From Chloroflexota bacterium (GTDB lineage Bacteria; Chloroflexota; UBA11872), in the NCBI GenBank assembly GCA_965247475.1, contig OZ252016.1, positions 1,951,625 to 2,015,624 on the forward strand: a stretch of 64,000 nt of DNA, written 5' to 3'. The notes under the pieces were generated by a model. The model ran no database searches and was not told the origin of the DNA. It was given only the letters and a program-made list of their open reading frames with translations. The translations under genes were made by a program, and so were the position numbers. Shown one piece after another: positions 1 through 64,000 of the stretch. Numbering within the stretch: position 1 is the stretch's first letter; every line of letters starts with the position of its first letter.

Positions 1-677
1 CGGCGCCAATCGTCGTCGTCGAACATAGTGTCGGCGGTAAACGCTCCGGTCAGCAAGCCGTGCGCGAGTGACCCGTAGGCCATGATTTCGATCCCGTGCT
101 CGCGGCAATACGGAATGATGTCGGCCTCGCGCCGGCGGTCGAGCTGGTGATAGCCGATCTGATCGGTGGCGATCGGCGCCGCGGCGACGAATGCCTCGAG
201 CCGATCGAGCGGCAGGTTGGAGACGCCCAGCTGCCGGACCTTGCCCTCGTCGACCAGCTCGCGCATCACGTCGGCCGTCTCTTCCACCGGCGTCTCGTAG
301 TCCGGCCAGTGATGGATGTAGATGTCGATGTAGTCGGTGTCGAGGTCACGCAAGCTGGCCTCGCAGTCCTCGCGGACCGATGCGCGACGGGAATCGCGAT
401 AGTACTTGCCCTGCCCCTCGTGCCAGCGGATGCCGAACTTGGTGGCGATCACGATCTGGTCTCGACGGCCCGTGAGCGCGCGCGCGAGCACTTGCTCCGA
501 ATGACCCATCCCGTAGCCGGCGGCCGTATCGAAGAGATTTACCCCGGCGTCCAGGGCGGCGTGAATGGCCCCAATCGATTCGTCGTCAACGACCGCGCCG
601 TACTTCTGAGCGCCCATCGGCCAGCCGCCGAAGCCGACGACCGACACCTCGCGGTCTCCAAGAGCTCGGTATTGCAT
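1..677 (-). CDS. Aldo/keto reductase (3' end runs off window)
   Basis: Manual translation from ATG 677: MQYRALGDREVSVVGFGGWPMG...NLFDTAAGYG.GHSE..L...IATKFG...SLRDLDTDYIDIYIHHWPD...GKVRQLGVSN, the AKR signature motifs. Not in the ORF track because it has no stop in the window. Confidence 0.92.
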   Translation of the reverse strand, partial: MQYRALGDREVSVVGFGGWPMGAQKYGAVVDDESIGAIHAALDAGVNLFDTAAGYGMGHSEQVLARALTGRRDQIVIATKFGIRWHEGQGKYYRDSRRASVREDCEASLRDLDTDYIDIYIHHWPDYETPVEETADVMRELVDEGKVRQLGVSNLPLDRLEAFVAAAPIATDQIGYHQLDRRREADIIPYCREHGIEIMAYGSLAHGLLTGAFTADTMFDDDDWR

Positions 678-883
678 GTGGAACGGCCTCGTTGCGGGGC
701 GCGCTGCGCAGCGTGACCCGCGGCTCACGGCGCGTCAAGTTCGGAACGCGGTTCACGCAACTCAGGGGCGAAGTGTGGCCTCGCATAGGCGCCGCTGGTA
801 GCATGGCGAACCGGTTCCGGCTGCGTGACGAACGCGGACGGGACCCCATTTCTCGATTCAACCAAGCGAGTTCGAGGACATCT

Positions 884-1474
884 GTGGCATTCGCGGTGAT
901 CGCCAGCGGCGGTAAGCAGTTTCGCGTCGCGCCCGGCGACGTGATCGACATCGAGCGCGTGGACGGGGCGACGCCGTCGATCACGTTCGCGGACGTGCTG
1001 CTCGTGTCGGACGAGAAGCAGGTCCAGGTCGGCACGCCGCTGGTTGCGGGCGCGGCCGTTCGCGGGACCGTGCTCGGCGAAGTGAAAGGCCGCAAGATCC
1101 GCATCCTGAACTACCAGCCCAAGAAGCGCCATCAGCGGCATATGGGCCACCGGCAACGGTACACGCGCGTTCGGATCGACGAGATCGACACCGCGGCGGC
1201 GCCGCCCCAGGCCACGGCTACGGCCGCGCCGAAGGCGCGGGCGGCGGCGAAGCCGGCCGCGAAGCCCACGGCGGCGGCCACGCCGCGCGCCAAGGCCACG
1301 CCGGCGGCGAAGCCGACCAGGCCCTTGGCCGCGGCCAAGGCAAAGGCAAAGGGCGGCGCGAAGGCCCGGGGCGTGGCAAAGGCAAAGGCGGCGCCCACAG
1401 GGAAGGGCAAGCCGGCGGCCAAGGCGAAGCCCAAGGGCAAGGCAAAGGCGAAACCCAAGACGACGGGGAGCTAG
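884..1474 (+). CDS. rplU: 50S ribosomal protein L21 with long Ala/Lys/Pro-rich C-terminal extension
   Basis: [13 protein letters not shown]...[10 protein letters not shown]...[22 protein letters not shown] is L21. Start placed at GTG 884 after GAGGA. Directly upstream of rpmA. Confidence 0.96.
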
Positions 1475-1512
1475 ACGGCGCGGCAGCGCGCCGCTGAGAA
1501 GGACGCAGCGGA

Positions 1513-1767
1513 ATGGCACACAAGAAAGGTCTCGGCAGCTCCCGCAACGGGCGCGACAGCAACCCCAAGATGCTGGGGGTCAAGCGCTTCGCCGGCGAGC
1601 TTGTGGGCGTCGGTGAGATCCTGGTGCGGCAACGCGGCACGAGGCTGTTGCCGGGGCCAAACGTCGGCCTCGGCCGCGATCACACGCTGTTCGCGCTCAG
1701 CGACGGCCACGTCGTCTACGAGCGCGTCCGTGGACGCGTTCGCGTCCGGGTGGCCGCGCCCGCGTAG
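1513..1767 (+). CDS. rpmA: 50S ribosomal protein L27
   Basis: [24 protein letters not shown]...ILVRQRGT...[11 protein letters not shown]. Confidence 0.99.
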
Positions 1768-1779
1768 CGCCGAGCGATT

Positions 1780-1855
1780 GGGCCGATAGCTCAGCTGGAA
1801 GAGCGCCGCACTCGCATTGCGGAGGTCGTGGGTTCGAATCCCATTCGGTCCACCA
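1780..1855 (+). tRNA. tRNA-Ala (anticodon CGC)
   Basis: 76 nt cloverleaf: acceptor GGGCCGA/TCGGTCC with G3:U70 Ala identity pair, anticodon arm CCGCA-CTCGCAT-TGCGG, GGTTCGAATCC T-loop, encoded CCA. Confidence 0.97.
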
Positions 1856-1906
1856 GACTGGACAAAATCAAGAACCTTCGTCTTGAGGTTCGTTCTGGAC
1901 CTATAG
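1850..1906 (+). repeat. 57-bp att-like repeat, copy 1 (overlaps tRNA 3' end)
   Basis: CCACCAGACTGGACAAAATCAAGAACCTTCGTCTTGAGGTTCGTTCTGGACCTATAG; contains dyad GAACCT-N8-AGGTTC. Confidence 0.85.
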
Positions 1907-2117
1907 TCATGCCTCGACCCCGACATCGGCGATCGATGGCACCCCACATGGTCCGAGGCTGCCTCACCCTTGGCATGAAGCCGAGTTTCTCTGTCCACTT
2001 TTGGTGATGCCTGGTGATTCCATATACGTAGAGCTATCATCCCGAACTCATCACCGATTAGACTGACAGGGCACACATCTTTGTCACCCCTTAGAAAACG
2101 GACGGAGGTATCGCGGA

Positions 2118-3044
2118 ATGCCAAAGGATTTCATCTCCTTTCTAGATTGGTCCGCAGACGATCTAAGCGATCTAGTGAAGGCTGCGCAGACGTTCCGCCG
2201 GTGGTGGGTAAAGAAGGAGTCTCCACCAGTACTCAAGGGGCGGCGCATTGCCCTGATGTGGGGTGCGACAGGCTTTCGAAACCGAGCTGCCTTCGAGTTG
2301 GGCATAGCCGAACTCGGTGGCATCCCAGTTGAGATTCCAGGCTCAATCGATGCGAGGGAACCTCTAGAAGATGTGGCGCGATACCTGGGAAACTGGTTCG
2401 ACGCTATCGTCGCAAGAACAGCGACCCACGAGCAAATGCTGAGGCTGGCACGTTCCGTTCGAGTTCCGGTGATAAATGCCAGAACTTCGTTTAACCACCC
2501 CTGCGAGATCCTAGGGGACTTGGCCTATGTCAGGGAACAGAGAGGCGACTTGAACGGCTTGCGTGTTGCATTCATTGGCGAGGCGACGAACCTCGGTCAC
2601 TCTTGGTTCGAGGCCGCAGCAAGATACCCAATACACGTCGTCCAAGTGTGCCCGGCGGGATATGAGGTCAAAGCCCAGTTCCTTCAAAGGATCGCTCGCG
2701 AGGCCGAAGGAGAAGTCGCCGTTTCTCAGGATATGCACTCAGCTATCGCTGATGCGGATGTGATCTATACCGACTGCTGGCCGGCTAGAGCAACCGACGA
2801 AGAGCACCAGAGGATAAGGGACTTGTTCCTCCCTTACCAGATCACGGAGGAGATCCTGCGGGCAAGTCCGCAGGACGCTCTCTTCCTTCCGTGTCCGCCC
2901 GTCCACAGGGGCGAGGAAGTGTCTGATGGCGCCATGAACTGGCCTGGCTGCCGTGTCTACGAGGCGAAAGAGTACCTGCTGCACGCGCAGAATGCCCTCC
3001 TAGTCTCGCTTCTCAACTACAGTGAGATGTCCCAGACTGTCTGA
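2118..3044 (+). CDS. Ornithine carbamoyltransferase-like transcarbamylase with atypical motifs
   Basis: KDFISFLDWS, ARYLGNWFDAIVAR, PVINA...HPCEILGDL, ADVIYTDCW, CPPVHRGEEV match the OTC/ATC family layout. Codon usage is visibly less GC-rich than the flanks. Confidence 0.85.
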   Translation: MPKDFISFLDWSADDLSDLVKAAQTFRRWWVKKESPPVLKGRRIALMWGATGFRNRAAFELGIAELGGIPVEIPGSIDAREPLEDVARYLGNWFDAIVARTATHEQMLRLARSVRVPVINARTSFNHPCEILGDLAYVREQRGDLNGLRVAFIGEATNLGHSWFEAAARYPIHVVQVCPAGYEVKAQFLQRIAREAEGEVAVSQDMHSAIADADVIYTDCWPARATDEEHQRIRDLFLPYQITEEILRASPQDALFLPCPPVHRGEEVSDGAMNWPGCRVYEAKEYLLHAQNALLVSLLNYSEMSQTV

Positions 3045-3246
3045 GGTCGGAGTAGGGAGGACAGGCCGGTTTCACCTTCGAGGGATCTGAGATCAATCAC
3101 GTGCTCCACGTGGGCCAAGTAGATGTATCTCTCGCCCTTGGGACGGGCGGCACCCTCTGCATCTTCGCTGGCGACATGTCTTCGGCGAGGCCATCGATCT
3201 GTCGCTAGCAGAGTTGGCCAGTCTGACATTGCTGGCGGGGCTCGCT

Positions 3247-3303
3247 CCACCAGACTTGACAAAATCGAGAACTTTCACGCTCGCGTTCCGGTCGGCGCTG
3301 TAG
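3247..3303 (+). repeat. 57-bp att-like repeat, copy 2
   Basis: CCACCAGACTTGACAAAATCGAGAACTTTCACGCTCGCGTTCCGGTCGGCGCTGTAG; 27/30 identical to copy 1 over the first 30 nt and colinear to CTRTAG. Confidence 0.85.
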
Positions 3304-3357
3304 GCAGAACCGGGCCGCGGAGATCGGTCTCGTCAGCGGCTCCGCCCCGTTGCCAAT

Positions 3358-4212
3358 CTAGTCACCCATCGCGGGCGACCAGTTGTAGATCCTCGCGAGC
3401 GTTCCGCCCATGAGTGCCGACCGCTCTGAATCCGAGAGCCGGTCGGTAACCCGGAACGCCTCGACGCCCTGCTCGTACGTCAAGAGCTCTACCGCTCGGG
3501 TCCAGTCGGTGCCCCACATGCATCGATCAAAGCCGAACGCGTCAAATACCCTGCCCAGGGGATCCCAGATGTCCGGGTACGGGAATGCCTGATGCGACAG
3601 GGTACAGGCCCCGGAAATCTTGATGGCTATGTTGCCGCATTCGGCCAACGACAGCACGTTGGCCAGGTCGGCAAACGGTTCCGGCTGCGCTGGCGGCTCA
3701 AAGGGCTGGACCAGACCCACATGATCGACCACCAACTGCGTGTCTGGATGGCGGCGAGCTAGCTCGCGTACAAGAGGCAGCCTGCCCCAACACATGAGAT
3801 TCACCGGAACGCCGGCCTGGGCGGCCGTGGCGAGTGCACGACTGAGACCTGGGTCGTCGGCGTCGAATGGCTGGGCCGTAAGCATGATGCGAACTCCCAC
3901 CACACCCGGCCTCCCGGTCCACTCAGCTATCTCGTCAGCGACCGATTTCGACTGCGGATCAAATGGCTTGATCAGGGCGAACCGGTCCGGGTGTTTCGCG
4001 TATACATCGAGCGCGTAGCTGGCATCGTAGCGATACAGCGAGAACGGCGAAACCAACAAGGCTCCGTCGACGCCGACTGCGTCCATCGCCGCCACCATAT
4101 CGTCGCCCGTGACCTCATCGGGACCCTGCAAGAATCCGGTCCAAGGACGTTCAGGGCGGTTGCGCTCGTAGGCATGTACTTGTGAGTCAATTGTGGGAGT
4201 CCGAGTCGCCAT
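3358..4212 (-). CDS. Amidohydrolase family 2 protein (lactonase/decarboxylase-like)
   Basis: IDSQVHAY, VVDHVG, NIAIKISG, FGFDRCMWGTDW motifs. Confidence 0.88.
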   Translation of the reverse strand: MATRTPTIDSQVHAYERNRPERPWTGFLQGPDEVTGDDMVAAMDAVGVDGALLVSPFSLYRYDASYALDVYAKHPDRFALIKPFDPQSKSVADEIAEWTGRPGVVGVRIMLTAQPFDADDPGLSRALATAAQAGVPVNLMCWGRLPLVRELARRHPDTQLVVDHVGLVQPFEPPAQPEPFADLANVLSLAECGNIAIKISGACTLSHQAFPYPDIWDPLGRVFDAFGFDRCMWGTDWTRAVELLTYEQGVEAFRVTDRLSDSERSALMGGTLARIYNWSPAMGD

Positions 4213-4494
4213 CGTCCTTCTCCTCGTGATTCATAGCTGTCGGGTTTGTGTGTGAGGTTCTACTCCAAAGATCCCGGGAGTTGTCGACTGGGACATATCA
4301 GTCTACACCTGAACCGGGCTGCTATTGGCAGACAAGGGTTGTGGCCAGCGACAAGCGGAGGTTTCCGGGGCCAGCTCAGTACATCCCTGCTATCGTCTGG
4401 TTGTATCTCGTAGTCTTGGCTCGAGTACTTCCGCCACTATGAAATCAACGGCCCAACCACCCACTGAGAGGTCCTGTCTACGGTCTCCATAGGC

Positions 4495-4551
4495 CCACCA
4501 AGCTACACAGAATCAAGATCCTTCGTGCGACGGTTCGGCCTCGCCCTGTAG
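4495..4551 (+). repeat. 57-bp att-like repeat, copy 3
   Basis: CCACCAAGCTACACAGAATCAAGATCCTTCGTGCGACGGTTCGGCCTCGCCCTGTAG; 26/32 identical to copy 1 over the first 32 nt, ungapped to CTGTAG, preceded by a degenerate tRNA-end-like CCATAGGCC. Confidence 0.75.
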
Positions 4552-4615
4552 ATGATGCGAGAGCTGCCGCAGGTGTCCGAGCCAGCGACCTCACCCACGC
4601 TGAGGCCGGCGCAAC

Positions 4616-5758
4616 TCACTGAGGAGTCGCGTCGATCCTCGATTCAATCTCATCGAGAAACGATGGGTCGTAGGTTTCATGGACGTGGTTGCTGTTCCAG
4701 AGGCCGGAGCGGCGAACACGCTCGCGGTCGCTGCAATGGCCGAGCCACTCCGTCGACGGCCCGTCGGCGGCAGGCCGGCGATAGCCGCTCAACAGTGCGA
4801 TGGCATTGCGTTCGATCAAACCGCGGTTGGACCCGGGGCCGGGGGCGTCGCTCACGTTCAGCCAGAGGAACGGCATCTGACCGATGTACTCGCTAACGCG
4901 GGTCTCGAGGTCCGCCTCGGCCTCGTTCACGGCAGCCCTGTCAACGCCCAGCCTCCGTGCGGCTTCGCCGGCGCTTCCGGCAACGCCCCACGACTCCGGC
5001 TGAGGGATGTCGTTTCGTTTGGCCTGGGCGATGCCCACGATCAGTCGGAAGATCGATCCGCGATGGTTCCCACCACCGGATCGGGAACTGCCGCGATGTT
5101 GAGACAGCCGATCCCACAACGTACTTCGCGAACCGCTCTTCAGCCCATGCGTGCCGACCCGAACGACCCGTGGCCCGCCGCCCGTCCCCGATCGGGCTTC
5201 ACCGCTCTCATGGAAGAAGTACACGCCGCGCGGCGGCCAGTTCATCCCGCGGCGGCAGTCTGCTAGGACCCTGGGGCCACCGATCCGCGCGGCGAGGCGG
5301 TCGAGCAGCTCGTAGAAGCGGATGGTGTCGGCGAGCCGATCAGCCCGAAGCTCGCTGGTCAACCAGCTCAACTGCTCGCCGATTCTCAAGCCTTGCATCG
5401 GGACGGAGACGACCAGACCACGACTTCGCAGCGACGGTGTCAGGAACTCGCGATAGCGTTGACCGGCCAGGAATACGACGGATCCGACGCCGTCCAGATG
5501 CGGCTCCAGTTGGGTCAGCACCTTAGCCGCCCAGCGGCGGCGGTCCGCCACCGGCATGGTGTTCAGGGTGAGATCGTACGGCGCGATCATCTCATCGGGC
5601 TGAACCAGGCCGTGTTTAGCGGATAGGACAAACCAGGGCCAACCCGTTCTGTCCGCATAGGCGCGGGCCTTGCGGAACCAGGGGGAGGTGTACAGGTCTC
5701 TCGCGGGTGCGGGCGACGACCGTTTCCGCCCCACGCAGGACACCAGGCAAAGGCTCAT
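4616..5758 (-). CDS. DUF6884-like domain fused to a putative GIY-YIG-like nuclease domain
   Basis: N-term LVSCVGRK...ARDLYTSPWFRKARAY...VLSAKHGLV...APYDLTL; C-term GVYFF...VVRVGT...LWDRLSQH. Start at ATG 5758 after GGAGG. Confidence 0.7.
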   Translation of the reverse strand: MSLCLVSCVGRKRSSPAPARDLYTSPWFRKARAYADRTGWPWFVLSAKHGLVQPDEMIAPYDLTLNTMPVADRRRWAAKVLTQLEPHLDGVGSVVFLAGQRYREFLTPSLRSRGLVVSVPMQGLRIGEQLSWLTSELRADRLADTIRFYELLDRLAARIGGPRVLADCRRGMNWPPRGVYFFHESGEARSGTGGGPRVVRVGTHGLKSGSRSTLWDRLSQHRGSSRSGGGNHRGSIFRLIVGIAQAKRNDIPQPESWGVAGSAGEAARRLGVDRAAVNEAEADLETRVSEYIGQMPFLWLNVSDAPGPGSNRGLIERNAIALLSGYRRPAADGPSTEWLGHCSDRERVRRSGLWNSNHVHETYDPSFLDEIESRIDATPQ

Positions 5759-5840
5759 TCGATGGGTGCCTCCTTCCGGCGCTCGGGCATACTCCCCTGT
5801 TCTCGAGTTCCGTCTCGCGGAGCCCGCTCTCAATCGTCTC

Positions 5841-5922
5841 GCCGGTGCTCGGTCTCCGTCCGGTTGCCGCGTGCCGCCTGCTGGCCACCACCGGCCTCGG
5901 CGGCTGCGGACGGCGCCTGGCG
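5841..5922 (+). repeat. Diverged 82-bp duplicate of the glycosyltransferase 3' region (8356-8437)
   Basis: Ungapped manual alignment gives 71/82 identity. Confidence 0.85.
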
Positions 5923-6032
5923 CGGCATGGGACCGGGCACGGTCGACGTGGGTCCCGCCACCCGTTCGCGGCGGTCGACGGTAGAGCGCGGTTCGCGAAA
6001 GCGCCCTGTATGCGCCCGAGCCGGATATGTTC

Positions 6033-6373
6033 CTGGCCCCCCGGCATCCGCCGGGGTGACGGGGTGGGGCCTGTCAAACCATCCACCCTGAGCCCTTCGA
6101 CAGGCTCAGGGTGGATGGGGGGATACGCGCGGGGGCGCCACGAGGCCCCTTCGATGGACTCAGGACAGGCCCTTCGACAGGCTCAGGACATGCTTTCGCC
6201 GGTCCGGGGGCCATCAGATTCCTCGCTCTGCTCGGCATGACGTTGAGGTTCATTTCGTCCTCGCGCAAACTCAGTCCACCCTCTGTCATCTCGAGCCTCC
6301 CACCTCGTCATCTCGAGCTGCCACCATGTCATGCTGAGCGGAGCGAAGGCTTGTGCTGAGGCTCTCGAAGGGA
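6033..6373. repeat. Composite intergenic palindromic repeat cluster (modules E, A, A, A, B and inverted copies)
   Basis: CTGGCCCCCCGGCATCCGCCGGGGTGACGG; CCTTCGACAGGCTCAGG x2 and CCTTCGATGGACTCAGG; GCCGGTCCG...AGATTCCTCGCTCTGCTCGGCATGAC; GTCATCTCGAGC x2. Confidence 0.8.
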
Positions 6374-6380
6374 TCACACG

Positions 6381-7190
6381 CTGATCGATCAGGCGCGCCT
6401 CGCGGGGCGCTGGTGGCGCTGGCTGACACTTGCCGCCCTGCTCGCCATCTGCGTGTGGGGCGCGCTAAGACTCGCGACTGCACCGTGGTACGTGCGCATC
6501 GCCGGACCCGTATCTGGCAGCTTCGCGGCCGGGCCGGTCAACCAGATTTTTTCGGCGGGTCAGACATTTGCCCAGGCGGGTGCGCCGGTCGCCAGAATCG
6601 ATCTCAAGCTCGCCCAGGACAGCTCCGAGAGCTCAGCCGAGGCTCTGGTTGAGATCCGGGAATCTGTGGCAGGCCGATCCCTGCGGTCGGGCTCGCTGCC
6701 ACTGCGCCGTGGGGTTTTCTGGTACGCACTGGAGTTTCCGCCGATCACGCAGGCCGAAAACGGCACCGGCGAACTCTACGTTGAGATTCGCACTCCGGAG
6801 AGCCCGGTCCTGAGCGACCGTGACCGCGTGGCTGTGTTCTACGAACAGGGTGACCGCTACGCAGACGGCCGCATGCACGCACGAGGCGAACCGGCCCGAC
6901 TCGATTGGGACCTTGCGTTTCGGATGTACCGCCCGGCGCAGCTGCGCGAGGCGCTCGCCGTGATCGACCGCTGGGGACTCGTAGGCGCCACTGCGCCGTG
7001 GGTCGTAGCGGCGGGTGCGGGCGCGGCCGGCGGCGCGGCGGGATGGCTGGTATGGCGCTGCGACCGCGCCGGGACGCGCCGCTGGTGGACACCGCTGCTC
7101 GTCGCGCTGGCGCTCCTCGCGCTGGCTCTGCACTTGCCAGACGCTGTGGCAAACCCGGCGATCGTCACGGTCCCAGTCGAGCTTCATTGA
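6381..7190 (+). CDS. Hypothetical membrane protein
   Basis: Frame is open from 6381 (first GTG at 6453; start uncertain). N-terminal hydrophobic anchor, soluble beta-rich middle, two C-terminal TM segments. Stop overlaps the next start. Confidence 0.6.
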   Translation: MIDQARLAGRWWRWLTLAALLAICVWGALRLATAPWYVRIAGPVSGSFAAGPVNQIFSAGQTFAQAGAPVARIDLKLAQDSSESSAEALVEIRESVAGRSLRSGSLPLRRGVFWYALEFPPITQAENGTGELYVEIRTPESPVLSDRDRVAVFYEQGDRYADGRMHARGEPARLDWDLAFRMYRPAQLREALAVIDRWGLVGATAPWVVAAGAGAAGGAAGWLVWRCDRAGTRRWWTPLLVALALLALALHLPDAVANPAIVTVPVELH

Positions 7191-8530
7191 TCGTACCGGC
7201 GGCGCGCAGCCCCCTCCCGGGGCTGGTCGTGCTCGCCCTGGGGGTAGCGACTGTCTGGCTGGTGCTGACACCATTCGCCTGGGACAACGACGAGCAGGGT
7301 CACTACTGGACGGCGCGTGACATCTACACGGACGGCCACCTGCCGTCCGCCGCCGATTTCCCGTCGATCATCGTTCCTCAGGCTCCGCGCGAAGGGGCCG
7401 GCCTGTTCCGCTACCACGCCCTGCCGCCTACCTATTACATGGTGCTGGCCGGTCTGTTCAACTGGCAGCCGGGCACCGACGCAGGCCTATTCCCCGGGGT
7501 TCTGATCGGGCGTGCCTTCTCGGCCCTGCTGTACGTGGTTGCGGTGGTCGCCGCGTACCGGATGGCCTGGTTACTCACGGGTGAGGATGAGCGCACGGCG
7601 GGGTTTCTGGCGGCGGCGTTTGCGCTCATTCCGCAGGTTGCGTCCACCGGCGCCTCGATCACGGCCGACGCGTTCGCGCTGGCGTCGATCAGCGTCCTGG
7701 GCTGGGCGAGCGCGAGGGCTGCCTCGCGCGGATGGGATCGATCGTCGGTAGCCATGGTTGGATTGGCCGCCGCTTTGGTGCTGATGAGCCGGCCAACCGC
7801 CATGCCAATGTTGATTTTTCCGGCGGTGTTACTGGCGATTCATGCGGGACGCAGCGCGCGACGCTGGCTTACCAAAGGCACGACGATCGCGGCCTTGGCG
7901 ATCATTCCCAACCTCTGGTGGATGGTCCGAAGCCTGGCGCTGTTCGGTGAGCCGTTTGGGTCGACCGCGCACGTGCGCGCCATGGCCGAGCAGGGCATCT
8001 ACACAGCCTCGAATGAGTTTAGTCGGTACAAAGCCACGGAAGCCGGCCTGGACGGTTTGCATGACCTTCTCTTTTCCACCGACTGGCTGCTGCGCTTCCA
8101 TACCCGCATGTGGTTCACCGGTCGGTACGAGCAACTGGGCTTGGTGGGCTGGGCGCTGGTCGGCAGCCTGGCGCTTGGGGTAGGGATCGCTCTCGTAGTC
8201 GCGCTCCGGACGACCCGGCCCGACGCCTCCAGATTGCCTGCGGCGGCGGCCCGTGTGAGCCCGCTGACGCTCTTGGCCGTGCTGGCCGCGTCCGCCACTA
8301 TCCCGGCGCTCATGAGCTTGGAGTACGGGGCCTTCGTGGTCGGCCGGTTCTCGACGCCGGTGCTCGGCCTCTTTCTGATTGCCGCGTTCGGCCTGCTGGC
8401 CGCCACGGGCCTCGGCGGCTGGGGACGGCGTCTGGCGGCGGCCTTTGCCGCTCTGATGGCCGTTACGCATCTCCTCTTCTGGGTCGGATTCCTGCTTCCG
8501 GACCTGGCCCTGGAAGTACTGCCGACATGA
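7187..8530 (+). CDS. GT-C fold glycosyltransferase (ArnT/PMT, family 39-like)
   Basis: Multi-TM protein with WDNDEQGH acidic motif after TM1, YHALPPTYY, GRAFSALL, ITADAFA. TTG start overlaps the upstream TGA. Confidence 0.75.
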   Translation: MIVPAARSPLPGLVVLALGVATVWLVLTPFAWDNDEQGHYWTARDIYTDGHLPSAADFPSIIVPQAPREGAGLFRYHALPPTYYMVLAGLFNWQPGTDAGLFPGVLIGRAFSALLYVVAVVAAYRMAWLLTGEDERTAGFLAAAFALIPQVASTGASITADAFALASISVLGWASARAASRGWDRSSVAMVGLAAALVLMSRPTAMPMLIFPAVLLAIHAGRSARRWLTKGTTIAALAIIPNLWWMVRSLALFGEPFGSTAHVRAMAEQGIYTASNEFSRYKATEAGLDGLHDLLFSTDWLLRFHTRMWFTGRYEQLGLVGWALVGSLALGVGIALVVALRTTRPDASRLPAAAARVSPLTLLAVLAASATIPALMSLEYGAFVVGRFSTPVLGLFLIAAFGLLAATGLGGWGRRLAAAFAALMAVTHLLFWVGFLLPDLALEVLPT

Positions 8531-8587
8531 TGGACGAGCGGCCGCGTTATCCGCCCGGAGGAGTCGATGCGCGGCTGCGGTGCGGCG

Positions 8588-8686
8588 ACCATGAGATTCC
8601 CTTCGATGGACTCAGAGCAGGCTCTCGGCTTCGCCTCGGAATGACACCGCCTGATGGCGACATCCCCACCTGAAGGTCGGGCCACC
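8588..8686. repeat. Intergenic repeat cluster (A module nested in B module, plus D module)
   Basis: ATGAGATTCC-CTTCGATGGACTCAG-...CTTCGCCTCGGAATGACA and CCCCACCTGAAGGTCGGGCCACC. Confidence 0.75.
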
Positions 8687-8691
8687 TGGCA

Positions 8692-9272
8692 ATGGAACGT
8701 GACGCTTGGAATCAGCTCTACGTCGGCGAGGAGCCTGACTCAGGCACCGGCACTGAGGAGCTATTCCTCGCAGTGGCACGTGAGTTCGAACCAGGCCGCG
8801 CCCTCGACTTGGGGTGCGGTCCCGGCACCCTGTCACTGGCGTTGGCCGAGATAGGGTGGCAAGTCACCGGCGTTAACTTTGCCGACGCCGCCATTGATCT
8901 CGCCCGAACGGCAGCGGCCGAGCGCAGGCTTGACGTGACGTTCCTCGTGGCGGACATCGCCCACTGGAGTCCGCCCGAGCCGTTCGACTTCGTCGTGAGC
9001 GCCTACGCAATGCCGCCCGGAGGCGCACAGAGGGACGCTGCGCTGGCGACCGCGATACATCGCTTGCGCCGGGCGGCAGAGTTGTCGTCGCCGAGTGGGA
9101 CCGATCAATGGCAGACGCCTGGAGTTTCATGAAGCCTGACGATCTTGTTTCCCTTGACAAGATCGTCTCAGGGCTGGAGGGACTCACGATTGACCGTGCT
9201 GACGTGATTAGCGTCGATGCCCACGGCGAACGGGCTCGGAGCGTTTTCGTTCAGGCGCACAAGCCCGGATAG
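8692..9272 (+). pseudogene. Class I SAM-dependent methyltransferase, frameshifted near 9060
   Basis: RALDLGCGPG and FDFVVS motifs. The continuation SLAPGGRVVVAEWD...FVQAHKPG* lies in another frame and ends at TAG 9270-9272. Confidence 0.8.
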
Positions 9273-9448
9273 CGGCCAACGGAGCATGCGCAGTCGCCAT
9301 CGGGGCAGTGGCAGGGCTGCTCGGTTGCTTCGGCGCTGACATCGCAACCTCCAAGGGGGCGATTCCACTACGGGTCCGGCGGCTCGACAAATGTCGTGGC
9401 GTTGTTCGCTCGCTTCGCTTCGACCTCACGTTCGTCCCGAGTCCGCGA

Positions 9449-9780
9449 ATGGCCCTCGCCCGCCGGAGGCCACTCAGCCGGAACTACCCGCAGCTCAGGC
9501 GCGAGCACGGCGAGCTCGAGCGCTTGGTGGACGATCCGCTACTGGACGTGTACCGTCTCAGGAAGTGGCCATCCCCGTGCCCCAGGACGCCACCAATACC
9601 AGAAGATGTGTGCCAAGGAGAAGGTAGTAGCCCTGTCTCCCATCTCCACGCAAGACGTTCTCACAGAGCTAGGCACCCCTACGATCAGCAACTACTGGTG
9701 GCTCAGACGGCAGGATCATCCCGAAGGTTCCTCCGTATCAGCGACGACTGTCTACCAGATCCTTCGCGGGGAGGGCCTTC
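9449..9780 (+). mobile_element. Degraded IS transposase N-terminal (HTH) remnant, IS481-like
   Basis: Fragments across frames: ...CPRTPP...EKVVAL...ELG...WLRRQDHPEGSSVSATTVYQILRGEGL resemble the transposase HTH region. Confidence 0.55.
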
Positions 9781-9964
9781 CTAGAAGCTCTGAGACCCGG
9801 GTACTCCCATCGGATCCCGCTGATACACCTGTGGCAGCGTCCCCTCCGATTCCTACTACGATACCAGTGGCATAGATCGCTGCGATGGCCTCCTTCATCG
9901 ACCTGCAAATACCTCTCAGCTTAGACGGCGTGGTGGGCTTCTCCAACAGGGATATGCTCACTCC

Positions 9965-11158
9965 ATGACCAAACAAGAACACCAGATCGAAGTCAAAGAC
10001 GTATGGAAGATATTCGGCAATAAACCAGAGCGCGTTCTCGAGCCTGAGCATGTGACAAAGAGTCGCGCGGATCTCCAGGAAGAGCTGGGCGTCGTGGTCG
10101 CACTGCGGAACATCTCATTCGCCGTCAACGCCGGACAGATCTTCGTCGTGATGGGACTGTCCGGCAGCGGCAAGTCAACGCTGGTGCGCTGCCTCATCCG
10201 GCTCATAAAAGCCAGCAGGGGACAGATCTACTTCGATGGTGAGGACATCCTCACGTACTCTCCGGAACAGCTCCTGCAGTTCCGGCGCAGCAAGGTTGCC
10301 ATGGTCTTCCAACACTATGCCCTTCTCCCGCATCGCCGCGTGCTGGATAACGTGGCATACGGTCTGGAGATACGAGGCATGGAAAAGGAGGACAGGTACA
10401 ACACGGCGTCGGAGACCATCGAGACCGTGGGTCTGAAGGGCTGGGAAGACTACTACCCCAGGGAGATGAGCGGCGGGATGCAGCAGCGGGTCGGACTTGC
10501 GAGGGCGTTGGCGGTGAACCCCGACGTACTGCTCATGGACGAGCCTTTCAGCGGCCTTGACCCGCTCATACGAAGGGAGATGCAGGACCAGCTCGTCTCC
10601 CTTCAGTCGGAACTTCACAAGACCATTGTCTTCATCACGCACGACCTGAACGAAGCTCTCAAAGTCGGTGACCGCATCGCCATCATGCGGGACGGGGAGA
10701 TCATCCAGGAGGGTTCGCCGGAGGAGATCGTAACGCTGCCGTCCGACGACTACGTAGCCGAGTTCGTGCGGGACGTGGCGAGGGCAAAGGTAATCCGGGC
10801 GAAGGCGATCATGCGGGAGCCGGACGTGGTGGTGTACGAGAGGCAAGGTCCCCGCACGGCGCTGCACGCCATGATGAATCACGGCATCGACGCGGTGTTC
10901 CTGATCGCGCGGGACTTCACGCTGCGTGGGATTCTCACGCGGGAGCAGGCCAGGGAGCTGGCATCGCAGCGCACGGCAACGTTGGATGGCGCGCAGGTCG
11001 TCGGGGCGGTGACCGCGGACCTCGACGACCTTATTGAGACGATAGTCCCGAAAGCAGCGGAGACCGAGCACCCGATCGCCGTGGTTGGCAGTAACGGGAG
11101 CCTGTTGGGGGAGATTCCCCGGGGGGCCGTGCTCATGGGTATTTCCGATAGCGATTAG
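9965..11158 (+). CDS. proV: Glycine betaine/proline ABC transporter ATP-binding subunit with CBS domains
   Basis: GLSGSGKST Walker A, MSGGMQQRVGLARAL, LLMDEPFSGLDPLIRREMQD. Confidence 0.93.
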   Translation: MTKQEHQIEVKDVWKIFGNKPERVLEPEHVTKSRADLQEELGVVVALRNISFAVNAGQIFVVMGLSGSGKSTLVRCLIRLIKASRGQIYFDGEDILTYSPEQLLQFRRSKVAMVFQHYALLPHRRVLDNVAYGLEIRGMEKEDRYNTASETIETVGLKGWEDYYPREMSGGMQQRVGLARALAVNPDVLLMDEPFSGLDPLIRREMQDQLVSLQSELHKTIVFITHDLNEALKVGDRIAIMRDGEIIQEGSPEEIVTLPSDDYVAEFVRDVARAKVIRAKAIMREPDVVVYERQGPRTALHAMMNHGIDAVFLIARDFTLRGILTREQARELASQRTATLDGAQVVGAVTADLDDLIETIVPKAAETEHPIAVVGSNGSLLGEIPRGAVLMGISDSD

Positions 11159-11168
11159 GAGGTTTGGC

Positions 11169-12224
11169 ATGTCCCAAACCGAGGACCCTCAGTCCGGCGC
11201 CGAGACCTGGGCGCGGCGCGTCGCACCGGGCGCCGTCTCGCCCATTTACCGCTGGGCGGCGGGGGTGATAGTGGTGGCGGCAGTGCTGGTGGCGAGTGTG
11301 CTGGTCTGGGGGCCGGAGATGGACTTCCCGACCACTGTATCCAGCATCGAATCCGATGCCGTTACCCTCGATCGAACCGTGCGGGACGTGACTGGAGGAG
11401 CCGTTGACGACTCGGTGGACTGGATTACCAGGGAGGCCTCCTGGCTGTTCGACGGGCTGAGCACGGCGGTCACCTATGCGTTGGTCAATATCGAGGGGGC
11501 CCTGAACTGGCTGCCCTGGCCGACCTTGCTGGTGGGCCTTGCGCTGGTCTCGTTCGCGGTGGGTCGATGGAGCCTGCTGGTCTTCACGTCGCTGGCCCTG
11601 CTGTTCGTCGGCTTCATGGACCTTTGGGAGAACACCATGGACACCATCGCCCTGATGGTGGTGGCGGTGTTCATCGCGGTGTCGATCGGGCTCCCGCTGG
11701 GCGTCCTAGCCGCCCGCAACCGGACGGCGGACTTTGTGCTGCGCCCGATCCTGGACGGAATGCAGACGATGCCCAGCTTCGTCTACCTGCTGCCGGGCAT
11801 CCTCTTCTTCGGGCTGGGGAAGCCGGCGGGCATCTTCGCGACGATCATTTACGCGGTGCCGCCGGTGATACGACTGACCAACGTGGGGATCCGCCAGGTC
11901 TCCGCCGAGACCGTCGAGGCCGCCCGCTCCTTCGGCGCCTCGCCCTCGCAGATACTCACCAAGGTCCAGATTCCCCTGGCGCTGCCCACCATCATGGCCG
12001 GCATCAATCAGACCACGATGATGGCCCTGGCGATGGTAACCATCGCCAGCCTGGTGGCGGCGGGCGGCCTGGGCGACAACGTGAATCGGGCTCTCCAGAA
12101 GAACGAGCCCGGGAACGGCCTGCTGGCCGGGTTGGCAATTGTATTCCTTGCCATCATTATAGACCGGTTGACGCAATCGGTCGCCAGCGGCCGACACGAG
12201 GCGTTGCGCGCGGGTGTAGGATAG
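11169..12224 (+). CDS. proW: Glycine betaine/proline ABC transporter permease
   Basis: PILDGMQTMPSFVYL, PPVIRLTNVGIRQV, EAARSFG, GINQTTMMALAMV. ATG 11169 follows GGAGG. Confidence 0.93.
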   Translation: MSQTEDPQSGAETWARRVAPGAVSPIYRWAAGVIVVAAVLVASVLVWGPEMDFPTTVSSIESDAVTLDRTVRDVTGGAVDDSVDWITREASWLFDGLSTAVTYALVNIEGALNWLPWPTLLVGLALVSFAVGRWSLLVFTSLALLFVGFMDLWENTMDTIALMVVAVFIAVSIGLPLGVLAARNRTADFVLRPILDGMQTMPSFVYLLPGILFFGLGKPAGIFATIIYAVPPVIRLTNVGIRQVSAETVEAARSFGASPSQILTKVQIPLALPTIMAGINQTTMMALAMVTIASLVAAGGLGDNVNRALQKNEPGNGLLAGLAIVFLAIIIDRLTQSVASGRHEALRAGVG

Positions 12225-12342
12225 GAGCGGCAAACGGCCACGCGGACGCCGTTGGTGCGACGGCACAAGGATTGCCAGGAATATCAGGTGGCCGGCGGGC
12301 CGAAGACTGCCCAATGCCGCTCAGACCATAAGGAATAGTGAC

Positions 12343-13368
12343 ATGTTGTCCAAATGCAGACTCTTCGTGCTGGCAGTGGCCTTGCTTGCCGTCGTTGGCG
12401 CCGTCGCGTGTGGTGAAAGCGAGACCACCGAGCAGAAAGAGACCATCGTTTTCAGCGATCTAAACTGGACCAGCGCACAGGTCCAGAATCGCATCGCACA
12501 GTACCTCGTCGAGAAGGGGTACGGCTATCCAACCGACGTGGTGTTCGGCGCCACGCTTCCCCTGTTCCAGGGTCTACGCCGGGGCGACAGCCACGTAACC
12601 ATGGAGATCTGGCTGCCCAACCAGGACGAGGCCTGGATGGAAGCTCAGGCCGCCGGGGAAGTTGTCTCCCTCGGCAAGAGCCTCGGCAAAGACTGGCAGT
12701 CGGCTTTCGTCATCCCCGCCTATCTTGCTGAGCAGTATCCCGATCTGGACAACGTGGAGGACCTGAAAGAAGCCAGATTCAAGGAGCTGTTTGCGACTGC
12801 CGAAACGGGCGGCAAGGCGCGCCTGGTGTCCTGCGTCACCGGCTGGGCCTGCGAGGAAGTCAATGCACAGCAAATCGAGGGCTACGGTCTATCGGATCAC
12901 GTTCACATCATCAACCCAGGGGACGGAGCGGCTGCGAACGCCGATCTGTACGGCGCCTACGAGAAAGGTGAGCCGTGGCTCGGCTACCAGTGGGGCACCA
13001 ATGACCCCGCTCTGGTCCTGGATCTCGTCCGACTCGACGAGCCTGCGTACAGCGACGAGTGCTGGTTCGGCTCCAAGGCATGCGCGTACGAAGACGCCAC
13101 AATCCTGATCGCCGTCCATCCAGACCTGACGGCCAGGGCTCCAGGTGTCGTGGACATGCTGCGAGCCTGGGACTTCGACATCGACGCCTACAGCGAAGTC
13201 GCCGCCTGGCAGCGCGACAACCCGGATGCGGACGCGAACGACGCCGCCCTCTGGTGGCTGAACAGCAAGTCCGACGTCTGGACCACCTGGGTTACCGACG
13301 AGGCCGCCACCAACATTCAGTCTGCCCTCGAAGCTAGAGAGACCCCCGACGGCTGGCCTACCGAGTAG
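12343..13368 (+). CDS. proX: Glycine betaine ABC transporter substrate-binding lipoprotein
   Basis: Lipobox AVAC, LNWTSA, MEIWLPN, CVTGWAC, PWLGYQW. Confidence 0.9.
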   Translation: MLSKCRLFVLAVALLAVVGAVACGESETTEQKETIVFSDLNWTSAQVQNRIAQYLVEKGYGYPTDVVFGATLPLFQGLRRGDSHVTMEIWLPNQDEAWMEAQAAGEVVSLGKSLGKDWQSAFVIPAYLAEQYPDLDNVEDLKEARFKELFATAETGGKARLVSCVTGWACEEVNAQQIEGYGLSDHVHIINPGDGAAANADLYGAYEKGEPWLGYQWGTNDPALVLDLVRLDEPAYSDECWFGSKACAYEDATILIAVHPDLTARAPGVVDMLRAWDFDIDAYSEVAAWQRDNPDADANDAALWWLNSKSDVWTTWVTDEAATNIQSALEARETPDGWPTE

Positions 13369-13404
13369 CCCGGACGGCCTCGGTTTCGCCCGCCTTGGCA
13401 TAGG

Positions 13405-13433
13405 GGCCGGCGGCAGTCGCTTGGCCGCCGGCC
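13405..13433 (+). terminator. GC-rich hairpin after proX (possible terminator)
   Basis: Perfect 10-bp stem GGCCGGCGGC/GCCGCCGGCC with 9-nt loop; no clear U-tract. Confidence 0.45.
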
Positions 13434-13639
13434 TGCTGGCAGTGCGCTGTCTGGTCCGTTGTCGAGGCGCCTCTCCCGCCTCACTGACGAGGATCGAATC
13501 CTGAGGTCGGCCGCACCGGCGACGGATTCAACTCGGGGATGAAGCGTCGGGACTGCGTCCCGGTCAAACCGACCTGACGCCGGAGGAGCCTGTCGAAACC
13601 TGATCGGCCAGCAGGTCGTTTGACACAAGCTTGATACCG

Positions 13640-13700
13640 TCGCCTCGGCCTCTTTGAGCTCGTGTATCACCTGCTCTGGTGTACGCTTCCTCCTCGCCAG
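13640..13700 (-). mobile_element. IS3-family OrfA N-terminal remnant
   Basis: LARRKRTPEQVIHELKEAEA resembles the start of IS3-family OrfA; no downstream transposase follows. Confidence 0.45.
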
Positions 13701-13850
13701 TCGCCCCGTCTCTTCGGCCGAGGGCACTAACATTCGCCCCGGACCGGTTACTAGCGAGCAGGCCATTGGTTCGGAGCCAGGATCCGGATCGCCGTCCCTT
13801 CACAAAGCCAGGCCGAGTGGTGCAAGAACCTTCTTACTCAGACCACTAGC

Positions 13851-15457
13851 ATGAAGTACGACCTCCAAGCTCTCCGCGGGGATGTCTTCGGCGGCATCAC
13901 ATCGGCAGTGGTGGGGCTGCCCCGTGGCGCTGGCCTTCGGCGTCGCGTCCGGCCTGGGAGCGCTGGCCGGCATATACGGGGCAATCGCGGTGGGTTTCTT
14001 CGCGGCGGTGTTCGGTGGGACTCGGTCTCAGATATCAGGTCCCACCGGCCCGATGGCCGTGGCGATGGCGGTCATCGTCACCAGTCATGCCGACAACCTC
14101 GCCGAGGCATTCACGATTGCCATTATGGCGGGTCTTATACAGATTCTTCTGGGCGTACTAAGAATCGGTCGGTTCGTATCCTTCACACCGTACTCGGTTA
14201 TATCCAGATTCATGTCAGGCATCGGCATAATCATCATTCTGCCGTTCCTGGGCGCGCCCGTCACGACGGGCGGACCGGTGGGAGCGGTCCGCGCGCTGCC
14301 CGAAGTGATAAGCGAGGTGAACCTCAGCGCGCTCGCCATCGCGGCCGTCACCCTTGTCGTAGGCGTGGTTTGGCCAGGTCGGCTCAGGAAGTTTCTCCCG
14401 CCTACCCCTGGCGGCGCTGATCGCCGGGACGCTGCTGGGCGTCCTGTGGTTGAGCGACACGCCGGTGATTGGCGCGGTGCCAACCGGCCTGCCGAACGTG
14501 CGGTTGCCGGATCTTTCCCTCAACGTCTTGGCGGGCGCCGTGCAGCCAGCCTTGACCATTGCGCTGCTCGGCTCCATCGACAGCCTGCTGACGTCCCTGG
14601 TAGCCGATTCGATGACGCGTACACGTCATAGCCCGAACCGGGAGCTGGTGGGTCAAGGGCTCGGCAACGTGGCCGCGGGACTCGTCGGGGGTCTGCCCGG
14701 TGCCGGGGCCACCGTGGGCACGGTGGTGAACATACGCGCCGGCAGACGGACACAGGTCTCGGGAGCGCTGCGGGCGGCAATCCTGCTGGCGCTGCTTCTG
14801 GGCCTAGGGAAGTACGTCGAGATGGTTCCCCATGCGGTCCTTGCCGGCATCCTGATGAAAGTCGGCTGGGACATCATCGATTGGCGATTTCTCACCCGCA
14901 TCCACCGCGTTCAGCGGGAACACCTGCTGGTGATGCTGATCACGCTCGGACTCACGGTTTTCCTCGACCTGATCACGGCCGTAACGATAGGTCTGATCGC
15001 CGCGGGGATGGCCAGCGCGCGGCAGTTCGAGCGCCTGGAGCTGGACCGTGTGGTCTCCGTGCCACTGCTGGACCAGAGCCTGTTCGCCGGTCAGGGAGAC
15101 GCGATGGCGGCGGATGCGTTCTCCGCGCGCGTTGGCCTGGTGGCGCTCCGAGGGAGTTTTACCGTCGCGTCCTCTCACAAGCTGATCAACACGATCAGCT
15201 TGGACATCCGGGATCACGAGGTCGTGATCCTCGACTTCTCAGAGACCGTCTACATGGACGACAGCGCCGGCCTGGTCGTGGAGCAGTTGATCGATAGGGC
15301 GATTGCGCAGGACACCGAGTGCATCGTGATGGGTCTCACTGGTTCGGCCGCGACCACGCTTCAGGCGCTCAACGTTCTTCGGCGTGTTCCGGCGGAGTAT
15401 TTTGCCGCGACCTTGGACGAGGCGACCGAAACCGCGAAGCGGATACTCGACGGGTAG
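13851..15457 (+). pseudogene. SulP family anion transporter with STAS domain, two +1 frameshifts
   Basis: LRGDVFGGITSAVVGLP | PVALAFG...GPTGPMAV...KFLPP | TLAALIAG...ALLGSIDSLLTSLVAD...NRELVGQG...STAS. Extra C in C-runs near 13920 and 14405. Confidence 0.9.
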
Positions 15458-15488
15458 ACGGGCGGCTGTGTGCGGGGGCGCCGTGGGG

Positions 15489-15700
15489 TTCCTTCGACGG
15501 ACTCAGGACGAGCCCTTCGACAGGCTCAGGACGTGCTTTCGCCGGTCCGGTGGCCGTGAGGTTCCTCGGCTGCGCCTCGGAATGACAGGAGGGTGCGCGC
15601 GATCCGTCAGACGGCGTGGTTGGGAACGAGACGGCGGCAGCGCCAGACCCCTCACCCTGAACCCTCTCCCATGGGCGAGGGAACTCGCCCGTCCGGACGA
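15489..15700. repeat. Composite intergenic repeat cluster (A, A, B, C) between convergent genes
   Basis: CCTTCGACGGACTCAGG, CCTTCGACAGGCTCAGG, GCCGGTCCGGTGGCCGTGAGGTTCCTCGG...GGAATGACA, CCCTCACCCTGAACCCTCTCCCATGGGCGAGGG. Confidence 0.8.
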
Positions 15701-15740
15701 CGTCCGGGGGCTGGATGCCCCGCGTGGCAGTCGGTGTCTG

Positions 15741-16745
15741 TCAGGCGCACCAGGGAGCGTCGGGGCTCCAGCGGTTGAGATGGTCGGCCTGGCGAGCGCG
15801 CTCCGCGGAATCCGCTTCGGCAATCCGCGCGCGGGCGCGATCCCAGAGGCTCACCCATTCCCCATGGTCGGCGAGGACGCTTAACGGGTCTGACTTGCTT
15901 CGAACCACGAACCCGGGAAACCAGGACCGGCCGGTGTACTGGCCCGTCGGGTGGTAGCGCAGATCGAAGCTCCAGCGAATCGCATCCGTCCTGTTCGCGC
16001 GGGCACAGTGCATGGTGTACCGCGTGAAGAAAAGCGCCGATCCGGCCCTCATGGGGACAGGTATGGCCGCGTCTTCCCGCACGAGCTGATCGGGGATCCG
16101 AACCGTCGGAAGCGGGCAGTGACCGACGACTCCGCGCTTGTGGCTGCCGGGCACGACGGTCAGGCAACCCGAGTCCGCGGTCACATCAGCTACCGGTACC
16201 CAGACCGAGAGCATATCGGTACTTTCGGCGTCCTCGGTTATGACCCCGCTGTCCTGATGCCAGGGGGTCACTATCGTGCCGAGCGTAATTCCGGTCTCTG
16301 TCTGCTCATCACTCGGTGGTTGTTTGGAAGCTGGAACCCTCATGCGGATGTGCTGGACGGGATTCGAGTACAGTTCCGGCCCCAGGAGCTGCTCCACAAT
16401 GTCGATCAATGGACGATGCGTGAGCAGGTCGAACGCCCCCTTCCCCAAATACATGGGCGTGTCCTCGGTGACGTTTTCCTGCGGGAGGGATATGTCAAAT
16501 CGCTGGAGCAACACGTCGCCGGCTTGCTCCCATACGCTGACGACACGGTCGCTGAACGGCGCCTGCGGGTCGTAGGACTGAATAACCCCCTGCTCGAGCA
16601 TTTCAGCGGCGGTGTCGTCGATAATGTCGCTGTACTCCTGCTTGAGGACTCGAAAATCGACCTCGGGGTCAAACACGTCCTCGGCGACCGTGTAGCCCTC
16701 TTCGTGGAATTGCTCGATTTGCGCGTCGGTAAGAAAGGCGGTCAT
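15741..16745 (-). CDS. Phytanoyl-CoA dioxygenase family (Fe/2OG) protein
   Basis: QIEQFHEEGY, TPWHQDSG (HxD), LSVWVP, GCLTVVPGSH, MHCARAN, IRWSFDLRY. Confidence 0.92.
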   Translation of the reverse strand: MTAFLTDAQIEQFHEEGYTVAEDVFDPEVDFRVLKQEYSDIIDDTAAEMLEQGVIQSYDPQAPFSDRVVSVWEQAGDVLLQRFDISLPQENVTEDTPMYLGKGAFDLLTHRPLIDIVEQLLGPELYSNPVQHIRMRVPASKQPPSDEQTETGITLGTIVTPWHQDSGVITEDAESTDMLSVWVPVADVTADSGCLTVVPGSHKRGVVGHCPLPTVRIPDQLVREDAAIPVPMRAGSALFFTRYTMHCARANRTDAIRWSFDLRYHPTGQYTGRSWFPGFVVRSKSDPLSVLADHGEWVSLWDRARARIAEADSAERARQADHLNRWSPDAPWCA

Positions 16746-17065
16746 TCGCTGCTCTCCGCGTCGCTGGGTCGATACGTACCCGGCTCGTGAATGAGCGGAT
16801 TATCGCCCCGGGATTGCCGATTGTCGATGGCGGCGGGGCTGATTGGCCCCAGACGCCCGCGCTTCGAGTCGCGCGAGGCAGGGCGGGAAACCGGCCGTTC
16901 CGTCCCGCGCCCAGAATCGGTTAGGCGTGAACGTGGGGATCGGTGCTTGGGGATTAGGATATCGGTGCGGCCGGTTTGACGCTGTCGCTGAGCACAGGCA
17001 CGCGCGAGCGTTGTGAGGGCGGCTTCAGGCGGCATGCCCATCGCACGCGTGGAGGGGAAGCGCGG

Positions 17066-17647
17066 ATGCGAGAGATCGGCTGGCGCGGATTCGTGACACT
17101 GGCGGCGCTCGCGACCCTGGCCGTGCTGGTCGCGTGCGGCGCGACCACGACTGGAGAGGAACCTGGGCAGTTCTCCGTCGCGACCGGTCGAATGGCGACC
17201 GAGGCAGATCTCGTCTTGACCGAGGCCGACGCGGGCGGGGTCATTGACACCCCGACCTTTCAGGCGGACATCGGGCTATTGGACAAGCAGGGTGTCGTGC
17301 TCATGCTCGACGGCGACGACGCGTCGAGCCTGCGCTGGCGCTTCGCCGAGAAGCCCGATCCGTTCCTGGTCGAGTGGTACAAGGTGAACGATCAACTCGT
17401 CTTCGAGACGGGTGACCTGATCGGCGATCCGGCCACGGCCGCGAAGGTCCTGGAGTTCCGGCCCTTTGCGATCGGGGACACGACCTTCGTCCTCGAGCTC
17501 GTCGAGCAGGACCCCGCCAATCGGACCGGTGATCCGGCCAAACGGCTCGAGTACACCTTTGCCGTCTGCTACCAGCCAGCCAACGACCCATTTGGGTCGT
17601 TGGCGGCCGACTCTGACGTGGGCGGGTGCGTTGGAGAGGGCCGGTGA
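17066..17647 (+). CDS. Paralogous lipoprotein family member 1
   Basis: Lipobox LVAC; shared core LTEADAG...PAKRLEYTF; tail AVCYQPAND...GGCVGEGR. ATG 17066 follows GGAGG. Confidence 0.9.
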   Translation: MREIGWRGFVTLAALATLAVLVACGATTTGEEPGQFSVATGRMATEADLVLTEADAGGVIDTPTFQADIGLLDKQGVVLMLDGDDASSLRWRFAEKPDPFLVEWYKVNDQLVFETGDLIGDPATAAKVLEFRPFAIGDTTFVLELVEQDPANRTGDPAKRLEYTFAVCYQPANDPFGSLAADSDVGGCVGEGR

Positions 17648-18038
17648 TCTCAGGCCCGACGGACACCTGACGCCCTGCCGGAGGCGCTAGGGGCCAGGTT
17701 GGTCGGATCTCCCGCGTCATCGCGCGGCTCTCGCATGGCGCGGTGTCGCTGCCGGCCAACTCGCGCTCGCACGGTTCATAGCACGCCGGGCAGTCGAACG
17801 GCATAGCTGAACGCGAGTCGCTGGGGGCCGCTTCAGGGCGGCACGGCATCAGGCCGCGATACCTTCCGAATCCCAAGTCCAGGGGTTGAGACCGGCCCGG
17901 CCCTCAGACAGGACCTCGGCCTACTCCAACTCCTTCAGCGCCACGCGGCCCTGCTCGTCAGGAGGGTCACCGTCTCCCAGGGCGCCGGCGGAGATGCGCT
18001 CAGGCCATGGCCGCCATGAGCCGTCGCCCGGCGTATCG

Positions 18039-18605
18039 CTATGTCCCCGCGGCGTCCACCCACCTGCCGCTCTTCACAAAGGTCACCTCAAACATGTACT
18101 CGAGCCGCTTGGCCGGATCACCAGTCCGCTTGGCCGGATCGCGTTCGACCAGCTCGAGGATCAGGTTGGTCTGGTCGTGCACGTTGGCGCGGAATTCCAG
18201 GACCTTTGCCGCCGTGGTCGGATCGCCGATCAGCCCGTCGGTCTCGAAGGCCGGCAGGCCGTCCACTTTGTGCCACTCCATGACCGCGGTGTCGGGCTTC
18301 TTGGCGAAGCGCCAGCGCAGGGTCGAATCATCGTCGCCCGCTAGATGAATCTCCGTGCCCTTCTTGTCAGGGTTGTCGAGCTCCCATTGGTACCGGTGCG
18401 TCACGATGAGCTCGCCGGCATCGGCTTCCGTGAGAACCTGGTGGTCGACGACTGTCTGGCGTTGGTCGTCCTGGATCTGTTGGGTCGCGGTTGCGCCGGA
18501 AGCCTCGCTGGTCTCACCCTCCGCGCCGCAGGCCACCAGCGCCGCCAGGCTGGCAAGCGCGGCCATCCCTAGGAACACGCGGCGGGTCATCGTTGGCGTC
18601 GTCAC
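18039..18605 (-). CDS. Paralogous lipoprotein family member 2
   Basis: TRRVFL twin-arginine motif, LVAC lipobox, shared core. Confidence 0.9.
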   Translation of the reverse strand: MTTPTMTRRVFLGMAALASLAALVACGAEGETSEASGATATQQIQDDQRQTVVDHQVLTEADAGELIVTHRYQWELDNPDKKGTEIHLAGDDDSTLRWRFAKKPDTAVMEWHKVDGLPAFETDGLIGDPTTAAKVLEFRANVHDQTNLILELVERDPAKRTGDPAKRLEYMFEVTFVKSGRWVDAAGT

Positions 18606-18806
18606 GCTTGCCCCCTCGGCGAACCGAGTCGCCTTTCCCTCGGGTGACAGGACGTGAGTCTACTCCCCGACGCTTGCCGAGCCGCCGGCGGCGGGGCGCC
18701 AGGCGCGGGATTGGCGAGCGGCATCCTGTCGAGCCGCGCAGCGAGGATCGGCTACGATCCCGGCCAGGAAGCGCCGCCGCCGAGCCGCCGGGTGCAGAGG
18801 GGCCGC

Positions 18807-19991
18807 ATGATCAGCAAGTTCGACACCTTCTATGGCGGCCACGTGGAGATGACGAGCCTTGGATTCGACGGCACGCCGGTCGACGGCCGATCACTCTCGA
18901 ACGAGCACCTGGCGTCGGTGGTGGACGAGTCCCTGGCCTTTGCCGAGCTCATGGACGCCGCCGGCTACGACACGCTCTGGCTGGGCGAGCACCACTTCCA
19001 GCGCGAGGGCTATGGGGGCGTCTCGAATCTCCCATTATTCAGCGTGTATCTCGCCCAGCACACGGAGCGGCTCCACTTCGGCGGGTTCTTCAACACCCTG
19101 CCGGTCTGGCACCCGCTTCGAATCGCCGAGGACTACGCGCTGGCCGACATCATGACCGGCGGTCGCGTGCGCTTCGGCATCGGGCGCGGCTACATCCCCC
19201 GCGAGGTCGAGACGCTGGGGGCGCCGCTGCTGGACGCCGAGGCCAACCGCGACCTGTTCGAAGAGCAACTCGAAATCGTGCTCAAGGCATGGACCGAACC
19301 GGCGTTCTCGCACGAGGGCGCGCACTACACGATCCCTCCCAGGATTCCGTATCGCTTCGGCGAGTTGTCGGACATCACCCTCGTCCCACGGCCCGTCCAT
19401 GGACCGCTGGAGATCTGGCAGCCGATCACCAGCGGCACCCAACGCGGCATGGATTTCATGGCCAAGCACGGCATCAAGGGGGTCATCGCCGGCGGCACGG
19501 CGCCCGGCGGGCAGGCCGACCACGCCGCGGTGCTCTACCGCGAGGCGCTGGCGCGGGCCGGGCGCGAGACGCTGCTCGGTGAGGACCTCGCTATCGGCGT
19601 GCAGATCCATATCGCCGAGACCCGCGAGCAGGCGCTCCGCGAGGCAGCGCTCTACTACGAAGAACAGCTCAGGGTGCTGGCGCCGCTCGGACGAATGCCC
19701 CACCTGACGGCCGAGCAGATACGCGCGACCGCCGATCCGGCGGCCGCGCGCGAGGCCGGGCTACCCACGATCGAGGACGCCGACCGCGAGGGCACCTGGC
19801 TGTGCGGTTCACCCGAGTACATTCGCGATTACATCCACGAGCTGGGCGAGCGCTTTCCCGGCCTCGAGCGCGTCTTCGTGCAGACCGGAGGTCTGGGTCT
19901 GCCGCCCTCCGTCGCGCGCGCCGATCTGGAATGGTTCGCGCAAGATGTCATGCCTGCCCTGCAAGGCGCGGCGTCGGCACGCCAACCTTGA
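18807..19991 (+). CDS. LLM class flavin-dependent oxidoreductase (luciferase-like)
   Basis: GYDTLWLGEHHF, WHPLRIAEDYALADIMTGGRVRFGIGRGY. Start at ATG 18807. Confidence 0.93.
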   Translation: MISKFDTFYGGHVEMTSLGFDGTPVDGRSLSNEHLASVVDESLAFAELMDAAGYDTLWLGEHHFQREGYGGVSNLPLFSVYLAQHTERLHFGGFFNTLPVWHPLRIAEDYALADIMTGGRVRFGIGRGYIPREVETLGAPLLDAEANRDLFEEQLEIVLKAWTEPAFSHEGAHYTIPPRIPYRFGELSDITLVPRPVHGPLEIWQPITSGTQRGMDFMAKHGIKGVIAGGTAPGGQADHAAVLYREALARAGRETLLGEDLAIGVQIHIAETREQALREAALYYEEQLRVLAPLGRMPHLTAEQIRATADPAAAREAGLPTIEDADREGTWLCGSPEYIRDYIHELGERFPGLERVFVQTGGLGLPPSVARADLEWFAQDVMPALQGAASARQP

Positions 19992-20013
19992 CCAGCTGAC
20001 GGGGAGCTGACGG

Positions 20014-20406
20014 ATGGCTCGATTGCGAGCCCGGCGGACGACGGCTCTGTTTGCCCTGCTTGCGCTGGGGGCAATGCTCCTGGCCGCGTGCGGGAGCGAG
20101 AGCACCGAGCCCGAGAGCTCGCAGCCGCCGGGCGTCTCGGATCGAGCGGCGTGCAACGCGGCGTTCGAGGAGCTGTCGCGGATCGCGGACTTGCGCGAAG
20201 AGGACCTGGACCCCGCGGTGCGCGCCTGCGCAACGATCGAGGATTGGGAAGCGGCGGCGGACGCTTTTCCAAACGTGCTGTCGCATTCGAACAAGGTGCT
20301 GCCCTTGTCCAATCGCTGCCGGGCGCTCAACGACCCGCCGATATGCCGGCAGCTCGGCGGATACCTGCGGAAGGCTGATCTCAACCGCGCCTTCAGCTTT
20401 CGGTAG
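20014..20406 (+). CDS. Small hypothetical lipoprotein with four additional Cys
   Basis: Signal ...LLAACGS; helical body with ACN, RAC, NRC, PIC. Confidence 0.65.
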   Translation: MARLRARRTTALFALLALGAMLLAACGSESTEPESSQPPGVSDRAACNAAFEELSRIADLREEDLDPAVRACATIEDWEAAADAFPNVLSHSNKVLPLSNRCRALNDPPICRQLGGYLRKADLNRAFSFR

Positions 20407-20479
20407 GCGGGTTTCCTCAGGCGGGAGGCAGGCGGCCGGCCGCTTCGAGGTGAGGCTCCAGGCGGCTCACCGCTCCTCT

Positions 20480-20541
20480 GTGAAGGCGAGGGAACTCGCC
20501 GGTCCGGTGGCCGTGAGGTTCCTCGCTGCGCTCGAATGACA
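20480..20541. repeat. Intergenic repeat (partial C plus B)
   Basis: GGCGAGGGAACTCGCCGGTCCGGTGGCCGTGAGGTTCCTCGCTGCGCTCGAATGACA. Confidence 0.75.
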
Positions 20542-20641
20542 TGCGGGTTGCAGGGTCCGTCGAGCTGGGCCGCATTCATCACGGACGGCTGCCGCACGTC
20601 CTTCCACGCCGATAGCGAGTCGGTCGACTTCGACGCGTCGC

Positions 20642-21580
20642 CTAGGGCTCGGCTAGGCTGACGGAGTCAAGGAACGGCCGTCCGTCGGTGGTCAGGTTCC
20701 ACTCCTGTCCGTCGGCTGCGATCGCGACGATCCGGCGCGAGTACTCACCCGGCGGAAGCGATTCCCCCGTCCTTTCCGAGACGATCCCACCCGTCAGCGG
20801 GAACGGCACTTTCGGCGACGGCGAGTCTATGTAGAACGTCTCGATAAAGGGCTGGACGGCGTCGCCGTCCAGCATCAACCGTACGTGAACGATCGGCTGG
20901 TTGAAGCTGCAACCGGCCGAGTTGACTGCGTCGGCGGCGGTGCGCAGGGGATCGTCCAGCGAGTCTAGGATCAGCCCGCGCTCGCCGCCGATCAACGTGC
21001 TCGCGCACTCGCCCGTCAGAACGGACGCGCCGGGGAGTCTCAGTCCGAACTCGTAGGAGACGTCGACGTTGCCCTGCTCCCACTGAGCGGTGACCCGGAC
21101 CTTGTAGTCGCCGGGCCCCTGATCCAGCTCGAACACGCGCAGCACCGTTGACAATCGCTTGAAATCGACGTGGACCTCGCCCGGCTCGGTCACCACGAGC
21201 GCGAACAGCCCCTTGGGCCGCGCGTCGGATTCGATTCGGACGGTCAGCGGCTCGTCGGGAGCGATCTCCGTGTAGGAGTCGACGCCGCGCCAAGGGGCCG
21301 GTTCCAAGCACTTGCGGTGAGGCTGATCGTCGACCGCCCAACAGGAGATCCCCCGCGAGCCCTCGATGGCCTCACCCTGGTACTCCAGAGACAGTACGGG
21401 CAGCGGCAACCCCGATCCTCCGGCCCGCTCGGTGGGCACAGCGCCGATCGCGGGACCGTCGCCGGGTTCCTCCACCGGCTGGCTCCGCCCGCATGCGGCG
21501 GCCAGCGTCAGCACCGATACCGCGATCAACGCCGCGACAGTTCTCAGAACCGAGGCGAGGGTATTGGCGCCAAGGTGCAC
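20642..21580 (-). CDS. Hypothetical lipoprotein (two beta-rich domains)
   Basis: Hydrophobic stretch ending LAAACG, coding-like composition. Start GTG 21580 is inferred. Confidence 0.65.
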   Translation of the reverse strand: MHLGANTLASVLRTVAALIAVSVLTLAAACGRSQPVEEPGDGPAIGAVPTERAGGSGLPLPVLSLEYQGEAIEGSRGISCWAVDDQPHRKCLEPAPWRGVDSYTEIAPDEPLTVRIESDARPKGLFALVVTEPGEVHVDFKRLSTVLRVFELDQGPGDYKVRVTAQWEQGNVDVSYEFGLRLPGASVLTGECASTLIGGERGLILDSLDDPLRTAADAVNSAGCSFNQPIVHVRLMLDGDAVQPFIETFYIDSPSPKVPFPLTGGIVSERTGESLPPGEYSRRIVAIAADGQEWNLTTDGRPFLDSVSLAEP

Positions 21581-21623
21581 CGACCGGTCTCGGACTAGAT
21601 TGGCGTCGTTGTCGCCAGCCGTC

Positions 21624-22220
21624 TCAATCACGCGTGATGACGAGCTCGATGGTCTCCGGCTCGACCGGCGGAGGCGCGGCGGCATCTCGGTAGAAGCCCA
21701 GCTTCTCGAACAGGCGGCGGCTTCGAGGGTTGTGTCTGTAGACGATCCCGTAGATCGCATCCGCACCCTCGTTCTCGAATCCGAAGCTCGTCAACAGCGA
21801 AACGGCCTCCGTGCCAAGGCCTTGGCTCCAGAGGTCCTTGGCGCCGATGACGATATCGATCCGGCGCACGTCTCTGCCGCGATGGCGATCGACGATGGCC
21901 TGCAGATTCATGCGCTGAAGCCAGCACTCGCCAATAGCTCGGGCCTCGAACTCGATGATGAAGCAGAAAGCATGCGCGCAGACGGACCGATAGATGGCCT
22001 GAGTCTCAGCGAGGCCGCACGGCTCGGCGCCAGGCCCATCGGTGAGGTACAGGACATCAGGATCGCGGTTCCAGGCGAGGAGCGAGGGCCAGTCATCCTC
22101 GGTCATCGGGCGCAGGCGGACCCGCTCGCCGTCGAGCACGACGTCGTGCGAAGCGATTCGTGCCGGCGGGTTGTCGCGCGTGAAGGCGAAGGCTGGCGTC
22201 ACTTCTGGTGAATCGGCCAT
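21624..22220 (-). CDS. GNAT family N-acetyltransferase (RimJ/RimL-like)
   Basis: ERVRLRPMTEDD, IGECWL, IDIVIGAKDLWSQGLGTEAV, NPRSRRLFEKLGF. Confidence 0.88.
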   Translation of the reverse strand: MADSPEVTPAFAFTRDNPPARIASHDVVLDGERVRLRPMTEDDWPSLLAWNRDPDVLYLTDGPGAEPCGLAETQAIYRSVCAHAFCFIIEFEARAIGECWLQRMNLQAIVDRHRGRDVRRIDIVIGAKDLWSQGLGTEAVSLLTSFGFENEGADAIYGIVYRHNPRSRRLFEKLGFYRDAAAPPPVEPETIELVITRD

Positions 22221-22373
22221 CGCGCGCGGCCCTCGGTCGCAATCTCCGAGACAGGCCCCGCCGCCATCATAGAGTCGCCGCCGTCGTCGATCCGATCGGC
22301 CGATTTCCCACCCCGGGTAGCCGTCGCTCGGCACCGAACAGTGCAGCGAGGGGGATCGTCTCGCGGATTTGCG

Positions 22374-23318
22374 TCAGCCGGCGGTTGACCCCGAGGCCTG
22401 AAGCGCGGCTTCCAGCTGCGCGCGCTGCGGGAGCGCCTCGACGACGCCCCGCTTCGTGACGACGTGGGCGCCGGCGTGGTTCGCCCGCTCGACCGCGTCG
22501 CGCAGCTCGCGCCCCTCGGCCACGGCCGCGGCCAGCGCGGCGTTGAACCCGTCGCCCGCGCCGGTAGTGTCCACCACCGCTACGGGCTGCCCCTCGCAGT
22601 GCTCGTAGCCGTCGTCCGTCACGATCATTGCTCCCTGGTCGCCGAGCGTCAGGACGACGGTGCGGACACCTTGCCCCAGAATGAGCGCGGCGACGTCCCG
22701 GTCCGGCCGGGGGTCGTCAGGCGCCAAGCCCGCCAGCACGCGTGCCTCGGTCTGGTTGGGCGTGAGGATGTCCACCCGGCGCAGCAACTCGCGGGGCAAG
22801 GGAGTCGCGGGCGCCGGATTCAGAATCGTGGTCACGCCGTGGCGCCGACCCAGATCAAGCGCCGCCGCCACGGTCGGAACCGGGATCTCCATTTGGGTGA
22901 GCAAGACGTGGCTCGCCCCCGCGGCCACCGCGAAGCCTTCCAGATGCTCCGGGCTGAGCAGCGAATTGGCGCCGGGGTCGGTGACGATGCGGTTGTCGCC
23001 ATCGGGATCGAGCAGGATGAAACCGACCATCGTCGCCGCGTCGGACGTGGTCACAACGGCCGTCGCATCCACGCCTTCACGGCGCCAGAGCTCCAGCGCA
23101 TCGGCGCCGAACGCGTCGTCGCCGACGCAGGCCAGCAGCACAACGCAAACCCCGAGCCGGGCGGCGCCGATCGCCTGATTCGACCCTTTACCGCCGTGCC
23201 CCGACGAGAAGCCCGAGCCGAGGACCGTCTCGCCCTTGGCGGGAAACCGGGGCGACTGGATCCACATTCCCACGCCGTAGCTGCCCACGACGGCCACGGA
23301 CGGCCGGTCGATGCTCAC
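22374..23318 (-). CDS. rbsK: Ribokinase
   Basis: VVGS, GGKGSNQAIGAARLG, ILNPAPA, TPNQTEA, VDTTGAGDGFN. Confidence 0.9.
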   Translation of the reverse strand: MSIDRPSVAVVGSYGVGMWIQSPRFPAKGETVLGSGFSSGHGGKGSNQAIGAARLGVCVVLLACVGDDAFGADALELWRREGVDATAVVTTSDAATMVGFILLDPDGDNRIVTDPGANSLLSPEHLEGFAVAAGASHVLLTQMEIPVPTVAAALDLGRRHGVTTILNPAPATPLPRELLRRVDILTPNQTEARVLAGLAPDDPRPDRDVAALILGQGVRTVVLTLGDQGAMIVTDDGYEHCEGQPVAVVDTTGAGDGFNAALAAAVAEGRELRDAVERANHAGAHVVTKRGVVEALPQRAQLEAALQASGSTAG

Positions 23319-23451
23319 GAATGCGCGTCCGATTCAGAGCTACGGTCGGCGGCCCCAATGTACCCCGGCGCGTTCGGATCAGTGTGGGCGCGGCGGACCT
23401 CCCACGAGGCAGGCAGCCCGCCCGGCGCTTGCCGAGCGGGACGCCGTGCAA

Positions 23452-23570
23452 CTCCTTCGACGGATTCTGGACAGGCCCTTCGCTGCGCGTTGGAATGACC
23501 GTCAACCGGCTGCACCGCCGACTGCCCAGCTCCCCTGGACCCCCCGGCGTCCGCCGGGGTGACGGGGCGG
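23452..23570. repeat. Intergenic repeat cluster (A-like, GGAATGAC, E)
   Basis: GGAATGACCGTCAAC...CCCCTGGACCCCCCGGCGTCCGCCGGGGTGACGG matches 29974-30056. Confidence 0.75.
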
Positions 23571-23608
23571 GTGTCTCCGGGTTTGCGGCGCTGCCTATGG
23601 GCGCGCCG

Positions 23609-24190
23609 TTAGCATGTGCTGGCGACGTCGAAGCACGGGGTCTGGCCCTGGCAACCACCGCCAGCTGCCCGTACCGACGGCTTGTAGCAGACGGCAAAGG
23701 TGTACTCGAGGCGCTTGGCCGGCTCGCCGGTTCGACTGGCGGGGTCCCGCTCGTCGAACTCCAGCACGAAGGAGGTGTCTCCAACTTTGACAGGCCGGAA
23801 CTCGAGGACCTTCGTCGCGATGCCCGGATCGCCGATCAGATCGCCCGTCTCGAAGGCGAGCACTTCGTTCACCTTGTACCACTCGACCAGGAACGGATCC
23901 GGCTTTGTCGCGAAGCGCCAGCGAAGGCTGGAGGCATCGTCGCCCTCCAGCGTCAGGATTACTCCCTTCTTGTCCAGCGCGCCGATGTCGGCTTGAAACG
24001 TCGGCGCGTTGATCGTCGTGCCGGCGTCGGCCTCGGTAAGGAGCAGATCCGCGTCGGTCACCATCTTGCCCGTCGCCACGGAGTATTGCCCGGGCTCATC
24101 TCCGACAACGCTCTCGCCGCAAGCGCCCAGCGTCGCGAGCGACGAGAGCGCCAGCAGCCCGAGCATTCGTCGCCGCTCTATCGCGCGCAT
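23609..24190 (-). CDS. Paralogous lipoprotein family member 3
   Basis: MRAIERRRMLG...LGAC; shared core; closest to member 1 (SVATG, PTFQADIG, AVCY); tail carries 4 Cys. Confidence 0.9.
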   Translation of the reverse strand: MRAIERRRMLGLLALSSLATLGACGESVVGDEPGQYSVATGKMVTDADLLLTEADAGTTINAPTFQADIGALDKKGVILTLEGDDASSLRWRFATKPDPFLVEWYKVNEVLAFETGDLIGDPGIATKVLEFRPVKVGDTSFVLEFDERDPASRTGEPAKRLEYTFAVCYKPSVRAAGGGCQGQTPCFDVASTC

Positions 24191-24303
24191 CCCCCCGGCC
24201 TCCTGTTCTTGGCCGAGCCAGATTCGGCCACGCCGACCCTGCACACGGAACAGGATAGCGCTGCGGGCGTCGCGAGGCGCGCGGGATCGCCCGGTGGGGA
24301 ACG

Positions 24304-24627
24304 GCTCCTTCGACGGACTCAGGAACACACAAGGCCCTCAACTTGATACCCAGGAATGGCGTGCGGGCACCGCGAGTTCGGGCGACCCACAAAACGGCAT
24401 GGTTGGGGACGAGACGACGGTGGCGCTGGACCCCTCACCCTAACCCTCTCCCCATGGGCGAGGGAGCTCGACGGTCCGGCGGCCATGAGATTCCGCGCTC
24501 CGCTTGGAATGACATTGCCTGGCGGCCGCCGGGCGAAGTTCGTGCGCTATATCTGGGACATCCCGACCTAGGGGTCCGGCCACCGGGCTCTAGCTGGGAC
24601 TTCCCAACCTGAAGGTCGGGCCACCGG
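24304..24627. repeat. Composite intergenic repeat cluster (A, C, B, D, D)
   Basis: CCTTCGACGGACTCAGG; CCCTCACCCTAACCCTCTCCCATGGGCGAGGG; ATGAGATTCCGCGCTCCGCTTGGAATGACA; CCAACCTGAAGGTCGGGCCACC. Confidence 0.8.
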
Positions 24628-24682
24628 TGGGGCCACTGAGCCGGTGGTATCGTCGCGCGGTCACGCACCACGCGGAGACCCC

Positions 24683-26308
24683 ATGGCCCACCTGGACGCG
24701 ATCGAGTTGCTGATCGGCGACGCGCCGCAGTTCTTCTTCGACAACGGCCTCGTCGACGAGCTGCAGAACGTCACGCGCACGCTGCACCGGCCCGTCAACA
24801 TCGATGGCAACCCGCTCATCCAGCCGGACCGGCCCTGGGAGCACGTGACGTATTTCTCGTGCTCGGACTGGAGCCTCTGGCGCGACCGCGCGACCGGCCG
24901 GTTTCATTGCACGTACTCGGATCTCCAGTTGGATCGGGATCGACTGACCCGCGAGGGTGGCGCGTTCATCGATTGGGCCAACAGCCGCCACCGAGTCTGT
25001 TACGCGTACTCCGACGACGGTCTCGAGTGGGTCAAGCCCGCGCTGGGGCAGGTGCACGAGGACGGGCACGACACCAACATCGTCCTGGGCAGCGAAACCT
25101 ACGGGAACGTGTGGGGCCTATCCGTGCTCGAGGACCCGTTGGAAGACGATCCCGACCGACGCTACAAGGGGTTGCATTTCATGGTGCCGCCCGGCTACGC
25201 GGCGGCGCGCGACGTGCCGGGCGCCTACGTCCGGCTCGCCACCTCACCCGATGGGGCGCACTGGACGGTGGCCGACGAACAACCCTGGTTTGGGCGCGCC
25301 GGCGGGCGCCTGGGCGATGTGATGTCGTCCAGCTTCGATCCGGACACCGGCGCGTACCTGCTCTACACGCGGCACCCATGGATGGGGCTGGCACCGCGGA
25401 GCCGCGCGATGCACACGCGGGAACAGGGCGGGGACCCCGGATTCGATGTGGCGCTCGATACGCCCAACCGGCGCGCCCGGCGGCGCATATACCTCTCCGA
25501 AAGCCGCGACTACCTGCGCTGGAGCGATCCGCGCCTGATCCTGGCGCCAGAACCGGTGCTCGACAACGAGGACGACGCGTTCTACGGCATGAAGCCGATG
25601 CGGCTCGGCGGCCAGTGGATCGGGTTCCTGCAGGTGTTCCACATGGTGAGCAATACGCTCGACGTGCAGCTGGTCCACAGCCGCGACGGGCGCACCTGGC
25701 ATCGGTTGTTCCCTGGGCAGGCCTGGCTGCAGTGCGGCCCGGCGGGCGCCTGGGACCAGTTCTACACGAGTCTGCCGCGCATCCCGGATGTGGACGGCGA
25801 CGAGTGGTTGGTCTACCACGGCGGCGCCAAGAACCACCACGACTGGTGGATCGTGGGCCAGATCGAGGGGATGGACGCGCCGGAGGCGTGGGATTGGAAC
25901 GCGGTCGGCTTTGCCATGGGGTTGGCCAAGCTGCGAAGGAACGGGTTTGTGTCGCTCGACGCGAACCGCATGCGCGAGGGCATGATCCTCACGCAGCCTT
26001 GGGTGTCCGCGGGCGATCGGGTGGTCATCAATGCGGCGTGCGGTCCGGACGGCTACGTGAAGGTCGAGGCGCTGGACGTGCACGACCAAGTGCTGCCTGG
26101 ACGGACGCGCGACGATTGCGACGCCTTCACCGGCGATGCGATCGAGCATGTGGTGACGTGGCGCGGCGACCCGGATCTGCCGGTGGAGGGGCAAGACACC
26201 GGCGAGGTCTACGGCCGCCGGCTGCCATACCGGCGGCTGCGCTTCATCCTGCGTGACGCGGCGGTCTATTCGTTCCAGATCGCCAGCTCGGGCGACGCCG
26301 GGGACTAG
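24683..26308 (+). CDS. Hypothetical protein, probable beta-propeller glycoside-hydrolase-like fold
   Basis: Repeated (T)SxDG.xW Asp-box-like motifs (YSDDGLEW, TSPDGAHW, ESRDYLRW, HSRDGRTW) and LRRNGFVSL before a C-terminal beta domain. Confidence 0.7.
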   Translation: MAHLDAIELLIGDAPQFFFDNGLVDELQNVTRTLHRPVNIDGNPLIQPDRPWEHVTYFSCSDWSLWRDRATGRFHCTYSDLQLDRDRLTREGGAFIDWANSRHRVCYAYSDDGLEWVKPALGQVHEDGHDTNIVLGSETYGNVWGLSVLEDPLEDDPDRRYKGLHFMVPPGYAAARDVPGAYVRLATSPDGAHWTVADEQPWFGRAGGRLGDVMSSSFDPDTGAYLLYTRHPWMGLAPRSRAMHTREQGGDPGFDVALDTPNRRARRRIYLSESRDYLRWSDPRLILAPEPVLDNEDDAFYGMKPMRLGGQWIGFLQVFHMVSNTLDVQLVHSRDGRTWHRLFPGQAWLQCGPAGAWDQFYTSLPRIPDVDGDEWLVYHGGAKNHHDWWIVGQIEGMDAPEAWDWNAVGFAMGLAKLRRNGFVSLDANRMREGMILTQPWVSAGDRVVINAACGPDGYVKVEALDVHDQVLPGRTRDDCDAFTGDAIEHVVTWRGDPDLPVEGQDTGEVYGRRLPYRRLRFILRDAAVYSFQIASSGDAGD

Positions 26309-26651
26309 GCAGGCCCCGGCGTTCCGGTCCGGCCACAAGGGCGGCAACGTGGACTCAGGCTCACACTAGGCTCCAGACGTACCGCCATCCGCCGGTTGTG
26401 CCTCGGGCGGCGGCCATTCGCGAGCGCCCGGGCCGGCGCCGATGACCGGCAGACACGAGATGCGCAGCCGCGCGAACCCCAACGGGATCAATCGAATCGA
26501 CTCCTCCGGCTCGTCAGAGTGGATCGGGCCGGGCCGCAGCTCCTGGACGGTGTGGTCCTCGAGGCCCCAGTTGGGGATGCGTGGGGCGGTATTCTGATCC
26601 ACGGGAACGAATGGCTCGGTCGCCTGAGTTCGACCGGGAGGAGGCCCAGCG

Positions 26652-27188
26652 ATGCGAGCGATAGGCCGCCGACGGATGCTCGGCTTGGTTGCGATTTCGG
26701 CGGTCGCCGTCCTCACCGCCTGCGGCGAAGCCGGTGCGACCGCCGACGATGACGACGGCGTGATCTACTCGACCGTCCGTCCGCGCCTGGTCCAGCACAT
26801 GCTGCTGACCGAGGCCGACGCCGGCAAAGTCATCGAGCTGGAGGTCTTCGTTGTCAGCATCCTGGAGCCGAACAAGAAGGGCACCGAGATCGAGCTCACC
26901 GGTGACGACGCTTCCTCCCTGCGCTGGCGCTTCGCCGAGAAGCCGGACCCGTGGGTCGTCGAGTGGGTCAAGGTGGATGGGCAGGACGCCTTCGAGACCG
27001 ACGGGTTGATCGGCGACACGGCCACCGCCGCCAAGCTCTTGGAACTACACGGCATCGGCCGCGGCGAGACATCCCTGGTGCTTGAGCTGGTCGAGATGGA
27101 CCCGGCCAAGCGCACCGGCGAGCCGGCGAAGCGCCTCGAGTACAGCTTCAGCTTGGCCGGGACCACCGATCTCTTCACGCCGAAGTAG
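26652..27188 (+). CDS. Paralogous lipoprotein family member 4
   Basis: MRAIGRRRMLG...LTAC; shared core; short tail SLAGTTDLFTPK. Confidence 0.9.
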   Translation: MRAIGRRRMLGLVAISAVAVLTACGEAGATADDDDGVIYSTVRPRLVQHMLLTEADAGKVIELEVFVVSILEPNKKGTEIELTGDDASSLRWRFAEKPDPWVVEWVKVDGQDAFETDGLIGDTATAAKLLELHGIGRGETSLVLELVEMDPAKRTGEPAKRLEYSFSLAGTTDLFTPK

Positions 27189-27197
27189 ACCTCACCC

Positions 27198-27560
27198 ATG
27201 GCGCGGGTGCGACGCGAGGTTCGATCCACCCGCGACGATGGTTATGACGCAGCCCGCGTCATCCACAACGCCATGATCTCCAAACGGCCGACGTTGATCG
27301 TTCGCCGCACCGGCGTCGCGGACATCATTGACGCCGTCAACTTCGGGCGCGAGCCGAGCACCGCTTGCTGCTCTCCGTCCGGGGCACGCGACACAACGTG
27401 GCCGGAACTTCGCTTGCCGAGGGTGGACTAACGATCGACCTGCCCCTCATGAGCAGCGCCCGGGTCGATCTCCGGCGGCGCAGCGTACGCGTGGGCGGCG
27501 GCGCGACGTGGGGCGACGTATCACGAAGCGCCGCCCTCGAGGTAACCAGATCCCAGGTAC
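27198..27560 (+). pseudogene. FAD-binding oxidoreductase (berberine-bridge/GlcD-like) N-terminal fragment
   Basis: DDGYDAARVIHNAMISKRPTLIVR..GVADIIDAVNF | LSVRGTRHNVAGTSLAEGGLTIDL..MSSARVD....VRVGGGATWGDV across a frameshift; the rest of the gene is missing. Confidence 0.8.
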
Positions 27561-27954
27561 ACCGGACGTGCTCGAGCGGCGCGGATCACACTGCCTGCGC
27601 ATGGGCTGCTGCGCGGTTGCACGGGCGGGCTGATGATCAATGGCATGCACGCGGTGAAATCCGCCGAGGACGCGCAGGCGGCGCATACCGTCGTCCGAGA
27701 CGTCCCCAGGTTTTCGAGCCGCCGACGTGTCGTCCGGCCATTGATTTGACCGACGCTTGGCACGGCCCACGCGCGGCCGCCTGAGAGGAGCATTCCGAGC
27801 GATGCTGCCGCTACAGCAATCCGGGTCGAGCCGTAGGATGTCCTCTTCCCGAGCAGACGCGACACCTCGGCCGCTGTCGGGGACCCGCTCGCAGCATGTA
27901 GCGTGCAGATGCTGACGCGCCGTCCTTGAACCTAATGGCAGCCGTCACTTGCGA

Positions 27955-27994
27955 CCCCCTCACTCTGCCCCTCTCCCTCGATGGAGAGGGAACT
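27955..27994. repeat. Module C palindromic repeat
   Basis: CCCCCTCACTCTGCCCCTCTCCCTCGATGGAGAGGGAACT. Confidence 0.7.
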
Positions 27995-28079
27995 TCGCAT
28001 GCGCACCCGTCGCCATATCCCGGGATCAGGACGAGCTAGGCTGACGGGTGGGGCCGGGGCGCCGATCGGGAGCGGTCAC

Positions 28080-28664
28080 ATGCGGCATCCGATAATTCGA
28101 ATGGTGGCCGCCGCGGCGATCGCGGCCGTAAGCCTGCTGGTCGTGGCTTGCGGAGAAGGCGCGGATGCCCCCGGCGCGGCGGAGGACGAGAGCCCAGCCC
28201 GTTCGGCGGCGACCAGTCGCCAGCAATCCGAGAACCTGGTGCTCACCGAGACCGATGCGGGACAGGCGATCGAGATACCGATCTACAACTACGACATCGG
28301 GCTGCCCGACAAGAAGGGGCCCGAGCTCGCGCTGACGGGCGACGACGCGTCGTCGCTGCGCTGGGCCTTGGTGCAGAAGCCGGACACCCTCTTCGTCGAA
28401 TGGGCCAAGGTTGATGGCAAGCTCGCGTTCGAGACGGATGGCCTGATCGGCGACCCGACCACGGCCGCCAAGGTCCTGGAATTTCGGGGCAACGCGGCGG
28501 GGGAGACAACAGTGGTCGTGGAGCTGGTCGAGCGCGACCCGGCCAGTCGCGCCGGCGAGCCCGCGAAACGGCTCGAATACACATTCGCGGTGAGCGTGCG
28601 CGATGACACCGGGAGGCTGCAGGCGTTCCCCGGCCAGTCGGAGGCGATAAGGGGATACAAGTAA
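28080..28664 (+). CDS. Paralogous lipoprotein family member 5
   Basis: VVAC lipobox; shared core; tail AVSVRDDTGRLQAFPGQSEAIRGYK. Confidence 0.9.
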   Translation: MRHPIIRMVAAAAIAAVSLLVVACGEGADAPGAAEDESPARSAATSRQQSENLVLTETDAGQAIEIPIYNYDIGLPDKKGPELALTGDDASSLRWALVQKPDTLFVEWAKVDGKLAFETDGLIGDPTTAAKVLEFRGNAAGETTVVVELVERDPASRAGEPAKRLEYTFAVSVRDDTGRLQAFPGQSEAIRGYK

Positions 28665-28740
28665 CCTGCCCCCGACGAGCGGTCCAGGTCTAGCAACCGG
28701 CCGGCGCCGCGCGGGGGTCCGCTCGCAGGTGGTTGGCGGC

Positions 28741-29313
28741 ATGGCGAGGCAACTGATCGGCCGACGCACGTTCCTGGCGACGGCTGCGCTCGTGGGCCTC
28801 GCGGTGCTTGGCGCCTGCGGCGCCGCGAGCAGCGGCGATGGAGCGACCGTTCGATCCGCCGCCACGGGTCGCGTGCTGCCGAATAACACCGTTCTCACCG
28901 AGGCCGACGCGGGCCAGCCGATCGAAGTTGCGCGGTACATCTACGACATCGGGCTGCCCGACAAGAAGGGGTTGGAGATACGGCTCACCGGCGACGACGC
29001 CTCGACGCTTCGGTGGCGCTTTGTCGACAAGCCTGATCCGTTACTGATGGAGTGGCACGCGGTCGACGGCGCGCCCGCGTTCGAGACCGACGGGCTGCTC
29101 GGCAACCCCACCACCGCGTCGAAGCTGCTCGAGTTCCGCGCCACCGGTGTGGGTGAAGGGGTGCTCGCGTTCGAACTGGTCGAACAAGCGCCGTCCGAGC
29201 GCACGGGACCGCCCGCCAAGCGGTTGGAGTTCCCGTTCAAGGCCTTCTGGCAGGACGACGGCACCATCCGGGAAGCGGTCCCGTGCTACGCGGGCTACGG
29301 GTCCTGCCGCTGA
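28741..29313 (+). CDS. Paralogous lipoprotein family member 6
   Basis: GRRTFL twin-arginine motif, LGAC; shared core; tail ...VPCYAGYGSCR. Confidence 0.9.
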   Translation: MARQLIGRRTFLATAALVGLAVLGACGAASSGDGATVRSAATGRVLPNNTVLTEADAGQPIEVARYIYDIGLPDKKGLEIRLTGDDASTLRWRFVDKPDPLLMEWHAVDGAPAFETDGLLGNPTTASKLLEFRATGVGEGVLAFELVEQAPSERTGPPAKRLEFPFKAFWQDDGTIREAVPCYAGYGSCR

Positions 29314-29861
29314 GCTGAGGCCGCGGGCGGGCCGCCGCTCGCGCGCTCGATGCGCGCGCGGCGTTCGGCGGCTTGGATGAAGTCGGTCTTTGCCAAGTTG
29401 TAGCCCGGCCTATCCGCCGCGAACTCGCGGGCCAGCCGACGTTTCAGCGCCTCATATTCGCGCGCCACCGATCGATCGCGCCCGAGAAGGTCCCGAAACA
29501 GGAGATGGAGGTCCCAGAACTCGCTCCCGATCGCGACCACGTGCAGGTGGAAGCGGCGCGGCCGCTTGCCCTTGTCGAAGTAATGCCAGCCCGGAATCTC
29601 CCCTTCGGCGCGATACGCGTACCCGATCCCAGCAAGCGGATCGAGAAGATCGCCGACGCGGCCGATGTCGCCCAGCCCGGCCATCATGTCGATCGTGGGC
29701 TTGGCCGCAAGGCCCGGGACGGCGGTGCTGCCCACGTGTTCGAGGCGCTCGATTCGCCCGGAAGCCACGCGCTCGATACGCGCGCGTTCCCGGAGGAACC
29801 GGTCCGGCCACGCCGGGTCATAGTCGACGATGACGACGCGGCGCGGCTGCTGGTCGTTCAG
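29295..29861 (-). CDS. GrpB family protein
   Basis: VVIVDYDPAWP, LEHVGSTAVPGLAAKPTIDM, FHLHVV, LLFRD.L, YEALKRRLA, YNLAKTDFI. Start is approximate. Confidence 0.9.
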   Translation of the reverse strand: MNDQQPRRVVIVDYDPAWPDRFLRERARIERVASGRIERLEHVGSTAVPGLAAKPTIDMMAGLGDIGRVGDLLDPLAGIGYAYRAEGEIPGWHYFDKGKRPRRFHLHVVAIGSEFWDLHLLFRDLLGRDRSVAREYEALKRRLAREFAADRPGYNLAKTDFIQAAERRARIERASGGPPAASAQRQDP

Positions 29862-29973
29862 TGAACGGCCCCGAGTCTGACGGAGAGTCAGGTCACGGCG
29901 CCCCGCTCTCCGGCTGGACCTGCACACGATACGGCGCGGCTGCTTGGATGGACTCGCGGCAGGCCTCCAGTCC

Positions 29974-30056
29974 GGGTCGGAATGACCGTCAACCCGTTGC
30001 ACTGCCGACCGCCTAGGCCCCTGGCCCCCCCGGCGTCCGCCGGGGTGACGGAGGGG
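29974..30056. repeat. Intergenic repeat (GGAATGAC plus E module)
   Basis: Matches 23492-23570 and 6033-6062. Confidence 0.75.
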
Positions 30057-30083
30057 AGTCCGACGAGGGGCGGAGTGCCGGGC

Positions 30084-31265
30084 TTAGTGCTTGGGTCGAA
30101 AGACCGCCATGCTGGCGGTGAAGCCGTGAATGAAGTTGGTGCCGCCGATCGGGCCGAGCTCACCGCCGCAGAAGAATCCCGCCACGGGGACATCCTCGCC
30201 GAGCGCCGTGCGCACGACCGAGATATCGCCGTCCGGATACCCGTACATGCGCGATCCGCGGCCATTGCAGGTGAAGAGCAGCGCGCCGGCGGCTTGATCC
30301 TCGAAGGCCTGCGGCGTGAGCAGCATCTCGAGGTCCTCACGCGCCGTGCCGGCGTCGCGCACGTGAAACTGCACCACGTCGCCCCGCTCGAGCAGATCGC
30401 CAACCGCGAGCGCGCCCGACTGCTGATCGGCGCCCAGCAGCGTGCGGATCAGAAAGGCCCCGCGTCCGAGGTCGCCGGGCTCGCGCGACACGCCGCGGCC
30501 CAGCAGCACGCCGCCGGTGCGCATGGCGGTCTGCGTCTCCTCGTCGGCCGACTCGAACGCCTCGCGCAGGCACTCGATCGGACTGCGGCCCTCGAGCTCG
30601 GTGATGAACTGGCGGTTGCTGCCGGTCACGGAGAGCGGCCGACCGATCGGGCGGCAGCCCTGCGAGACGATGATGCCCAGATCCACATTGCCGCGCAGTG
30701 TTACGCCCACCAGTCCGGCGGTCCGAATGGCATCGTCTTGGGCCAGTCGGTTCGTGCCGGCGGACGACCCCCAGCTGGCGACGCCGCCGATCACGGGCGC
30801 ATCCGGCGCCCACGCGGAGAGCTGCTCCAGGACCTGGTCCACCTGAACAGAGAAGGGGTCGAGCAGCACGATGAAGGCCTCGATCGGACCGTCCTCACCA
30901 TTGGCCAGCGTCGGGTCGCGCTCGTCATCGGCCATGACGGGCAGGCCGGTCGTGGGATGCGTGTCCAGCGGCAGCGGTTCGATGTGGACATCGGGCAGCG
31001 CGGCGGCGAGGATCGCCGTTGCCGGGCGGCCCTCGATCTCGTGTCCGGAGCCGATGACGCTCTCGGCGGTGCACGCGAGGAAGCGTCCCGCGGGCAGGGC
31101 GCCGCGAACAGCGCGAATGACGTCCTCCGGCGGCGCTTCGGGCGGGGGGCGGGTGAACGCGATCAGCAAGTCGTACGCGGACGCGCGCTGCGGCAGCTGA
31201 TCGTTGAGATCGGCGACGATGTCGGCGGGGTCAGACTCGAGCGACGCGGCCGACCAGAATTGCAT
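30084..31265 (-). CDS. FIST N/C domain protein
   Basis: CTAESVIG, PVIGGVAS, VSQGCRPIG, VQFHVRD, ALLFTCNGRG, GFFCGGELGP. Confidence 0.9.
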   Translation of the reverse strand: MQFWSAASLESDPADIVADLNDQLPQRASAYDLLIAFTRPPPEAPPEDVIRAVRGALPAGRFLACTAESVIGSGHEIEGRPATAILAAALPDVHIEPLPLDTHPTTGLPVMADDERDPTLANGEDGPIEAFIVLLDPFSVQVDQVLEQLSAWAPDAPVIGGVASWGSSAGTNRLAQDDAIRTAGLVGVTLRGNVDLGIIVSQGCRPIGRPLSVTGSNRQFITELEGRSPIECLREAFESADEETQTAMRTGGVLLGRGVSREPGDLGRGAFLIRTLLGADQQSGALAVGDLLERGDVVQFHVRDAGTAREDLEMLLTPQAFEDQAAGALLFTCNGRGSRMYGYPDGDISVVRTALGEDVPVAGFFCGGELGPIGGTNFIHGFTASMAVFRPKH

Positions 31266-31394
31266 CGAGCTGCCGAGCCGTGTGACGGGCAGGCCGTGGT
31301 CGCGAAGATCAGGCCCGCACGAATGGTGCCCTCAACTCTACACTTGGCGACTGCCTGAGGCGCCGGGCGGTGAAAGGACGGGGGCACTTCCACG

Positions 31395-32432
31395 ATGACA
31401 GGTCAGGAACGGTTCCTCGCGGTCGTGCACGGCGAGGAGCCGGACCGGGTGCCCTACATCGAGGCCGGCATCGACTTTCCGTTCGTGTGTCGTCTGCTGG
31501 ACATCGACCTCGCGGCCGACGAGCTCTTCGACTCGGGCGAGTACCAGACGACCCCGATCGATCTGCAACTCGCGGTGAACGACACGCTCCACCGCTCGAA
31601 CCTGACCTACCATCAGCCGCCGCCGATCCCGGCGCACAAGGTGCCCGGCCAGGACCAGATTCTGTTCTTCCATGACAGGTATCTGAAGACGTGGGACGAC
31701 TTCGATCAGCTCACGTTCCCGGACTTGGAGGGCGAGGAGGTGCGGGGACCGGCCCGTGCGTTCCTAGCGCGGCGCGGGGATCACGCCGCGATCCTGAGCA
31801 CGCGCGTGGGGTTCTCCTCGACCTATCTGGGGATGGGGATGGGAATGGAGCACTTCTACCTGACCCTGAAGGATGATCCGAAGCTGGTCACGGAGGTCTT
31901 CCGGCGCTACACCGATTGATCGGCGCAGGCTGTGTACTTCGCGCACGAGATGGAGTTCGACGCAATCTGGACATCGGACGACATCGCCGGCAAGACCGGG
32001 CTGTTGTGGTCGCCGCAGATGTTCGATGAGATCTTCTGGCCGTATGCGTCAAACTTCGCCGCGGCGGTGCACGACACGGGCCTGCCGTGGATCTATCACA
32101 GCGACGGGAACCTCTGGAAGATCCTGCCGCAGCTGGTAGAGCTGGGAATCACGGGGCTGAATCCGATCGAGCCGGCCTGCATGGAGATCGGCGAGGTGCG
32201 GGAGACATTTCCCGAGCTGGCGCTGTTTGGGAACGTGGATATGGACCTGCTGGCGCGCGGAACCGCCGACCAGGTACGCGCCACCGCTCGCGGCCTGATT
32301 CGCAAACTCGGGCCGTCGCGTCGGTTCGCGCTGTCGTCGGGCAACAGTGTGGCGAGCTACTGCAAGGTGGAGAACGTGCGCGCGATGTGCGACGCGGTCA
32401 CTGAGTTCGGGGGCTATCCGATCGCGGCATGA
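31395..32432 (+). pseudogene. Uroporphyrinogen decarboxylase-family protein interrupted by an in-frame TGA (31917-31919)
   Basis: ERFLAVVHGEEPDRVP...KDDPKLV...RYTD*SAQAV...SDDIAGKTG...YHSDGN...NPIEP...ALFGNVD...FALSSGNS; both halves are in the same frame. Confidence 0.85.
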
Positions 32433-32522
32433 GCAGACGGGCCGGGTGGCCACGACAGCGGCTCGCGGCGTGGAGGGTTCAAGGCACGCGCCGCCCGGTC
32501 CTGTGCGGGAGACGGTTGGGGC

Positions 32523-32547
32523 GGGCAACCACAAGGGTTGCCCCTAC
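32523..32547 (-). repeat. GTAG-type REP palindrome
   Basis: Minus strand GTAGGGGCAACCCTTGTGGTTGCCC: GTAG tetranucleotide followed by GGGCAACC/GGTTGCCC stem. Confidence 0.7.
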
Positions 32548-32565
32548 CGGACGGCGCGGGAGGGC

Positions 32566-33327
32566 TCAGCCGGTGCGGCCGCCGTCGAGGCGAAGGATCT
32601 GGCTGGTGGCCATCGTGTTGTGCGCGACGAAAGCGATGACCGCGTCCGCGACGTCCTCGGGCTGTAGCACCTTGCCCAGCAACGCGTCTTTGATGACGAA
32701 GCCGCGCCGCGCCATGTGCGTCTCCTGATCGACCGCCTGCTGATGCCACTCGGTGTCGATCCAGCCGGGGGCCACGCAGTTCACCCGCACCGTGGGCGCG
32801 AGCGCACGCGACAGGGTCTTGGTCATGCTGTGGACGACCGCCTTGGAGGCGCAGTAGGGGATCGAGCTGCCGCCGTTCCCGAAACCGGCCGTCGAGCCGA
32901 TGTTCACGACGACGCCGTCGCCTGATTCCTTGAGTTGGGGGGCGGCGGCGCGAGTGACCTGGAACATGCCGCGCACGTTCGTCTGGAAGATGTCGTCCCA
33001 CACATCGTCGGTGACGCCCTCGAGGTCCGGGATGTTGACGAAGCGCGTGATGGCCGCGTTGTTCACCAGGATGTCGAGCCCGCCCAGGGCATCGACGGTC
33101 TCTTCGACCAGCCGGCGCGCGTCCGCGTCGATCCCGACATCCGCCTGGATCGGGACGGCCGTGACGCCGTGCTCGCGCGCTTGGGACGCCACTTGCTCGG
33201 CGCGGTCCCGCGCGCGGACGTAGTTCACCCCGACGGACGCGCCGAGTTCGGCGAGCCCCAACACGATCGCCGCGCCGGCGCCTCGGCTGCCGCCGGTGAC
33301 GAGCGCGCGTCTGCCCTTCAGTCTCAT
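32566..33327 (-). CDS. Short-chain dehydrogenase/reductase (FabG-like)
   Basis: VTGGSRGAG, LVNNAA, YCASK (YxxxK), VRVNCVAPGWIDT. Confidence 0.93.
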   Translation of the reverse strand: MRLKGRRALVTGGSRGAGAAIVLGLAELGASVGVNYVRARDRAEQVASQAREHGVTAVPIQADVGIDADARRLVEETVDALGGLDILVNNAAITRFVNIPDLEGVTDDVWDDIFQTNVRGMFQVTRAAAPQLKESGDGVVVNIGSTAGFGNGGSSIPYCASKAVVHSMTKTLSRALAPTVRVNCVAPGWIDTEWHQQAVDQETHMARRGFVIKDALLGKVLQPEDVADAVIAFVAHNTMATSQILRLDGGRTG

Positions 33328-33483
33328 GGGTCCCTCCCGGTCCTGCCGTGCATCATCGGAACACGCATCGTATTACGGAACGTGGCCGCGCCGCTTGGCC
33401 GCGCAAGCGGCGCGGGGTGAGAATCGAGCGGCCCCGAGCGGCCCCGAGCGGCCGCGATGCCCCGCCCCACAACGAGGAGCCAC

Positions 33484-35520
33484 GTGCCCAACCAGCTCGC
33501 GAACGAGACCAGTCCGTACCTGCTGCAGCACAAGAACAACCCGGTGGATTGGTTTCCATGGGGAGAGCGCGCGCTGGCGAAGGCGCGGTCGGAGAACAAG
33601 CCGATCTTTCTGAGCATCGGGTACGCGGCGTGCCACTGGTGCCACGTGATGGAGCACGAGTCGTTCGAGGACTCCGAGACTGCTCAAGACCTCAACGAAC
33701 GGTTCGTCGCTATCAAGGTCGACCGCGAGGAGCGGCCCGATCTCGACCAGATCTACATGAGCGCCGTGCAGCAGCTGACCGGCCAGGGCGGGTGGCCGAT
33801 GAGCGTCTTCCTGACGCCGGAGGGGAAGCCGTTCCACGGCGGCACGTACTTTCCGCCCGAGCCTCGAATGGGAATGCCGTCCTTCCGGCAGGTGCTCACG
33901 GCCGTCGCCGACGCCTGGCGCGACCGCCCCGCTGATCTGCTCACGGGCGCGGAGCGGCTGACCATGGCGATCGACGAGGCGGGCCTGTCGGACTTCGCGT
34001 CGGCGGCGATGACGCAGGCCGACCTGGACGCGGCGACCAGCCTGATGGTCAGCGGGCACGATCGGCAGCACGGCGGCTGGGGAACGGCGCCGAAGTTCCC
34101 GCAGCCGATGACGCTCGAATACCTGCTCCGCCGGCACCTGGCCACCGGTGAGGAACTGCCGCGCGCGGTGATCGACCGCACCCTGCACTCGATGGCCCGA
34201 GGGGGCATCTACGATCAGCTCGGCGGCGGCTTCCATCGCTACAGCGTCGATGCCGAGTGGCTGGTGCCGCACTTCGAGAAGATGCTCTACGACAACGCGC
34301 AGCTCGCGCGTCTGTACGTGCACGCGTGGCAGGTGACGGGCGACGCGCTCTACCGCCGGGTCGCGGAAGAGACGCTCGACTACGTGCGGCGCGAGATGAC
34401 GCACCCCGCGGGCGGGTTCTACAGCACACAGGACGCGGACTCCGAGGGCGAGGAGGGCAAGTACTTCGTCTGGAGCGCGGAGGAAGTCCGCCAGGTGCTG
34501 GGCGACGACGCCGAGCTGTTCATGGACGGCTACGGGGTGTCGGTCGGCGGCAACTGGGAAGGCGCGAACATCCTGCACGTGACTCGTGACCCGGATGTGC
34601 TGGCGTTCCGACACGAACTCGATACGCCGGCGATCGAGCCAAAGCTCGCCGACGCCCGGCGGCGGCTGCTCCAGGCCCGCGAGCCGCGGGTTCGACCAGG
34701 GCTGGACGACAAGATCGTGACCGCGTGGAACGGGCTGATGCTGGCGGCATTCGCCGGCGCGGCGCGGGCGCTGGGGCGTGACGACTACCGCGCAACCGCG
34801 ATCGCCGCCGGCGAGTTTGCGCTCGAACACCTATGGCGCGACGGAGGCCGGCTGTATCGAATCTGGAAGGACGGCGAGGCGAAGCTCAACGGCTATCTGG
34901 AGGACTATGCGTTCCTCGCGGAAGGGTTCATCGAGCTCTACGAGACCACGTTCGACGAGCGCTGGTTCGAGGCCGCCCGCCGGTTGTCGGACTCGATGCT
35001 GGAGCACTTTGCCGATCCCGACGGCGGCTTCTTCGACACGAGCCACGACCACGAGGCGCTGCTGATTCGACCCAGAGATCTGCAGGACAATGCGACGCCG
35101 TCAGGCAACGGGATGGCCGTGACCGTGCTGACCCGCATGCACGCACTGACCGCCGACGCTCGCTACCTGCGCAGCGTGGAGGCGGCGTTGCCATTGGTGG
35201 GGCAGGCCGCGCGCAGATTCCCCACCGCGTTCGGTCAGTGGCTGGTCGCCGCTGACTCTGCGCTCGGCGGGGCGCGTGAGGTCGCCATCACGGGCCACGC
35301 CGACGACGCCGCGACGCACGCGCTCATCAAGACCGCATTCGCCAGCTACCGTCCCCGGCAGGTGGTGGCCGCCGGGCCGCCCGATCACAGATCGATGGTG
35401 CCGTTGCTTGCGGACCGACCACAGCTGAACGGCAAAGCAACGGCGTACGTGTGTCAGAATTTCGTGTGCAACATGCCGGTGACCGAGCCTGCCAAGCTGG
35501 CCGAGCAGCTGGGCGCCTAG
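33484..35520 (+). CDS. yyaL: Thioredoxin domain-containing protein YyaL/SSP411 family
   Basis: [62 protein letters not shown]. Confidence 0.95.
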
Positions 35521-35575
35521 ACGCCGGGTCGAGCGACGTGCCGCCAGCCCAGCGCCCCGCCGCGATCGAGGTTCC

Positions 35576-36463
35576 GTGATGGACGTTCTACGGATCACAC
35601 CCCGCGGGTTCTGCCACGGTGTGGTGGACGCGATCCGGCTGGCCCGCGAGTCGGGGACGGCGCACGAAGGCCCCGTCTACATGCTCGGGTACCTCGTCCA
35701 CAACGCTCACGTCGTGGACGAGATGGCCCAGTATGGCGTGGAGCTGATCGATTTCGACGATCGCCTGCGGGGACTGGATCAGATCGATCGGGGTACGGTG
35801 ATCCTGACCGCCCACGGAGTGTCGCCGACGGTGAAGGCACGCGCGATGGCGAAGGGCCTGACCATGATCGACGCGACCTGCTCGGACGTATACGTGACGC
35901 ACGACCTGATCATCGATCTGGTCGGCAAGGGCTACGAGATCGTCTACGTGGGCAAGCAAGGTCATCCTGAACCCGAGGGCGCGATCGGCGAGGCGCCGGG
36001 GCACGTGCATCTGGTCACATCGGTCGAGGACGTGCACGAGCTGGCGCTGGACGGCGCCAAGGTCGCCGTCACCACGCAGACGACGCTGAGCATCTGGGAC
36101 ACGAAAGAGATCACCGACGCGGTGGTTGCCAAGTACCCGCACGCCGAGGTCCACAACGACATCTGTCTCGCGACGCAGGATCGTCAGGAGGCGGCCGTGA
36201 CCGCCGCCGCCGAGTGCGACCTGGTGCTTGTGGTGGGCAGCCAGCGCAGCTCCAACTCGAAGCGGCTGGTGGAGGTGGTGCGGAACATCGCCCAGACCCC
36301 CGCCTACCTGGTTGACTGCATCGACGACATCGACCTGGCGTGGCTGGAGGGCGGCCAGCGGGTCGGCGTGACGGCGGGCGCCTCGACGCCGGCGCGGGTG
36401 ACGCGCGAGATCATCGAGTTCGTGGAGACGTACGAGCCGGAGGCGGTGGCGCAGGGGGCGTAG
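35576..36463 (+). CDS. ispH: 4-hydroxy-3-methylbut-2-enyl diphosphate reductase
   Basis: PRGFCHGV, LVHN, TAHGV, DATC, HPE, TQTTLS, ICLATQDRQ, SSNS, GVTAGASTP. Confidence 0.96.
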   Translation: MMDVLRITPRGFCHGVVDAIRLARESGTAHEGPVYMLGYLVHNAHVVDEMAQYGVELIDFDDRLRGLDQIDRGTVILTAHGVSPTVKARAMAKGLTMIDATCSDVYVTHDLIIDLVGKGYEIVYVGKQGHPEPEGAIGEAPGHVHLVTSVEDVHELALDGAKVAVTTQTTLSIWDTKEITDAVVAKYPHAEVHNDICLATQDRQEAAVTAAAECDLVLVVGSQRSSNSKRLVEVVRNIAQTPAYLVDCIDDIDLAWLEGGQRVGVTAGASTPARVTREIIEFVETYEPEAVAQGA

Positions 36464-36622
36464 GCCGAGGCAGGCAGACGCGCTCCAAGACCGACGAACG
36501 CGGCACCGCACACGTTATGTCGAGCCGTGACGGGTGCCGGTCAACAGCCGCGCACCTTCAAGCAAACCCTTTCGCCAGCAGCGTGGAGAGCGTCTGAGCC
36601 GCGGGTGCGGCGATCCGACCGG

Positions 36623-37681
36623 CTAGACGCGCAGGGATACTCCGCGGCGCTCGGCAAGCGTGTTGAGCTCGTCGAGCGTCCCCTCGAGCAGCGGCACGCC
36701 GTTGGCCTTCGCGTCATCCATGCGCTCCCACTCCATCTCGCCGGCGACGTAAATCCGCTCGGTGCCCTCGGCGCGCTCGGCCTCGTGCATCTGACGGATC
36801 TGCCGGTCCATGCGCGCCTTGAACTCATCGACCGGCATGAAGGCTGCGACGTCGATGGCCTGAAAGACATGGCCGACGCCGCCGGGCCAGCCGGCGTCCG
36901 TCCGGGCGCCAACCTCCGTCCCGAAGGCGCCGCCGGATAGCACGCCGGCGACGGCGTCAACGACCTGGGCCAGACTCGACCCCTTAGGACCGCCGATGGG
37001 CACGGCGGCGCCACCATCCAGATGCGCCTGCAGATCCGTGGTGGGCCGTCCCTGACTGTCGAGCAACAGGCCCGGTGGGATTGGGTGCCCGAGGCCGCTG
37101 AGAATCATGATCCGTTGGTTCGCGACCATGGCCATGGCCATGTCGAGCACCAGCGGGCGCTCATCCGCGGCCGGCACGGCGTACGCGATGGGATTGTTCC
37201 CGGGCACGCGCGACCGTCCGCCGAACGGGAACAGGACAGAACGGGTATTGGTGGCCGCGTACCCGATCATGTCGTGCTCCAGCGCCATGATGGCGAAGTG
37301 CGCCGCCGCGCCCAGGTGGGTGCTGTTGCGTGTCAGGCCGATCGCGGTTCCCAGCCCGCGCGCCTTCTCGATGACGGCCTGCATGGTCGCGTGCGCGGCG
37401 ACCTGCCCGGGCCCGTAGTCGCCATCGAATACGACGGTGGCCCGCGTCTCGCTCACCAATCGCACGTTCGGGCGCTGGTTGACCTCGCCGTCGTCAAATC
37501 GCTGCTCGTAGAGCGGCAGCAGGTGGTGGCCGTGGGTCTGCACGCCGCGCATGTCGGCTTCGAGCAGATTGGCCTCGACGATCGCGGCGTGCTCGGCACT
37601 GAGTCCGAAGCTGCGGAGGATGGCCACGCCAAACGCATCGAGGGCGGCGGCTGAGACTCGCCGGGTGGGAGCGTCGTACAC
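36623..37681 (-). CDS. Ldh_2 family oxidoreductase (malate/L-lactate/ureidoglycolate dehydrogenase-like)
   Basis: ADMRGVQTHG, RNSTHLG, GNNPIAYAVP, LDMA, GGPKGSSLA, ERIYVAGE. Confidence 0.92.
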   Translation of the reverse strand: MYDAPTRRVSAAALDAFGVAILRSFGLSAEHAAIVEANLLEADMRGVQTHGHHLLPLYEQRFDDGEVNQRPNVRLVSETRATVVFDGDYGPGQVAAHATMQAVIEKARGLGTAIGLTRNSTHLGAAAHFAIMALEHDMIGYAATNTRSVLFPFGGRSRVPGNNPIAYAVPAADERPLVLDMAMAMVANQRIMILSGLGHPIPPGLLLDSQGRPTTDLQAHLDGGAAVPIGGPKGSSLAQVVDAVAGVLSGGAFGTEVGARTDAGWPGGVGHVFQAIDVAAFMPVDEFKARMDRQIRQMHEAERAEGTERIYVAGEMEWERMDDAKANGVPLLEGTLDELNTLAERRGVSLRV

Positions 37682-37748
37682 GCGCCTCGTCCTCTCAAAG
37701 GCCGGGGCCGGACAGGCAGCCCGGCCGCGCGGGGATTGTAGATGAAGG

Positions 37749-38114
37749 ATGGAATCCGGCCCGTTGCTACCATCGGCGGGCCAGGAAGCTCGACCACTGA
37801 TGCGCATGACCTCGCCAACGCTCGCCGGACTGGATTTCAAGGCGCTGATCGACGGTCTCTACGCCGCGCCCGAGCAGCGTCATGCCGTTGCGGTCGAGAG
37901 CGAGGACGACGTGGCGCACGTCCGTACGGAGCTGGAAGCAACGCTCGAACGCGTGCACGGACCGGACGCGGTGGCCGGCCGAGGTGTGCGGATCGCGGTC
38001 GAGCGCGACGATGATGAACAGCCGTGCCGGGTGTGGCTGTGGCGCAGCCTGGTCGGCGGGCAGCGCGTGGGGCGCGAGGGCTTCAGCGGAAAGCAGCGCA
38101 GCCGGCGGACGTAG
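37749..38114 (+). CDS. Small hypothetical protein
   Basis: Coding-like composition in the gap between divergent and convergent genes; no motif recognised. Confidence 0.4.
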   Translation: MESGPLLPSAGQEARPLMRMTSPTLAGLDFKALIDGLYAAPEQRHAVAVESEDDVAHVRTELEATLERVHGPDAVAGRGVRIAVERDDDEQPCRVWLWRSLVGGQRVGREGFSGKQRSRRT

Positions 38115-38164
38115 GCGCCGGGGCTCTCGAGGCGCGCGGTTAGGCCGGGCGCGAGCGGCGGGGC

Positions 38165-38235
38165 GGCTCCTTCGATGGACTCAGGATGGGCCTTTGCCGG
38201 TCGGGTGGCCGTGGGATTCCTCGCCTGCGGCTCGA
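38165..38235. repeat. Intergenic repeat (A plus B)
   Basis: CTCCTTCGATGGACTCAGG...GCCGGTCGGGTGGCCGTGGGATTCCTCGCCTGCGGCTC. Confidence 0.75.
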
Positions 38236-38284
38236 CGCTCCTATGTCAAGGCGAGGCGGGTTCTTGCCGAAGGCCGGGCGCTCG

Positions 38285-38968
38285 CTAGTGGCCCATGCGC
38301 TTGAGGGCCTCGTCGAGCGTGTAGTCGTCCGAATTTATGAACGCGCGGGCCTCGAGCTCGAACTGGCGGTCCTTCTCGGCCGCTGCCAGGACCTCGTCGA
38401 CGACCTCGATCGGGACGGTCTGCACGCCGTCGACGTCGGCGTGGATGAGATCGCCGTTGTGGACGGTCAGCCCCTCGATCTCGACCGGCTCGCCGATGCT
38501 GGTGAACTGCCCCTGCCCGTGGGAAACAGTGGTTCCCTTGGCATAGACCTGGTAGCCCAGCGTGCCCACGTCCTCGAAATCGCGAAAGACGCCGTTGGTT
38601 ATCCAGGCCACCGCGCCCATCCGCCGCTGGAGCGTGACAGAGAAATCGCCGACGGTGCCGGCGCGTCCGGGCCGCGGGCCTACATCCTGCGCAACCACGA
38701 CCACCGGCTTCGGGGCGGCATCCACCGCTTCCATCAGGCTGCGATAGCCGACGGCCACCTCTCCGGCAGGTCTCGGGGTGGTGGTGTCGAACGTGGTGGT
38801 GACCGCGTAGCCCACAGTGACGCCGAGATGCGGATACATGCATATCAGTGGACCGGCGAAGCCTTCCAGCGGGCTTCGGACCCCGAGCGGCTCCATGACG
38901 GACGAGATGGTCGCGCTGTCAAACATCCGCAAAGCCTCGAGGGTCCGGCGAGGTAATGGGCCTGCCAC
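38285..38968 (-). CDS. RraA/HMG aldolase family protein
   Basis: FDSATIS, VGYAVT, GTVGD, ITNGVFRD, GDLIHADVDGV. Confidence 0.88.
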   Translation of the reverse strand: MAGPLPRRTLEALRMFDSATISSVMEPLGVRSPLEGFAGPLICMYPHLGVTVGYAVTTTFDTTTPRPAGEVAVGYRSLMEAVDAAPKPVVVVAQDVGPRPGRAGTVGDFSVTLQRRMGAVAWITNGVFRDFEDVGTLGYQVYAKGTTVSHGQGQFTSIGEPVEIEGLTVHNGDLIHADVDGVQTVPIEVVDEVLAAAEKDRQFELEARAFINSDDYTLDEALKRMGH

Positions 38969-39136
38969 GTGAATTCGCTCCCAGCGGGGTCGGTCGGGAG
39001 CGCGATCGTAGGGGGGTCAGCACACGCCGGTCAATCGAGGGGCGGCCGGCCGCCCGTCCACCCAGACGCGTGAGCGCACCGCGGCGCGCCGCCTACACTC
39101 GGCACGTTCTGATGTCACCGAAGAGAGGCCACCCGC

Positions 39137-39487
39137 ATGACCGTCTTCCATCCAGACAACCCGCCATTTGGGGCCAGCAGATTCGAGGGCATGCAGTCTC
39201 GACAAGTCATCGGACCCGATCGGGGGGCCGGAGCGGTGACGCTGGGCGAAGTGGCGCTGGACCGCGGCGCCGAGCTGCCGCTGCACCGTCATCGGGTCGA
39301 GGAGGCCTTCTACATCGCGGAGGGCGAGGGCACGCTCTTGTACGGCGACGAGACCCACGCGGTGTCCGAGGGCGACGCGCTGCTGGCGCCGGCCTTACAG
39401 CCGCACGGATTCCGAAACGAGGCCAGCGCGCGGCTGCGGGTCGTGTTCTTCTACCCGGCCGTCGAGGTGTGGACGGAGTTCATCTAG
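39137..39487 (+). CDS. Cupin domain protein
   Basis: LPLHRHRVEEAFYIAEGEG...GDALLAPALQPHGFRN. Confidence 0.9.
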   Translation: MTVFHPDNPPFGASRFEGMQSRQVIGPDRGAGAVTLGEVALDRGAELPLHRHRVEEAFYIAEGEGTLLYGDETHAVSEGDALLAPALQPHGFRNEASARLRVVFFYPAVEVWTEFI

Positions 39488-39529
39488 CAGCATTCGAGGC
39501 TGCGGCCGGGAATGGCAATGGGGGGACGG

Positions 39530-39625
39530 CTTGTTCGACCGGCTCGGGACGTGCTCTCGCCCGTCCGGTGGCCGTGAGATTCCTCGCTCCGCTCGGAATG
39601 ACCCGGAGGGAGGCTCGGAATGACG
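39530..39625. repeat. Intergenic repeat (A-like plus B, duplicated GCTCGGAATGAC)
   Basis: GTCCGGTGGCCGTGAGATTCCTCGCTCCGCTCGGAATGAC. Confidence 0.75.
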
Positions 39626-39748
39626 CTGGGCCCGCCGTGACGACGTTGCACGCGGTGGAACGACGCGCTTGCCGATCGCGGTGCCGCGGGGATGTAGTCT
39701 CGCCGTCTACAGCGGGCTGACGCCGCGAGCTACTCCCCGAGGGGAACC

Positions 39749-41311
39749 ATGCCTGATTACTCCTCGCGCGTACCGAGGTACACGTTTCCGGACACGCTGG
39801 CGGAGCAGGAGGCCGCGCTCAGAACCAACCCGCTGATGCAGCGTCTCATCGAATCCCGGAAGTCGCTCGCGGGCGACCCGCACCGCCCGATCTTCCACTT
39901 CGTGAATCCCGAGTCGACGCTGAACGATCCCAACGGCCTGTGCCACTGGCGCGGGCGGTGGCATCTCTTCTACCAGGTCCATCCTCCTGAAGATCCGCGG
40001 CAGCACTGGGGTCATGCGATCTCGCCGGATCTGATTCATTGGCGGGATCTCCCCTACTGCATCTACCCGAACCCCGAGAAGGCGTGCTACTCCGGGGCCA
40101 CACTCGTCGAAGAAGACCGCGTGATCGCCATGTACCACGGGCCCGAGGCCGGAAACATGGTCGCGGTGTCCAGCGATCCGCTGCTCCTCAATTGGGAGAA
40201 AGTCGCTAACAAGGCGGTCATCCCGATTCGCGCACCGGACGGCTCGACCTTGCCGTACCGGGTCTTCGACCCATGTATCTGGATGAAGGACGGCAGGTAC
40301 TACTCGCTATCGGCCGGTACCAAGCCGGAGGGGCCGGCAGGGAAGCCGATTCGCGCGAACTTCCTGTTTCGGTCCGACGACCTCGAACATTGGGAGTACC
40401 TGCACCCATTTGTGGAGGACGATCGCTACACGCTGGTCGGCGACGACGGCGCTGTCCCCTACTTCTGGCCGATCGGCAATCGGCACATCCTGCTCTTTGC
40501 CAGCCACATGAGCGGCGCTCAGTACTTGCTCGGGGACTACGACACGACCCGCGACAGATTCGTCGTGACCCACGGCGCGAAGTTCAACTTCGGCGCTATG
40601 TTGCCGTGCGGGGTCCATGCGCCCTCCGCCACGCCGGACGGCAGCGGCGGGGTCGTCGTGATCTTCAACATGAACGCCGGAAAGCCGACCGCAGGGTGGG
40701 ACCAGATCATGACGCTGCCGCGACGCCTGACCGTCGACGGCGACGACGTGTCGATGGCGCCGGTTGCCGCCGTCGAGGGTCTGAGACAGCATCGGCAACA
40801 CGTCGGTGCGATGACCCTTCCGGCGAATCAGGAAGTCGTGATCGACTCGGTTCGGGGCAGCGCCCTGGAACTGGACCTGGAATTCGATCCCGGAAACGCG
40901 CCGATGGTCGAGCTGAACGTGCTGCGCTCGCCCGCGAAGGAGGAGTACACGCGCATCGCGTTCTACCGGCATCGCGGCTTCATCGCCCGGCCCATCAATG
41001 AGCGGGCGTTGGGCGTCGGACGCCGCCAGAGCCTGATCACGCTCGATTCCTCGTATTCGTCCTGTGCGCCCGACGTTCGTTCACGTGCACCCGAGACCGC
41101 GCCCGTCGTTATCGAACCGGACCGGACGGTCCAGCTACGGGTCTTTGTCGACCGCAGTGTCGTCGAGGTATTCGTGAACGGGAGGCAGTGCGTGGCGACG
41201 CGCGTCTATCCGGATCGCGCCGACAGCGTGGGCGTCTCGCTTCGCTCTCAGGGCGCCGCGAGTGAGCTCAGATCGCTCGACGCTTGGACGATGACGTCGA
41301 TCTGGGACTGA
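39749..41311 (+). CDS. Glycoside hydrolase family 32-like protein
   Basis: HRPIFHF, LNDPNG, WHLFYQ, HWGHAIS.DLIHW, YSG, FDP, C-terminal LRVFVDRSVVEVFVNG. Confidence 0.88.
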   Translation: MPDYSSRVPRYTFPDTLAEQEAALRTNPLMQRLIESRKSLAGDPHRPIFHFVNPESTLNDPNGLCHWRGRWHLFYQVHPPEDPRQHWGHAISPDLIHWRDLPYCIYPNPEKACYSGATLVEEDRVIAMYHGPEAGNMVAVSSDPLLLNWEKVANKAVIPIRAPDGSTLPYRVFDPCIWMKDGRYYSLSAGTKPEGPAGKPIRANFLFRSDDLEHWEYLHPFVEDDRYTLVGDDGAVPYFWPIGNRHILLFASHMSGAQYLLGDYDTTRDRFVVTHGAKFNFGAMLPCGVHAPSATPDGSGGVVVIFNMNAGKPTAGWDQIMTLPRRLTVDGDDVSMAPVAAVEGLRQHRQHVGAMTLPANQEVVIDSVRGSALELDLEFDPGNAPMVELNVLRSPAKEEYTRIAFYRHRGFIARPINERALGVGRRQSLITLDSSYSSCAPDVRSRAPETAPVVIEPDRTVQLRVFVDRSVVEVFVNGRQCVATRVYPDRADSVGVSLRSQGAASELRSLDAWTMTSIWD

Positions 41312-41642
41312 CCCGACCTACCCCGGAGAAGCCGCTCCCGCGAGCAGGATGCGCCAACACCTGGCCTCGCAACCGAGACAGCGTGCGCCTCACCGGATCC
41401 AATCCGACCACGGTCGACGCCTCGCCTGTTCGTCAGAACGCGGCCCGATCGCCCGCGCGGTTTCCAGCCCGGCTGGAAACTCGAAGCGGCAGCCAGGTTG
41501 GGCGTACCCGCTGAATCTCGACCGACCCGCGAGGTCGCATTCGCTTTAGGAACAGATTTCGCTCGGGTCTACTCCCGGATGCCGCCGTGCTCAGGCCGAG
41601 CTGCCGATCGAGCAGGTTCGCGGCGCCGATCCGTCAGCCTCC

Positions 41643-43355
41643 TCAGGGGGACGCGGGGCTCGCCTCGGGAGCGTGGTACCTGACGTGCAACTCGAGTTTC
41701 TCTACAAGCATCGAATCCGGCTCATCCCGCAGGCTCCGCGTCAGCCGCACGCCGACGAGATTCTCGCCAACCGCGAAGAGCTCGGGGCGCGCCGGGAAGA
41801 CGAGCCACCCGCCATCGATGTGGGGCCCCTGCAGACGTGCATTGTTCGCGCGCACTTCGAGGTGGCGTTCGATCCCACAGCTCGGCGGTCGGTTCATGAG
41901 CGCGCGGTCATGCGGGTGCCCGATCTCGGCGAGCTTCACCGCCGGGAGGCGCCGGAGGCGCTCCGGCGCTTCCGGCGCCGGGTCGGACAACAGCACGCGC
42001 AGGTTGATCGAATCCACGTGCTCCGCTTCCCCCACGAGGTCGTCGGCCACGTAGAGGCTCAGCAGCGTATCCGGCCGGCCGTCGCCGGCCAGCGGCGCCG
42101 GCAACTGCCCGAACATGTTGGTGTTGGAGTACATCCAACGCGGTGTGGTCCAGTCCTCGGGGTTTGGGACCATCCTCGGGCCGTGTCCGCCGCCGCGTCG
42201 CTGCACCACGAAGACCTTGTCCTTGCGGCGCAGGTTCTCGGGGTCGTGCATCTCCCGATAGGCCTGATGGTGCGTCGCCGAAGCGGGCGCGTTGAGTGCG
42301 CTCAACTTCAGCCGCTCCGCGTCCTCTGGCGGCGCGTGCTCCCAGTTGAACGTCTGGATCCCGTCCACACCCTGATGCCACCAGTTCGCGAACACGCCCC
42401 GGAACACTTCGATGGGCGGCCACATATAGCCGTCCGACGAGTGATGATCGTCGATCGAGGCATAGAGCTTGATCGGAGTCCCGGACGTGATGCGGCGGAA
42501 CGCGATCACGTCCACGTCGAACGACCGGCAGCCCATGACCATCAGATCTACCAGCAGCTCACGCGCCCAGGTCTCGACGTCCAGGCCGTCGAAGTGGCAG
42601 CCCATCAAGTTCTCAGGGATGCGCACGGCCAGCAGCAGCGGGCGCCCACGTTGGCTTCCGATCTCCAGCAGCATTGTCCGCAGCTTGCGCATGAACTCCG
42701 TCATGCGGTCGCGCAGCTCCCACTGTCGCCCCGGTGGTAGCACCGGGCAGTTCCGCGCGAAGTCAAGCGCGATGCCGTCGAAGTCGTAGTCCTCGGCCAG
42801 CTCACGCAGGATGCGCAGTTTGTACTCGTGCACCCCGTCGACAGCGAAGTTCCAGAACCCGTTCTCGCGCCAGGTGTGGATGAGCCAATCGGGATGCTCT
42901 TCCTTCATGGGGATCCGGCTGACGCGGCCCAGCTCGGTGTCCGAACCGTTGATCCGGTAGAGGTAGAAGTTCTCGAAATCGCGTGCCTGTGAGGCCTCCA
43001 GGAAGATGCGGACGATGTTCATGCCGGCGTCCGCCCAGGCCCGATATGCGGGTGCGTCTAGGAGCGGTCGGACCTTGCTTGGGAAGACGCACTGATGGCC
43101 CTCATCCCAGTCCCACCACATGCTGTCGATGTGGACGGCCGGATCATCGGCATAGGTGAACTTCCATTCCAGCAGGGCGTCAACGGCCTTGGTCGGGAAG
43201 AAGTCCGGACCGTCGCCCATGATGACGTCGAAGTGGACGATGATGCGGCGTTGGCGACGTATGCCAGCTAGGTGCTCCGCCGAGAGCGTGACCGCGCCGG
43301 ACGCGGCGTCGACCTCGCCGGTACGGCCGCCGTCGCGCGTGCTTGGCGCATCCAT
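41643..43355 (-). CDS. Hypothetical TIM-barrel glycoside-hydrolase-like protein (GHL10/DUF187-like)
   Basis: WNFAVDGVHEYKLRILRELAEDYDFDGIALDFAR, DGLDVETW, GVDGIQTFN. Confidence 0.65.
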   Translation of the reverse strand: MDAPSTRDGGRTGEVDAASGAVTLSAEHLAGIRRQRRIIVHFDVIMGDGPDFFPTKAVDALLEWKFTYADDPAVHIDSMWWDWDEGHQCVFPSKVRPLLDAPAYRAWADAGMNIVRIFLEASQARDFENFYLYRINGSDTELGRVSRIPMKEEHPDWLIHTWRENGFWNFAVDGVHEYKLRILRELAEDYDFDGIALDFARNCPVLPPGRQWELRDRMTEFMRKLRTMLLEIGSQRGRPLLLAVRIPENLMGCHFDGLDVETWARELLVDLMVMGCRSFDVDVIAFRRITSGTPIKLYASIDDHHSSDGYMWPPIEVFRGVFANWWHQGVDGIQTFNWEHAPPEDAERLKLSALNAPASATHHQAYREMHDPENLRRKDKVFVVQRRGGGHGPRMVPNPEDWTTPRWMYSNTNMFGQLPAPLAGDGRPDTLLSLYVADDLVGEAEHVDSINLRVLLSDPAPEAPERLRRLPAVKLAEIGHPHDRALMNRPPSCGIERHLEVRANNARLQGPHIDGGWLVFPARPELFAVGENLVGVRLTRSLRDEPDSMLVEKLELHVRYHAPEASPASP

Positions 43356-43443
43356 GTCACAACCTTGCGGCGGTGCTCGGGTCACCGATCAGGCCGTCCG
43401 CCTCAAAGGCGGGACGGCCGTCAACCGCGTACCACTTCGAGCG

Positions 43444-44001
43444 TCAGAGACGGTCGCATAGCGGACAAGTCTCGTGGATGACGGGGGTTTCTTGGTAGAT
43501 CACCTCGAAAGGAAACTCCAGGCGTTTGGCAGGCGGACCGGTGCGCTTGGCCGGGTCACGCTCGACCAGCTCGAAGACCAGCGTGCCCGTCCCGGCGGAA
43601 CCGCCGTGGAACTCCAGGAGCTTCGCGGCTCTGCTCGGATCGCCGATCAGGCCGTCGGTCTCAAACGCCGGCTGGCCGTCCACCGCGAACCACTCGATCA
43701 CCAGTGGGTCTGGTTTCTCGACGAAGCGCCAGCGCAGCGTGGCGGCAGAGTCGCCGCTGAGCTGGACCTCCAGGCCCTTCCTGTCCGGCAGCCCGATGTC
43801 ATAGATGAACCGCTCGATCTCAATCGGCGTTCCGGCGTCGGCCTCGGTGAGCAACGTGTGCCCCAGCTGCTCCCGCAGCGTGGCCGCGGAACGGCCATTC
43901 CCGTCGGACTGGCCGGCGGATGGGCTGCCCTCGCCACAGGCGACCACCGCAGCTAGCGCCACGGCAGCCGCCGCAAGTCTGAGCGGAGATCCCGCCGTCA
44001 C
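43444..44001 (-). CDS. Paralogous lipoprotein family member 7
   Basis: VVAC lipobox; shared core; tail ...HETCPLCDRL. GTG 44001 follows GGAGG. Confidence 0.9.
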   Translation of the reverse strand: MTAGSPLRLAAAAVALAAVVACGEGSPSAGQSDGNGRSAATLREQLGHTLLTEADAGTPIEIERFIYDIGLPDRKGLEVQLSGDSAATLRWRFVEKPDPLVIEWFAVDGQPAFETDGLIGDPSRAAKLLEFHGGSAGTGTLVFELVERDPAKRTGPPAKRLEFPFEVIYQETPVIHETCPLCDRL

Positions 44002-44266
44002 CGCCTCCCCTTTTCCAAGCGCCACGTGATCCGTGAGACCGGCTGCGTCCCCGCCGGCATTCTATTCTCGGTGCGGCCGGCAGCCGCGTGTGGCGATCCG
44101 GGGTCGCTCGGATGAACGTTCGCCTTGCCTGGGACGGCCAGTAGCGCCGAGCGATTGGAACACCGGAAACGGCGCGTCAGATCAAGCGCCCCACTTCCTC
44201 CCCCAAGCTCCGATCGAAGTTCGGCGTGCGCATCTGGACCACGAGACGATAGGCCGGAACGCGGGA

Positions 44267-45376
44267 CTACGGGCGGGAGGCGAGGGAGCTTCCGGCGTCG
44301 ATGAGCTGAAGGCGAGCCTGGCGGCCGTCGGCGAAGCCGAGCCTCTGGAGCTCGGCGAGGTCCACGTGACCGCCTGGACCCAGCGCGCCGGTGCCGAACC
44401 ACCAGAATCCTTCCGGCTGGTAGCGGGCCACATCCTCAACGTCGATGGCCCAGTTCCGCGGGAGCGCGAACGGCAGCGGTGGCTGCGGGCTCCGCCACGC
44501 ACGGTTCCAGGTCATGACGCCGCGGCCCAGGTAGAACGTGCGTAGACCCAGCTCACGCGGCTGCTCGAGACAGAGGTCGGCCACCTGCCGGCGGCGGCGC
44601 GAGCGATCGTAGTCGTAGGTGACCACCGCGAAGTCCAGGCCGGCGGCAGTGTATGCCGGCAGGTCGACGACCTGGACGGTCCCAGACTCGGCGTTGACGA
44701 CCTCACAGATCGTGGCCAGATCGCCCGAGAACCCACGCGCGCGGACCGCCTGTTCGATCGCGCGCAGGACTTCCATCCGCCTGAAACTCGTGTAGGCGCG
44801 GTAGGCGGGCAGGTGATCGCCCTCGGCCGGAGGCCGGTCGTGGGCGCGGGCCCAGCGGTCGTAGGGCCGGACTCGGTGCGGGCCGAAGGTGTCGCCGAAC
44901 TCCAACTCGACCAGCAACCCGTCGGCCTGCGGGAACAACGTAACGATCTCGTCGAAGATCTCTACGGCGCGCTCCGCCACGTGGGGCATATCCAGGTCAT
45001 AGACGCGGACCTCCCGCGGCTCGCCGTCCACCCACGGCTCGAAACGCCGGTGCTCGGAGTGCCCGTACGCCCGGGGGACGAAGTAGGTGGCCACGGCGCC
45101 CAGCCGGACCTTGATATGGCGCCGACGGGCTTCCCGCAGCACCGTGTGGATGAGCTCGTTGTCGCTGGCGATGGCGGCGTTGCGGGGGTCCTGATCGAGC
45201 CAGGGGAGCCGCGAGCGGTAACCGGTGGTGAGCCACTTGACGATCATGACCAGCGAGTTCATGCCGGCGGCGGCCATGTCGTCCAGCAGCTCGAGATAGT
45301 GGTCGCGCCGGTAGTGCTCCATCCCACCCGCACCCGGGCAGGTGTAGTCCCAGAAGCCGTACTCACGCAGTGCCAT
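44267..45376 (-). CDS. Hypothetical protein, possible TIM-barrel hydrolase
   Basis: LLDDMAAAGMNSLV, FPQADGLLVELE; long ORF with good GC3-type composition. Confidence 0.6.
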   Translation of the reverse strand: MALREYGFWDYTCPGAGGMEHYRRDHYLELLDDMAAAGMNSLVMIVKWLTTGYRSRLPWLDQDPRNAAIASDNELIHTVLREARRRHIKVRLGAVATYFVPRAYGHSEHRRFEPWVDGEPREVRVYDLDMPHVAERAVEIFDEIVTLFPQADGLLVELEFGDTFGPHRVRPYDRWARAHDRPPAEGDHLPAYRAYTSFRRMEVLRAIEQAVRARGFSGDLATICEVVNAESGTVQVVDLPAYTAAGLDFAVVTYDYDRSRRRRQVADLCLEQPRELGLRTFYLGRGVMTWNRAWRSPQPPLPFALPRNWAIDVEDVARYQPEGFWWFGTGALGPGGHVDLAELQRLGFADGRQARLQLIDAGSSLASRP

Positions 45377-45519
45377 GGCGCCATCCGCTTGGGGATCTCC
45401 GGAGTATCGCGGATCGCGGCGTTGCGGGGGGCTGCGTACTCAGAATGCCGGCGACGGAGCACCTAGGGTCAGGATCGACTTCCCCTGATGGGCGCGCCGA
45501 CGATGCACGGTGACGGATA

Positions 45520-45622
45520 GGCTCTCGCCGGTCCGGGGGGCATGAGATTCCTCGCCTGCGGCTGGGAATGACAGTGAGGTTCGTTTGGCCCTCGTCGCGC
45601 CGAGCGCTCCTCCGAATGACAC
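45520..45622. repeat. Intergenic repeat (B module plus partial)
   Basis: CTCGCCGGTCCGGGGGCATGAGATTCCTCGCCTGCGGCTGGGAATGACA. Confidence 0.75.
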
Positions 45623-45713
45623 CGGCGGCAGGCCGTGGTCCGGCAGATCGATGCAAGCCGGACCGAGCGGTATGGTGCGCGCGCGGGTGGGTTACGGAAA
45701 GGCTGTGTTCGCA

Positions 45714-46679
45714 ATGGCAAGCTTTGATCTCTTCGATCCGGATGCCGCGCCCAAGGGTGTGGCCACGCACCTGAAGACGCCGTTCCTCGAGGACGGCCGA
45801 CTCGACCAGGCGTCGTACGAGCGAACGGCGCGCCATTCGGTCGAGGTGGGAAGCACGCTGATCATCGTCGGTCAGCGCGGCACCGAGACGCTGGCGCTCT
45901 CCGAGGCGGAACGCTACCGAAGCCTGGAAATCGCGCTGGACGTGTGCGCCGATCGCGTGCCGGTGGTATCCACGGCGACGGGCGCGTCGATCGCAGACGT
46001 CGCGGCGACCGCTCACCGTATGGAGCAGATGGGAGCGGACGCGATCTCGGTGCTGGCGCCAGCCTGGATCAAGAGCTCCGAGGATGTGATCACCGGTCTG
46101 AAGGCGGTGGGTGACAAGCTCACGGTTCCGATGTTCGCGCGCTGCAGCGACTGGGGCAGCACGATGACGGTGGATCAGCTGGCTCGCCTCCCGAGCGAGA
46201 TCCCGAACGTTCGCTATCTGAAGGAAGAGTGCCATCCGTGCCCCCGGCGGGTGAAGGCCCTGCTCGAAACGCCGGGCGGCAAGCAGTACATCCGCATCAT
46301 GGTCGGGACGAGCCCGCCGGGACCGCTGCTGGGGTATGTGGCCGGCGCACGGCTGTTCATGTGCGCGGCGGACGTGCTGGAGCCGTATATCGCCGTATTC
46401 GATTTGCTCGAGGCGGGCGACATCGACGAGGCCCGGCGCATCCACAATTTGGTCGGCGCGCTCGGCTACTTCAAGAACTACATCGGCGGCCAATTCAACA
46501 ACAAGATGATCATGCACTGGCGCGGGCTGTTCGATTCGGGGCGCAAAGCGTCGCCGACCTGGGAGTCCGGGCTGCGCGATCTGACCCCCGAGGAAGCGGA
46601 CGAATTGACCGTGCTGCTGGAGCCGCTGCTCCCGTACTATCTTGCGTATCCCCCGGTTCGGCCGAGTGATGGCGGTTAG
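45714..46679 (+). CDS. Dihydrodipicolinate synthase (DapA/NAL)-family aldolase, divergent
   Basis: TPFLEDGRLD, LSEAER, RVPVV, GADAISVLAP, RYLKEE (catalytic Lys position). Confidence 0.82.
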   Translation: MASFDLFDPDAAPKGVATHLKTPFLEDGRLDQASYERTARHSVEVGSTLIIVGQRGTETLALSEAERYRSLEIALDVCADRVPVVSTATGASIADVAATAHRMEQMGADAISVLAPAWIKSSEDVITGLKAVGDKLTVPMFARCSDWGSTMTVDQLARLPSEIPNVRYLKEECHPCPRRVKALLETPGGKQYIRIMVGTSPPGPLLGYVAGARLFMCAADVLEPYIAVFDLLEAGDIDEARRIHNLVGALGYFKNYIGGQFNNKMIMHWRGLFDSGRKASPTWESGLRDLTPEEADELTVLLEPLLPYYLAYPPVRPSDGG

Positions 46680-46871
46680 CGGAGCCGACGACGCGGCCGG
46701 CCCGTGCATCCGCCGGCGGGCGGCACTTCAAGCCCAAGGCAGGCGCTCACCGCCGCCACCGAATACCCGAGTCAGCCCTGCCGGCCCGCTCGGGAGCGTA
46801 TCCCTCCCAAGTGCCCGCACCCTGACACCCAGGAATGACAGCAGGCGGGCGGTGACGCTGCGGTCGGCGAC

Positions 46872-48425
46872 ATGAGTCGCTGGGACATCGCGATCGTCGG
46901 GGCCGGGCACAACGGCCTGGTGGCCGCGGCGTATCTGGCGCGGGCCGGGCACTCGGTGCTGGTGCTCGAACGTCGATCGATCGTCGGCGGAGGATGCGTC
47001 AGCGAGGAGCTGGTTCCCGGCTACCGGTTCTCCACCTGCGCATCGCTGTGCGGGCTGCTGCGGCCGGAGATCGTGCGCGACCTCGAGCTGCGCCGGCACG
47101 GGCTGGAACTCTACACCGTGCTGCCGCACAAGCTGGTGCGGTTCGACGATGGCCGAACGCTGGCGTTCGGGGACGACGATGACGTCAACGCGCGGGCGAT
47201 CGCGGCCTTCTCCGAGCACGACGCCCGCGCGCTGCCGGACTTGTGGGACTTCTGGTGGAGGGTTCGAGAGGCGACGCAGGACCTGTTGCTCGGCGGCAGG
47301 GCGACAGCCGACGAGTTTCGCGATCGACTCGTGGACGTGGAACACCCGCTCGCCCCGCGGCTGGTCGACGCGTCAATTGCCGAGATCCTGGACTACTTCT
47401 TCGAGAGTCCGCAGCTCAAGGCGGCGCAGGCCGCGCCGAGCACGGTCGGGACCATGGCCGGACCGTTCACGCCCGGCACGGCGCTCATGGAGACGTACAT
47501 CCGCGCGTACAGCGGCGACCGCACGAACCCCGGCTACTGGTGGTTCGCGCGCGGCGGGATGAGCTCAGTGACGGCCGCCCTGGCGAGCGCGGCACGCGAG
47601 CACGGGGCGTCGCTCCGAACGGACGCGCCGGTGGCGCGGATACGAGTGGAGCAGGGCCGGGCGGCCGACATCGTGCTCGAGTCGGGCGAGGCGATCGAGG
47701 CGGGGGTGGTGATCTCGAACGCCGATCCACGACGGACGTTCCTGACGCTCATGGATGAGGCGGACGTCGATGCGGACCTGCGTCGTCGGGTCGAGTCCTT
47801 GGACTCGGAGGGATGCGTCCTGAAGCTGCATCTAGCACTGGACGGCCTCCCGGATCTGGATGGATACGACGCGGCGACCTGGGGGTCGGATTTCCCGTTC
47901 ATCGCCGAATACTGTCCGTCGCTGGAATACCTGGACGCCGCCTACCGGGACGCGGTGGAAGGGCGGTTCTCCGCGGACCCCTGGTTGCAGATCTACTGCC
48001 AGTCCGCCAGCGATCCATCGCTCGCACCGCCCGGCCACCACACGATGTCCATGTACGTACAGTACGCGCCCTATCACCTCAGCGATGGGGACTGGGCGGG
48101 GCTGCGGGACGCGGCGGCCGATCGGGTCCTCGCGATCGCGGAGGGCTTCATGCCGGGACTGACGGCACGGATCGTGCACCGCGAGGTGATGACGCCGGTG
48201 GATATCGAAACCCGCACGGGCATGACGTTCGGGGACATTCACCACACACAGATGCTGCCGGAGCAGATGTTCGAGCGGCGCAATCCCACCGGGATGGACG
48301 GCCACGCGACGCCGATCGACGGCCTGTTCCTGTGCGGCGCGGGCACCCATCCGGGCGGGGAGGTCACCGGCGCGCCCGGGTACAACGCGGCGCACGAGGT
48401 GATGGGGGCGCTGCGCCGCCGCTGA
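46872..48425 (+). CDS. Phytoene dehydrogenase-like FAD oxidoreductase (PYROXD2-like)
   Basis: VGAGHNGLVAAAYLA, LERRSIVGG, RGGMSSV, TPIDGLFLCGAGTHPGGEVTGAPGYNAA. Confidence 0.92.
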   Translation: MSRWDIAIVGAGHNGLVAAAYLARAGHSVLVLERRSIVGGGCVSEELVPGYRFSTCASLCGLLRPEIVRDLELRRHGLELYTVLPHKLVRFDDGRTLAFGDDDDVNARAIAAFSEHDARALPDLWDFWWRVREATQDLLLGGRATADEFRDRLVDVEHPLAPRLVDASIAEILDYFFESPQLKAAQAAPSTVGTMAGPFTPGTALMETYIRAYSGDRTNPGYWWFARGGMSSVTAALASAAREHGASLRTDAPVARIRVEQGRAADIVLESGEAIEAGVVISNADPRRTFLTLMDEADVDADLRRRVESLDSEGCVLKLHLALDGLPDLDGYDAATWGSDFPFIAEYCPSLEYLDAAYRDAVEGRFSADPWLQIYCQSASDPSLAPPGHHTMSMYVQYAPYHLSDGDWAGLRDAAADRVLAIAEGFMPGLTARIVHREVMTPVDIETRTGMTFGDIHHTQMLPEQMFERRNPTGMDGHATPIDGLFLCGAGTHPGGEVTGAPGYNAAHEVMGALRRR

Positions 48426-48542
48426 TCGATCCGGTTGCCGAGCGCCGGGCCGAACGCGAGCTCGCAAAGCCGAGTCGGCCGCTCGAGGCGTCGTTGTGGG
48501 ACGGGAGGGCCGCGCCGATTGCCCGGCGTGAGGCGATGGCGG

Positions 48543-49709
48543 TCAGTGCAGGCCGATCGAGCCGTCGAGGTTCTCGACCACCCGACGGTCGAACGGCTGG
48601 TACGGATAGTCCTTGGCCGCCTCCTCGTTGAGCTCGACGCCGAGGCCGGGCTTGTCCGGCAACGTGAGGTAGCCGGCCTTGAGTTTCGGCGGGTCGACGA
48701 TCACCTCACGGGCGACCTGCGAGTCGAGCTTGAGATTGACCTCTTGAATCAGGAAGTTCGGCACCGCCGCGTCGATGTGCGCGCAGACGGCGAGCGCGAC
48801 CAGGCTGGCTGCGTGATGGGGCGCGACCATCACATGGGCGAATTCGGCCATGGCCGCGAGCTTGACCGTCTCCAGCAGGCCGCCGTTTGCCGTGGGCTCG
48901 GGCTGAACGATGTGGACGGCCCGCCGGTCGATCAGCGCCCGCATGCTCTCGCGCGTGACCGCCCGCTCGCCGGCAGCGATCGGGATGGCGGTCTTGGACT
49001 TGATCTCGACCAGCGAGTCCGGGTTCTCGCTGAGCGCCGGCTCCTCCAGGAAGAAAGGCCGATACGGTTCGACCGCGCGCGCGAAGGCGATCGCCTCCGC
49101 CGGACTGAAGCTGCGTCCGTGATAGTCGATACAGATGTCGATCTCGTCGCCCACGGCCTCCCGGACCGACCGGACCCTCGCGACCGACTCGGCCAGCACC
49201 ACCTGCGACGTCTTGCGTGCGTAGTCATCCGGCTGGGGTACGAACTTGACCGCCGAGAAACCCAGGTCGACGAGCGTCCGGGCGTCGTCGACGAGCGAAA
49301 CGCCGGGGAAGGCGACGGGGCTGGCATACGCGCGCATGCGGTCGCGTGCCGGTCCGCCGAGCATCTTATAGACCGGCAACCCGCAGGCCTTGCCGGAGAT
49401 ATCCCAGAGTGCGTGCTCGATGGCGCTGAGGGCGGACAGCGTGACGGTTCCCAGCGGATAGCGCAGACCGCGGTAGAGCGCCTGCCAGTTGCGAACGATG
49501 CGGGTGGGGTCTTCGCCGATGAGCCAGCGGGAGAACTCCGAAACGGCGCTCTCGACCGACTTGGCATGACCGGTCTCGAACGCCTCGCCGATGCCGTGCA
49601 GACCGCTATCGGTAGAGACTTTGACGAAGATCCAATTCCGGTGGCGCGATCCGAAGCTGACCGGCTCCCCCGGACTGACAAAGATCGTGTCGAGTCGTGT
49701 GATTTGCAT
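48543..49709 (-). CDS. dgoD: Galactonate dehydratase-like enolase-superfamily enzyme
   Basis: NWIFVKVSTDSGLHGIGE, LSAIEHALWDISGK, IDYHG, FLEEP, AGER, APHH, NFLIQE. Confidence 0.8.
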   Translation of the reverse strand: MQITRLDTIFVSPGEPVSFGSRHRNWIFVKVSTDSGLHGIGEAFETGHAKSVESAVSEFSRWLIGEDPTRIVRNWQALYRGLRYPLGTVTLSALSAIEHALWDISGKACGLPVYKMLGGPARDRMRAYASPVAFPGVSLVDDARTLVDLGFSAVKFVPQPDDYARKTSQVVLAESVARVRSVREAVGDEIDICIDYHGRSFSPAEAIAFARAVEPYRPFFLEEPALSENPDSLVEIKSKTAIPIAAGERAVTRESMRALIDRRAVHIVQPEPTANGGLLETVKLAAMAEFAHVMVAPHHAASLVALAVCAHIDAAVPNFLIQEVNLKLDSQVAREVIVDPPKLKAGYLTLPDKPGLGVELNEEAAKDYPYQPFDRRVVENLDGSIGLH

Positions 49710-50010
49710 TTGAACGTGCCCGGGCGCCGTGCCGCGGACGGGCGCCGACCAATCCGGTCGACCGCCGATTCAGCCCACGCGGCGCGCACGATCTGTTCGG
49801 CGCCTGGCGCCGACGCGGTCCCTCCGGGTGCAAGGGTAGCGGGGCGCGGCGGGACGCACGATCCGGCGCACCCGGCGACGCCGGGCAGCATGTGCGCGGC
49901 GCAGGTCGATCGGGCTTCATCAGGTAAGGTACGGCCTGTAACCAACGCCTATCCGCGATGGTGCCGTTGGCGTTCCCGGAAGGCGTTCGCGAGGGACGGG
50001 AGAGGCGCGC

Positions 50011-50586
50011 ATGGCGCTCACGACGCTCCTCAGACGCGGTCTAATCGCCGCTGTTGCCATGACCGCCATCGTCGTAGTGGGGGCCTGCGGCGACGGCCAA
50101 ACGTCCGCGTCGACCGACGCCGCCGCCGAGGCCGGTTCGGGCAGCGGGGGACGGTCGATCGTCACCGGGCGCGAGCAGATGGCGAATCTCGTCCTGACCG
50201 AACAGGACGCCGGCCGTCTGATTGAGGCGTCCTTCTATCGCTACGACATCGGGCAGCCGGATCAGAAGGGCGTCGAGATCAAGCTCTCGGGCGATAACGC
50301 TTCGACGTTGCGATGGCGCATGGCCGAGCTGGCCGATCCGCTGATCATGGAATGGTATGCGATCGACGGGAAGCTGGCGTTCGAGACCGACGGGCTGCTG
50401 GGCGACCCGGCCACGGCGGCGAAGCTGGTCGAGCTGCGCGGCAACTCGATTGGTGAGGCGACCTTCGTGTTCGAGTTGGTCGAACGCGACCCGGCCAAGC
50501 GCACGGGGCCACCGGCCGAACGGCTGGAGTTCATGTTCACGATTCCGAGGCCGAGGATCAATCCCGGCCTGGACGCGCCGATGTAG
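50011..50586 (+). CDS. Paralogous lipoprotein family member 8
   Basis: LRRGLI...VGAC; shared core; tail TIPRPRINPGLDAPM. Confidence 0.9.
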   Translation: MALTTLLRRGLIAAVAMTAIVVVGACGDGQTSASTDAAAEAGSGSGGRSIVTGREQMANLVLTEQDAGRLIEASFYRYDIGQPDQKGVEIKLSGDNASTLRWRMAELADPLIMEWYAIDGKLAFETDGLLGDPATAAKLVELRGNSIGEATFVFELVERDPAKRTGPPAERLEFMFTIPRPRINPGLDAPM

Positions 50587-50625
50587 ACGGATCGGGCCGA
50601 TCGCAACGACGCACGATGAGGAACG

Positions 50626-50648
50626 GCCCCTTCGACAGGCTCAGGACG
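50626..50648. repeat. Single A module
   Basis: CCCCTTCGACAGGCTCAGGACG. Confidence 0.7.
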
Positions 50649-50712
50649 GGCTGATCGCTGCTATGTCGGGGAGAGGCCCTCGTCGGTCCGATGGGCGCGC
50701 CGCTCCCGACCC

Positions 50713-51468
50713 GTGACCGCCGCCGGCAGGTGGGCAGCCCACCATAGATTCGTGGCTGGCACGATCCGACGCGCCGTACTCATTCCGACCGCGCTCGCCT
50801 GCGCGCTGCTGACGGCCTGCGGGGATACGGTCGGCATCGGCCCAGAGGCGTTCGATCCGGATCGATTCCAGATCATGATGGTGGAGCGGCCGTGGGAGAC
50901 GATCCGCGGCGTCACGACCTCGACATCACCGTCGGCCGGGATCGATATGCGTGTCGAGTTCGCGGTCGATCGTGTCCGGCGGATGGCGTGGTCGAAGGGA
51001 GAGGTCAGGTCCGACGGCGAACGTCAGATCGCGGTCGAAGCCATCCTGATTGAGAACCGGGCCTATCTGCGCGGGCAGACGCTTCGCGGAAGCACCGGCT
51101 GGATCACCGCGGAGCGGGGCGAGCGCTTCGGGCCGTTGCACGTGGTGGCCATGGCCGCCGCGGACCCGTTCAGCACAGCGCATCTGGCGCGCAGGTGGTC
51201 GGCGTTCTCGGTCGTGGACTGCGGCACGGCGCGCACGTGCTTCGTGCTGCGCGCCGACGTCGCGCCCGACGACCGGCTGCTCGTGGATACCGACAGTTAC
51301 CTGCCGGTCGGTTTCTCGAGCAATCGCGCGCGCGGCCGGACGCAGCTGGAGGCCAGCGTGGAGTGGAATGCGGACGTGCGCGTCGAGGCCCCGCTAGACG
51401 CACGCGAGGTCAGCGCCGAGGCGTTCGCGGCCGCCCATGCGGCACTCCTGTTCGACGCGATTCCGTGA
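50713..51468 (+). CDS. Hypothetical lipoprotein (possibly LppX/LolA-like beta fold)
   Basis: LLTAC lipobox; ILIENRAYLR...GWI...LLVDTDSYLP pattern recalls LppX-type folds. Start uncertain. Confidence 0.6.
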   Translation: MTAAGRWAAHHRFVAGTIRRAVLIPTALACALLTACGDTVGIGPEAFDPDRFQIMMVERPWETIRGVTTSTSPSAGIDMRVEFAVDRVRRMAWSKGEVRSDGERQIAVEAILIENRAYLRGQTLRGSTGWITAERGERFGPLHVVAMAAADPFSTAHLARRWSAFSVVDCGTARTCFVLRADVAPDDRLLVDTDSYLPVGFSSNRARGRTQLEASVEWNADVRVEAPLDAREVSAEAFAAAHAALLFDAIP

Positions 51469-51596
51469 TGCGTCGCTTCGCGAGCGGGGACATCGCGACC
51501 GGCCGGCGGGCCTCGTGCCCGCGGCACGCCGCGTCTAAACTGCCGTGGTGCAGTGACGGTGCGCGGCTGCCACGGGCGCGCAGGGGGCGATGGACG

Positions 51597-52193
51597 ATGA
51601 GGCGAGCGGGCAATCGACGCGGCTTCGCGGCCGTTGCCGCATTCGTTTGCCTGGCCGTGCTGGTCGCGTGCGGCGACGGTGCGGCCAACGGTGGTGCAGC
51701 GGCCGACGCGCCAATCGACCGCTCGGCCGCGACGGGTGCCGAGGCCGGGAGCCAGCACCAGATCCTCACCGAGGACGACGCCGGCGGTGATGTGATCGAC
51801 GTGCCGTTTTTCTTTGTCGACATCGGCCTCCCCGACAAGAAGGGCCTGGAGATCTACTTGACGGGCGACGATGCGTCGACGCTGCGATGGCGGCTCGCGC
51901 AGAAGCCTGATCCGGTCTTCATGGAGTGGTACGCGGTGGACGGCGAACCCGCGCTCGAGACCGACGACCTGGTCGGCGACCCGGCGACCGCGGCGAAGGT
52001 TCTGGAGTTTCGCGGCGCCGGCCACGGCGAAACGAGCGTCATTCTCGAACTCGTCGAGCGTGATCCGGCCAACCGAACGGGCGAGCCCGCCAAGCGACTC
52101 GAATACAACTTCGCGATCTCCACGTTCACGCCGCGCTGCAATCCGTCCACCGGGTGCCCAGAGGGCAGCGCCGGCCGCACGCTGGTGGCGTAG
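51597..52193 (+). CDS. Paralogous lipoprotein family member 9
   Basis: NRRGF...LVAC; shared core; tail ...PRCNPSTGCPEG... Confidence 0.9.
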   Translation: MRRAGNRRGFAAVAAFVCLAVLVACGDGAANGGAAADAPIDRSAATGAEAGSQHQILTEDDAGGDVIDVPFFFVDIGLPDKKGLEIYLTGDDASTLRWRLAQKPDPVFMEWYAVDGEPALETDDLVGDPATAAKVLEFRGAGHGETSVILELVERDPANRTGEPAKRLEYNFAISTFTPRCNPSTGCPEGSAGRTLVA

Positions 52194-52544
52194 CCGCCGC
52201 ACTTGCCGCGGGATGGCGGGCGTGTCGTTCGGCGCGACGGTCGCCGTCGGTTGGCTCGCGTGGTCGGCGCGCACACGGAATCGCCAGAGGCCGACGCGAG
52301 GCCTCCACGGCGGCGCCGGGGCGGGTTGCGGGCGGCGGGGTTTCGTCGCAGAGTTAGGCGTGGCGCGGGCGGATACGCGGTCGGCCTGCCAGGCACGCTG
52401 CGGTTCACGAACCTGGGGCAGGCCACGTCCGGCGTGGATTGGCGGCCTCTGAGCCGGTCCAGACACGGCGCGGCGAGTGGGCCGCGCGCCTGACACCGGC
52501 GGCAATCTTGCGGCCGATGGTTCTAGGAGAAGGGTGACGTACGT

Positions 52545-53486
52545 ATGACGAGCGAATCAGGCAGCGCACCGATCAGCGGCGTGATTCCGCCGCTCATCAC
52601 ACCGTTCGATGACGACGGCGATATCTACCAGCGCGGCCTGGAGAACGTGATCGAGTTCCTGATTCAGGGAGGCGTGCACGGATTGTTCGCGATCGGCTCG
52701 TACGGCAGCTTCCCGCTGCTCGAGACGTCCGAGCGCCGACAGCTGGCCGAGCTGATTCTGCGCATCGTGGACGACCGAATCCCGGTGATCATCCAGGTTG
52801 GCTCGCCGGCTACACATTTGGCCGTCGGGCTGGCGCAGCACGCCGCGGAGTCCGGCGCCGCCGCCGTGGCCTCCGTGGTGCCCTTCTACTACAGCGGGTT
52901 CGCCTACAAGGACGACGAGCTGGTGGACCACTACGCGGCGCTGTGCGAGGCGGTTGATGTTCCTGTCTACGCCTACAACAACCCCAAGACGACCGGGTTC
53001 CATATGAGCTCGGGCCTGATCCAGCGGCTGGCGGCGGTCGGCGTGAGCGGCATGAAGGACAGCTCCGGCGACTACGCGTATTTGGTCGAGGTCCTTCGCG
53101 AGGTTCGCGAGGTGTATCCCAAATTCAACGTGATGGCGGGCTCGGCGTCGCTGTATCAGCCGCTGTTCTATCAGGGGGCGCGGGGATGCGTGGCGGGTAC
53201 GGCGAACGCGTTTCCCGAGGTGCTGGTGGCGCTCCACCGGGCGCTCACGAGCGGAGACGTGGCCCGAGCCAGCGAGCTCCAGGGCCTGATCATCGCGCTG
53301 CGCAAGATCCAGGCTATTCGAGGCTTCCGCCCGGCGAGCTGCTACACGCTGCTGCGGATTCGCGGGGTCGATGCCGGCACCGTGCGCGCGCCGTGGGTGC
53401 AGCCGGATGCGCGGCAGGCCAAGGAGATGGAGGATGCGCTGGCCGCGCTGAGCATCCTCCAGGAACTCCAGCCGGTCGCCGCCTGA
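52545..53486 (+). CDS. DapA/NAL-family aldolase (2-keto-3-deoxy sugar acid aldolase-like)
   Basis: GVIPPLITPF, GSYGS, PVYAYNNP, GMKDSSGD. Confidence 0.9.
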   Translation: MTSESGSAPISGVIPPLITPFDDDGDIYQRGLENVIEFLIQGGVHGLFAIGSYGSFPLLETSERRQLAELILRIVDDRIPVIIQVGSPATHLAVGLAQHAAESGAAAVASVVPFYYSGFAYKDDELVDHYAALCEAVDVPVYAYNNPKTTGFHMSSGLIQRLAAVGVSGMKDSSGDYAYLVEVLREVREVYPKFNVMAGSASLYQPLFYQGARGCVAGTANAFPEVLVALHRALTSGDVARASELQGLIIALRKIQAIRGFRPASCYTLLRIRGVDAGTVRAPWVQPDARQAKEMEDALAALSILQELQPVAA

Positions 53487-53604
53487 CCCGCGCGCCGAGC
53501 AATTGCGGTCGCCCGCTGGACGGCAAAGACGGCGGTCCGGCGTGGCCGGTTGCTCGAGCGTCGGCGCGGACAGGCGTGCGCGTGAGCCTGCCTAGGCGAG
53601 GGCC

Positions 53605-54588
53605 ATGACGCGATTCGATCTAGTGACGATCGGCGAGTTGCTCTACGTCCTGCGCGCGCCGTATCCCGGCCGCCTGGAGCAGACCCCGACGCTGAGCTGT
53701 CACGTCGGCGGCGCGGAGGCGAACGTCGCGATCGGCGTGACCCGACTGGGCTGGTCCGCCGCGCTGATCACCAAGGTCACCAACAACTTCATCGGCCGCT
53801 TCGCCGTCAACGAGGTCCGCGGCGCCGGAGTTGATGTGTCTCGCGTCATCTGGACGGACACGGGCCGCATGGGTCTGCTGTTCCAGGAGCTTGGCGTCCC
53901 GCCGCGGCCGGCCGAGAGCGTCAACGACCGGTTGCACAGCGCCTTCACGCAACTGGCGCCGGAGGAGGTGGATTGGACCCAGGTGCGCGCGGCCAAGCGC
54001 CTGTTCGTCAGCGGGGTCACGGCCGCGCTGGGCGATCGGCCCCGCCAGCTGGTACGACGCGCCGTTCGGGAGGCCAAGAGCGCCGGAACGCAGGTCGTCT
54101 TCGACTGCAATCACCGCGCGCGGCTGTGGTCCACCGACGAGGCCCGCGCCTTTGTCGCGCCGCTGCTCGACGACGTGGACGTGCTGTTTCTGAAAGCGGA
54201 CGAGGCGCGGTCGATTCTGGGCCTCGCGGGCGAACCGGCTGAGATCGTCGAGCGGCTGCGCGGCGACCACGGGATCGAGATCGTCGTGCTGAGTCTCGGC
54301 GGCGACGGCGCTATCGCGAGCGACGGGACGATCGCGCAGGCGCCCGCCATCCCCGTGCAGATCGTCAACCGGTTTGGGATGGGCGACGCGTTCATCGCGG
54401 GGTTTCTCTGCGGCCACGCGAGCGGCGGGCTGCGCCAGGGCCTGGACTATGGCCGAGCGCTGGCCGCGCTCAAGGCGACGTATGCGAACGAGAACTTCGC
54501 GCTGGTGTCGCGCGCCGACGTGGAACGCTTGCTCGGCACAATGAACGGTGGCGGCGACACTGCGGTCCAGGGGGAGATCGCTCGATAG
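53605..54588 (+). CDS. kdgK: PfkB sugar kinase, 2-keto-3-deoxygluconate kinase-like
   Basis: IGELL, GGAEANVAIG, VSGVT, FDCNHRARLW, NRFGMGDAFIAGF. Confidence 0.8.
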   Translation: MTRFDLVTIGELLYVLRAPYPGRLEQTPTLSCHVGGAEANVAIGVTRLGWSAALITKVTNNFIGRFAVNEVRGAGVDVSRVIWTDTGRMGLLFQELGVPPRPAESVNDRLHSAFTQLAPEEVDWTQVRAAKRLFVSGVTAALGDRPRQLVRRAVREAKSAGTQVVFDCNHRARLWSTDEARAFVAPLLDDVDVLFLKADEARSILGLAGEPAEIVERLRGDHGIEIVVLSLGGDGAIASDGTIAQAPAIPVQIVNRFGMGDAFIAGFLCGHASGGLRQGLDYGRALAALKATYANENFALVSRADVERLLGTMNGGGDTAVQGEIAR

Positions 54589-54837
54589 GCTCGCGTCTCC
54601 GCGGCGGCTGGCGAGCCCACAGCTGCTGGTGATCTCGGCCGGCGATTGCCGCTGGATTGGCCCCCGCAAGACACCGTGGCACGATTGCGACGCTCCGCCG
54701 AAGCCGCTTCGAGTCTAGGGATGGGAGCTAGCGATCGATACGTCACACCTGAAGCTCGCACCGCTCCACGCACTGGCAGCGCACGCCCGCTCACATCTCG
54801 CGCGTGGCATTCGCGCGAATCTGCTCTCTGAGGTCCC

Positions 54838-56170
<1,333 letters not shown>

Positions 56171-57286
56171 TGTGCGGACCGGGGACATCATTTACAGATG
56201 GTCGGGGACATGGTTTACACAGTCCGCCCAGTGGTGGGAGATACAGATGTGCCATTTGAGGCGCGAGCGGTGAGCGACCAGCGGGCGGAGTTTGGGGCGC
56301 TGGCTACGCAGCCGGGCGCGAACCGGCGGAGGCTGTGCCAGCGGTTCGGGATCTCGACGCCGACGGGCTCCAAGTGGCTGCGGCGCTACGTCGCGGAAGG
56401 CGTGGGCGGCTTGCAGGACCGCTCGCGGCGCCCGCACCGCAGTCCGGCGCGGACGGCCCCGGCCATCGAGCAGGCCGTCCTCACCCTGCGCGCGCAGCAC
56501 CCCACCTGGGGGCCGCGCAAGCTGCGGGTGCGGCTGGCCCGCCAGGGCGTCCAGCCGCTGCCGGCGGTCTCGACCATCAGTGCCCTCCTGGGGCGCCATG
56601 GGGCCCTGCACCCCGCGCAGGGGGCCGGCCAGCCGCGCGCGTACCAGCGGTTCGAACATCCGCACCCCAACGCGTTGGGGCAGATGGACTTCAAAGCCGG
56701 CTGGCCCTGCGGCCCCGGCCGCTGCCATCCGCTGACGATCCTCGACACCACTCGCGCTACGCCCTCGGCCTGGCCGCCTGCCCCAATCAGCGCACCGCCA
56801 CCGTGCGCGCCCACCTGATCCACACCTTCCAGCGCTACGGGCTGCCCGCCCGCCTGCTGGTCGACAACGGCAGTCCCTGGGGCAACCACCCGGCGCATCC
56901 CTACACCCCGCTGACCATCTGGCTGCGCCGCTTGGGCATCGCCGTCAGCCACCGCCGGCTCTACCACCCCCAGACGCTGGGCAAGGACGAGCGCTTCCAC
57001 GGCACCTTGCCGCGCGACCTCGCGCGGCAGCCGCCGCTGCCCTACGGCCCCGAGGACCAGGTCCGCCGGGTCCAGGCGGGCGGGTGGGTGTCGTTTCAGG
57101 GCCGCCACCTCCGGCTGCCCAAGGCCCTGCGCGGACAGCCCGTGGCGTTTCGGCCGACGGCCACCGACGGCTGCTGGGCGATCCGGTTTCTGACCGACGA
57201 TCTGGGCACCCTGGACCTGCGGGCACCCGCCTCAATGTGTAAACCATGTCTCCCAACACCTGTAAACCATCTGTCCGGTCTGGACA
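56171..57286 (+). mobile_element. IS481-family insertion sequence with degenerate transposase
   Basis: Ends TGT...ACA with 26-bp imperfect inverted repeats (19/26) and duplicated subterminal GGACAT..TTTACA motifs. Transposase from GTG 56249 (KWLRRY..DRSRRPHRSP, WGPRKL, QMDFK, LVDNG, GKDERF) has a frameshift near 56745 and an apparent internal deletion. Confidence 0.9.
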
Positions 57287-57615
57287 CAGGGAGAGGGAAC
57301 TTGGCGCGTGCGTGTGCCGCTCGATCTCGGGAAGAGCACACGCCAGAGCTTGCGGTGGGGCGGCGCCATAGGGCCGGGCCGAGCCCGAGGAGGTCGAACG
57401 CTCGCGCGGATTCGGAACCGAAGCGCCGGCGCTACCAGAGCACGGGCGCCGGGTACTGAGCGATGGCTGGGTCCGGCGTCACGATCGTCATGTGATTCAG
57501 GATGGCCTGCGCGACCAGGCCGCGGTGGAACGGATCCGGGTGATACGGGGACAGCCCTTGCTCGCGGGGTGTCGGAGCCAAGCCTCTACGTGGGTCGCGG
57601 GCATGGCGACCGCCG

Positions 57616-59838
57616 TCAGGCAGTCGTCGCGTCGGGGTCTGTTACCAGCGGCGGTATTCGAGTCGCCCAACCAGCGACCAGGGCGGTCGCGGCCATGCCA
57701 ATCGCCAGCACGGTAGCTAGGACGGATACAGCCTGTGTGGTTCCGTGAGGCGCTGGCACGCCGAGGCTCGTGTTGTAGGTGGCTGCCAGGACCAAACCGG
57801 AGGCGACGGCGAGCCCGAAGGCGAGTACCAGTGGAGCAGCGAACAGCACACTGAGATCCACGGCGAGCAGCTTCCGGGTGGCGCCCAGACAGCGAAGCAT
57901 TCTGAATTCCGCCTGGCGCTGGCGGAAGAGCAACAGGACGCCATAGAGCAGCGCGACCACTGCCATTCCGGAGGCCGTGGTGGCCATCACCAGCAGGTAC
58001 GGATTGCCGATCAATGTGTTGTTCGTGATCCCAGAACGGAGGGCGGTCCGGGTGGTTGCCGACTGGACGTCGGGCTGGTTCCGCAGACCTTGTATGACGT
58101 GGCGCAGGGACTCCGGCGCGCCGTCCGTGGTGACAAGCAGGAGGCCGTATTCCGACGGGGGTTGGCGGTCGACGATCAGCACCGCTCGACCTTCGGTCCA
58201 CGACGCCGTGATCTGGCCTCCCACGGGGTAGATGCCGGGGATGGAGAGATCTACGCCAGAGCGGGGATCGGTGGTCACCATCACGGTCGCCGATTCGGTT
58301 TGGCGGCTCAGGTAGATGCTCCCTGACGCGCATGGCGCGTCGAGCTCTACCGAACCGGGCACATCGCCGCAAGTCATCGTGTACAAGGATCTGTCTTCTC
58401 CGTCGACGCTGGCGGGATGCCGTGCCACCGACACGACCCGGTTGACGCCATCAATAGCGGCCACCGTACCGACGATCCGTTCGAAGAATGTGTCACGTGC
58501 TACGACATCGGGTGTTACGCCATCCGGTGTTACGCGATCGAACTGAGCGACCACGTCGAAGTTCCCGACGGGGGGCGGGCGGTTATCAAAGTTCGAGTAC
58601 GCGACAAACACGATCAGGAGAACCGCCACCGCGGTGGCGGATACGCCCAGAAGGGCATCGGCGCCCGACCGTGACATTCTCGATCCTGCTATTTGCGCCC
58701 GCGTGCGGCTGACAACGACCCGGCCCGAAGCGGTCACGGCGATCCGGGCCAGCCCCTCGAGACCCACAACGCTCAAGACCAGTCCACCGGAAATCAGCCA
58801 TACCGACAGCCCAAAGTCCGCTTTGGAGGCCGCGAACACAGCCATGGGACCGGCCAGCAGACCGGCCGCCGAGAGGTACGAGAGGTAGGAGACACGTGGG
58901 CGGACCCTGCGCAGGGTCCCAACCGGATCGCGGCTGGCCCGGCGGACCGTTCGAGCGACACTCACCAGTCCAACCATCACGGTGACCAGCGGCAAGGCAA
59001 CCCCCAGCGTGACGGGAAGACGCAGATCGCTCGACCAGTACGAACTCCCAGCCAGCGTGAACGGTCCCAACGACGACATGACGACCGCGTAGGCAGCCGA
59101 TCCCACCAATGCCCCCGCCAGCAGGGGAATCGCCATATCGGCCGCGATCGCTACGGCCAGCTGCCGGGGCGGCGCGCCCAGGACCCTCAACAATCCGTAA
59201 CGGCGCGACCTGGTGTTGAGGTGCACCGAGGCCCCGGCCCTCGCCAGCGCCACCGACGGGAGCACAAGTACGAGAAGTCCCACCAGCACGAAACTGGTAT
59301 CAGGCGCCCAACCCCTGCCCGCGCGAATTGGATGGAAGCTCGATGCGCCCTCCGACGGAACCGCATCGATGAACGCTACGATCACCATTTCGCGTGGGTG
59401 GACCAGGGCTGCATCGGGAAGCGCTCGAACCTCCCGGTCGCCCAGCCACGCGCCCAGTTCGCCCGTCCAATCGTCCTTGAGCTGGGCGAGCACCGCCGGG
59501 GAGGCCAAAGCGGTCCCTGGCGCCCCGACCCGGGGGATACCGGGCAGACCGAGCTGCTGTCCCGCTTCTCCCGCGAAGACCGTGGCCGCCAGCGGTCCGT
59601 AGCCAGTGGCGACCAGCCTGGATGACCGCAGCGGCCCATCGGCCGGCGCTAACCTGGGCGGCAACCCGCGAGGGCCGTCCCGCACCACGGTGGAGGTGTG
59701 TTGGGCAAGGACTCCGTAATGGAATCCCAACGCCAGCGAAAGCCCGACACATGAGATCGCACCGACCGCGATCAGTGGAATCCACGCGGCCAGCGCCCGT
59801 ACCGAGTGGGGCCAGATGAACCTAGCGAACAGCCTCAT
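57616..59838 (-). CDS. FtsX-like ABC transporter permease (two FtsX modules)
   Basis: RRYGLLRVLGAPPRQL and RQAEFRMLRCLGATRK motifs, multi-TM. Confidence 0.85.
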   Translation of the reverse strand: MRLFARFIWPHSVRALAAWIPLIAVGAISCVGLSLALGFHYGVLAQHTSTVVRDGPRGLPPRLAPADGPLRSSRLVATGYGPLAATVFAGEAGQQLGLPGIPRVGAPGTALASPAVLAQLKDDWTGELGAWLGDREVRALPDAALVHPREMVIVAFIDAVPSEGASSFHPIRAGRGWAPDTSFVLVGLLVLVLPSVALARAGASVHLNTRSRRYGLLRVLGAPPRQLAVAIAADMAIPLLAGALVGSAAYAVVMSSLGPFTLAGSSYWSSDLRLPVTLGVALPLVTVMVGLVSVARTVRRASRDPVGTLRRVRPRVSYLSYLSAAGLLAGPMAVFAASKADFGLSVWLISGGLVLSVVGLEGLARIAVTASGRVVVSRTRAQIAGSRMSRSGADALLGVSATAVAVLLIVFVAYSNFDNRPPPVGNFDVVAQFDRVTPDGVTPDVVARDTFFERIVGTVAAIDGVNRVVSVARHPASVDGEDRSLYTMTCGDVPGSVELDAPCASGSIYLSRQTESATVMVTTDPRSGVDLSIPGIYPVGGQITASWTEGRAVLIVDRQPPSEYGLLLVTTDGAPESLRHVIQGLRNQPDVQSATTRTALRSGITNNTLIGNPYLLVMATTASGMAVVALLYGVLLLFRQRQAEFRMLRCLGATRKLLAVDLSVLFAAPLVLAFGLAVASGLVLAATYNTSLGVPAPHGTTQAVSVLATVLAIGMAATALVAGWATRIPPLVTDPDATTA

Positions 59839-60533
59839 GCCGCCGTGCGCTCGTCGATCAGTCTTCCCTGATCCAACCGAAGCACACGATCTGAAGCGGC
59901 CGACACCAGAGGGTCATGGGTAACGATCAACACACCCACGCCGAAAGCTTCGGCGATCCCGTGCAGCTCGCTCATCACCAACTCGGAGTTGCGCTCATCC
60001 AGCGCGCCGGTCGGTTCGTCACAAAACACGATGCTTGGCTTCATCGTCAATGCCCGTGCTATCGACGCCCGCTGCAACTCCCCGGACGACAGCGTCGACG
60101 GATAGCTCTCGGTCATGGGGCGGAGACCGAACCGGTCCAGCAACTCGCATGCCTGCTCATGGGCGTGGCGCGGTTTGGTGCCCGCCACGACGAGCGGAAT
60201 CGCTACGTTGGCGGCAACCGTAAGGTCGTCCAGGAACGCCGGAAACTGGAAAACGAACCCACAGGTCGCTCGGCGGATCAGGGTGATATCCGGCTCACCT
60301 AGGCTCCAAACGTCAGCATGGTCCTCCCAAGCGACCGTACCCGCCTGCGGCTGACGCAGGCCAGCCAGAGCATAGAGGAGGGTCGATTTTCCCGATCCAC
60401 TCACCCCGACCACGGCGGTGACCTCCCCGTGGTGGAGATCTAGATCGACACCACTGAGGACGCTCCGCTCACCAAAGCTCTGGATCAGCCCTCGGCCCGC
60501 AAGGGCTGGCTCTGCCGTAGCCATCTGGATCAC
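59835..60533 (-). CDS. ABC transporter ATP-binding protein (LolD/MacB-like)
   Basis: GVSGSGKST, GFVFQF, LSSGELQRASIARAL, CDEPTGALD, VTHD. Confidence 0.93.
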   Translation of the reverse strand: MIQMATAEPALAGRGLIQSFGERSVLSGVDLDLHHGEVTAVVGVSGSGKSTLLYALAGLRQPQAGTVAWEDHADVWSLGEPDITLIRRATCGFVFQFPAFLDDLTVAANVAIPLVVAGTKPRHAHEQACELLDRFGLRPMTESYPSTLSSGELQRASIARALTMKPSIVFCDEPTGALDERNSELVMSELHGIAEAFGVGVLIVTHDPLVSAASDRVLRLDQGRLIDERTAA

Positions 60534-60654
60534 CTCCTACCGACTCCCACTCTGCACCAGCGCGAAGCTCCTGGCCAGGCAGCGGGCCGAACCACGAATG
60601 CCCCCGGCTCGCGGGACACGCCGCCGTTCGTCGGCTCCGCCGGAATCGATCAGA

Positions 60655-61110
60655 ATGCCAGTCGCGCCGGCCACAACGACCGATGCCATACATCCAAGCG
60701 GCAAGAGCCTGAGCCGTCCGCGCCTGCGGCGCTCGGGCTGTTTCACACTGCTGGGCGCGCTCATTCTCGTGGTCGCCGTCCTGGTGGTCGTCGAGGCCAA
60801 CACCGCGTTCGTCCAGGACCTGGCGCTCGAAGCGCTCATGGGGACGAAGCGTACCCGGATACCCTGCGCTCAGTGGCCGACGCCGGACGAGGCTCGGCAA
60901 GCCATCGACGCACACCCGCGGGTCGTCAGCCAGATCGTGGCGGTCAGCCCCCGGGTGGTTAGCGTCGAGGTCGAGCAGAGGAAACGCTGCCCGGGGAGGG
61001 CATTGATCATGATCTACTTTCCCGGGCGGCGCGAAGGGAACGCCATCAAATCGATCCTCGGTGATGAGAACTACTTCTTCGGCGTCCCCTACGAGATGCG
61101 AAACATCTAG
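60655..61110 (+). CDS. Hypothetical membrane-anchored protein
   Basis: One TM (LLGALILVVAVLVVV) then a small domain ending FFGVPYEMRNI. Start uncertain. Confidence 0.6.
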   Translation: MPVAPATTTDAIHPSGKSLSRPRLRRSGCFTLLGALILVVAVLVVVEANTAFVQDLALEALMGTKRTRIPCAQWPTPDEARQAIDAHPRVVSQIVAVSPRVVSVEVEQRKRCPGRALIMIYFPGRREGNAIKSILGDENYFFGVPYEMRNI

Positions 61111-61417
61111 CGCGCACCGTCGCGGCCGAGCAAGTGCATACGGCGATGGCCGCGCTCGGACGGCTCTCCACCGAGCTGGGTGCAGGCGCGCGCGACATCC
61201 AGGCCTTCGACCGGCTCGGCGGCGGCCCGCCCCTTCGAGGCGGGCGCCTCCAACATGCCCGGGCGGCTCACGCTGCCTCGCTCGCCCGGTGTGGGACCGG
61301 CGGGCATCCGTCCGTGACACCTCGCTAGCTGCTCGGCAACCGGCGACAATGAAGCGCGTTGCCGTCAGTGCCGGGCCCGTGGTCCATGCACCCGTGTGCT
61401 CCGACTGGAGATGACCC

Positions 61418-62971
61418 GTGGCCGCGGATTGGCTGAATCTCCCCGAAGCCGCCAGCCCGTCACGCGTGCTGGGAGCGAAGTCGATCGCGGCCGACCGGCC
61501 AACGGTGCTGGCCGACCTCGAGGGGCCGGGGTGCATTCGACGGATATTCGTCGTCACGACGCGCCATCCGACGCCCGCCCAACAGCGTCAGATCGTGCTT
61601 CGAATGTACTGGGACGGGGCCAGCGAACCGGCGGTCGAGGCCCCGATCGGTGACTTCTTTGGCCAGCTGCACGGGGTGAAGCTGTACCCGCTGAATTCCC
61701 GGTACTTGGTCACGCAGTTTCACTCGGGCTACACGGCTTCGTTCCCGATGCCGTTCGAGCGCTCGGCGCGGATCGAGGTCGAGGCCGGCCCGGACGTCGA
61801 CAACGCCAGGATCCTCTACACCGTCGACTGGCATAGATACCCCGTCGGCGATCTGCATGAGCCGCTGCGCTTCCACGCGCAGTTTCGCCGCGAGTTCCCA
61901 TGTCAGGCCTACGGCCGGAACTACACCATCCTGGACGCGGTCGGGCGCGGCCGCTTCCTGGGATTCAACTACGGCGTTCGGGTCTACGACGATCGCGCGC
62001 GCTGGTCGCATGCGGGCGCCGAGAGCATCTATGTGGCCAACGACGTCGATTCCCGGCGCGAGACGTTCGTGCACCTGCGCGGCGCCGGCGGTGAGGATAC
62101 CTTCGGCGCGTCGTTTGGCGGCGTCTTGCACCGGCCGTCGTCACACCTCGATCAGGGCGTCCCGTACTACGTGCATGAAGACGCCGGTCCGGCGCTCGCC
62201 AGGCACCGTCTGGCGGCCTATCGATTCTTCGAGGCGGACTCGATTGCGTTCGAGCGATCGATCCAGGTGCGGTTTGGATCGATGGCCAACGACATCTGCA
62301 GCACGGCCTACTGGTATCAGGCGCCTCCGCAGCGGCGCTTTGTTCGGCTCCCGGACTGGGACCTGCTGTTGCCGGGCAGCGAGCTGCCCTTCGGCGCGTG
62401 CGAGGCGGTCGACGAGACGCCCCGCTGGTGGCTCTTCGGGCCGTTTCACCCGGACCGGGATGCGGCGCTCGACGCCGCGCTGCCGTCCGACGACACCTTC
62501 GATCCGAGCGTGCGCCACACCGAGACCGGCTACGCGCCCGACTCACCGTGGCGGCGCGACGGGCGCGGGGATGCCCGCTGGGTGCGGCACGCCGACATCG
62601 ACGGCTTCGTCGACTTTGCGCTGGCGTTCCGCCCGATCGCAACCTCGAACTCGCTGACCTTTCCGGCGCTCGCGCTGGGCCAGACGTGGCTTCACGTCGA
62701 TGCGAACACGGCCGCCACCATGCACCTCGGCTGGGTCAACGAGCTCCGACTCCGAGTCAACGATGAACCGTGGCGGTCATTGGGACGCCACGCGTACTTC
62801 CGCACCGGTGCGCAGCAGGTGCGGCTGCGACGCGGGGCCAACCGTCTGCAGATCAAGCTGGACAATCCCGCAACCGGCCGGGCCGGAGATTCCTGGGGTT
62901 CGTGGGTGTTCGCCGTGCGCGTCGTCACCGACTCGGGTCGGGAGGTCACGCCGTCGCTGTCGGCGGGCTAG
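61418..62971 (+). CDS. DUF2961 domain-containing protein (GH172-like) with C-terminal extension
   Basis: LEGPGCIRRI, LRMYWDG...VEAPIGDFF, FPMPF, FHAQFRR, GRGRFLG, GGEDTFG, YRFFEADSIAF, STAYWYQ. Confidence 0.88.
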   Translation: MAADWLNLPEAASPSRVLGAKSIAADRPTVLADLEGPGCIRRIFVVTTRHPTPAQQRQIVLRMYWDGASEPAVEAPIGDFFGQLHGVKLYPLNSRYLVTQFHSGYTASFPMPFERSARIEVEAGPDVDNARILYTVDWHRYPVGDLHEPLRFHAQFRREFPCQAYGRNYTILDAVGRGRFLGFNYGVRVYDDRARWSHAGAESIYVANDVDSRRETFVHLRGAGGEDTFGASFGGVLHRPSSHLDQGVPYYVHEDAGPALARHRLAAYRFFEADSIAFERSIQVRFGSMANDICSTAYWYQAPPQRRFVRLPDWDLLLPGSELPFGACEAVDETPRWWLFGPFHPDRDAALDAALPSDDTFDPSVRHTETGYAPDSPWRRDGRGDARWVRHADIDGFVDFALAFRPIATSNSLTFPALALGQTWLHVDANTAATMHLGWVNELRLRVNDEPWRSLGRHAYFRTGAQQVRLRRGANRLQIKLDNPATGRAGDSWGSWVFAVRVVTDSGREVTPSLSAG

Positions 62972-63007
62972 CAGGCTCCATTCTCAGGCGGTAGCCGCGC
63001 GGACGCC

Positions 63008-63616
63008 CTACGCGGTCGGCACGAGCCCCTCGGCGGCGAGGACATCGCGCACGGCATCGGCCACCGCCGTGCCCAGCCGTTCGTAGGCGTCGTCTCGGAA
63101 GTGCACGCCATCAGGCCCAAGCAGAGCGTCCGCGCCCGCGTCGACGACGACCGCGTGCAGATCGTCGATCGGGACCCGTAGCTCGCGCATGACCCGATCG
63201 GCCGCGGCGTTGTAGGCGGCGACATCGTCTTGGCGCCGTTGGAAGTTCTTGCGCAGCCGGTGGCGTTCGTCGTTGACGGGTGTCGAGCTGGCCCAGACCA
63301 CCGCGGCTTCGGTCTCGGCCGACAGCCGCTCGACGATCCGGCGCACGTGGGCCTCGTAGAGGTGCAGCGGCGTGCGCGGCTCCAGTCCCTCAGCGGGCCT
63401 CCGCGCCAAGTCGTGCAGTCCGCAGTTGATATGCACGAGGTCCGGCCGCACCGCGACGATCCACTCCTCCAGGCGCTCCAGGATGTTGCCGGAAGTCCCG
63501 CCGTTCCCCGGCACTCGGGTCACATCCGCAACGTCCGCCAGCGCCGCGACCGCGGCGTCGTGATACCCGATCGATATCGAATCGCCGACCAGCAATACGT
63601 GCGGACGCGGAGGCAT
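63008..63616 (-). CDS. SGNH/GDSL hydrolase
   Basis: LVGDSIS, GNGGTS, INCGLHD, DGVHF. Confidence 0.92.
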   Translation of the reverse strand: MPPRPHVLLVGDSISIGYHDAAVAALADVADVTRVPGNGGTSGNILERLEEWIVAVRPDLVHINCGLHDLARRPAEGLEPRTPLHLYEAHVRRIVERLSAETEAAVVWASSTPVNDERHRLRKNFQRRQDDVAAYNAAADRVMRELRVPIDDLHAVVVDAGADALLGPDGVHFRDDAYERLGTAVADAVRDVLAAEGLVPTA

Positions 63617-63865
63617 CAGATGGCCCCTTCGCTCGATGTCATGCCCGCGTATCTTGCGGCGGGCTGGGCCGCGACGCGACTGACCCCGGCGGGAATCCCA
63701 CGATAGGCGGCCCAAGCACCGTTCCCCCATGAGCCTCGTGATGTTCGCGCGGAGAACTAGAGAGCCCGGTCGCGCCGACGAGTGGCCGTGTATCGCACGC
63801 TATTCTTGTCCGTGCGAAGCACTCTCTCGGTTACCCGACTTCGATCGGGATGGGGAGGCCCGGCG

Positions 63866-64000
63866 ATGCGACTGTTGAGTCGGCGGCGAGTGGTCGGGTT
63901 GCTTGCGATCTCGGCAGTCCTCGTCCTGGGCGCCTGCGGCGAGGGCGGCTCATCCGAAGAAGCGAGCACCAGCCAGGCCGAGGGGTCGGAGCGCTCGGTG
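63866..64000 (+). CDS. Probable lipoprotein family member 10 (truncated by window edge)
   Basis: MRLLSRRRVVGLLAISAVLVLGACGEG closely parallels member 4 (MRAIGRRRMLGLVAISAVAVLTACGEA) and shares its 5' leader; the core lies outside the window. Confidence 0.7.
   Translation, partial: MRLLSRRRVVGLLAISAVLVLGACGEGGSSEEASTSQAEGSERSV

Follow-up and report, generated by a model that had tools for sequence, protein, structure and literature searches.

Repeats downstream of a tRNA-Ala gene in a Chloroflexota bacterium as probable attachment-site modules of tRNA-tip large serine recombinase elements

Cassette platforms served by tyrosine recombinases are known from integrons, and tandem islands served by serine recombinases are known at ssrA in Dehalococcoides and at rlmH in staphylococci. 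The closest published relative of the locus described here is the system of ssrA-specific genomic islands with the DsiB integrase (McMurdie et al. 2011, BMC Genomics 12:287, PMC3146451). These islands insert in the T-loop of the one tmRNA gene, where a 20-bp repeat marks them, and they reach the size of phage genomes; vcr cargo by itself takes up ∼7 kb (PMC3146451). The DsiB integration module comprises six genes (DsiB, DsiA, RecF-like, ParB, Mom and a large protein), and about half of the islands are without it and were proposed to be cis-mobilisable (PMC3146451).

In a 64-kb stretch of Chloroflexota DNA, hereafter the window, three repeats at a tRNA-Ala gene were found to be attachment-site modules, with a probability of roughly 0.8, of large serine recombinase (LSR) integrative elements of Dehalococcoidia-type Chloroflexota, the autonomous members of which are conjugative. 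This family of serine-recombinase elements at tRNA tips is apparently undescribed in the literature searched. Shared with the ssrA islands are a CcrB-like LSR, insertion at the 3' end of a tRNA-like gene, tandem islands with direct repeats between them, the bacterial class, and a recombinase 3' end that always overlaps att, with the stop codon outside the island (PMC3146451). As in the DsiB family, the LSR C-terminus changes with the integration state, a likeness judged on the published description of that system. Unlike the ssrA islands, the elements here target the acceptor tip (CC 71-72) of at least eight tRNA species, their module is a two-armed palindrome of 57 to 107 nt that is kept in more than 100 genomes at species level, both gene orientations are represented, and units can be as small as 0.7 to 1.4 kb.

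More distant systems share single traits with the array. SCC/SCCmec (CcrAB) likewise shows serine recombinases, serial insertion at one site at a gene 3' end, tandem arrays with short repeats between the islands, and recombinase-less units (pseudo-SCC). Its target, however, is the protein-coding gene rlmH, with two recombinases and islands of tens of kilobases, and its att site does not lie inside a recombinase gene as it does in the tRNA-tip LSR family. CIMEs (Streptococcus ICESt1/3) and tycheposons (Prochlorococcus) form tRNA-anchored arrays in which, as in the window, non-autonomous units keep their att sites and the recombinase acts in trans; the enzymes there are tyrosine recombinases and the repeats duplicate the 3' part of the tRNA, whereas the repeat here is element DNA downstream of the CCA. 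SSV-type archaeal integrases carry attP inside int, and integration splits the gene, so that the C-terminus differs between the free and integrated states, but these enzymes are archaeal-virus tyrosine recombinases and their genes are split within the body, unlike those of the tRNA-tip LSRs. The analogy with integrons (IntI/attI/attC) drawn in the initial annotation extends to small, mostly single-gene units with a site each, a fixed anchor and strain-variable content. It fails in that integrons have a tyrosine recombinase (IntI, with attI and Pc) beside the array, a folded single-strand attC of low sequence conservation and co-oriented promoterless cassettes, whereas the family here has a serine enzyme and a conserved double-strand palindrome, and its genes lie in both orientations.

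Repeats and genes at the tRNA-Ala locus

The initial annotation had described three direct 57-nt repeats starting at CCACCA, the third at 4495-4551, and both their gap-free alignment and their spacings of 1397 and 1248 bp were confirmed (Table 1). Over the 35-nt family, R2 and R3 were 89% and 77% identical to R1. A 30-nt degenerate pattern occurred three times in the window against 0.00 expected (100 shuffles), and a profile built from ∼120 foreign copies matched only R1 to R3 in all 64 kb, with E values of 3e-17, 1.5e-14 and 3e-10.

The three copies differ in completeness. R1 combines the tRNA half and the CC core with the right half-site P' (1852-1879) and with the final 9 LSR codons plus their stop; the T-arm and acceptor 3' strand of the tRNA serve as its left (attB-type) half-site. 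Its plus frame reads PPDWTKSRTFVLRFVLDL followed by a stop and is 72 to 81% identical to LSR C-termini (tblastn). The left arm of R2 is decayed or displaced, a P-like TTGGCCAGTCTGAC lying ∼21 nt too far left. R3 has both arms: a left arm at 4456-4494, matched by the P-arm profile (E 4.9e-6), and, after the CC core, a degenerate P' with tail. In tblastn its plus frame, VLSTVSIGPPSYTESRSFVRRFGLAL and stop, matches the 26 C-terminal codons of LSRs such as P0066 (E 9e-5, 61.5% identity over 26 aa). These codons are what R3 retains of a recombinase gene that has been deleted.

Each repeat is followed by one unrelated gene, as claimed, encoding a transcarbamylase (OTCase-like, Pfam OTCace_N and OTCace), an amidohydrolase and a DUF6884 fusion. 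The lower regional GC content that had also been noted holds for positions 1800 to 4600 (0.54 to 0.63 versus 0.65 to 0.74 in the flanks) but not for the third gene, which is genome-like. Because of this GC content, and because the P-arm and profile search detected no terminal site on the right of the array, the DUF6884 fusion is regarded as only a candidate cassette. OTCase homologues in other species lay in unrelated contexts with no flanking modules, and no module-bounded unit was seen among them. In agreement with the initial annotation, there was no integrase: no LSR-like sequence was detected in the 64 kb (tblastn, E<1e-3) and no Pfam integrase in the first ∼20 kb, around the array, and a relaxed tblastn of the 64 kb returned only three LSR tails of 16 to 28 codons. 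The window units are therefore non-autonomous members of an LSR element family.

Table 1. Features of the array, in window coordinates
Feature	Position	Strand	GC	Basis
tRNA-Ala(CGC)	1780..1855	+		ARAGORN
R1, attL-type module	1850..1906	+		pattern, profile, tblastn
Cassette 1, OTCase-like gene 2118-3044 (+)	1907..3246		0.57	
R2, P' and LSR tail APPDLTKSRTFTLAFRSAL with stop	3247..3303	+		
Cassette 2, Amidohydro_2 gene 3358-4212 (-)	3304..4455		0.61	
R3, complete two-armed site	4456..4551	+		P-arm profile, tblastn
DUF6884/GIY-YIG-like fusion gene, third cassette of the initial annotation	4616..5833	-	0.66	

The recombinase tail and the attachment site

The plus strand of the repeat encodes PP(N/D)(W/L)TKSRTFxLxFxLxL-stop, the true C-terminus of LSRs, and the module is the 3' end of intact LSR genes. 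In this frame a stop codon (TAG, TAA or TGA) stood at +54 to +56 in 79/119 copies, and a minus-frame Tyr was present in only 54/119. The LSR at locus L015 carries the Pfam domains Resolvase, Recombinase and Zn_ribbon_recom, and the same set of resolvase catalytic domain, recombinase domain and zinc ribbon was found at L092, L129 and L130. Among the best 120 of more than 5000 LSR homologues, ∼16 end in the PPxxTKSRTF tail or its start, and ∼20 more end in antisense-tRNA peptides and therefore sit integrated next to a tRNA; with read-through, three forms of C-terminus were thus distinguished. The initial annotation had suggested that the repeats derive from a recombinase C-terminus running through its own att site. 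The origin was right, but the strand and frame were not: its minus-strand letters Y-x4-N-x3-K(V/D)LD-x-V are present, while the coding sequence is the plus-strand PPDWTKSRTFVLRFVLDL-stop. The minus-strand KVLDFVQSGG is the palindromic mirror of the recombinase's other half-site, which reads SVLDFVQSG in the LSRs of L079 and L092.

In autonomous members the LSR lies at the element end and reads into tRNA-Ala, and genes for TrbC, VirB4-like, coupling-protein-like and relaxase-like proteins and an RHH protein were found. In the two elements inspected, L129 and L130, RHH and LSR genes are preceded by T4SS and relaxase-like genes, and a small second serine recombinase is absent from the gene tables.

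The att site forms an imperfect palindrome of ∼52 bp whose centre is the CC of CCACCA; two arms of ∼24 bp each flank the core GGY-CC-ACC, and the whole falls within the final ∼26 recombinase codons. The left arm matched the reverse complement of the right at a mean of 9.9/24 positions versus 5.6 in the control, L079 reaching 22/24 and L100 17/24. The GAAC-N12-GTTC dyad noted previously is also present. Exchange of flanks between genomes was seen in nine locus pairs that share a right flank and have unrelated left flanks, five of them sharing 0.8 to 7 kb of cargo at 90 to 97% identity. In the mapped pairs (n=5) homology started at -17 to 0, at the palindrome centre, and the P' haplotype travelled with the right flank (0 to 2 differences versus a background of 4.4). 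One cargo is located behind tRNA-Met in L068 and behind an internal site in L104; the two loci are homologous from -2 onward.

The claim that the repeats are of att type and arose by serial site-specific integration at one tRNA is supported by the palindrome, the flank exchange and the strain variation described below. Since the site lies inside the recombinase 3' end, integration at a tRNA tip leaves the right arm, the last 19 codons and the stop, which is R1. Strand exchange would fall at C71-C72 of tRNA-Ala, the first CC of CCACCA, with the element supplying A73-CCA. Later elements would integrate at sites already there, so that a tandem array builds up in which each junction carries a module; R2 and R3 would be such junctions between stacked elements. 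Recombinase genes and most element DNA would since have been lost, leaving 1.2- to 1.4-kb single-gene units with their sites; these recombinase-less units would be moved or excised only by an LSR acting in trans.

Distribution of the module and variation between strains

A 20-base pattern derived from the repeat matched more than 120 loci, a lower bound, with ∼1 chance match expected (estimated from pattern length and database size), and almost all were Dehalococcoidia/Chloroflexota MAGs. Among the matches listed, 17/140 module copies adjoin intact tRNAs (Ala, Met, Ile, Lys, Val and Glu) and keep the register of the window tRNA-Ala copy. All 17 anchored copies are at tRNAs and none at ssrA, and ARAGORN finds no tmRNA. 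The conserved stretch spans about -25/-50 to +57 and is sharply delimited, and the sequence is nearly invariant over 30 nt. Arrays recur, with 2 to 3 co-oriented copies in ∼20 of 120 loci.

Five same-species assemblies (blastn blocks 89 to 98%, mostly 94 to 98%, identical to the window) showed five different contents at this tRNA, so that cassette content at tRNA-Ala(CGC) varies between strains as predicted. Breakpoints lay at the tRNA end and inside modules. Cassette 1 occurs in the window and also in L123 and L124, but L121 and L122 lack it; cassette 2 is shared by the window, L121, L123 and L124. The DUF6884 fusion is intact in the window only, gene calls in L121, L123 and L124 being shorter fragments. 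The first 30 nt of R1 are identical to M1 of strains L123 and L124, and its tail to their M2. A recombinase-less unit of 2635 bp (2.6 kb) showed precise presence/absence between strains at this tRNA, which suggests that mobilisation of units in trans is ongoing. This only clean within-species gain or loss maps to module positions +27 to +30, away from the CC centre, and therefore reflects either a second crossover point or a different mechanism. With its left arm lost from R2, and with R2 and R3 strongly degenerate in L121, the sites are not uniformly maintained.

Alternative readings and significance

How the units now behave is less certain than the nature of the repeats. One possible, if doubtful, reading is an integron-like platform, in which bona fide single-gene cassettes with one complete site each are shuffled at tRNA tips by resident LSRs. 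It is consistent with the 25 inter-module segments of 0.7 to 5.3 kb, 16 of which measure 0.7 to 1.75 kb and mostly hold a single main ORF for an accessory enzyme (SOD, methyltransferases, glyoxalase, HAD hydrolases or aldo-keto reductase); the loci compared were 8-kb blocks, however, and long spacings are therefore censored and the size distribution biased. Complete palindromic sites flank units, the low share of tRNA-adjacent modules implies long arrays, a cargo that sits at a tRNA in one genome is found at an internal site of a second, and a recombinase-less unit is polymorphic within the species. Against this, no cassette was found in two different contexts with modules at both its ends, classical LSRs are restricted to recombining attP with attB, and the recombinase-gene remnants in R3 and the 2.6-kb unit argue for derivation by decay. 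The initial annotation had itself considered that the repeats might be ends of decayed ICEs with recognisable remnants, and this was found in part: the autonomous members are large and conjugative and R3 holds a recombinase remnant. The array is therefore at least partly a decay product rather than a set of purpose-built cassettes.

Rather unlikely is a pure fossil, in which the modules are dead scars, strain differences arose by deletion or by homologous or short-homology recombination, and nothing is mobilised now. The incomplete R2, the heavily mutated R2 and R3 of L121, the frameshift in the OTCase gene of L123 and an L121 junction at the microhomology GCATTGCG would fit it, as would the lack of an LSR in the window and the outcome of the proposed check for excised circles, since Logan contigs gave no trustworthy circle or empty-site junction. 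However, the 2635-bp unit ends with base precision at the same position in two modules, the point of switching is confined to the final 3 nt of an imperfect 30-nt repeat, which is unlikely for homologous recombination, flank exchange between genomes clusters at the palindrome centre, and intact, sharp-edged two-armed sites persist beside many recombinase-less cassettes.

It is very improbable that the repeats are folded, attC-like sites used by a tyrosine recombinase or integron, or that they are a structured RNA or a terminator duplicated along with the tRNA end: R1 does contain TCAAGA-ACCTTCG-TCTTGA, a 6-7-6 core-like dyad to whose spacer the one clean strain difference maps, and R2 and R3 lie 3' of minus-strand genes, but the hairpin is no stabler than shuffles (z -0.6 to +1.3), no covariation was seen over 119 distinct copies, 18 related loci gave no Rfam match, and among 2875 neighbouring ORFs serine recombinases recur and no tyrosine integrase cluster does. 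The reading is largely refuted by this lack of a structure signal together with the plus frame and conserved stop, which form the C-terminus of real LSR proteins.

For the LSR attachment-site reading, a wider and tentative extension is that Dehalococcoidia-type Chloroflexota, many of them sponge symbionts, might hold a serine-recombinase counterpart of the integron. LSRs of resident conjugative elements would routinely capture, stack, excise and exchange recombinase-less mini-elements of one gene each at many tRNA tips. Every mini-element would have one complete palindromic site, built from the 3' tails of recombinase genes, and a second exchange point 28 bp away (+27 to +30) would allow elements of one class to enter the sites of a second class.

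The att array explains the OTCase-like and amidohydrolase genes as strain-variable imports, and the module is conserved enough that MAGs can be searched with it for hot spots of accessory genes. LSRs that read the T-loop and acceptor tip as a half-site while tolerating many partner arms are of interest as integration tools. The recombinase C-terminus, rewritten by integration into tail-type, antisense-tRNA-type or neighbour-fused forms, is a candidate regulatory switch. Beyond the ssrA and rlmH islands, the locus extends serine-recombinase tandem islands to ordinary tRNA genes throughout a bacterial class that is for the most part uncultured.

Repeat array at tRNA-Ala(cgc) and its family

The three colinear 57-nt repeats described in the initial annotation (R1, R2, and R3) were borne out as gap-free direct repeats: a degenerate 30-mer derived from them occurred 3 times in the window versus 0.00 expected, and a profile built from foreign copies of the repeat family (modules) matched only these three in the whole 64 kb. 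The lower GC content claimed for the region was confirmed for the first two units, at 0.54 to 0.63 versus 0.65 to 0.74 outside, but not for the third gene, the DUF6884 fusion, which was genome-like. A right-terminal site, consisting of a left arm and native flank, was sought in the window past R3 and not found.

Features of the tRNA-Ala(cgc) array and of the recurrent class c right flank
Feature	Sequence	Position	Strand	Remark
rplU	window	692-1474		upstream of tRNA-Ala(cgc)
rpmA	window	1513-1767		between rplU and tRNA-Ala(cgc)
tRNA-Ala(cgc)	window	1780-1855		anchor of array
R1	window	1850-1906		gap-free direct repeat, begins with CCACCA of tRNA
OTCase-like gene	window	2118-3044	plus	first inter-repeat unit
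R2	window	3247-3303		gap-free direct repeat, begins with CCACCA
Amidohydro_2 gene	window		minus	second inter-repeat unit
R3	window	4495-4551		gap-free direct repeat, begins with CCACCA
DUF6884/GIY-YIG-like fusion gene	window	4616-5833		downstream of R3
Class c unit	L123 (reverse complement)	5857-8520
Class c unit	L124	5495-7760
Class c	L011, L019, L020, L033, L041, L044, L055, L056, L073, L075, L088, L091, L092			recurrent right flank

Ribosomal protein L21, encoded by rplU, carries an Ala/Lys/Pro-rich C-terminal extension of ~100 residues coded by short tandem repeats. An 83-nt repeat (5840-5922 and 8355-8437, 87% identical) is the C-terminal piece, left stranded, of a gene paralogous to the DUF6020-like membrane protein gene at 6905-8530. 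REP-like palindromic modules, such as CCATCCACCCTGAGCC...GGCTCAGGGTGGATGG, were present at 6079-6196 and 8599-8625, with Logan word depth greatly exceeding that of their flanks.

The pattern CCACCA-N6-ACA-N-AATC-N-AGA-N-C-N-TTC was run once over species-representative genomes and was carried by at least 120 loci. All but two of the matches listed were from Chloroflexota, mostly Dehalococcoidia MAGs, many of them sponge derived. One of the two exceptions, in Pasteurellaceae, lies inside a coding region and was dismissed as chance. A genuine match was obtained in an Acidimicrobiia (Actinomycetota) MAG, where a module copy lies directly 3' of tRNA-Ala(tgc) (locus L052, 4330-4390), which suggests that the element family has been transferred across phyla. 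Viral contigs scanned with the pattern gave 0 matches and hence no sign of a phage nature. With the copies placed in register, conservation extended from approximately -25, and weakly from -40/-50, to exactly +57 from the first C of CCACCA, falling to background thereafter. An intact tRNA gene (Ala-cgc/tgc/ggc, Met, Ile, Lys, Val, or Glu) directly adjoined 17 of 140 profile matches, so the conserved stretch 3' of the CCA is element DNA rather than tRNA. About 20 of the 120 loci listed, taken as 8-kb blocks, held two to three co-oriented modules spaced 0.7 to 5.3 kb apart. In metagenomes containing the window's organism, module positions had a Logan word depth of 500 to 8000, versus 5 to 30 in the flanks.

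Modules as recombinase tails

The plus and minus frames of the module have wobble positions in common, so codon-like variation alone cannot pick the frame. However, a stop codon occupied +54 to +56 of the plus strand in 79 of 119 distinct copies (TAG 52, TAA 15, TGA 12), whereas the Tyr of the minus strand was retained in just 54 of 119. At locus L015, the plus frame was open for 565 codons upstream of the module, and the protein combined Resolvase, Recombinase, and Zn_ribbon_recom domains with the C terminus ...NGSVVSSVNGS-PP-DLTKSRTFALRFRLAV before the stop. The proposed origin of the repeats from a recombinase C terminus therefore held, but with the coding strand reversed: the plus frame is the end of large serine recombinases (LSRs) such as that of L015.

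With the L015 LSR as the query, more than 5000 homologues were obtained. Among the best 120 of these, the tail PPxxTKSRTF or its start formed the C terminus in ~16, and many ended in GGPxxT(E/V)LRTFRWEVxL or GGPxLTVDRTVFEMWLGxL, sequences that, reverse complemented, are exactly the left flanks recurring beside internal modules. In about 20 more of the 120, the terminal peptide was a tRNA 3' end translated antisense, such as GGPGWTRTNDLGLIRTAL followed by a stop. Such an end was seen in place at L129, where the LSR is the final gene of an element also encoding TrbC, VirB4-like, coupling-protein-like, relaxase-like, and RHH products and reads into tRNA-Ala(ggc). At L130, two convergent LSR reading frames meet at the site.

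R3 corresponds to an LSR over its final 26 codons (VLSTVSIGPPSYTESRSFVRRFGLAL versus VLSTVHVGPPDLTKSRTFSLTFRLAL, each with its stop), and relaxed tblastn of the window with LSR sequences returned nothing but the three tails at R1, R2, and R3. A model in which every left arm is a truncated plus-strand LSR body gave way to one in which most are complete tails of minus-strand LSRs; R3 fits the end of a plus-strand LSR. A gene start on the minus strand (M-KVLDFV...) was rejected, since these ORFs halt after ~25 codons and are reverse complements of LSR tails.

Site architecture and exchange between genomes

When the left arm was set against the right arm in reverse complement, a mean of 9.9/24 positions matched, well above the 5.6 of the control, with values of 22/24 at L079 and 17/24 at L100. 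By this measure the site is an imperfect ~52-bp palindrome, GGTTCTTGATTT(T/C)GTC(C/A)AGTC(T/C)GG-(T/C)-CC-ACCAGACTTGACAAAATCAAGAACC. The palindrome explains the minus-strand KVLDFVQSGG, previously taken for a recombinase end, as a mirror image; its counterpart is the left half-site, which in LSRs such as those of L079 and L092 does encode SVLDFV(K/Q)SG. The GGTTC of the tRNA T-loop lies at -19 and that of the element arms at -25, i.e., 6 bp farther from the center. The attB and attP half-sites of serine integrases are described as offset, and the GGTTC shift may resemble that arrangement. The integron analogy and the enzyme class that went with it could not be maintained, because the tails are those of LSRs; a hairpin (attC) reading was likewise rejected, with fold stability no greater than that of shuffles and covariation absent.

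A common right flank combined with unrelated left flanks was seen in nine locus pairs, the partners coming from different genomes. In five of the nine, 0.8 to 7 kb of cargo was common at 90 to 97% identity, and in the other four the common stretch was just ~150 to 560 bp. Homology began at -17 to 0 in the five pairs mapped, and the haplotype of P', the right half-site, tracked the right flank (0 to 2 differences versus a background of 4.4). One cargo was found after tRNA-Met in L068 and after an internal site in L104, with homology from -2. Pairs with a common left but not right flank were divergent already from position 5-6, so the point of exchange, judged from these alignments, is probably at or beside the first CC of CCACCA.

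Strain variation and mobility of the units

The strain set comprised the window and four further assemblies of its species (L121 to L124) found by exact-protein match, with blastn blocks 89 to 98%, mostly 94 to 98%, identical. Unit content at tRNA-Ala(cgc) varied among the five, and the predicted gain and loss of cassettes was thus observed, with L121, L122, and L123/L124 each differing from the window. L123 and L124 have four modules each, and an extra 2635-bp unit separates their OTCase unit from the tRNA. This extra unit has no recombinase; its contents are an sCache_2 gene, a collagen-like ORF, and, in inverted orientation, what remains of an LSR 3' end. In L121, R1 and the OTCase unit are absent, the tRNA is followed by 361 nt of different DNA, and R2 and R3 are present but degenerate. 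A stray 42-nt 3' tRNA-Ala fragment (within L121 12091-13022) meets the region of the DUF6884 gene there in the microhomology GCATTGCG; beyond this junction lie ~840 bp with a 187-aa ORF (no Pfam family) and a diverged second copy of the DUF6884-gene 3' end. In L122, the tRNA is followed by a 3.3-kb low-GC island (8573-11988) encoding an 827-aa SMC_N/AAA_23/AAA_15 ATPase. A ~100-nt duplication that includes the whole tRNA gene, its copies 100% identical, flanks the island; the arrangement looks like a different integration system that uses this tRNA within the species.

R1 of the window is identical to the first module (M1) of L123/L124 across all 30 nt of P' and to their second (M2) from +30 on, the P' of M2 differing from R1 at four positions. 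Because R1 matches M1 through P' and M2 thereafter, the junction of the 2635-bp gain or loss lies between +26 and +30 (TTC) and not at CC, which does not fit a simple CC-crossover model. The right flank of M1, termed class c, recurs in 13 other loci. Its layout is the 30-nt P', a conserved 140- to 205-nt spacer, and then an inverted LSR or its remnant; the spacer is the reverse complement of the 46 codons by which L092-type LSRs are extended C-terminally, with their stop abutting +30. Across genomes, class c sequence and P' haplotype show no linkage, and the units are joined to modules at +27 to +30, not at the CC center. On the right, the units end in what resembles the 3' part of a tRNA in degenerate form. 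For this flank, identity with the end of a group II intron or with another known RNA was discarded, as Rfam on 18 related loci gave one tRNA only.

Further differences were noted among the strains. R3 of L121 (11902-11958) differs from that of the window by ~25%, compared with ~6% for the surrounding DNA; the excess could stem from gene conversion by other copies of the module or from a relaxation of constraint. The window and L124 carry an intact OTCase-like gene, whereas that of L123 is frameshifted into 182- and 160-aa ORFs, and a 92% identical allele was found at higher depth in sequencing run X6. The DUF6884 fusion is a single 405-aa ORF in the window only; in L121, L123, and L124, the gene calls are 86- to 140-aa fragments, with no full-length ORF called. 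A 3.9-kb segment (6072-9939) with a methyltransferase gene (8692-9132) is absent at that position in L121 and L123, and gene order suggests the same for L124; in L123, part of it (8638-9367) is inverted ~6 kb away.

Most intermodule segments were short (16/25 of ≤1.75 kb), but since the 8-kb loci censor long module spacings, these sizes are no evidence for purpose-built cassettes. Most had one main ORF, in either orientation, with products including Cu/Zn superoxide dismutase, SAM methyltransferases, glyoxalase, HAD hydrolases, aldo-keto reductase, and an RDD membrane protein; type I restriction-modification genes occurred in larger units beside intact LSRs. Remnants of recombinases persist in R3 and the 2.6-kb unit, which points to decay as the origin of at least some units. 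That a unit without a recombinase is polymorphic with base-precise ends favors small units still being mobilized in trans, whereas site decay in one strain and the window's lack of an LSR count against such mobilization. Outside the species, no sign was seen of the OTCase cassette moving as a module-bounded unit: its homologues in other Chloroflexota species (84 to 91%) occur in unrelated contexts, one directly after tRNA-Val, and no flanking modules were found around them. Junctions of circles or empty sites were sought in runs X4 to X9 using Logan contigs, which break at the repeats, and no trustworthy one emerged; an apparent back-joint, 3278->1884, was rejected as a circle junction because its depth exceeds the organism's, a further copy of the module being its probable source.

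The core idea of serial site-specific integration at one tRNA was right. The literature search turned up no account of LSR cassette arrays that target tRNAs in Dehalococcoidia, the nearest system being the tandem islands downstream of ssrA in Dehalococcoides (McMurdie et al., PMC3146451). Fifteen of those islands lack an integration module, and dsiB was proposed to be possibly complete only on the circle or beside another island (PMC3146451). The logic of tandem islands, units lacking an integration module, and a recombinase gene whose 3' end overlaps the att site is common to both systems. The present family differs in that its targets are ordinary tRNA tips, its module is longer, palindromic, and highly conserved, its recombinase gene occurs in both orientations, and its units are much smaller.

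Follow-up and report, generated by a model that had tools for sequence, protein, structure and literature searches.

The family and its members in the window

The stretch of DNA analysed (the window, 64,000 nucleotides) holds nine full genes of one lipoprotein family, the beginning of a tenth copy, and the relic of a further one. The whole 2.7-Mb genome contains 39 full-length copies, and this single unannotated surface-protein family makes up approximately 1.5% of its genes. The nine paralogs listed in a preliminary description of the locus, together with the C-terminal tails and the segments following TEADAG (post-DAG segments) quoted there, were all found, as follows.

17066-17647, + strand: member 1, a lipoprotein (lipobox Cys codon at 17135-17137), with post-DAG segment VIDTPTFQADI at 17240-17272 and tail AVCYQPANDPFGSLAADSDVGGCVGEGR at 17561-17644 (two Cys)
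18039-18590, - strand: member 2, with a Tat-like n-region (TRRVFLG), post-DAG segment ELIVTHRYQWE at 18381-18413 and tail EVTFVKSGRWVDAAGT at 18042-18089 (no Cys)
23609-24190, - strand: member 3, the target of AlphaFold model 1, with post-DAG segment TTINAPTFQAD at 23987-24019 and tail AVCYKPSVRAAGGGCQGQTPCFDVASTC at 23612-23695 (four Cys, two loops)
26652-27188, + strand: member 4, with post-DAG segment KVIELEVFVVS at 26826-26858 and tail SLAGTTDLFTPK at 27150-27185 (no Cys)
28080-28664, + strand: member 5, with post-DAG segment QAIEIPIYNYD at 28263-28295 and tail AVSVRDDTGRLQAFPGQSEAIRGYK at 28587-28661 (no Cys)
28741-29313, + strand: member 6, with post-DAG segment QPIEVARYIYD at 28915-28947 and tail KAFWQDDGTIREAVPCYAGYGSCR at 29239-29310 (Cx6C)
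43360-43437, - strand: relic of a further copy, 26 aa (KWYAVDGRPAFEADGLIGDPSTAARL), directly downstream of member 7
43444-44025, - strand: member 7, with post-DAG segment TPIEIERFIYD at 43798-43830 and tail EVIYQETPVIHETCPLCDRL at 43447-43506 (CxxC)
50011-50586, + strand: member 8, with post-DAG segment RLIEASFYRYD at 50215-50247 and tail TIPRPRINPGLDAPM at 50539-50583 (no Cys)
51597-52193, + strand: member 9, with post-DAG segment DVIDVPFFFVD at 51789-51821 and tail AISTFTPRCNPSTGCPEGSAGRTLVA at 52113-52190 (Cx5C)
63761-64000, + strand: tenth family copy, which runs past the window end so that the window contains only its signal peptide, lipobox, and linker; its tail, read from the genome, is EVMVPKDCCRIQFS

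The nine copies are neighboured by genes for sugar kinases, glycoside-hydrolase-like proteins, oxidoreductases, and similar proteins. No mutual paralogy was found between two large unannotated neighbours (24644-26305 and 41646-43385). The chagasin-fold lipoprotein family is lineage-specific and membrane-anchored: it is absent from all 40 related genomes examined, and a HMMER profile search of 1.84 billion representatives returned 23 matches, essentially all of them family members. A scan of genome contigs for sequence relatives outside the family found none, and the family profile searched against PDB sequences gave a signal-peptide match only and no chagasin.

Lipoprotein architecture and the two poles of the domain

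The family members are membrane-tethered lipoproteins with a chagasin-type Ig-like fold. The predicted layout comprises a signal peptide, the lipobox Cys, a disordered Gly/Ala/Ser/acidic linker, and an Ig-like β sandwich of approximately 120 residues. The lipobox, defined as a signal peptide ending [LVI][ASTVI][GAS]-C, is present in 9/9 window copies as L/V-[VGT]-A-C-G and likewise in nearly all genome copies, and the genome encodes both Lgt (PF01790, 147 bits) and the signal peptidase II LspA (PF01252, 92 bits). The core is modelled by AlphaFold with pLDDT >95 in two models, and the 11 top-ranked Foldseek matches in the PDB all come from chagasin/ICP chains (E from 1e-7 to 6e-4); the best match is EhICP2 (E = 1e-7, TM approximately 0.7), and the target-normalised TM reaches 0.74. 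The corresponding sequence signal for PF09394 is weak (E = 0.005; best score 17.4 bits, below the 27.2 cut-off), and matches of any strength occur in only two of the nine window copies.

Sequence variation is distributed unequally over the domain. The wedge-side loops (on the pole corresponding to the L2/L4/L6 wedge of chagasin) are nearly invariant among paralogs (TEADAG, GDDASxLRW, FETDGLIGDP, and ERDPAxRTGxPAKR). The opposite pole is formed by paralog-specific segments: the pre-DAG stretch, the loop following the DAG strand, the PFLV loop, the β5-β6 turn, and the C-terminal tail. The mean entropy of the loops is 0.88 on the wedge side versus 1.61 on the opposite side (p = 0.008), and the strand halves show the same polarity (0.84 versus 1.72; p = 0.003). 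The variability of the post-DAG segment reported in the preliminary description is real, but it is not special, the pre-DAG stretch, PFLV loop, and β5-β6 turn being equally or more variable.

In the nine window copies, the tails start after PAKRLE[YF]xF and are 12-28 residues long. They are as quoted previously, but the first 2-4 residues are still part of the last β strand: 32 of 36 copies have V or I as the second tail residue, and DSSP on the AlphaFold model continues the last strand through AVCY. The tail would prolong this strand by 2-4 residues (x-[V/I]-x-x) and then make an excursion of 8-28 residues, which in approximately 60% of paralogs may be closed by one or two disulfides; these would usually lie inside the tail, often using its final residues, and would sometimes reach the post-DAG loop or the β5-β6 turn. 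Structure prediction had been proposed as a check on tail packing; the tail pLDDT is low (50-58 in both AlphaFold models), yet for shallow, paralog-specific segments such values carry no information. A shared Pro-Gly turn motif in the tails was considered and rejected, the excess of PG dipeptides (16 observed versus 11.3 expected) not being convincing.

The direction of the strands in the AlphaFold secondary structure and the polarity of the entropy support the placement of the tail and the post-DAG loop at the same variable pole, on which the tail would pack. The single variable surface proposed previously is retained to that extent, but its binding role, i.e., a paralog-specific recognition or docking surface, is something that we infer purely. 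The constant pole would perform a job common to all copies, probably the binding of one target class in the fashion of the protease-inhibitor wedge.

Even cysteine numbers and selection on the tails

Almost all non-lipobox cysteines are located in the tail, and the core is devoid of Cys. Paired tail cysteines, noted previously, are present in five of the nine window tails as two or four Cys, and the pairing extends to the entire family: of the 39 genome copies, 16 have no Cys apart from that of the lipobox, 20 have two, and 3 have four, and none has an odd number. Relatives from other genomes (n = 92) have an even count in 91 cases, and the exception, P0018, has a frameshifted tail. Random placement of the same cysteines yielded an all-even outcome in 0/200,000 trials; the parity statistics rest on approximately 14 independent tail classes rather than on 39 independent genes, and with approximately 13 classes as independent units the all-even outcome has P <= 2e-5. 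The Cys number is equal in 38 of 40 ortholog pairs, and cysteines are gained or lost pairwise, P0055 having lost both and P0092 having gained an EFR-C Cys together with a Cys at tail position 2. In 14 of the 22 Cys-bearing tails, the last Cys is no more than two residues from the C-terminus.

The partner of a tail Cys may also be found in the body of the protein. In one clade, a lone tail-end Cys is matched by a lone post-DAG Cys at the Q position of TFQAD; in copies 466488, 468536, and 1929529 and in their orthologs, a Cys within VF-C-HV or WF-C-FD accompanies a second one at the end of the tail. The suggested link between the tail and the post-DAG segment is therefore seen in at least one clade, through these two cysteines. 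In another protein, the counterpart of a lone tail Cys lies in the β5-β6 turn. The pairing rule is real and fits disulfide-closed tails, as had been suggested; the pairs would be disulfides rather than metal ligands, and cysteine bridges probably hold the tails in place. As 16/39 copies are Cys-free, the family as such does not depend on stapling.

As regards the oxidative folding that such bridges would need, no match to DsbA (PF13462, PF01323), DsbB (PF02600), or VKOR (PF07884) was obtained in the genome, which is 97% complete. The genome's other predicted lipoproteins are Cys-poor, and those bearing Cys also show an even bias (23 even versus 9 odd, compared with 1125 even versus 1290 odd for other ORFs), which makes oxidative folding plausible in this bacterium. 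A strict even-Cys rule without recognisable Dsb or VKOR points to an unidentified oxidative-folding route in this bacterial group.

Purifying selection acts on the tail of each paralog as strongly as on the core: among orthologs, dN/dS is 0.221 for the tail, 0.205 for the core, and 0.459 for the N-terminal linker, and identity is 74.5%, 86.7%, and 63.8%, respectively. The tails described as hypervariable are so between paralogs, where they are not alignable (mean distance approximately 1.0), but not between orthologs, in which they are clearly conserved; at 90-98% ortholog identity, they are identical or nearly so. Tail identity is 15/16 between member 2 and its ortholog P0058 (core identity 83%), 27/28 between member 3 and P0004 (core identity 90%), 20/25 between member 5 and P0057, and 21/24 between member 6 and P0086, both Cys being retained in the last pair; the member 1 orthologs likewise retain the tail and both Cys. 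Because the tails are probably Cys-bridged and are kept by selection, they are functional parts of the variable face of the protein rather than random read-through or released peptides.

The proposed co-variation of the tail with the post-DAG strand found no support in a partial Mantel test controlling for core distance (r = 0.06, p = 0.18). Members 1 and 3, which share PTFQADIG and an AVCY tail and had been cited in its favour, form one clade (SH-aLRT 99) in a tree built without the tail and post-DAG columns, and their shared features are clade markers due to common descent. Diversification of the tails by a diversity-generating retroelement is ruled out by their conservation between orthologs; a search for signs of such an element gave only two sub-threshold reverse-transcriptase matches, both outside the window.

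Alternative explanations and comparison with known systems

The best explanation, which we regard as reasonably probable, is that of tethered chagasin-fold lipoproteins with a constant pole and a variable pole, the latter carrying a selected, often disulfide-closed tail. The tails might instead be only structural caps that staple the C-terminus to the domain against exoproteases and stabilise the open end of the sandwich without paralog-specific binding; the Gly- and Pro-rich composition of the tails, the terminal position of the last Cys in most Cys-bearing tails, and the unrelated metabolic genes around the copies would suit this explanation. We consider it unlikely, if credible, since a pure cap has no need of approximately 25 unrelated tail sequences, each at dN/dS of approximately 0.2, since Cys-free tails such as that of member 2 are conserved equally, and since variability spans the entire pole beyond the tail. 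Quite improbable is a role of the paired Cys as ligands of Zn, Cu, or Fe or as redox-active CxxC, above all in the short CxxC, Cx3-6C, and CC tails. CPLC, CPHC, CFTC/CFHC, and CC motifs are present, several of them near His (HETCPLC, SCPHC, and PHQCTGPC), the CxxC and vicinal CC tails (member 7, 1247706, 811586, 888182, and 2015385) suit metal at least as well as disulfides, and the failure to find Dsb or VKOR machinery in the genome fits such a role; however, a stable site is rarely made by two thiols alone, the commonest class (xVC[YF]...C) has its cysteines spaced approximately 11-28 residues apart, or 12-28 when the neighbouring tail classes are counted, with variable sequence between them, the switching of partners to the post-DAG loop or the β5-β6 turn resembles cross-linking, and the genome's other exported proteins share the bias towards even Cys counts.

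Functionless read-through from neutral drift of a stop codon or reading frame could be argued from the unalignable paralog tails, their low AlphaFold confidence, and the frameshifted tail of the relative P0018. It is nevertheless highly implausible in view of the even-Cys rule, a tail dN/dS (0.22) that is clearly at the core level (0.21) and half that of the linker, and the 75% tail identity kept by orthologs with 87% core identity. A frameshift or stop-shift origin of the tails was also rejected by direct comparison: tblastn of the tails against all frames and the downstream DNA of other copies returned noise, and blastn matches were limited to true relatives and to convergent neighbours that overlap. 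Equally hard to credit is the alternative raised in the preliminary description, in which the tails are RiPP-like or signalling peptide cargo cut from a constant carrier. Short, Cys-rich, variable C-terminal segments superficially resemble RiPP core peptides; however, the junction lies within the last β strand, no conserved cleavage motif was found there, no modifying enzyme, protease, or transporter genes adjoin the nine window copies, the supposed precursors are exported lipoproteins, 16/39 tails are Cys-free, and one tail Cys can pair with a body Cys.

The chagasin/ICP inhibitors (MEROPS I42, PF09394), including Trypanosoma cruzi chagasin, E. histolytica EhICP2, amebosin, and Pseudomonas aeruginosa ICP, share the Ig-like β-sandwich fold with the present tethered lipoproteins. 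Their motifs NPTTG (L2), GXGG (L4), and RPW/F (L6) (PMC2607524) are replaced in every copy here by GDDAS[ST]LRW, FETDGLIGDP, and ERDPAxRTGxPA. The present family further differs in an extra N-terminal strand and the TEADAG loop, in falling below the Pfam threshold, and in its 39 paralogs per genome. To our knowledge, the T. cruzi chagasin sequence, the one sequence compared in this respect, has no paralog-specific, mostly Cys-paired C-terminal tail. No PF00112 (Peptidase_C1) gene was found in the bacterium's own genome, and any putative C1 peptidase target would therefore be foreign.

A precedent for a tethered inhibitor directed against host rather than self proteases is Pseudomonas Cpi1, described in the abstract of a preprint as a chagasin-like lipoprotein that is anchored in the membrane and acts as an inhibitor of papain-like proteases of plants; that abstract contains no mention of a multi-copy family (bioRxiv 10.64898/2026.06.02.729523). 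On that description, Cpi1 and the present family have in common the chagasin fold, the lipobox anchor, and cell-surface display, whereas Cpi1 retains the canonical chagasin motifs and the present family has rewritten loops and a massive expansion of paralogs.

With its architecture now clear (constant pole, variable pole, and a selected, probably disulfide-closed tail), an anonymous multi-copy family becomes a testable system, in which paralog-specific partners are to be sought at the tail and opposite-pole loops and a common target at the invariant loops. A further reading, speculative and rather doubtful as a whole, is that of a genome-encoded repertoire of approximately 39 surface-tethered, two-faced Ig-fold adaptors, in which a nearly invariant acidic, wedge-derived face would engage a single common partner or target class and four variable loops with the disulfide-stapled tail would give each paralog a distinct, selected specificity. 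If true, it would amount to a germline "binder library" of an uncultured bacterium with a small genome and to re-use of the chagasin scaffold for something besides C1 protease inhibition.

In type IV pilins, the short and variable C-terminal D-region sits on a conserved scaffold, is closed into a loop by a disulfide, and forms an exposed recognition and antigenic surface. The predicted disulfide-closed tails of the present family resemble it as short, sequence-variable C-terminal segments, although the fold, export, and assembly pathway of pilins are unrelated. Furthermore, pilin D-regions vary between strains, whereas the tails of the present family vary between paralogs and are conserved between strains.

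Architecture and distribution of the lipoprotein family

The lipoprotein family is best read as a surface-tethered module of chagasin fold, one pole of which is constant and the other specific to each paralog. On this reading, the C-terminal tail belongs to the variable pole and is a structured element, usually closed by disulfides. Nine paralogs (members 1–9, numbered by position) were recovered at their described places in the window by six-frame motif searches and ORF extraction, and every tail and post-DAG segment (the variable strand after LTEADAG) quoted in the preliminary description proved correct on these ORFs. Alignment of the nine copies resolves four parts: a signal peptide closed by the lipobox L/V-x-A-C-G, a low-complexity linker between lipobox and core, a core of ~115 residues with 40 invariant columns, and a tail of 12–28 residues after PAKRLE[YF]xF that is unalignable among these paralogs. 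Both Lgt and LspA are encoded in the genome. A twin-arginine-like n-region (RRRMLGL, TRRVFLG, GRRTFLA) precedes the lipobox in members 2, 3, 4, 6 and others and is absent elsewhere; judged from these sequences, some copies may be exported by the Tat pathway and others by the Sec pathway.

A profile search of the organism's own genome (2.71 Mb, one contig) returned 43 family matches, 39 of them full length, and 13 of the 39 copies lie within an 88-kb stretch (genome positions 1.929–2.017 Mb). The family was absent from all 40 genomes examined, which belong to the same taxonomic family or order. HMMER, run exhaustively against 1.84 billion cluster representatives, gave 23 matches, essentially the family itself. 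Word-based searches gave ~110 members, drawn from a few related metagenome-assembled genomes; no member protein is named or carries a Pfam domain. Two further traces of the family are found in the window:

63761-64000, (+): tenth family copy, extending past the window end; its full tail in the genome has a vicinal CC
43360-43437, (-): 26-aa in-frame family relic, KWYAVDGRPAFEADGLIGDPSTAARL, between member 7 and the downstream 580-aa GH-like gene

The relic is evidence for copy turnover at that spot. An eleventh copy lies directly beyond the window end, convergent to the tenth. Elsewhere in the genome, copies 466488-467042 and 468536-469090, 2 kb apart, have identical cores and tails and differ by 1–2 residues in linker and signal peptide, which looks like a very recent within-family duplication.

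The nine window copies have unrelated metabolic genes as neighbours, including sugar kinases, GH32, glycoside-hydrolase-like proteins and oxidoreductases, and no peptide-maturation enzymes were found among the adjoining genes. The window also contains the following features:

20014-20403, (+): predicted lipoprotein, no Pfam match, 4 Cys in the mature part, unrelated to the family
20645-21766, (-): predicted lipoprotein, no Pfam match, 4 Cys in the mature part, unrelated to the family
24644-26305, (+): large ORF without Pfam family, strong coding GC3
41646-43385, (-): large ORF without Pfam family, strong coding GC3
44270-45376, (-): large ORF without Pfam family, strong coding GC3
45366-46709, (-): large ORF without Pfam family, strong coding GC3
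50713-51465, (+): large ORF without Pfam family, strong coding GC3

The five large ORFs are interleaved with lipoprotein copies and sugar-metabolism genes (GH32, PfkB kinases, DHDPS-like), and the 580-aa ORF among them has faint GHL10/GH18-like matches.

Fold and polarity of the domain

Pfam yields only a sub-threshold Inhibitor_I42 match (E = 0.005). An AlphaFold2 model of mature member 3, with 67 family sequences in the input, has an eight-stranded core of pLDDT > 95 (b0 26–28, b1 36–40, b2 54–58, b3 66–72, b4 79–84, b5 104–110, b6 114–124, b7 136–146), and chagasin/ICP proteins take up all of its first 11 Foldseek matches in the PDB (EhICP2, E = 1e-7; amebosin; chagasin; Pseudomonas ICP). 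The canonical chagasin motifs are NPTTG, GXGG, and RPW/F (PMC2607524); the family has GDDASxLRW, FETDGLIGDP, and ERDPAxRTGxPA instead. Among lipid-anchored chagasin-like proteins, the closest functional precedent is Pseudomonas Cpi1, which is reported to inhibit host papain-like proteases (bioRxiv 10.64898/2026.06.02.729523). In the present family the inhibitory motifs are all rewritten; no C1 peptidase was found in its own genome.

With strand direction taken to alternate in the sandwich, the even-numbered loops (TEADAG, GDDASS, the long ETDGLIGDP, and ERDPAxRTGxPA) would form one pole, that of chagasin L2/L4/L6, and the odd-numbered loops, the N-terminal linker entry and the C-terminal tail would form the other. 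Mean entropy is 0.88 bits in the wedge-side loops versus 1.61 in the opposite loops (p = 0.008); strand halves assigned to the nearer pole give 0.84 versus 1.72 (p = 0.003). P0124, a 3477-aa protein from another metagenome, has five weak matches (E = 2e-5) to family profile positions 118–154, which may mark a repeat domain remotely related to the β5–β6 region.

Cysteine parity and probable disulfide pairing

After the lipobox Cys, the 39 genome copies contain zero (16 copies), two (20) or four (3) cysteines and never an odd number, and the conserved core is Cys-free throughout. When the same 50 cysteines were placed at random, none of 200,000 trials gave an all-even outcome; with ~13 tail classes taken as independent, P ≤ 2e-5. 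Among 92 full-length relatives in other genomes, the (core, tail) counts are (0,0) in 42, (0,2) in 36, (0,4) in nine, (1,1) in four, and (0,1) in one, P0018, whose tail is visibly frameshifted. Cysteines are gained or lost pairwise: the relative P0055 has lost both, and P0092, compared with its Cys-free relatives, has gained one Cys at EFR-C in the β5–β6 turn and another at tail position 2. The spacing between cysteines runs from CC and CxxC up to C-x28-C, and 14 of the 22 Cys-bearing tails have their last Cys no more than two residues from the C-terminus. Topology would place both non-tail partner cysteines (post-DAG loop and β5–β6 turn) on the variable pole.

DsbA (PF13462, PF01323), DsbB and VKOR were not detected in the 97%-complete genome. 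In a rough census, the other predicted lipoproteins (n = 57) are Cys-depleted, 25 having none; the Cys-bearing ones are 23 even versus 9 odd, against 1125 even and 1290 odd for other ORFs. Exported Cys pairs therefore look like an organism-wide property. The window holds the following thioredoxin-like gene:

33457-35517: DUF255/thioredoxin-like protein, cytoplasmic

Conservation of the tails and alternative readings

Across 40 cross-genome best-match pairs (core identity 78–95%), core, tail and linker identities are 86.7%, 74.5% and 63.8%, and Cys number is the same in 38. Several copies conserve the tail above the core, e.g., member 2 (15/16 tail residues; core, 83%) and member 3 (27/28; core, 90%). 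In ten ortholog pairs with DNA, Nei-Gojobori dN/dS of core (1151 codons), tail (214) and linker (276) comes to 0.205, 0.221 and 0.459, respectively. This marks the tails as ancient, specific to each paralog and held by purifying selection, and rules out drifting read-through. Different tail classes showed no homology to one another out of frame or past the stop codon. The peptide-cargo and DGR readings are also rejected. Two lesser rivals concern the role of the tails: that they serve as a structural cap only, and that CxxC and CC tails bind metal, the latter a live alternative to disulfide closure. The preliminary description had listed predicted disorder of the tails among the findings that would speak against its reading. 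In both models, the last strand continues for 2–4 residues of the tail (as far as AVCY in member 3), and 32 of 36 copies have V or I at the second tail position. The rest of the tail has pLDDT ~50–58; formally this speaks against that reading, but it is weak evidence because few of the aligned sequences represent any one tail.

One clade gives direct evidence of a link between tail and post-DAG strand, but statistical co-variation of the two is not supported. In genome copies 466488, 468536 and 1929529, as in orthologs P0075–P0077, exactly one Cys occupies the post-DAG segment (VF-C-HV or WF-C-FD, where TFQAD has its Q) and exactly one stands at the tail end, as a tail-to-loop disulfide would look in sequence. 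A partial Mantel test of tail against post-DAG distances, controlling for core distance, gave r = 0.06 (p = 0.18). In a core tree built without strand and tail columns, one clade (SH-aLRT 99) holds all xVC[YF] tails and all [AT]P[TS]F strands; members 1 and 3 thus share these features by descent. For the tail, r is higher against the pre-DAG stretch (0.27) and the β5–β6 region (0.19).
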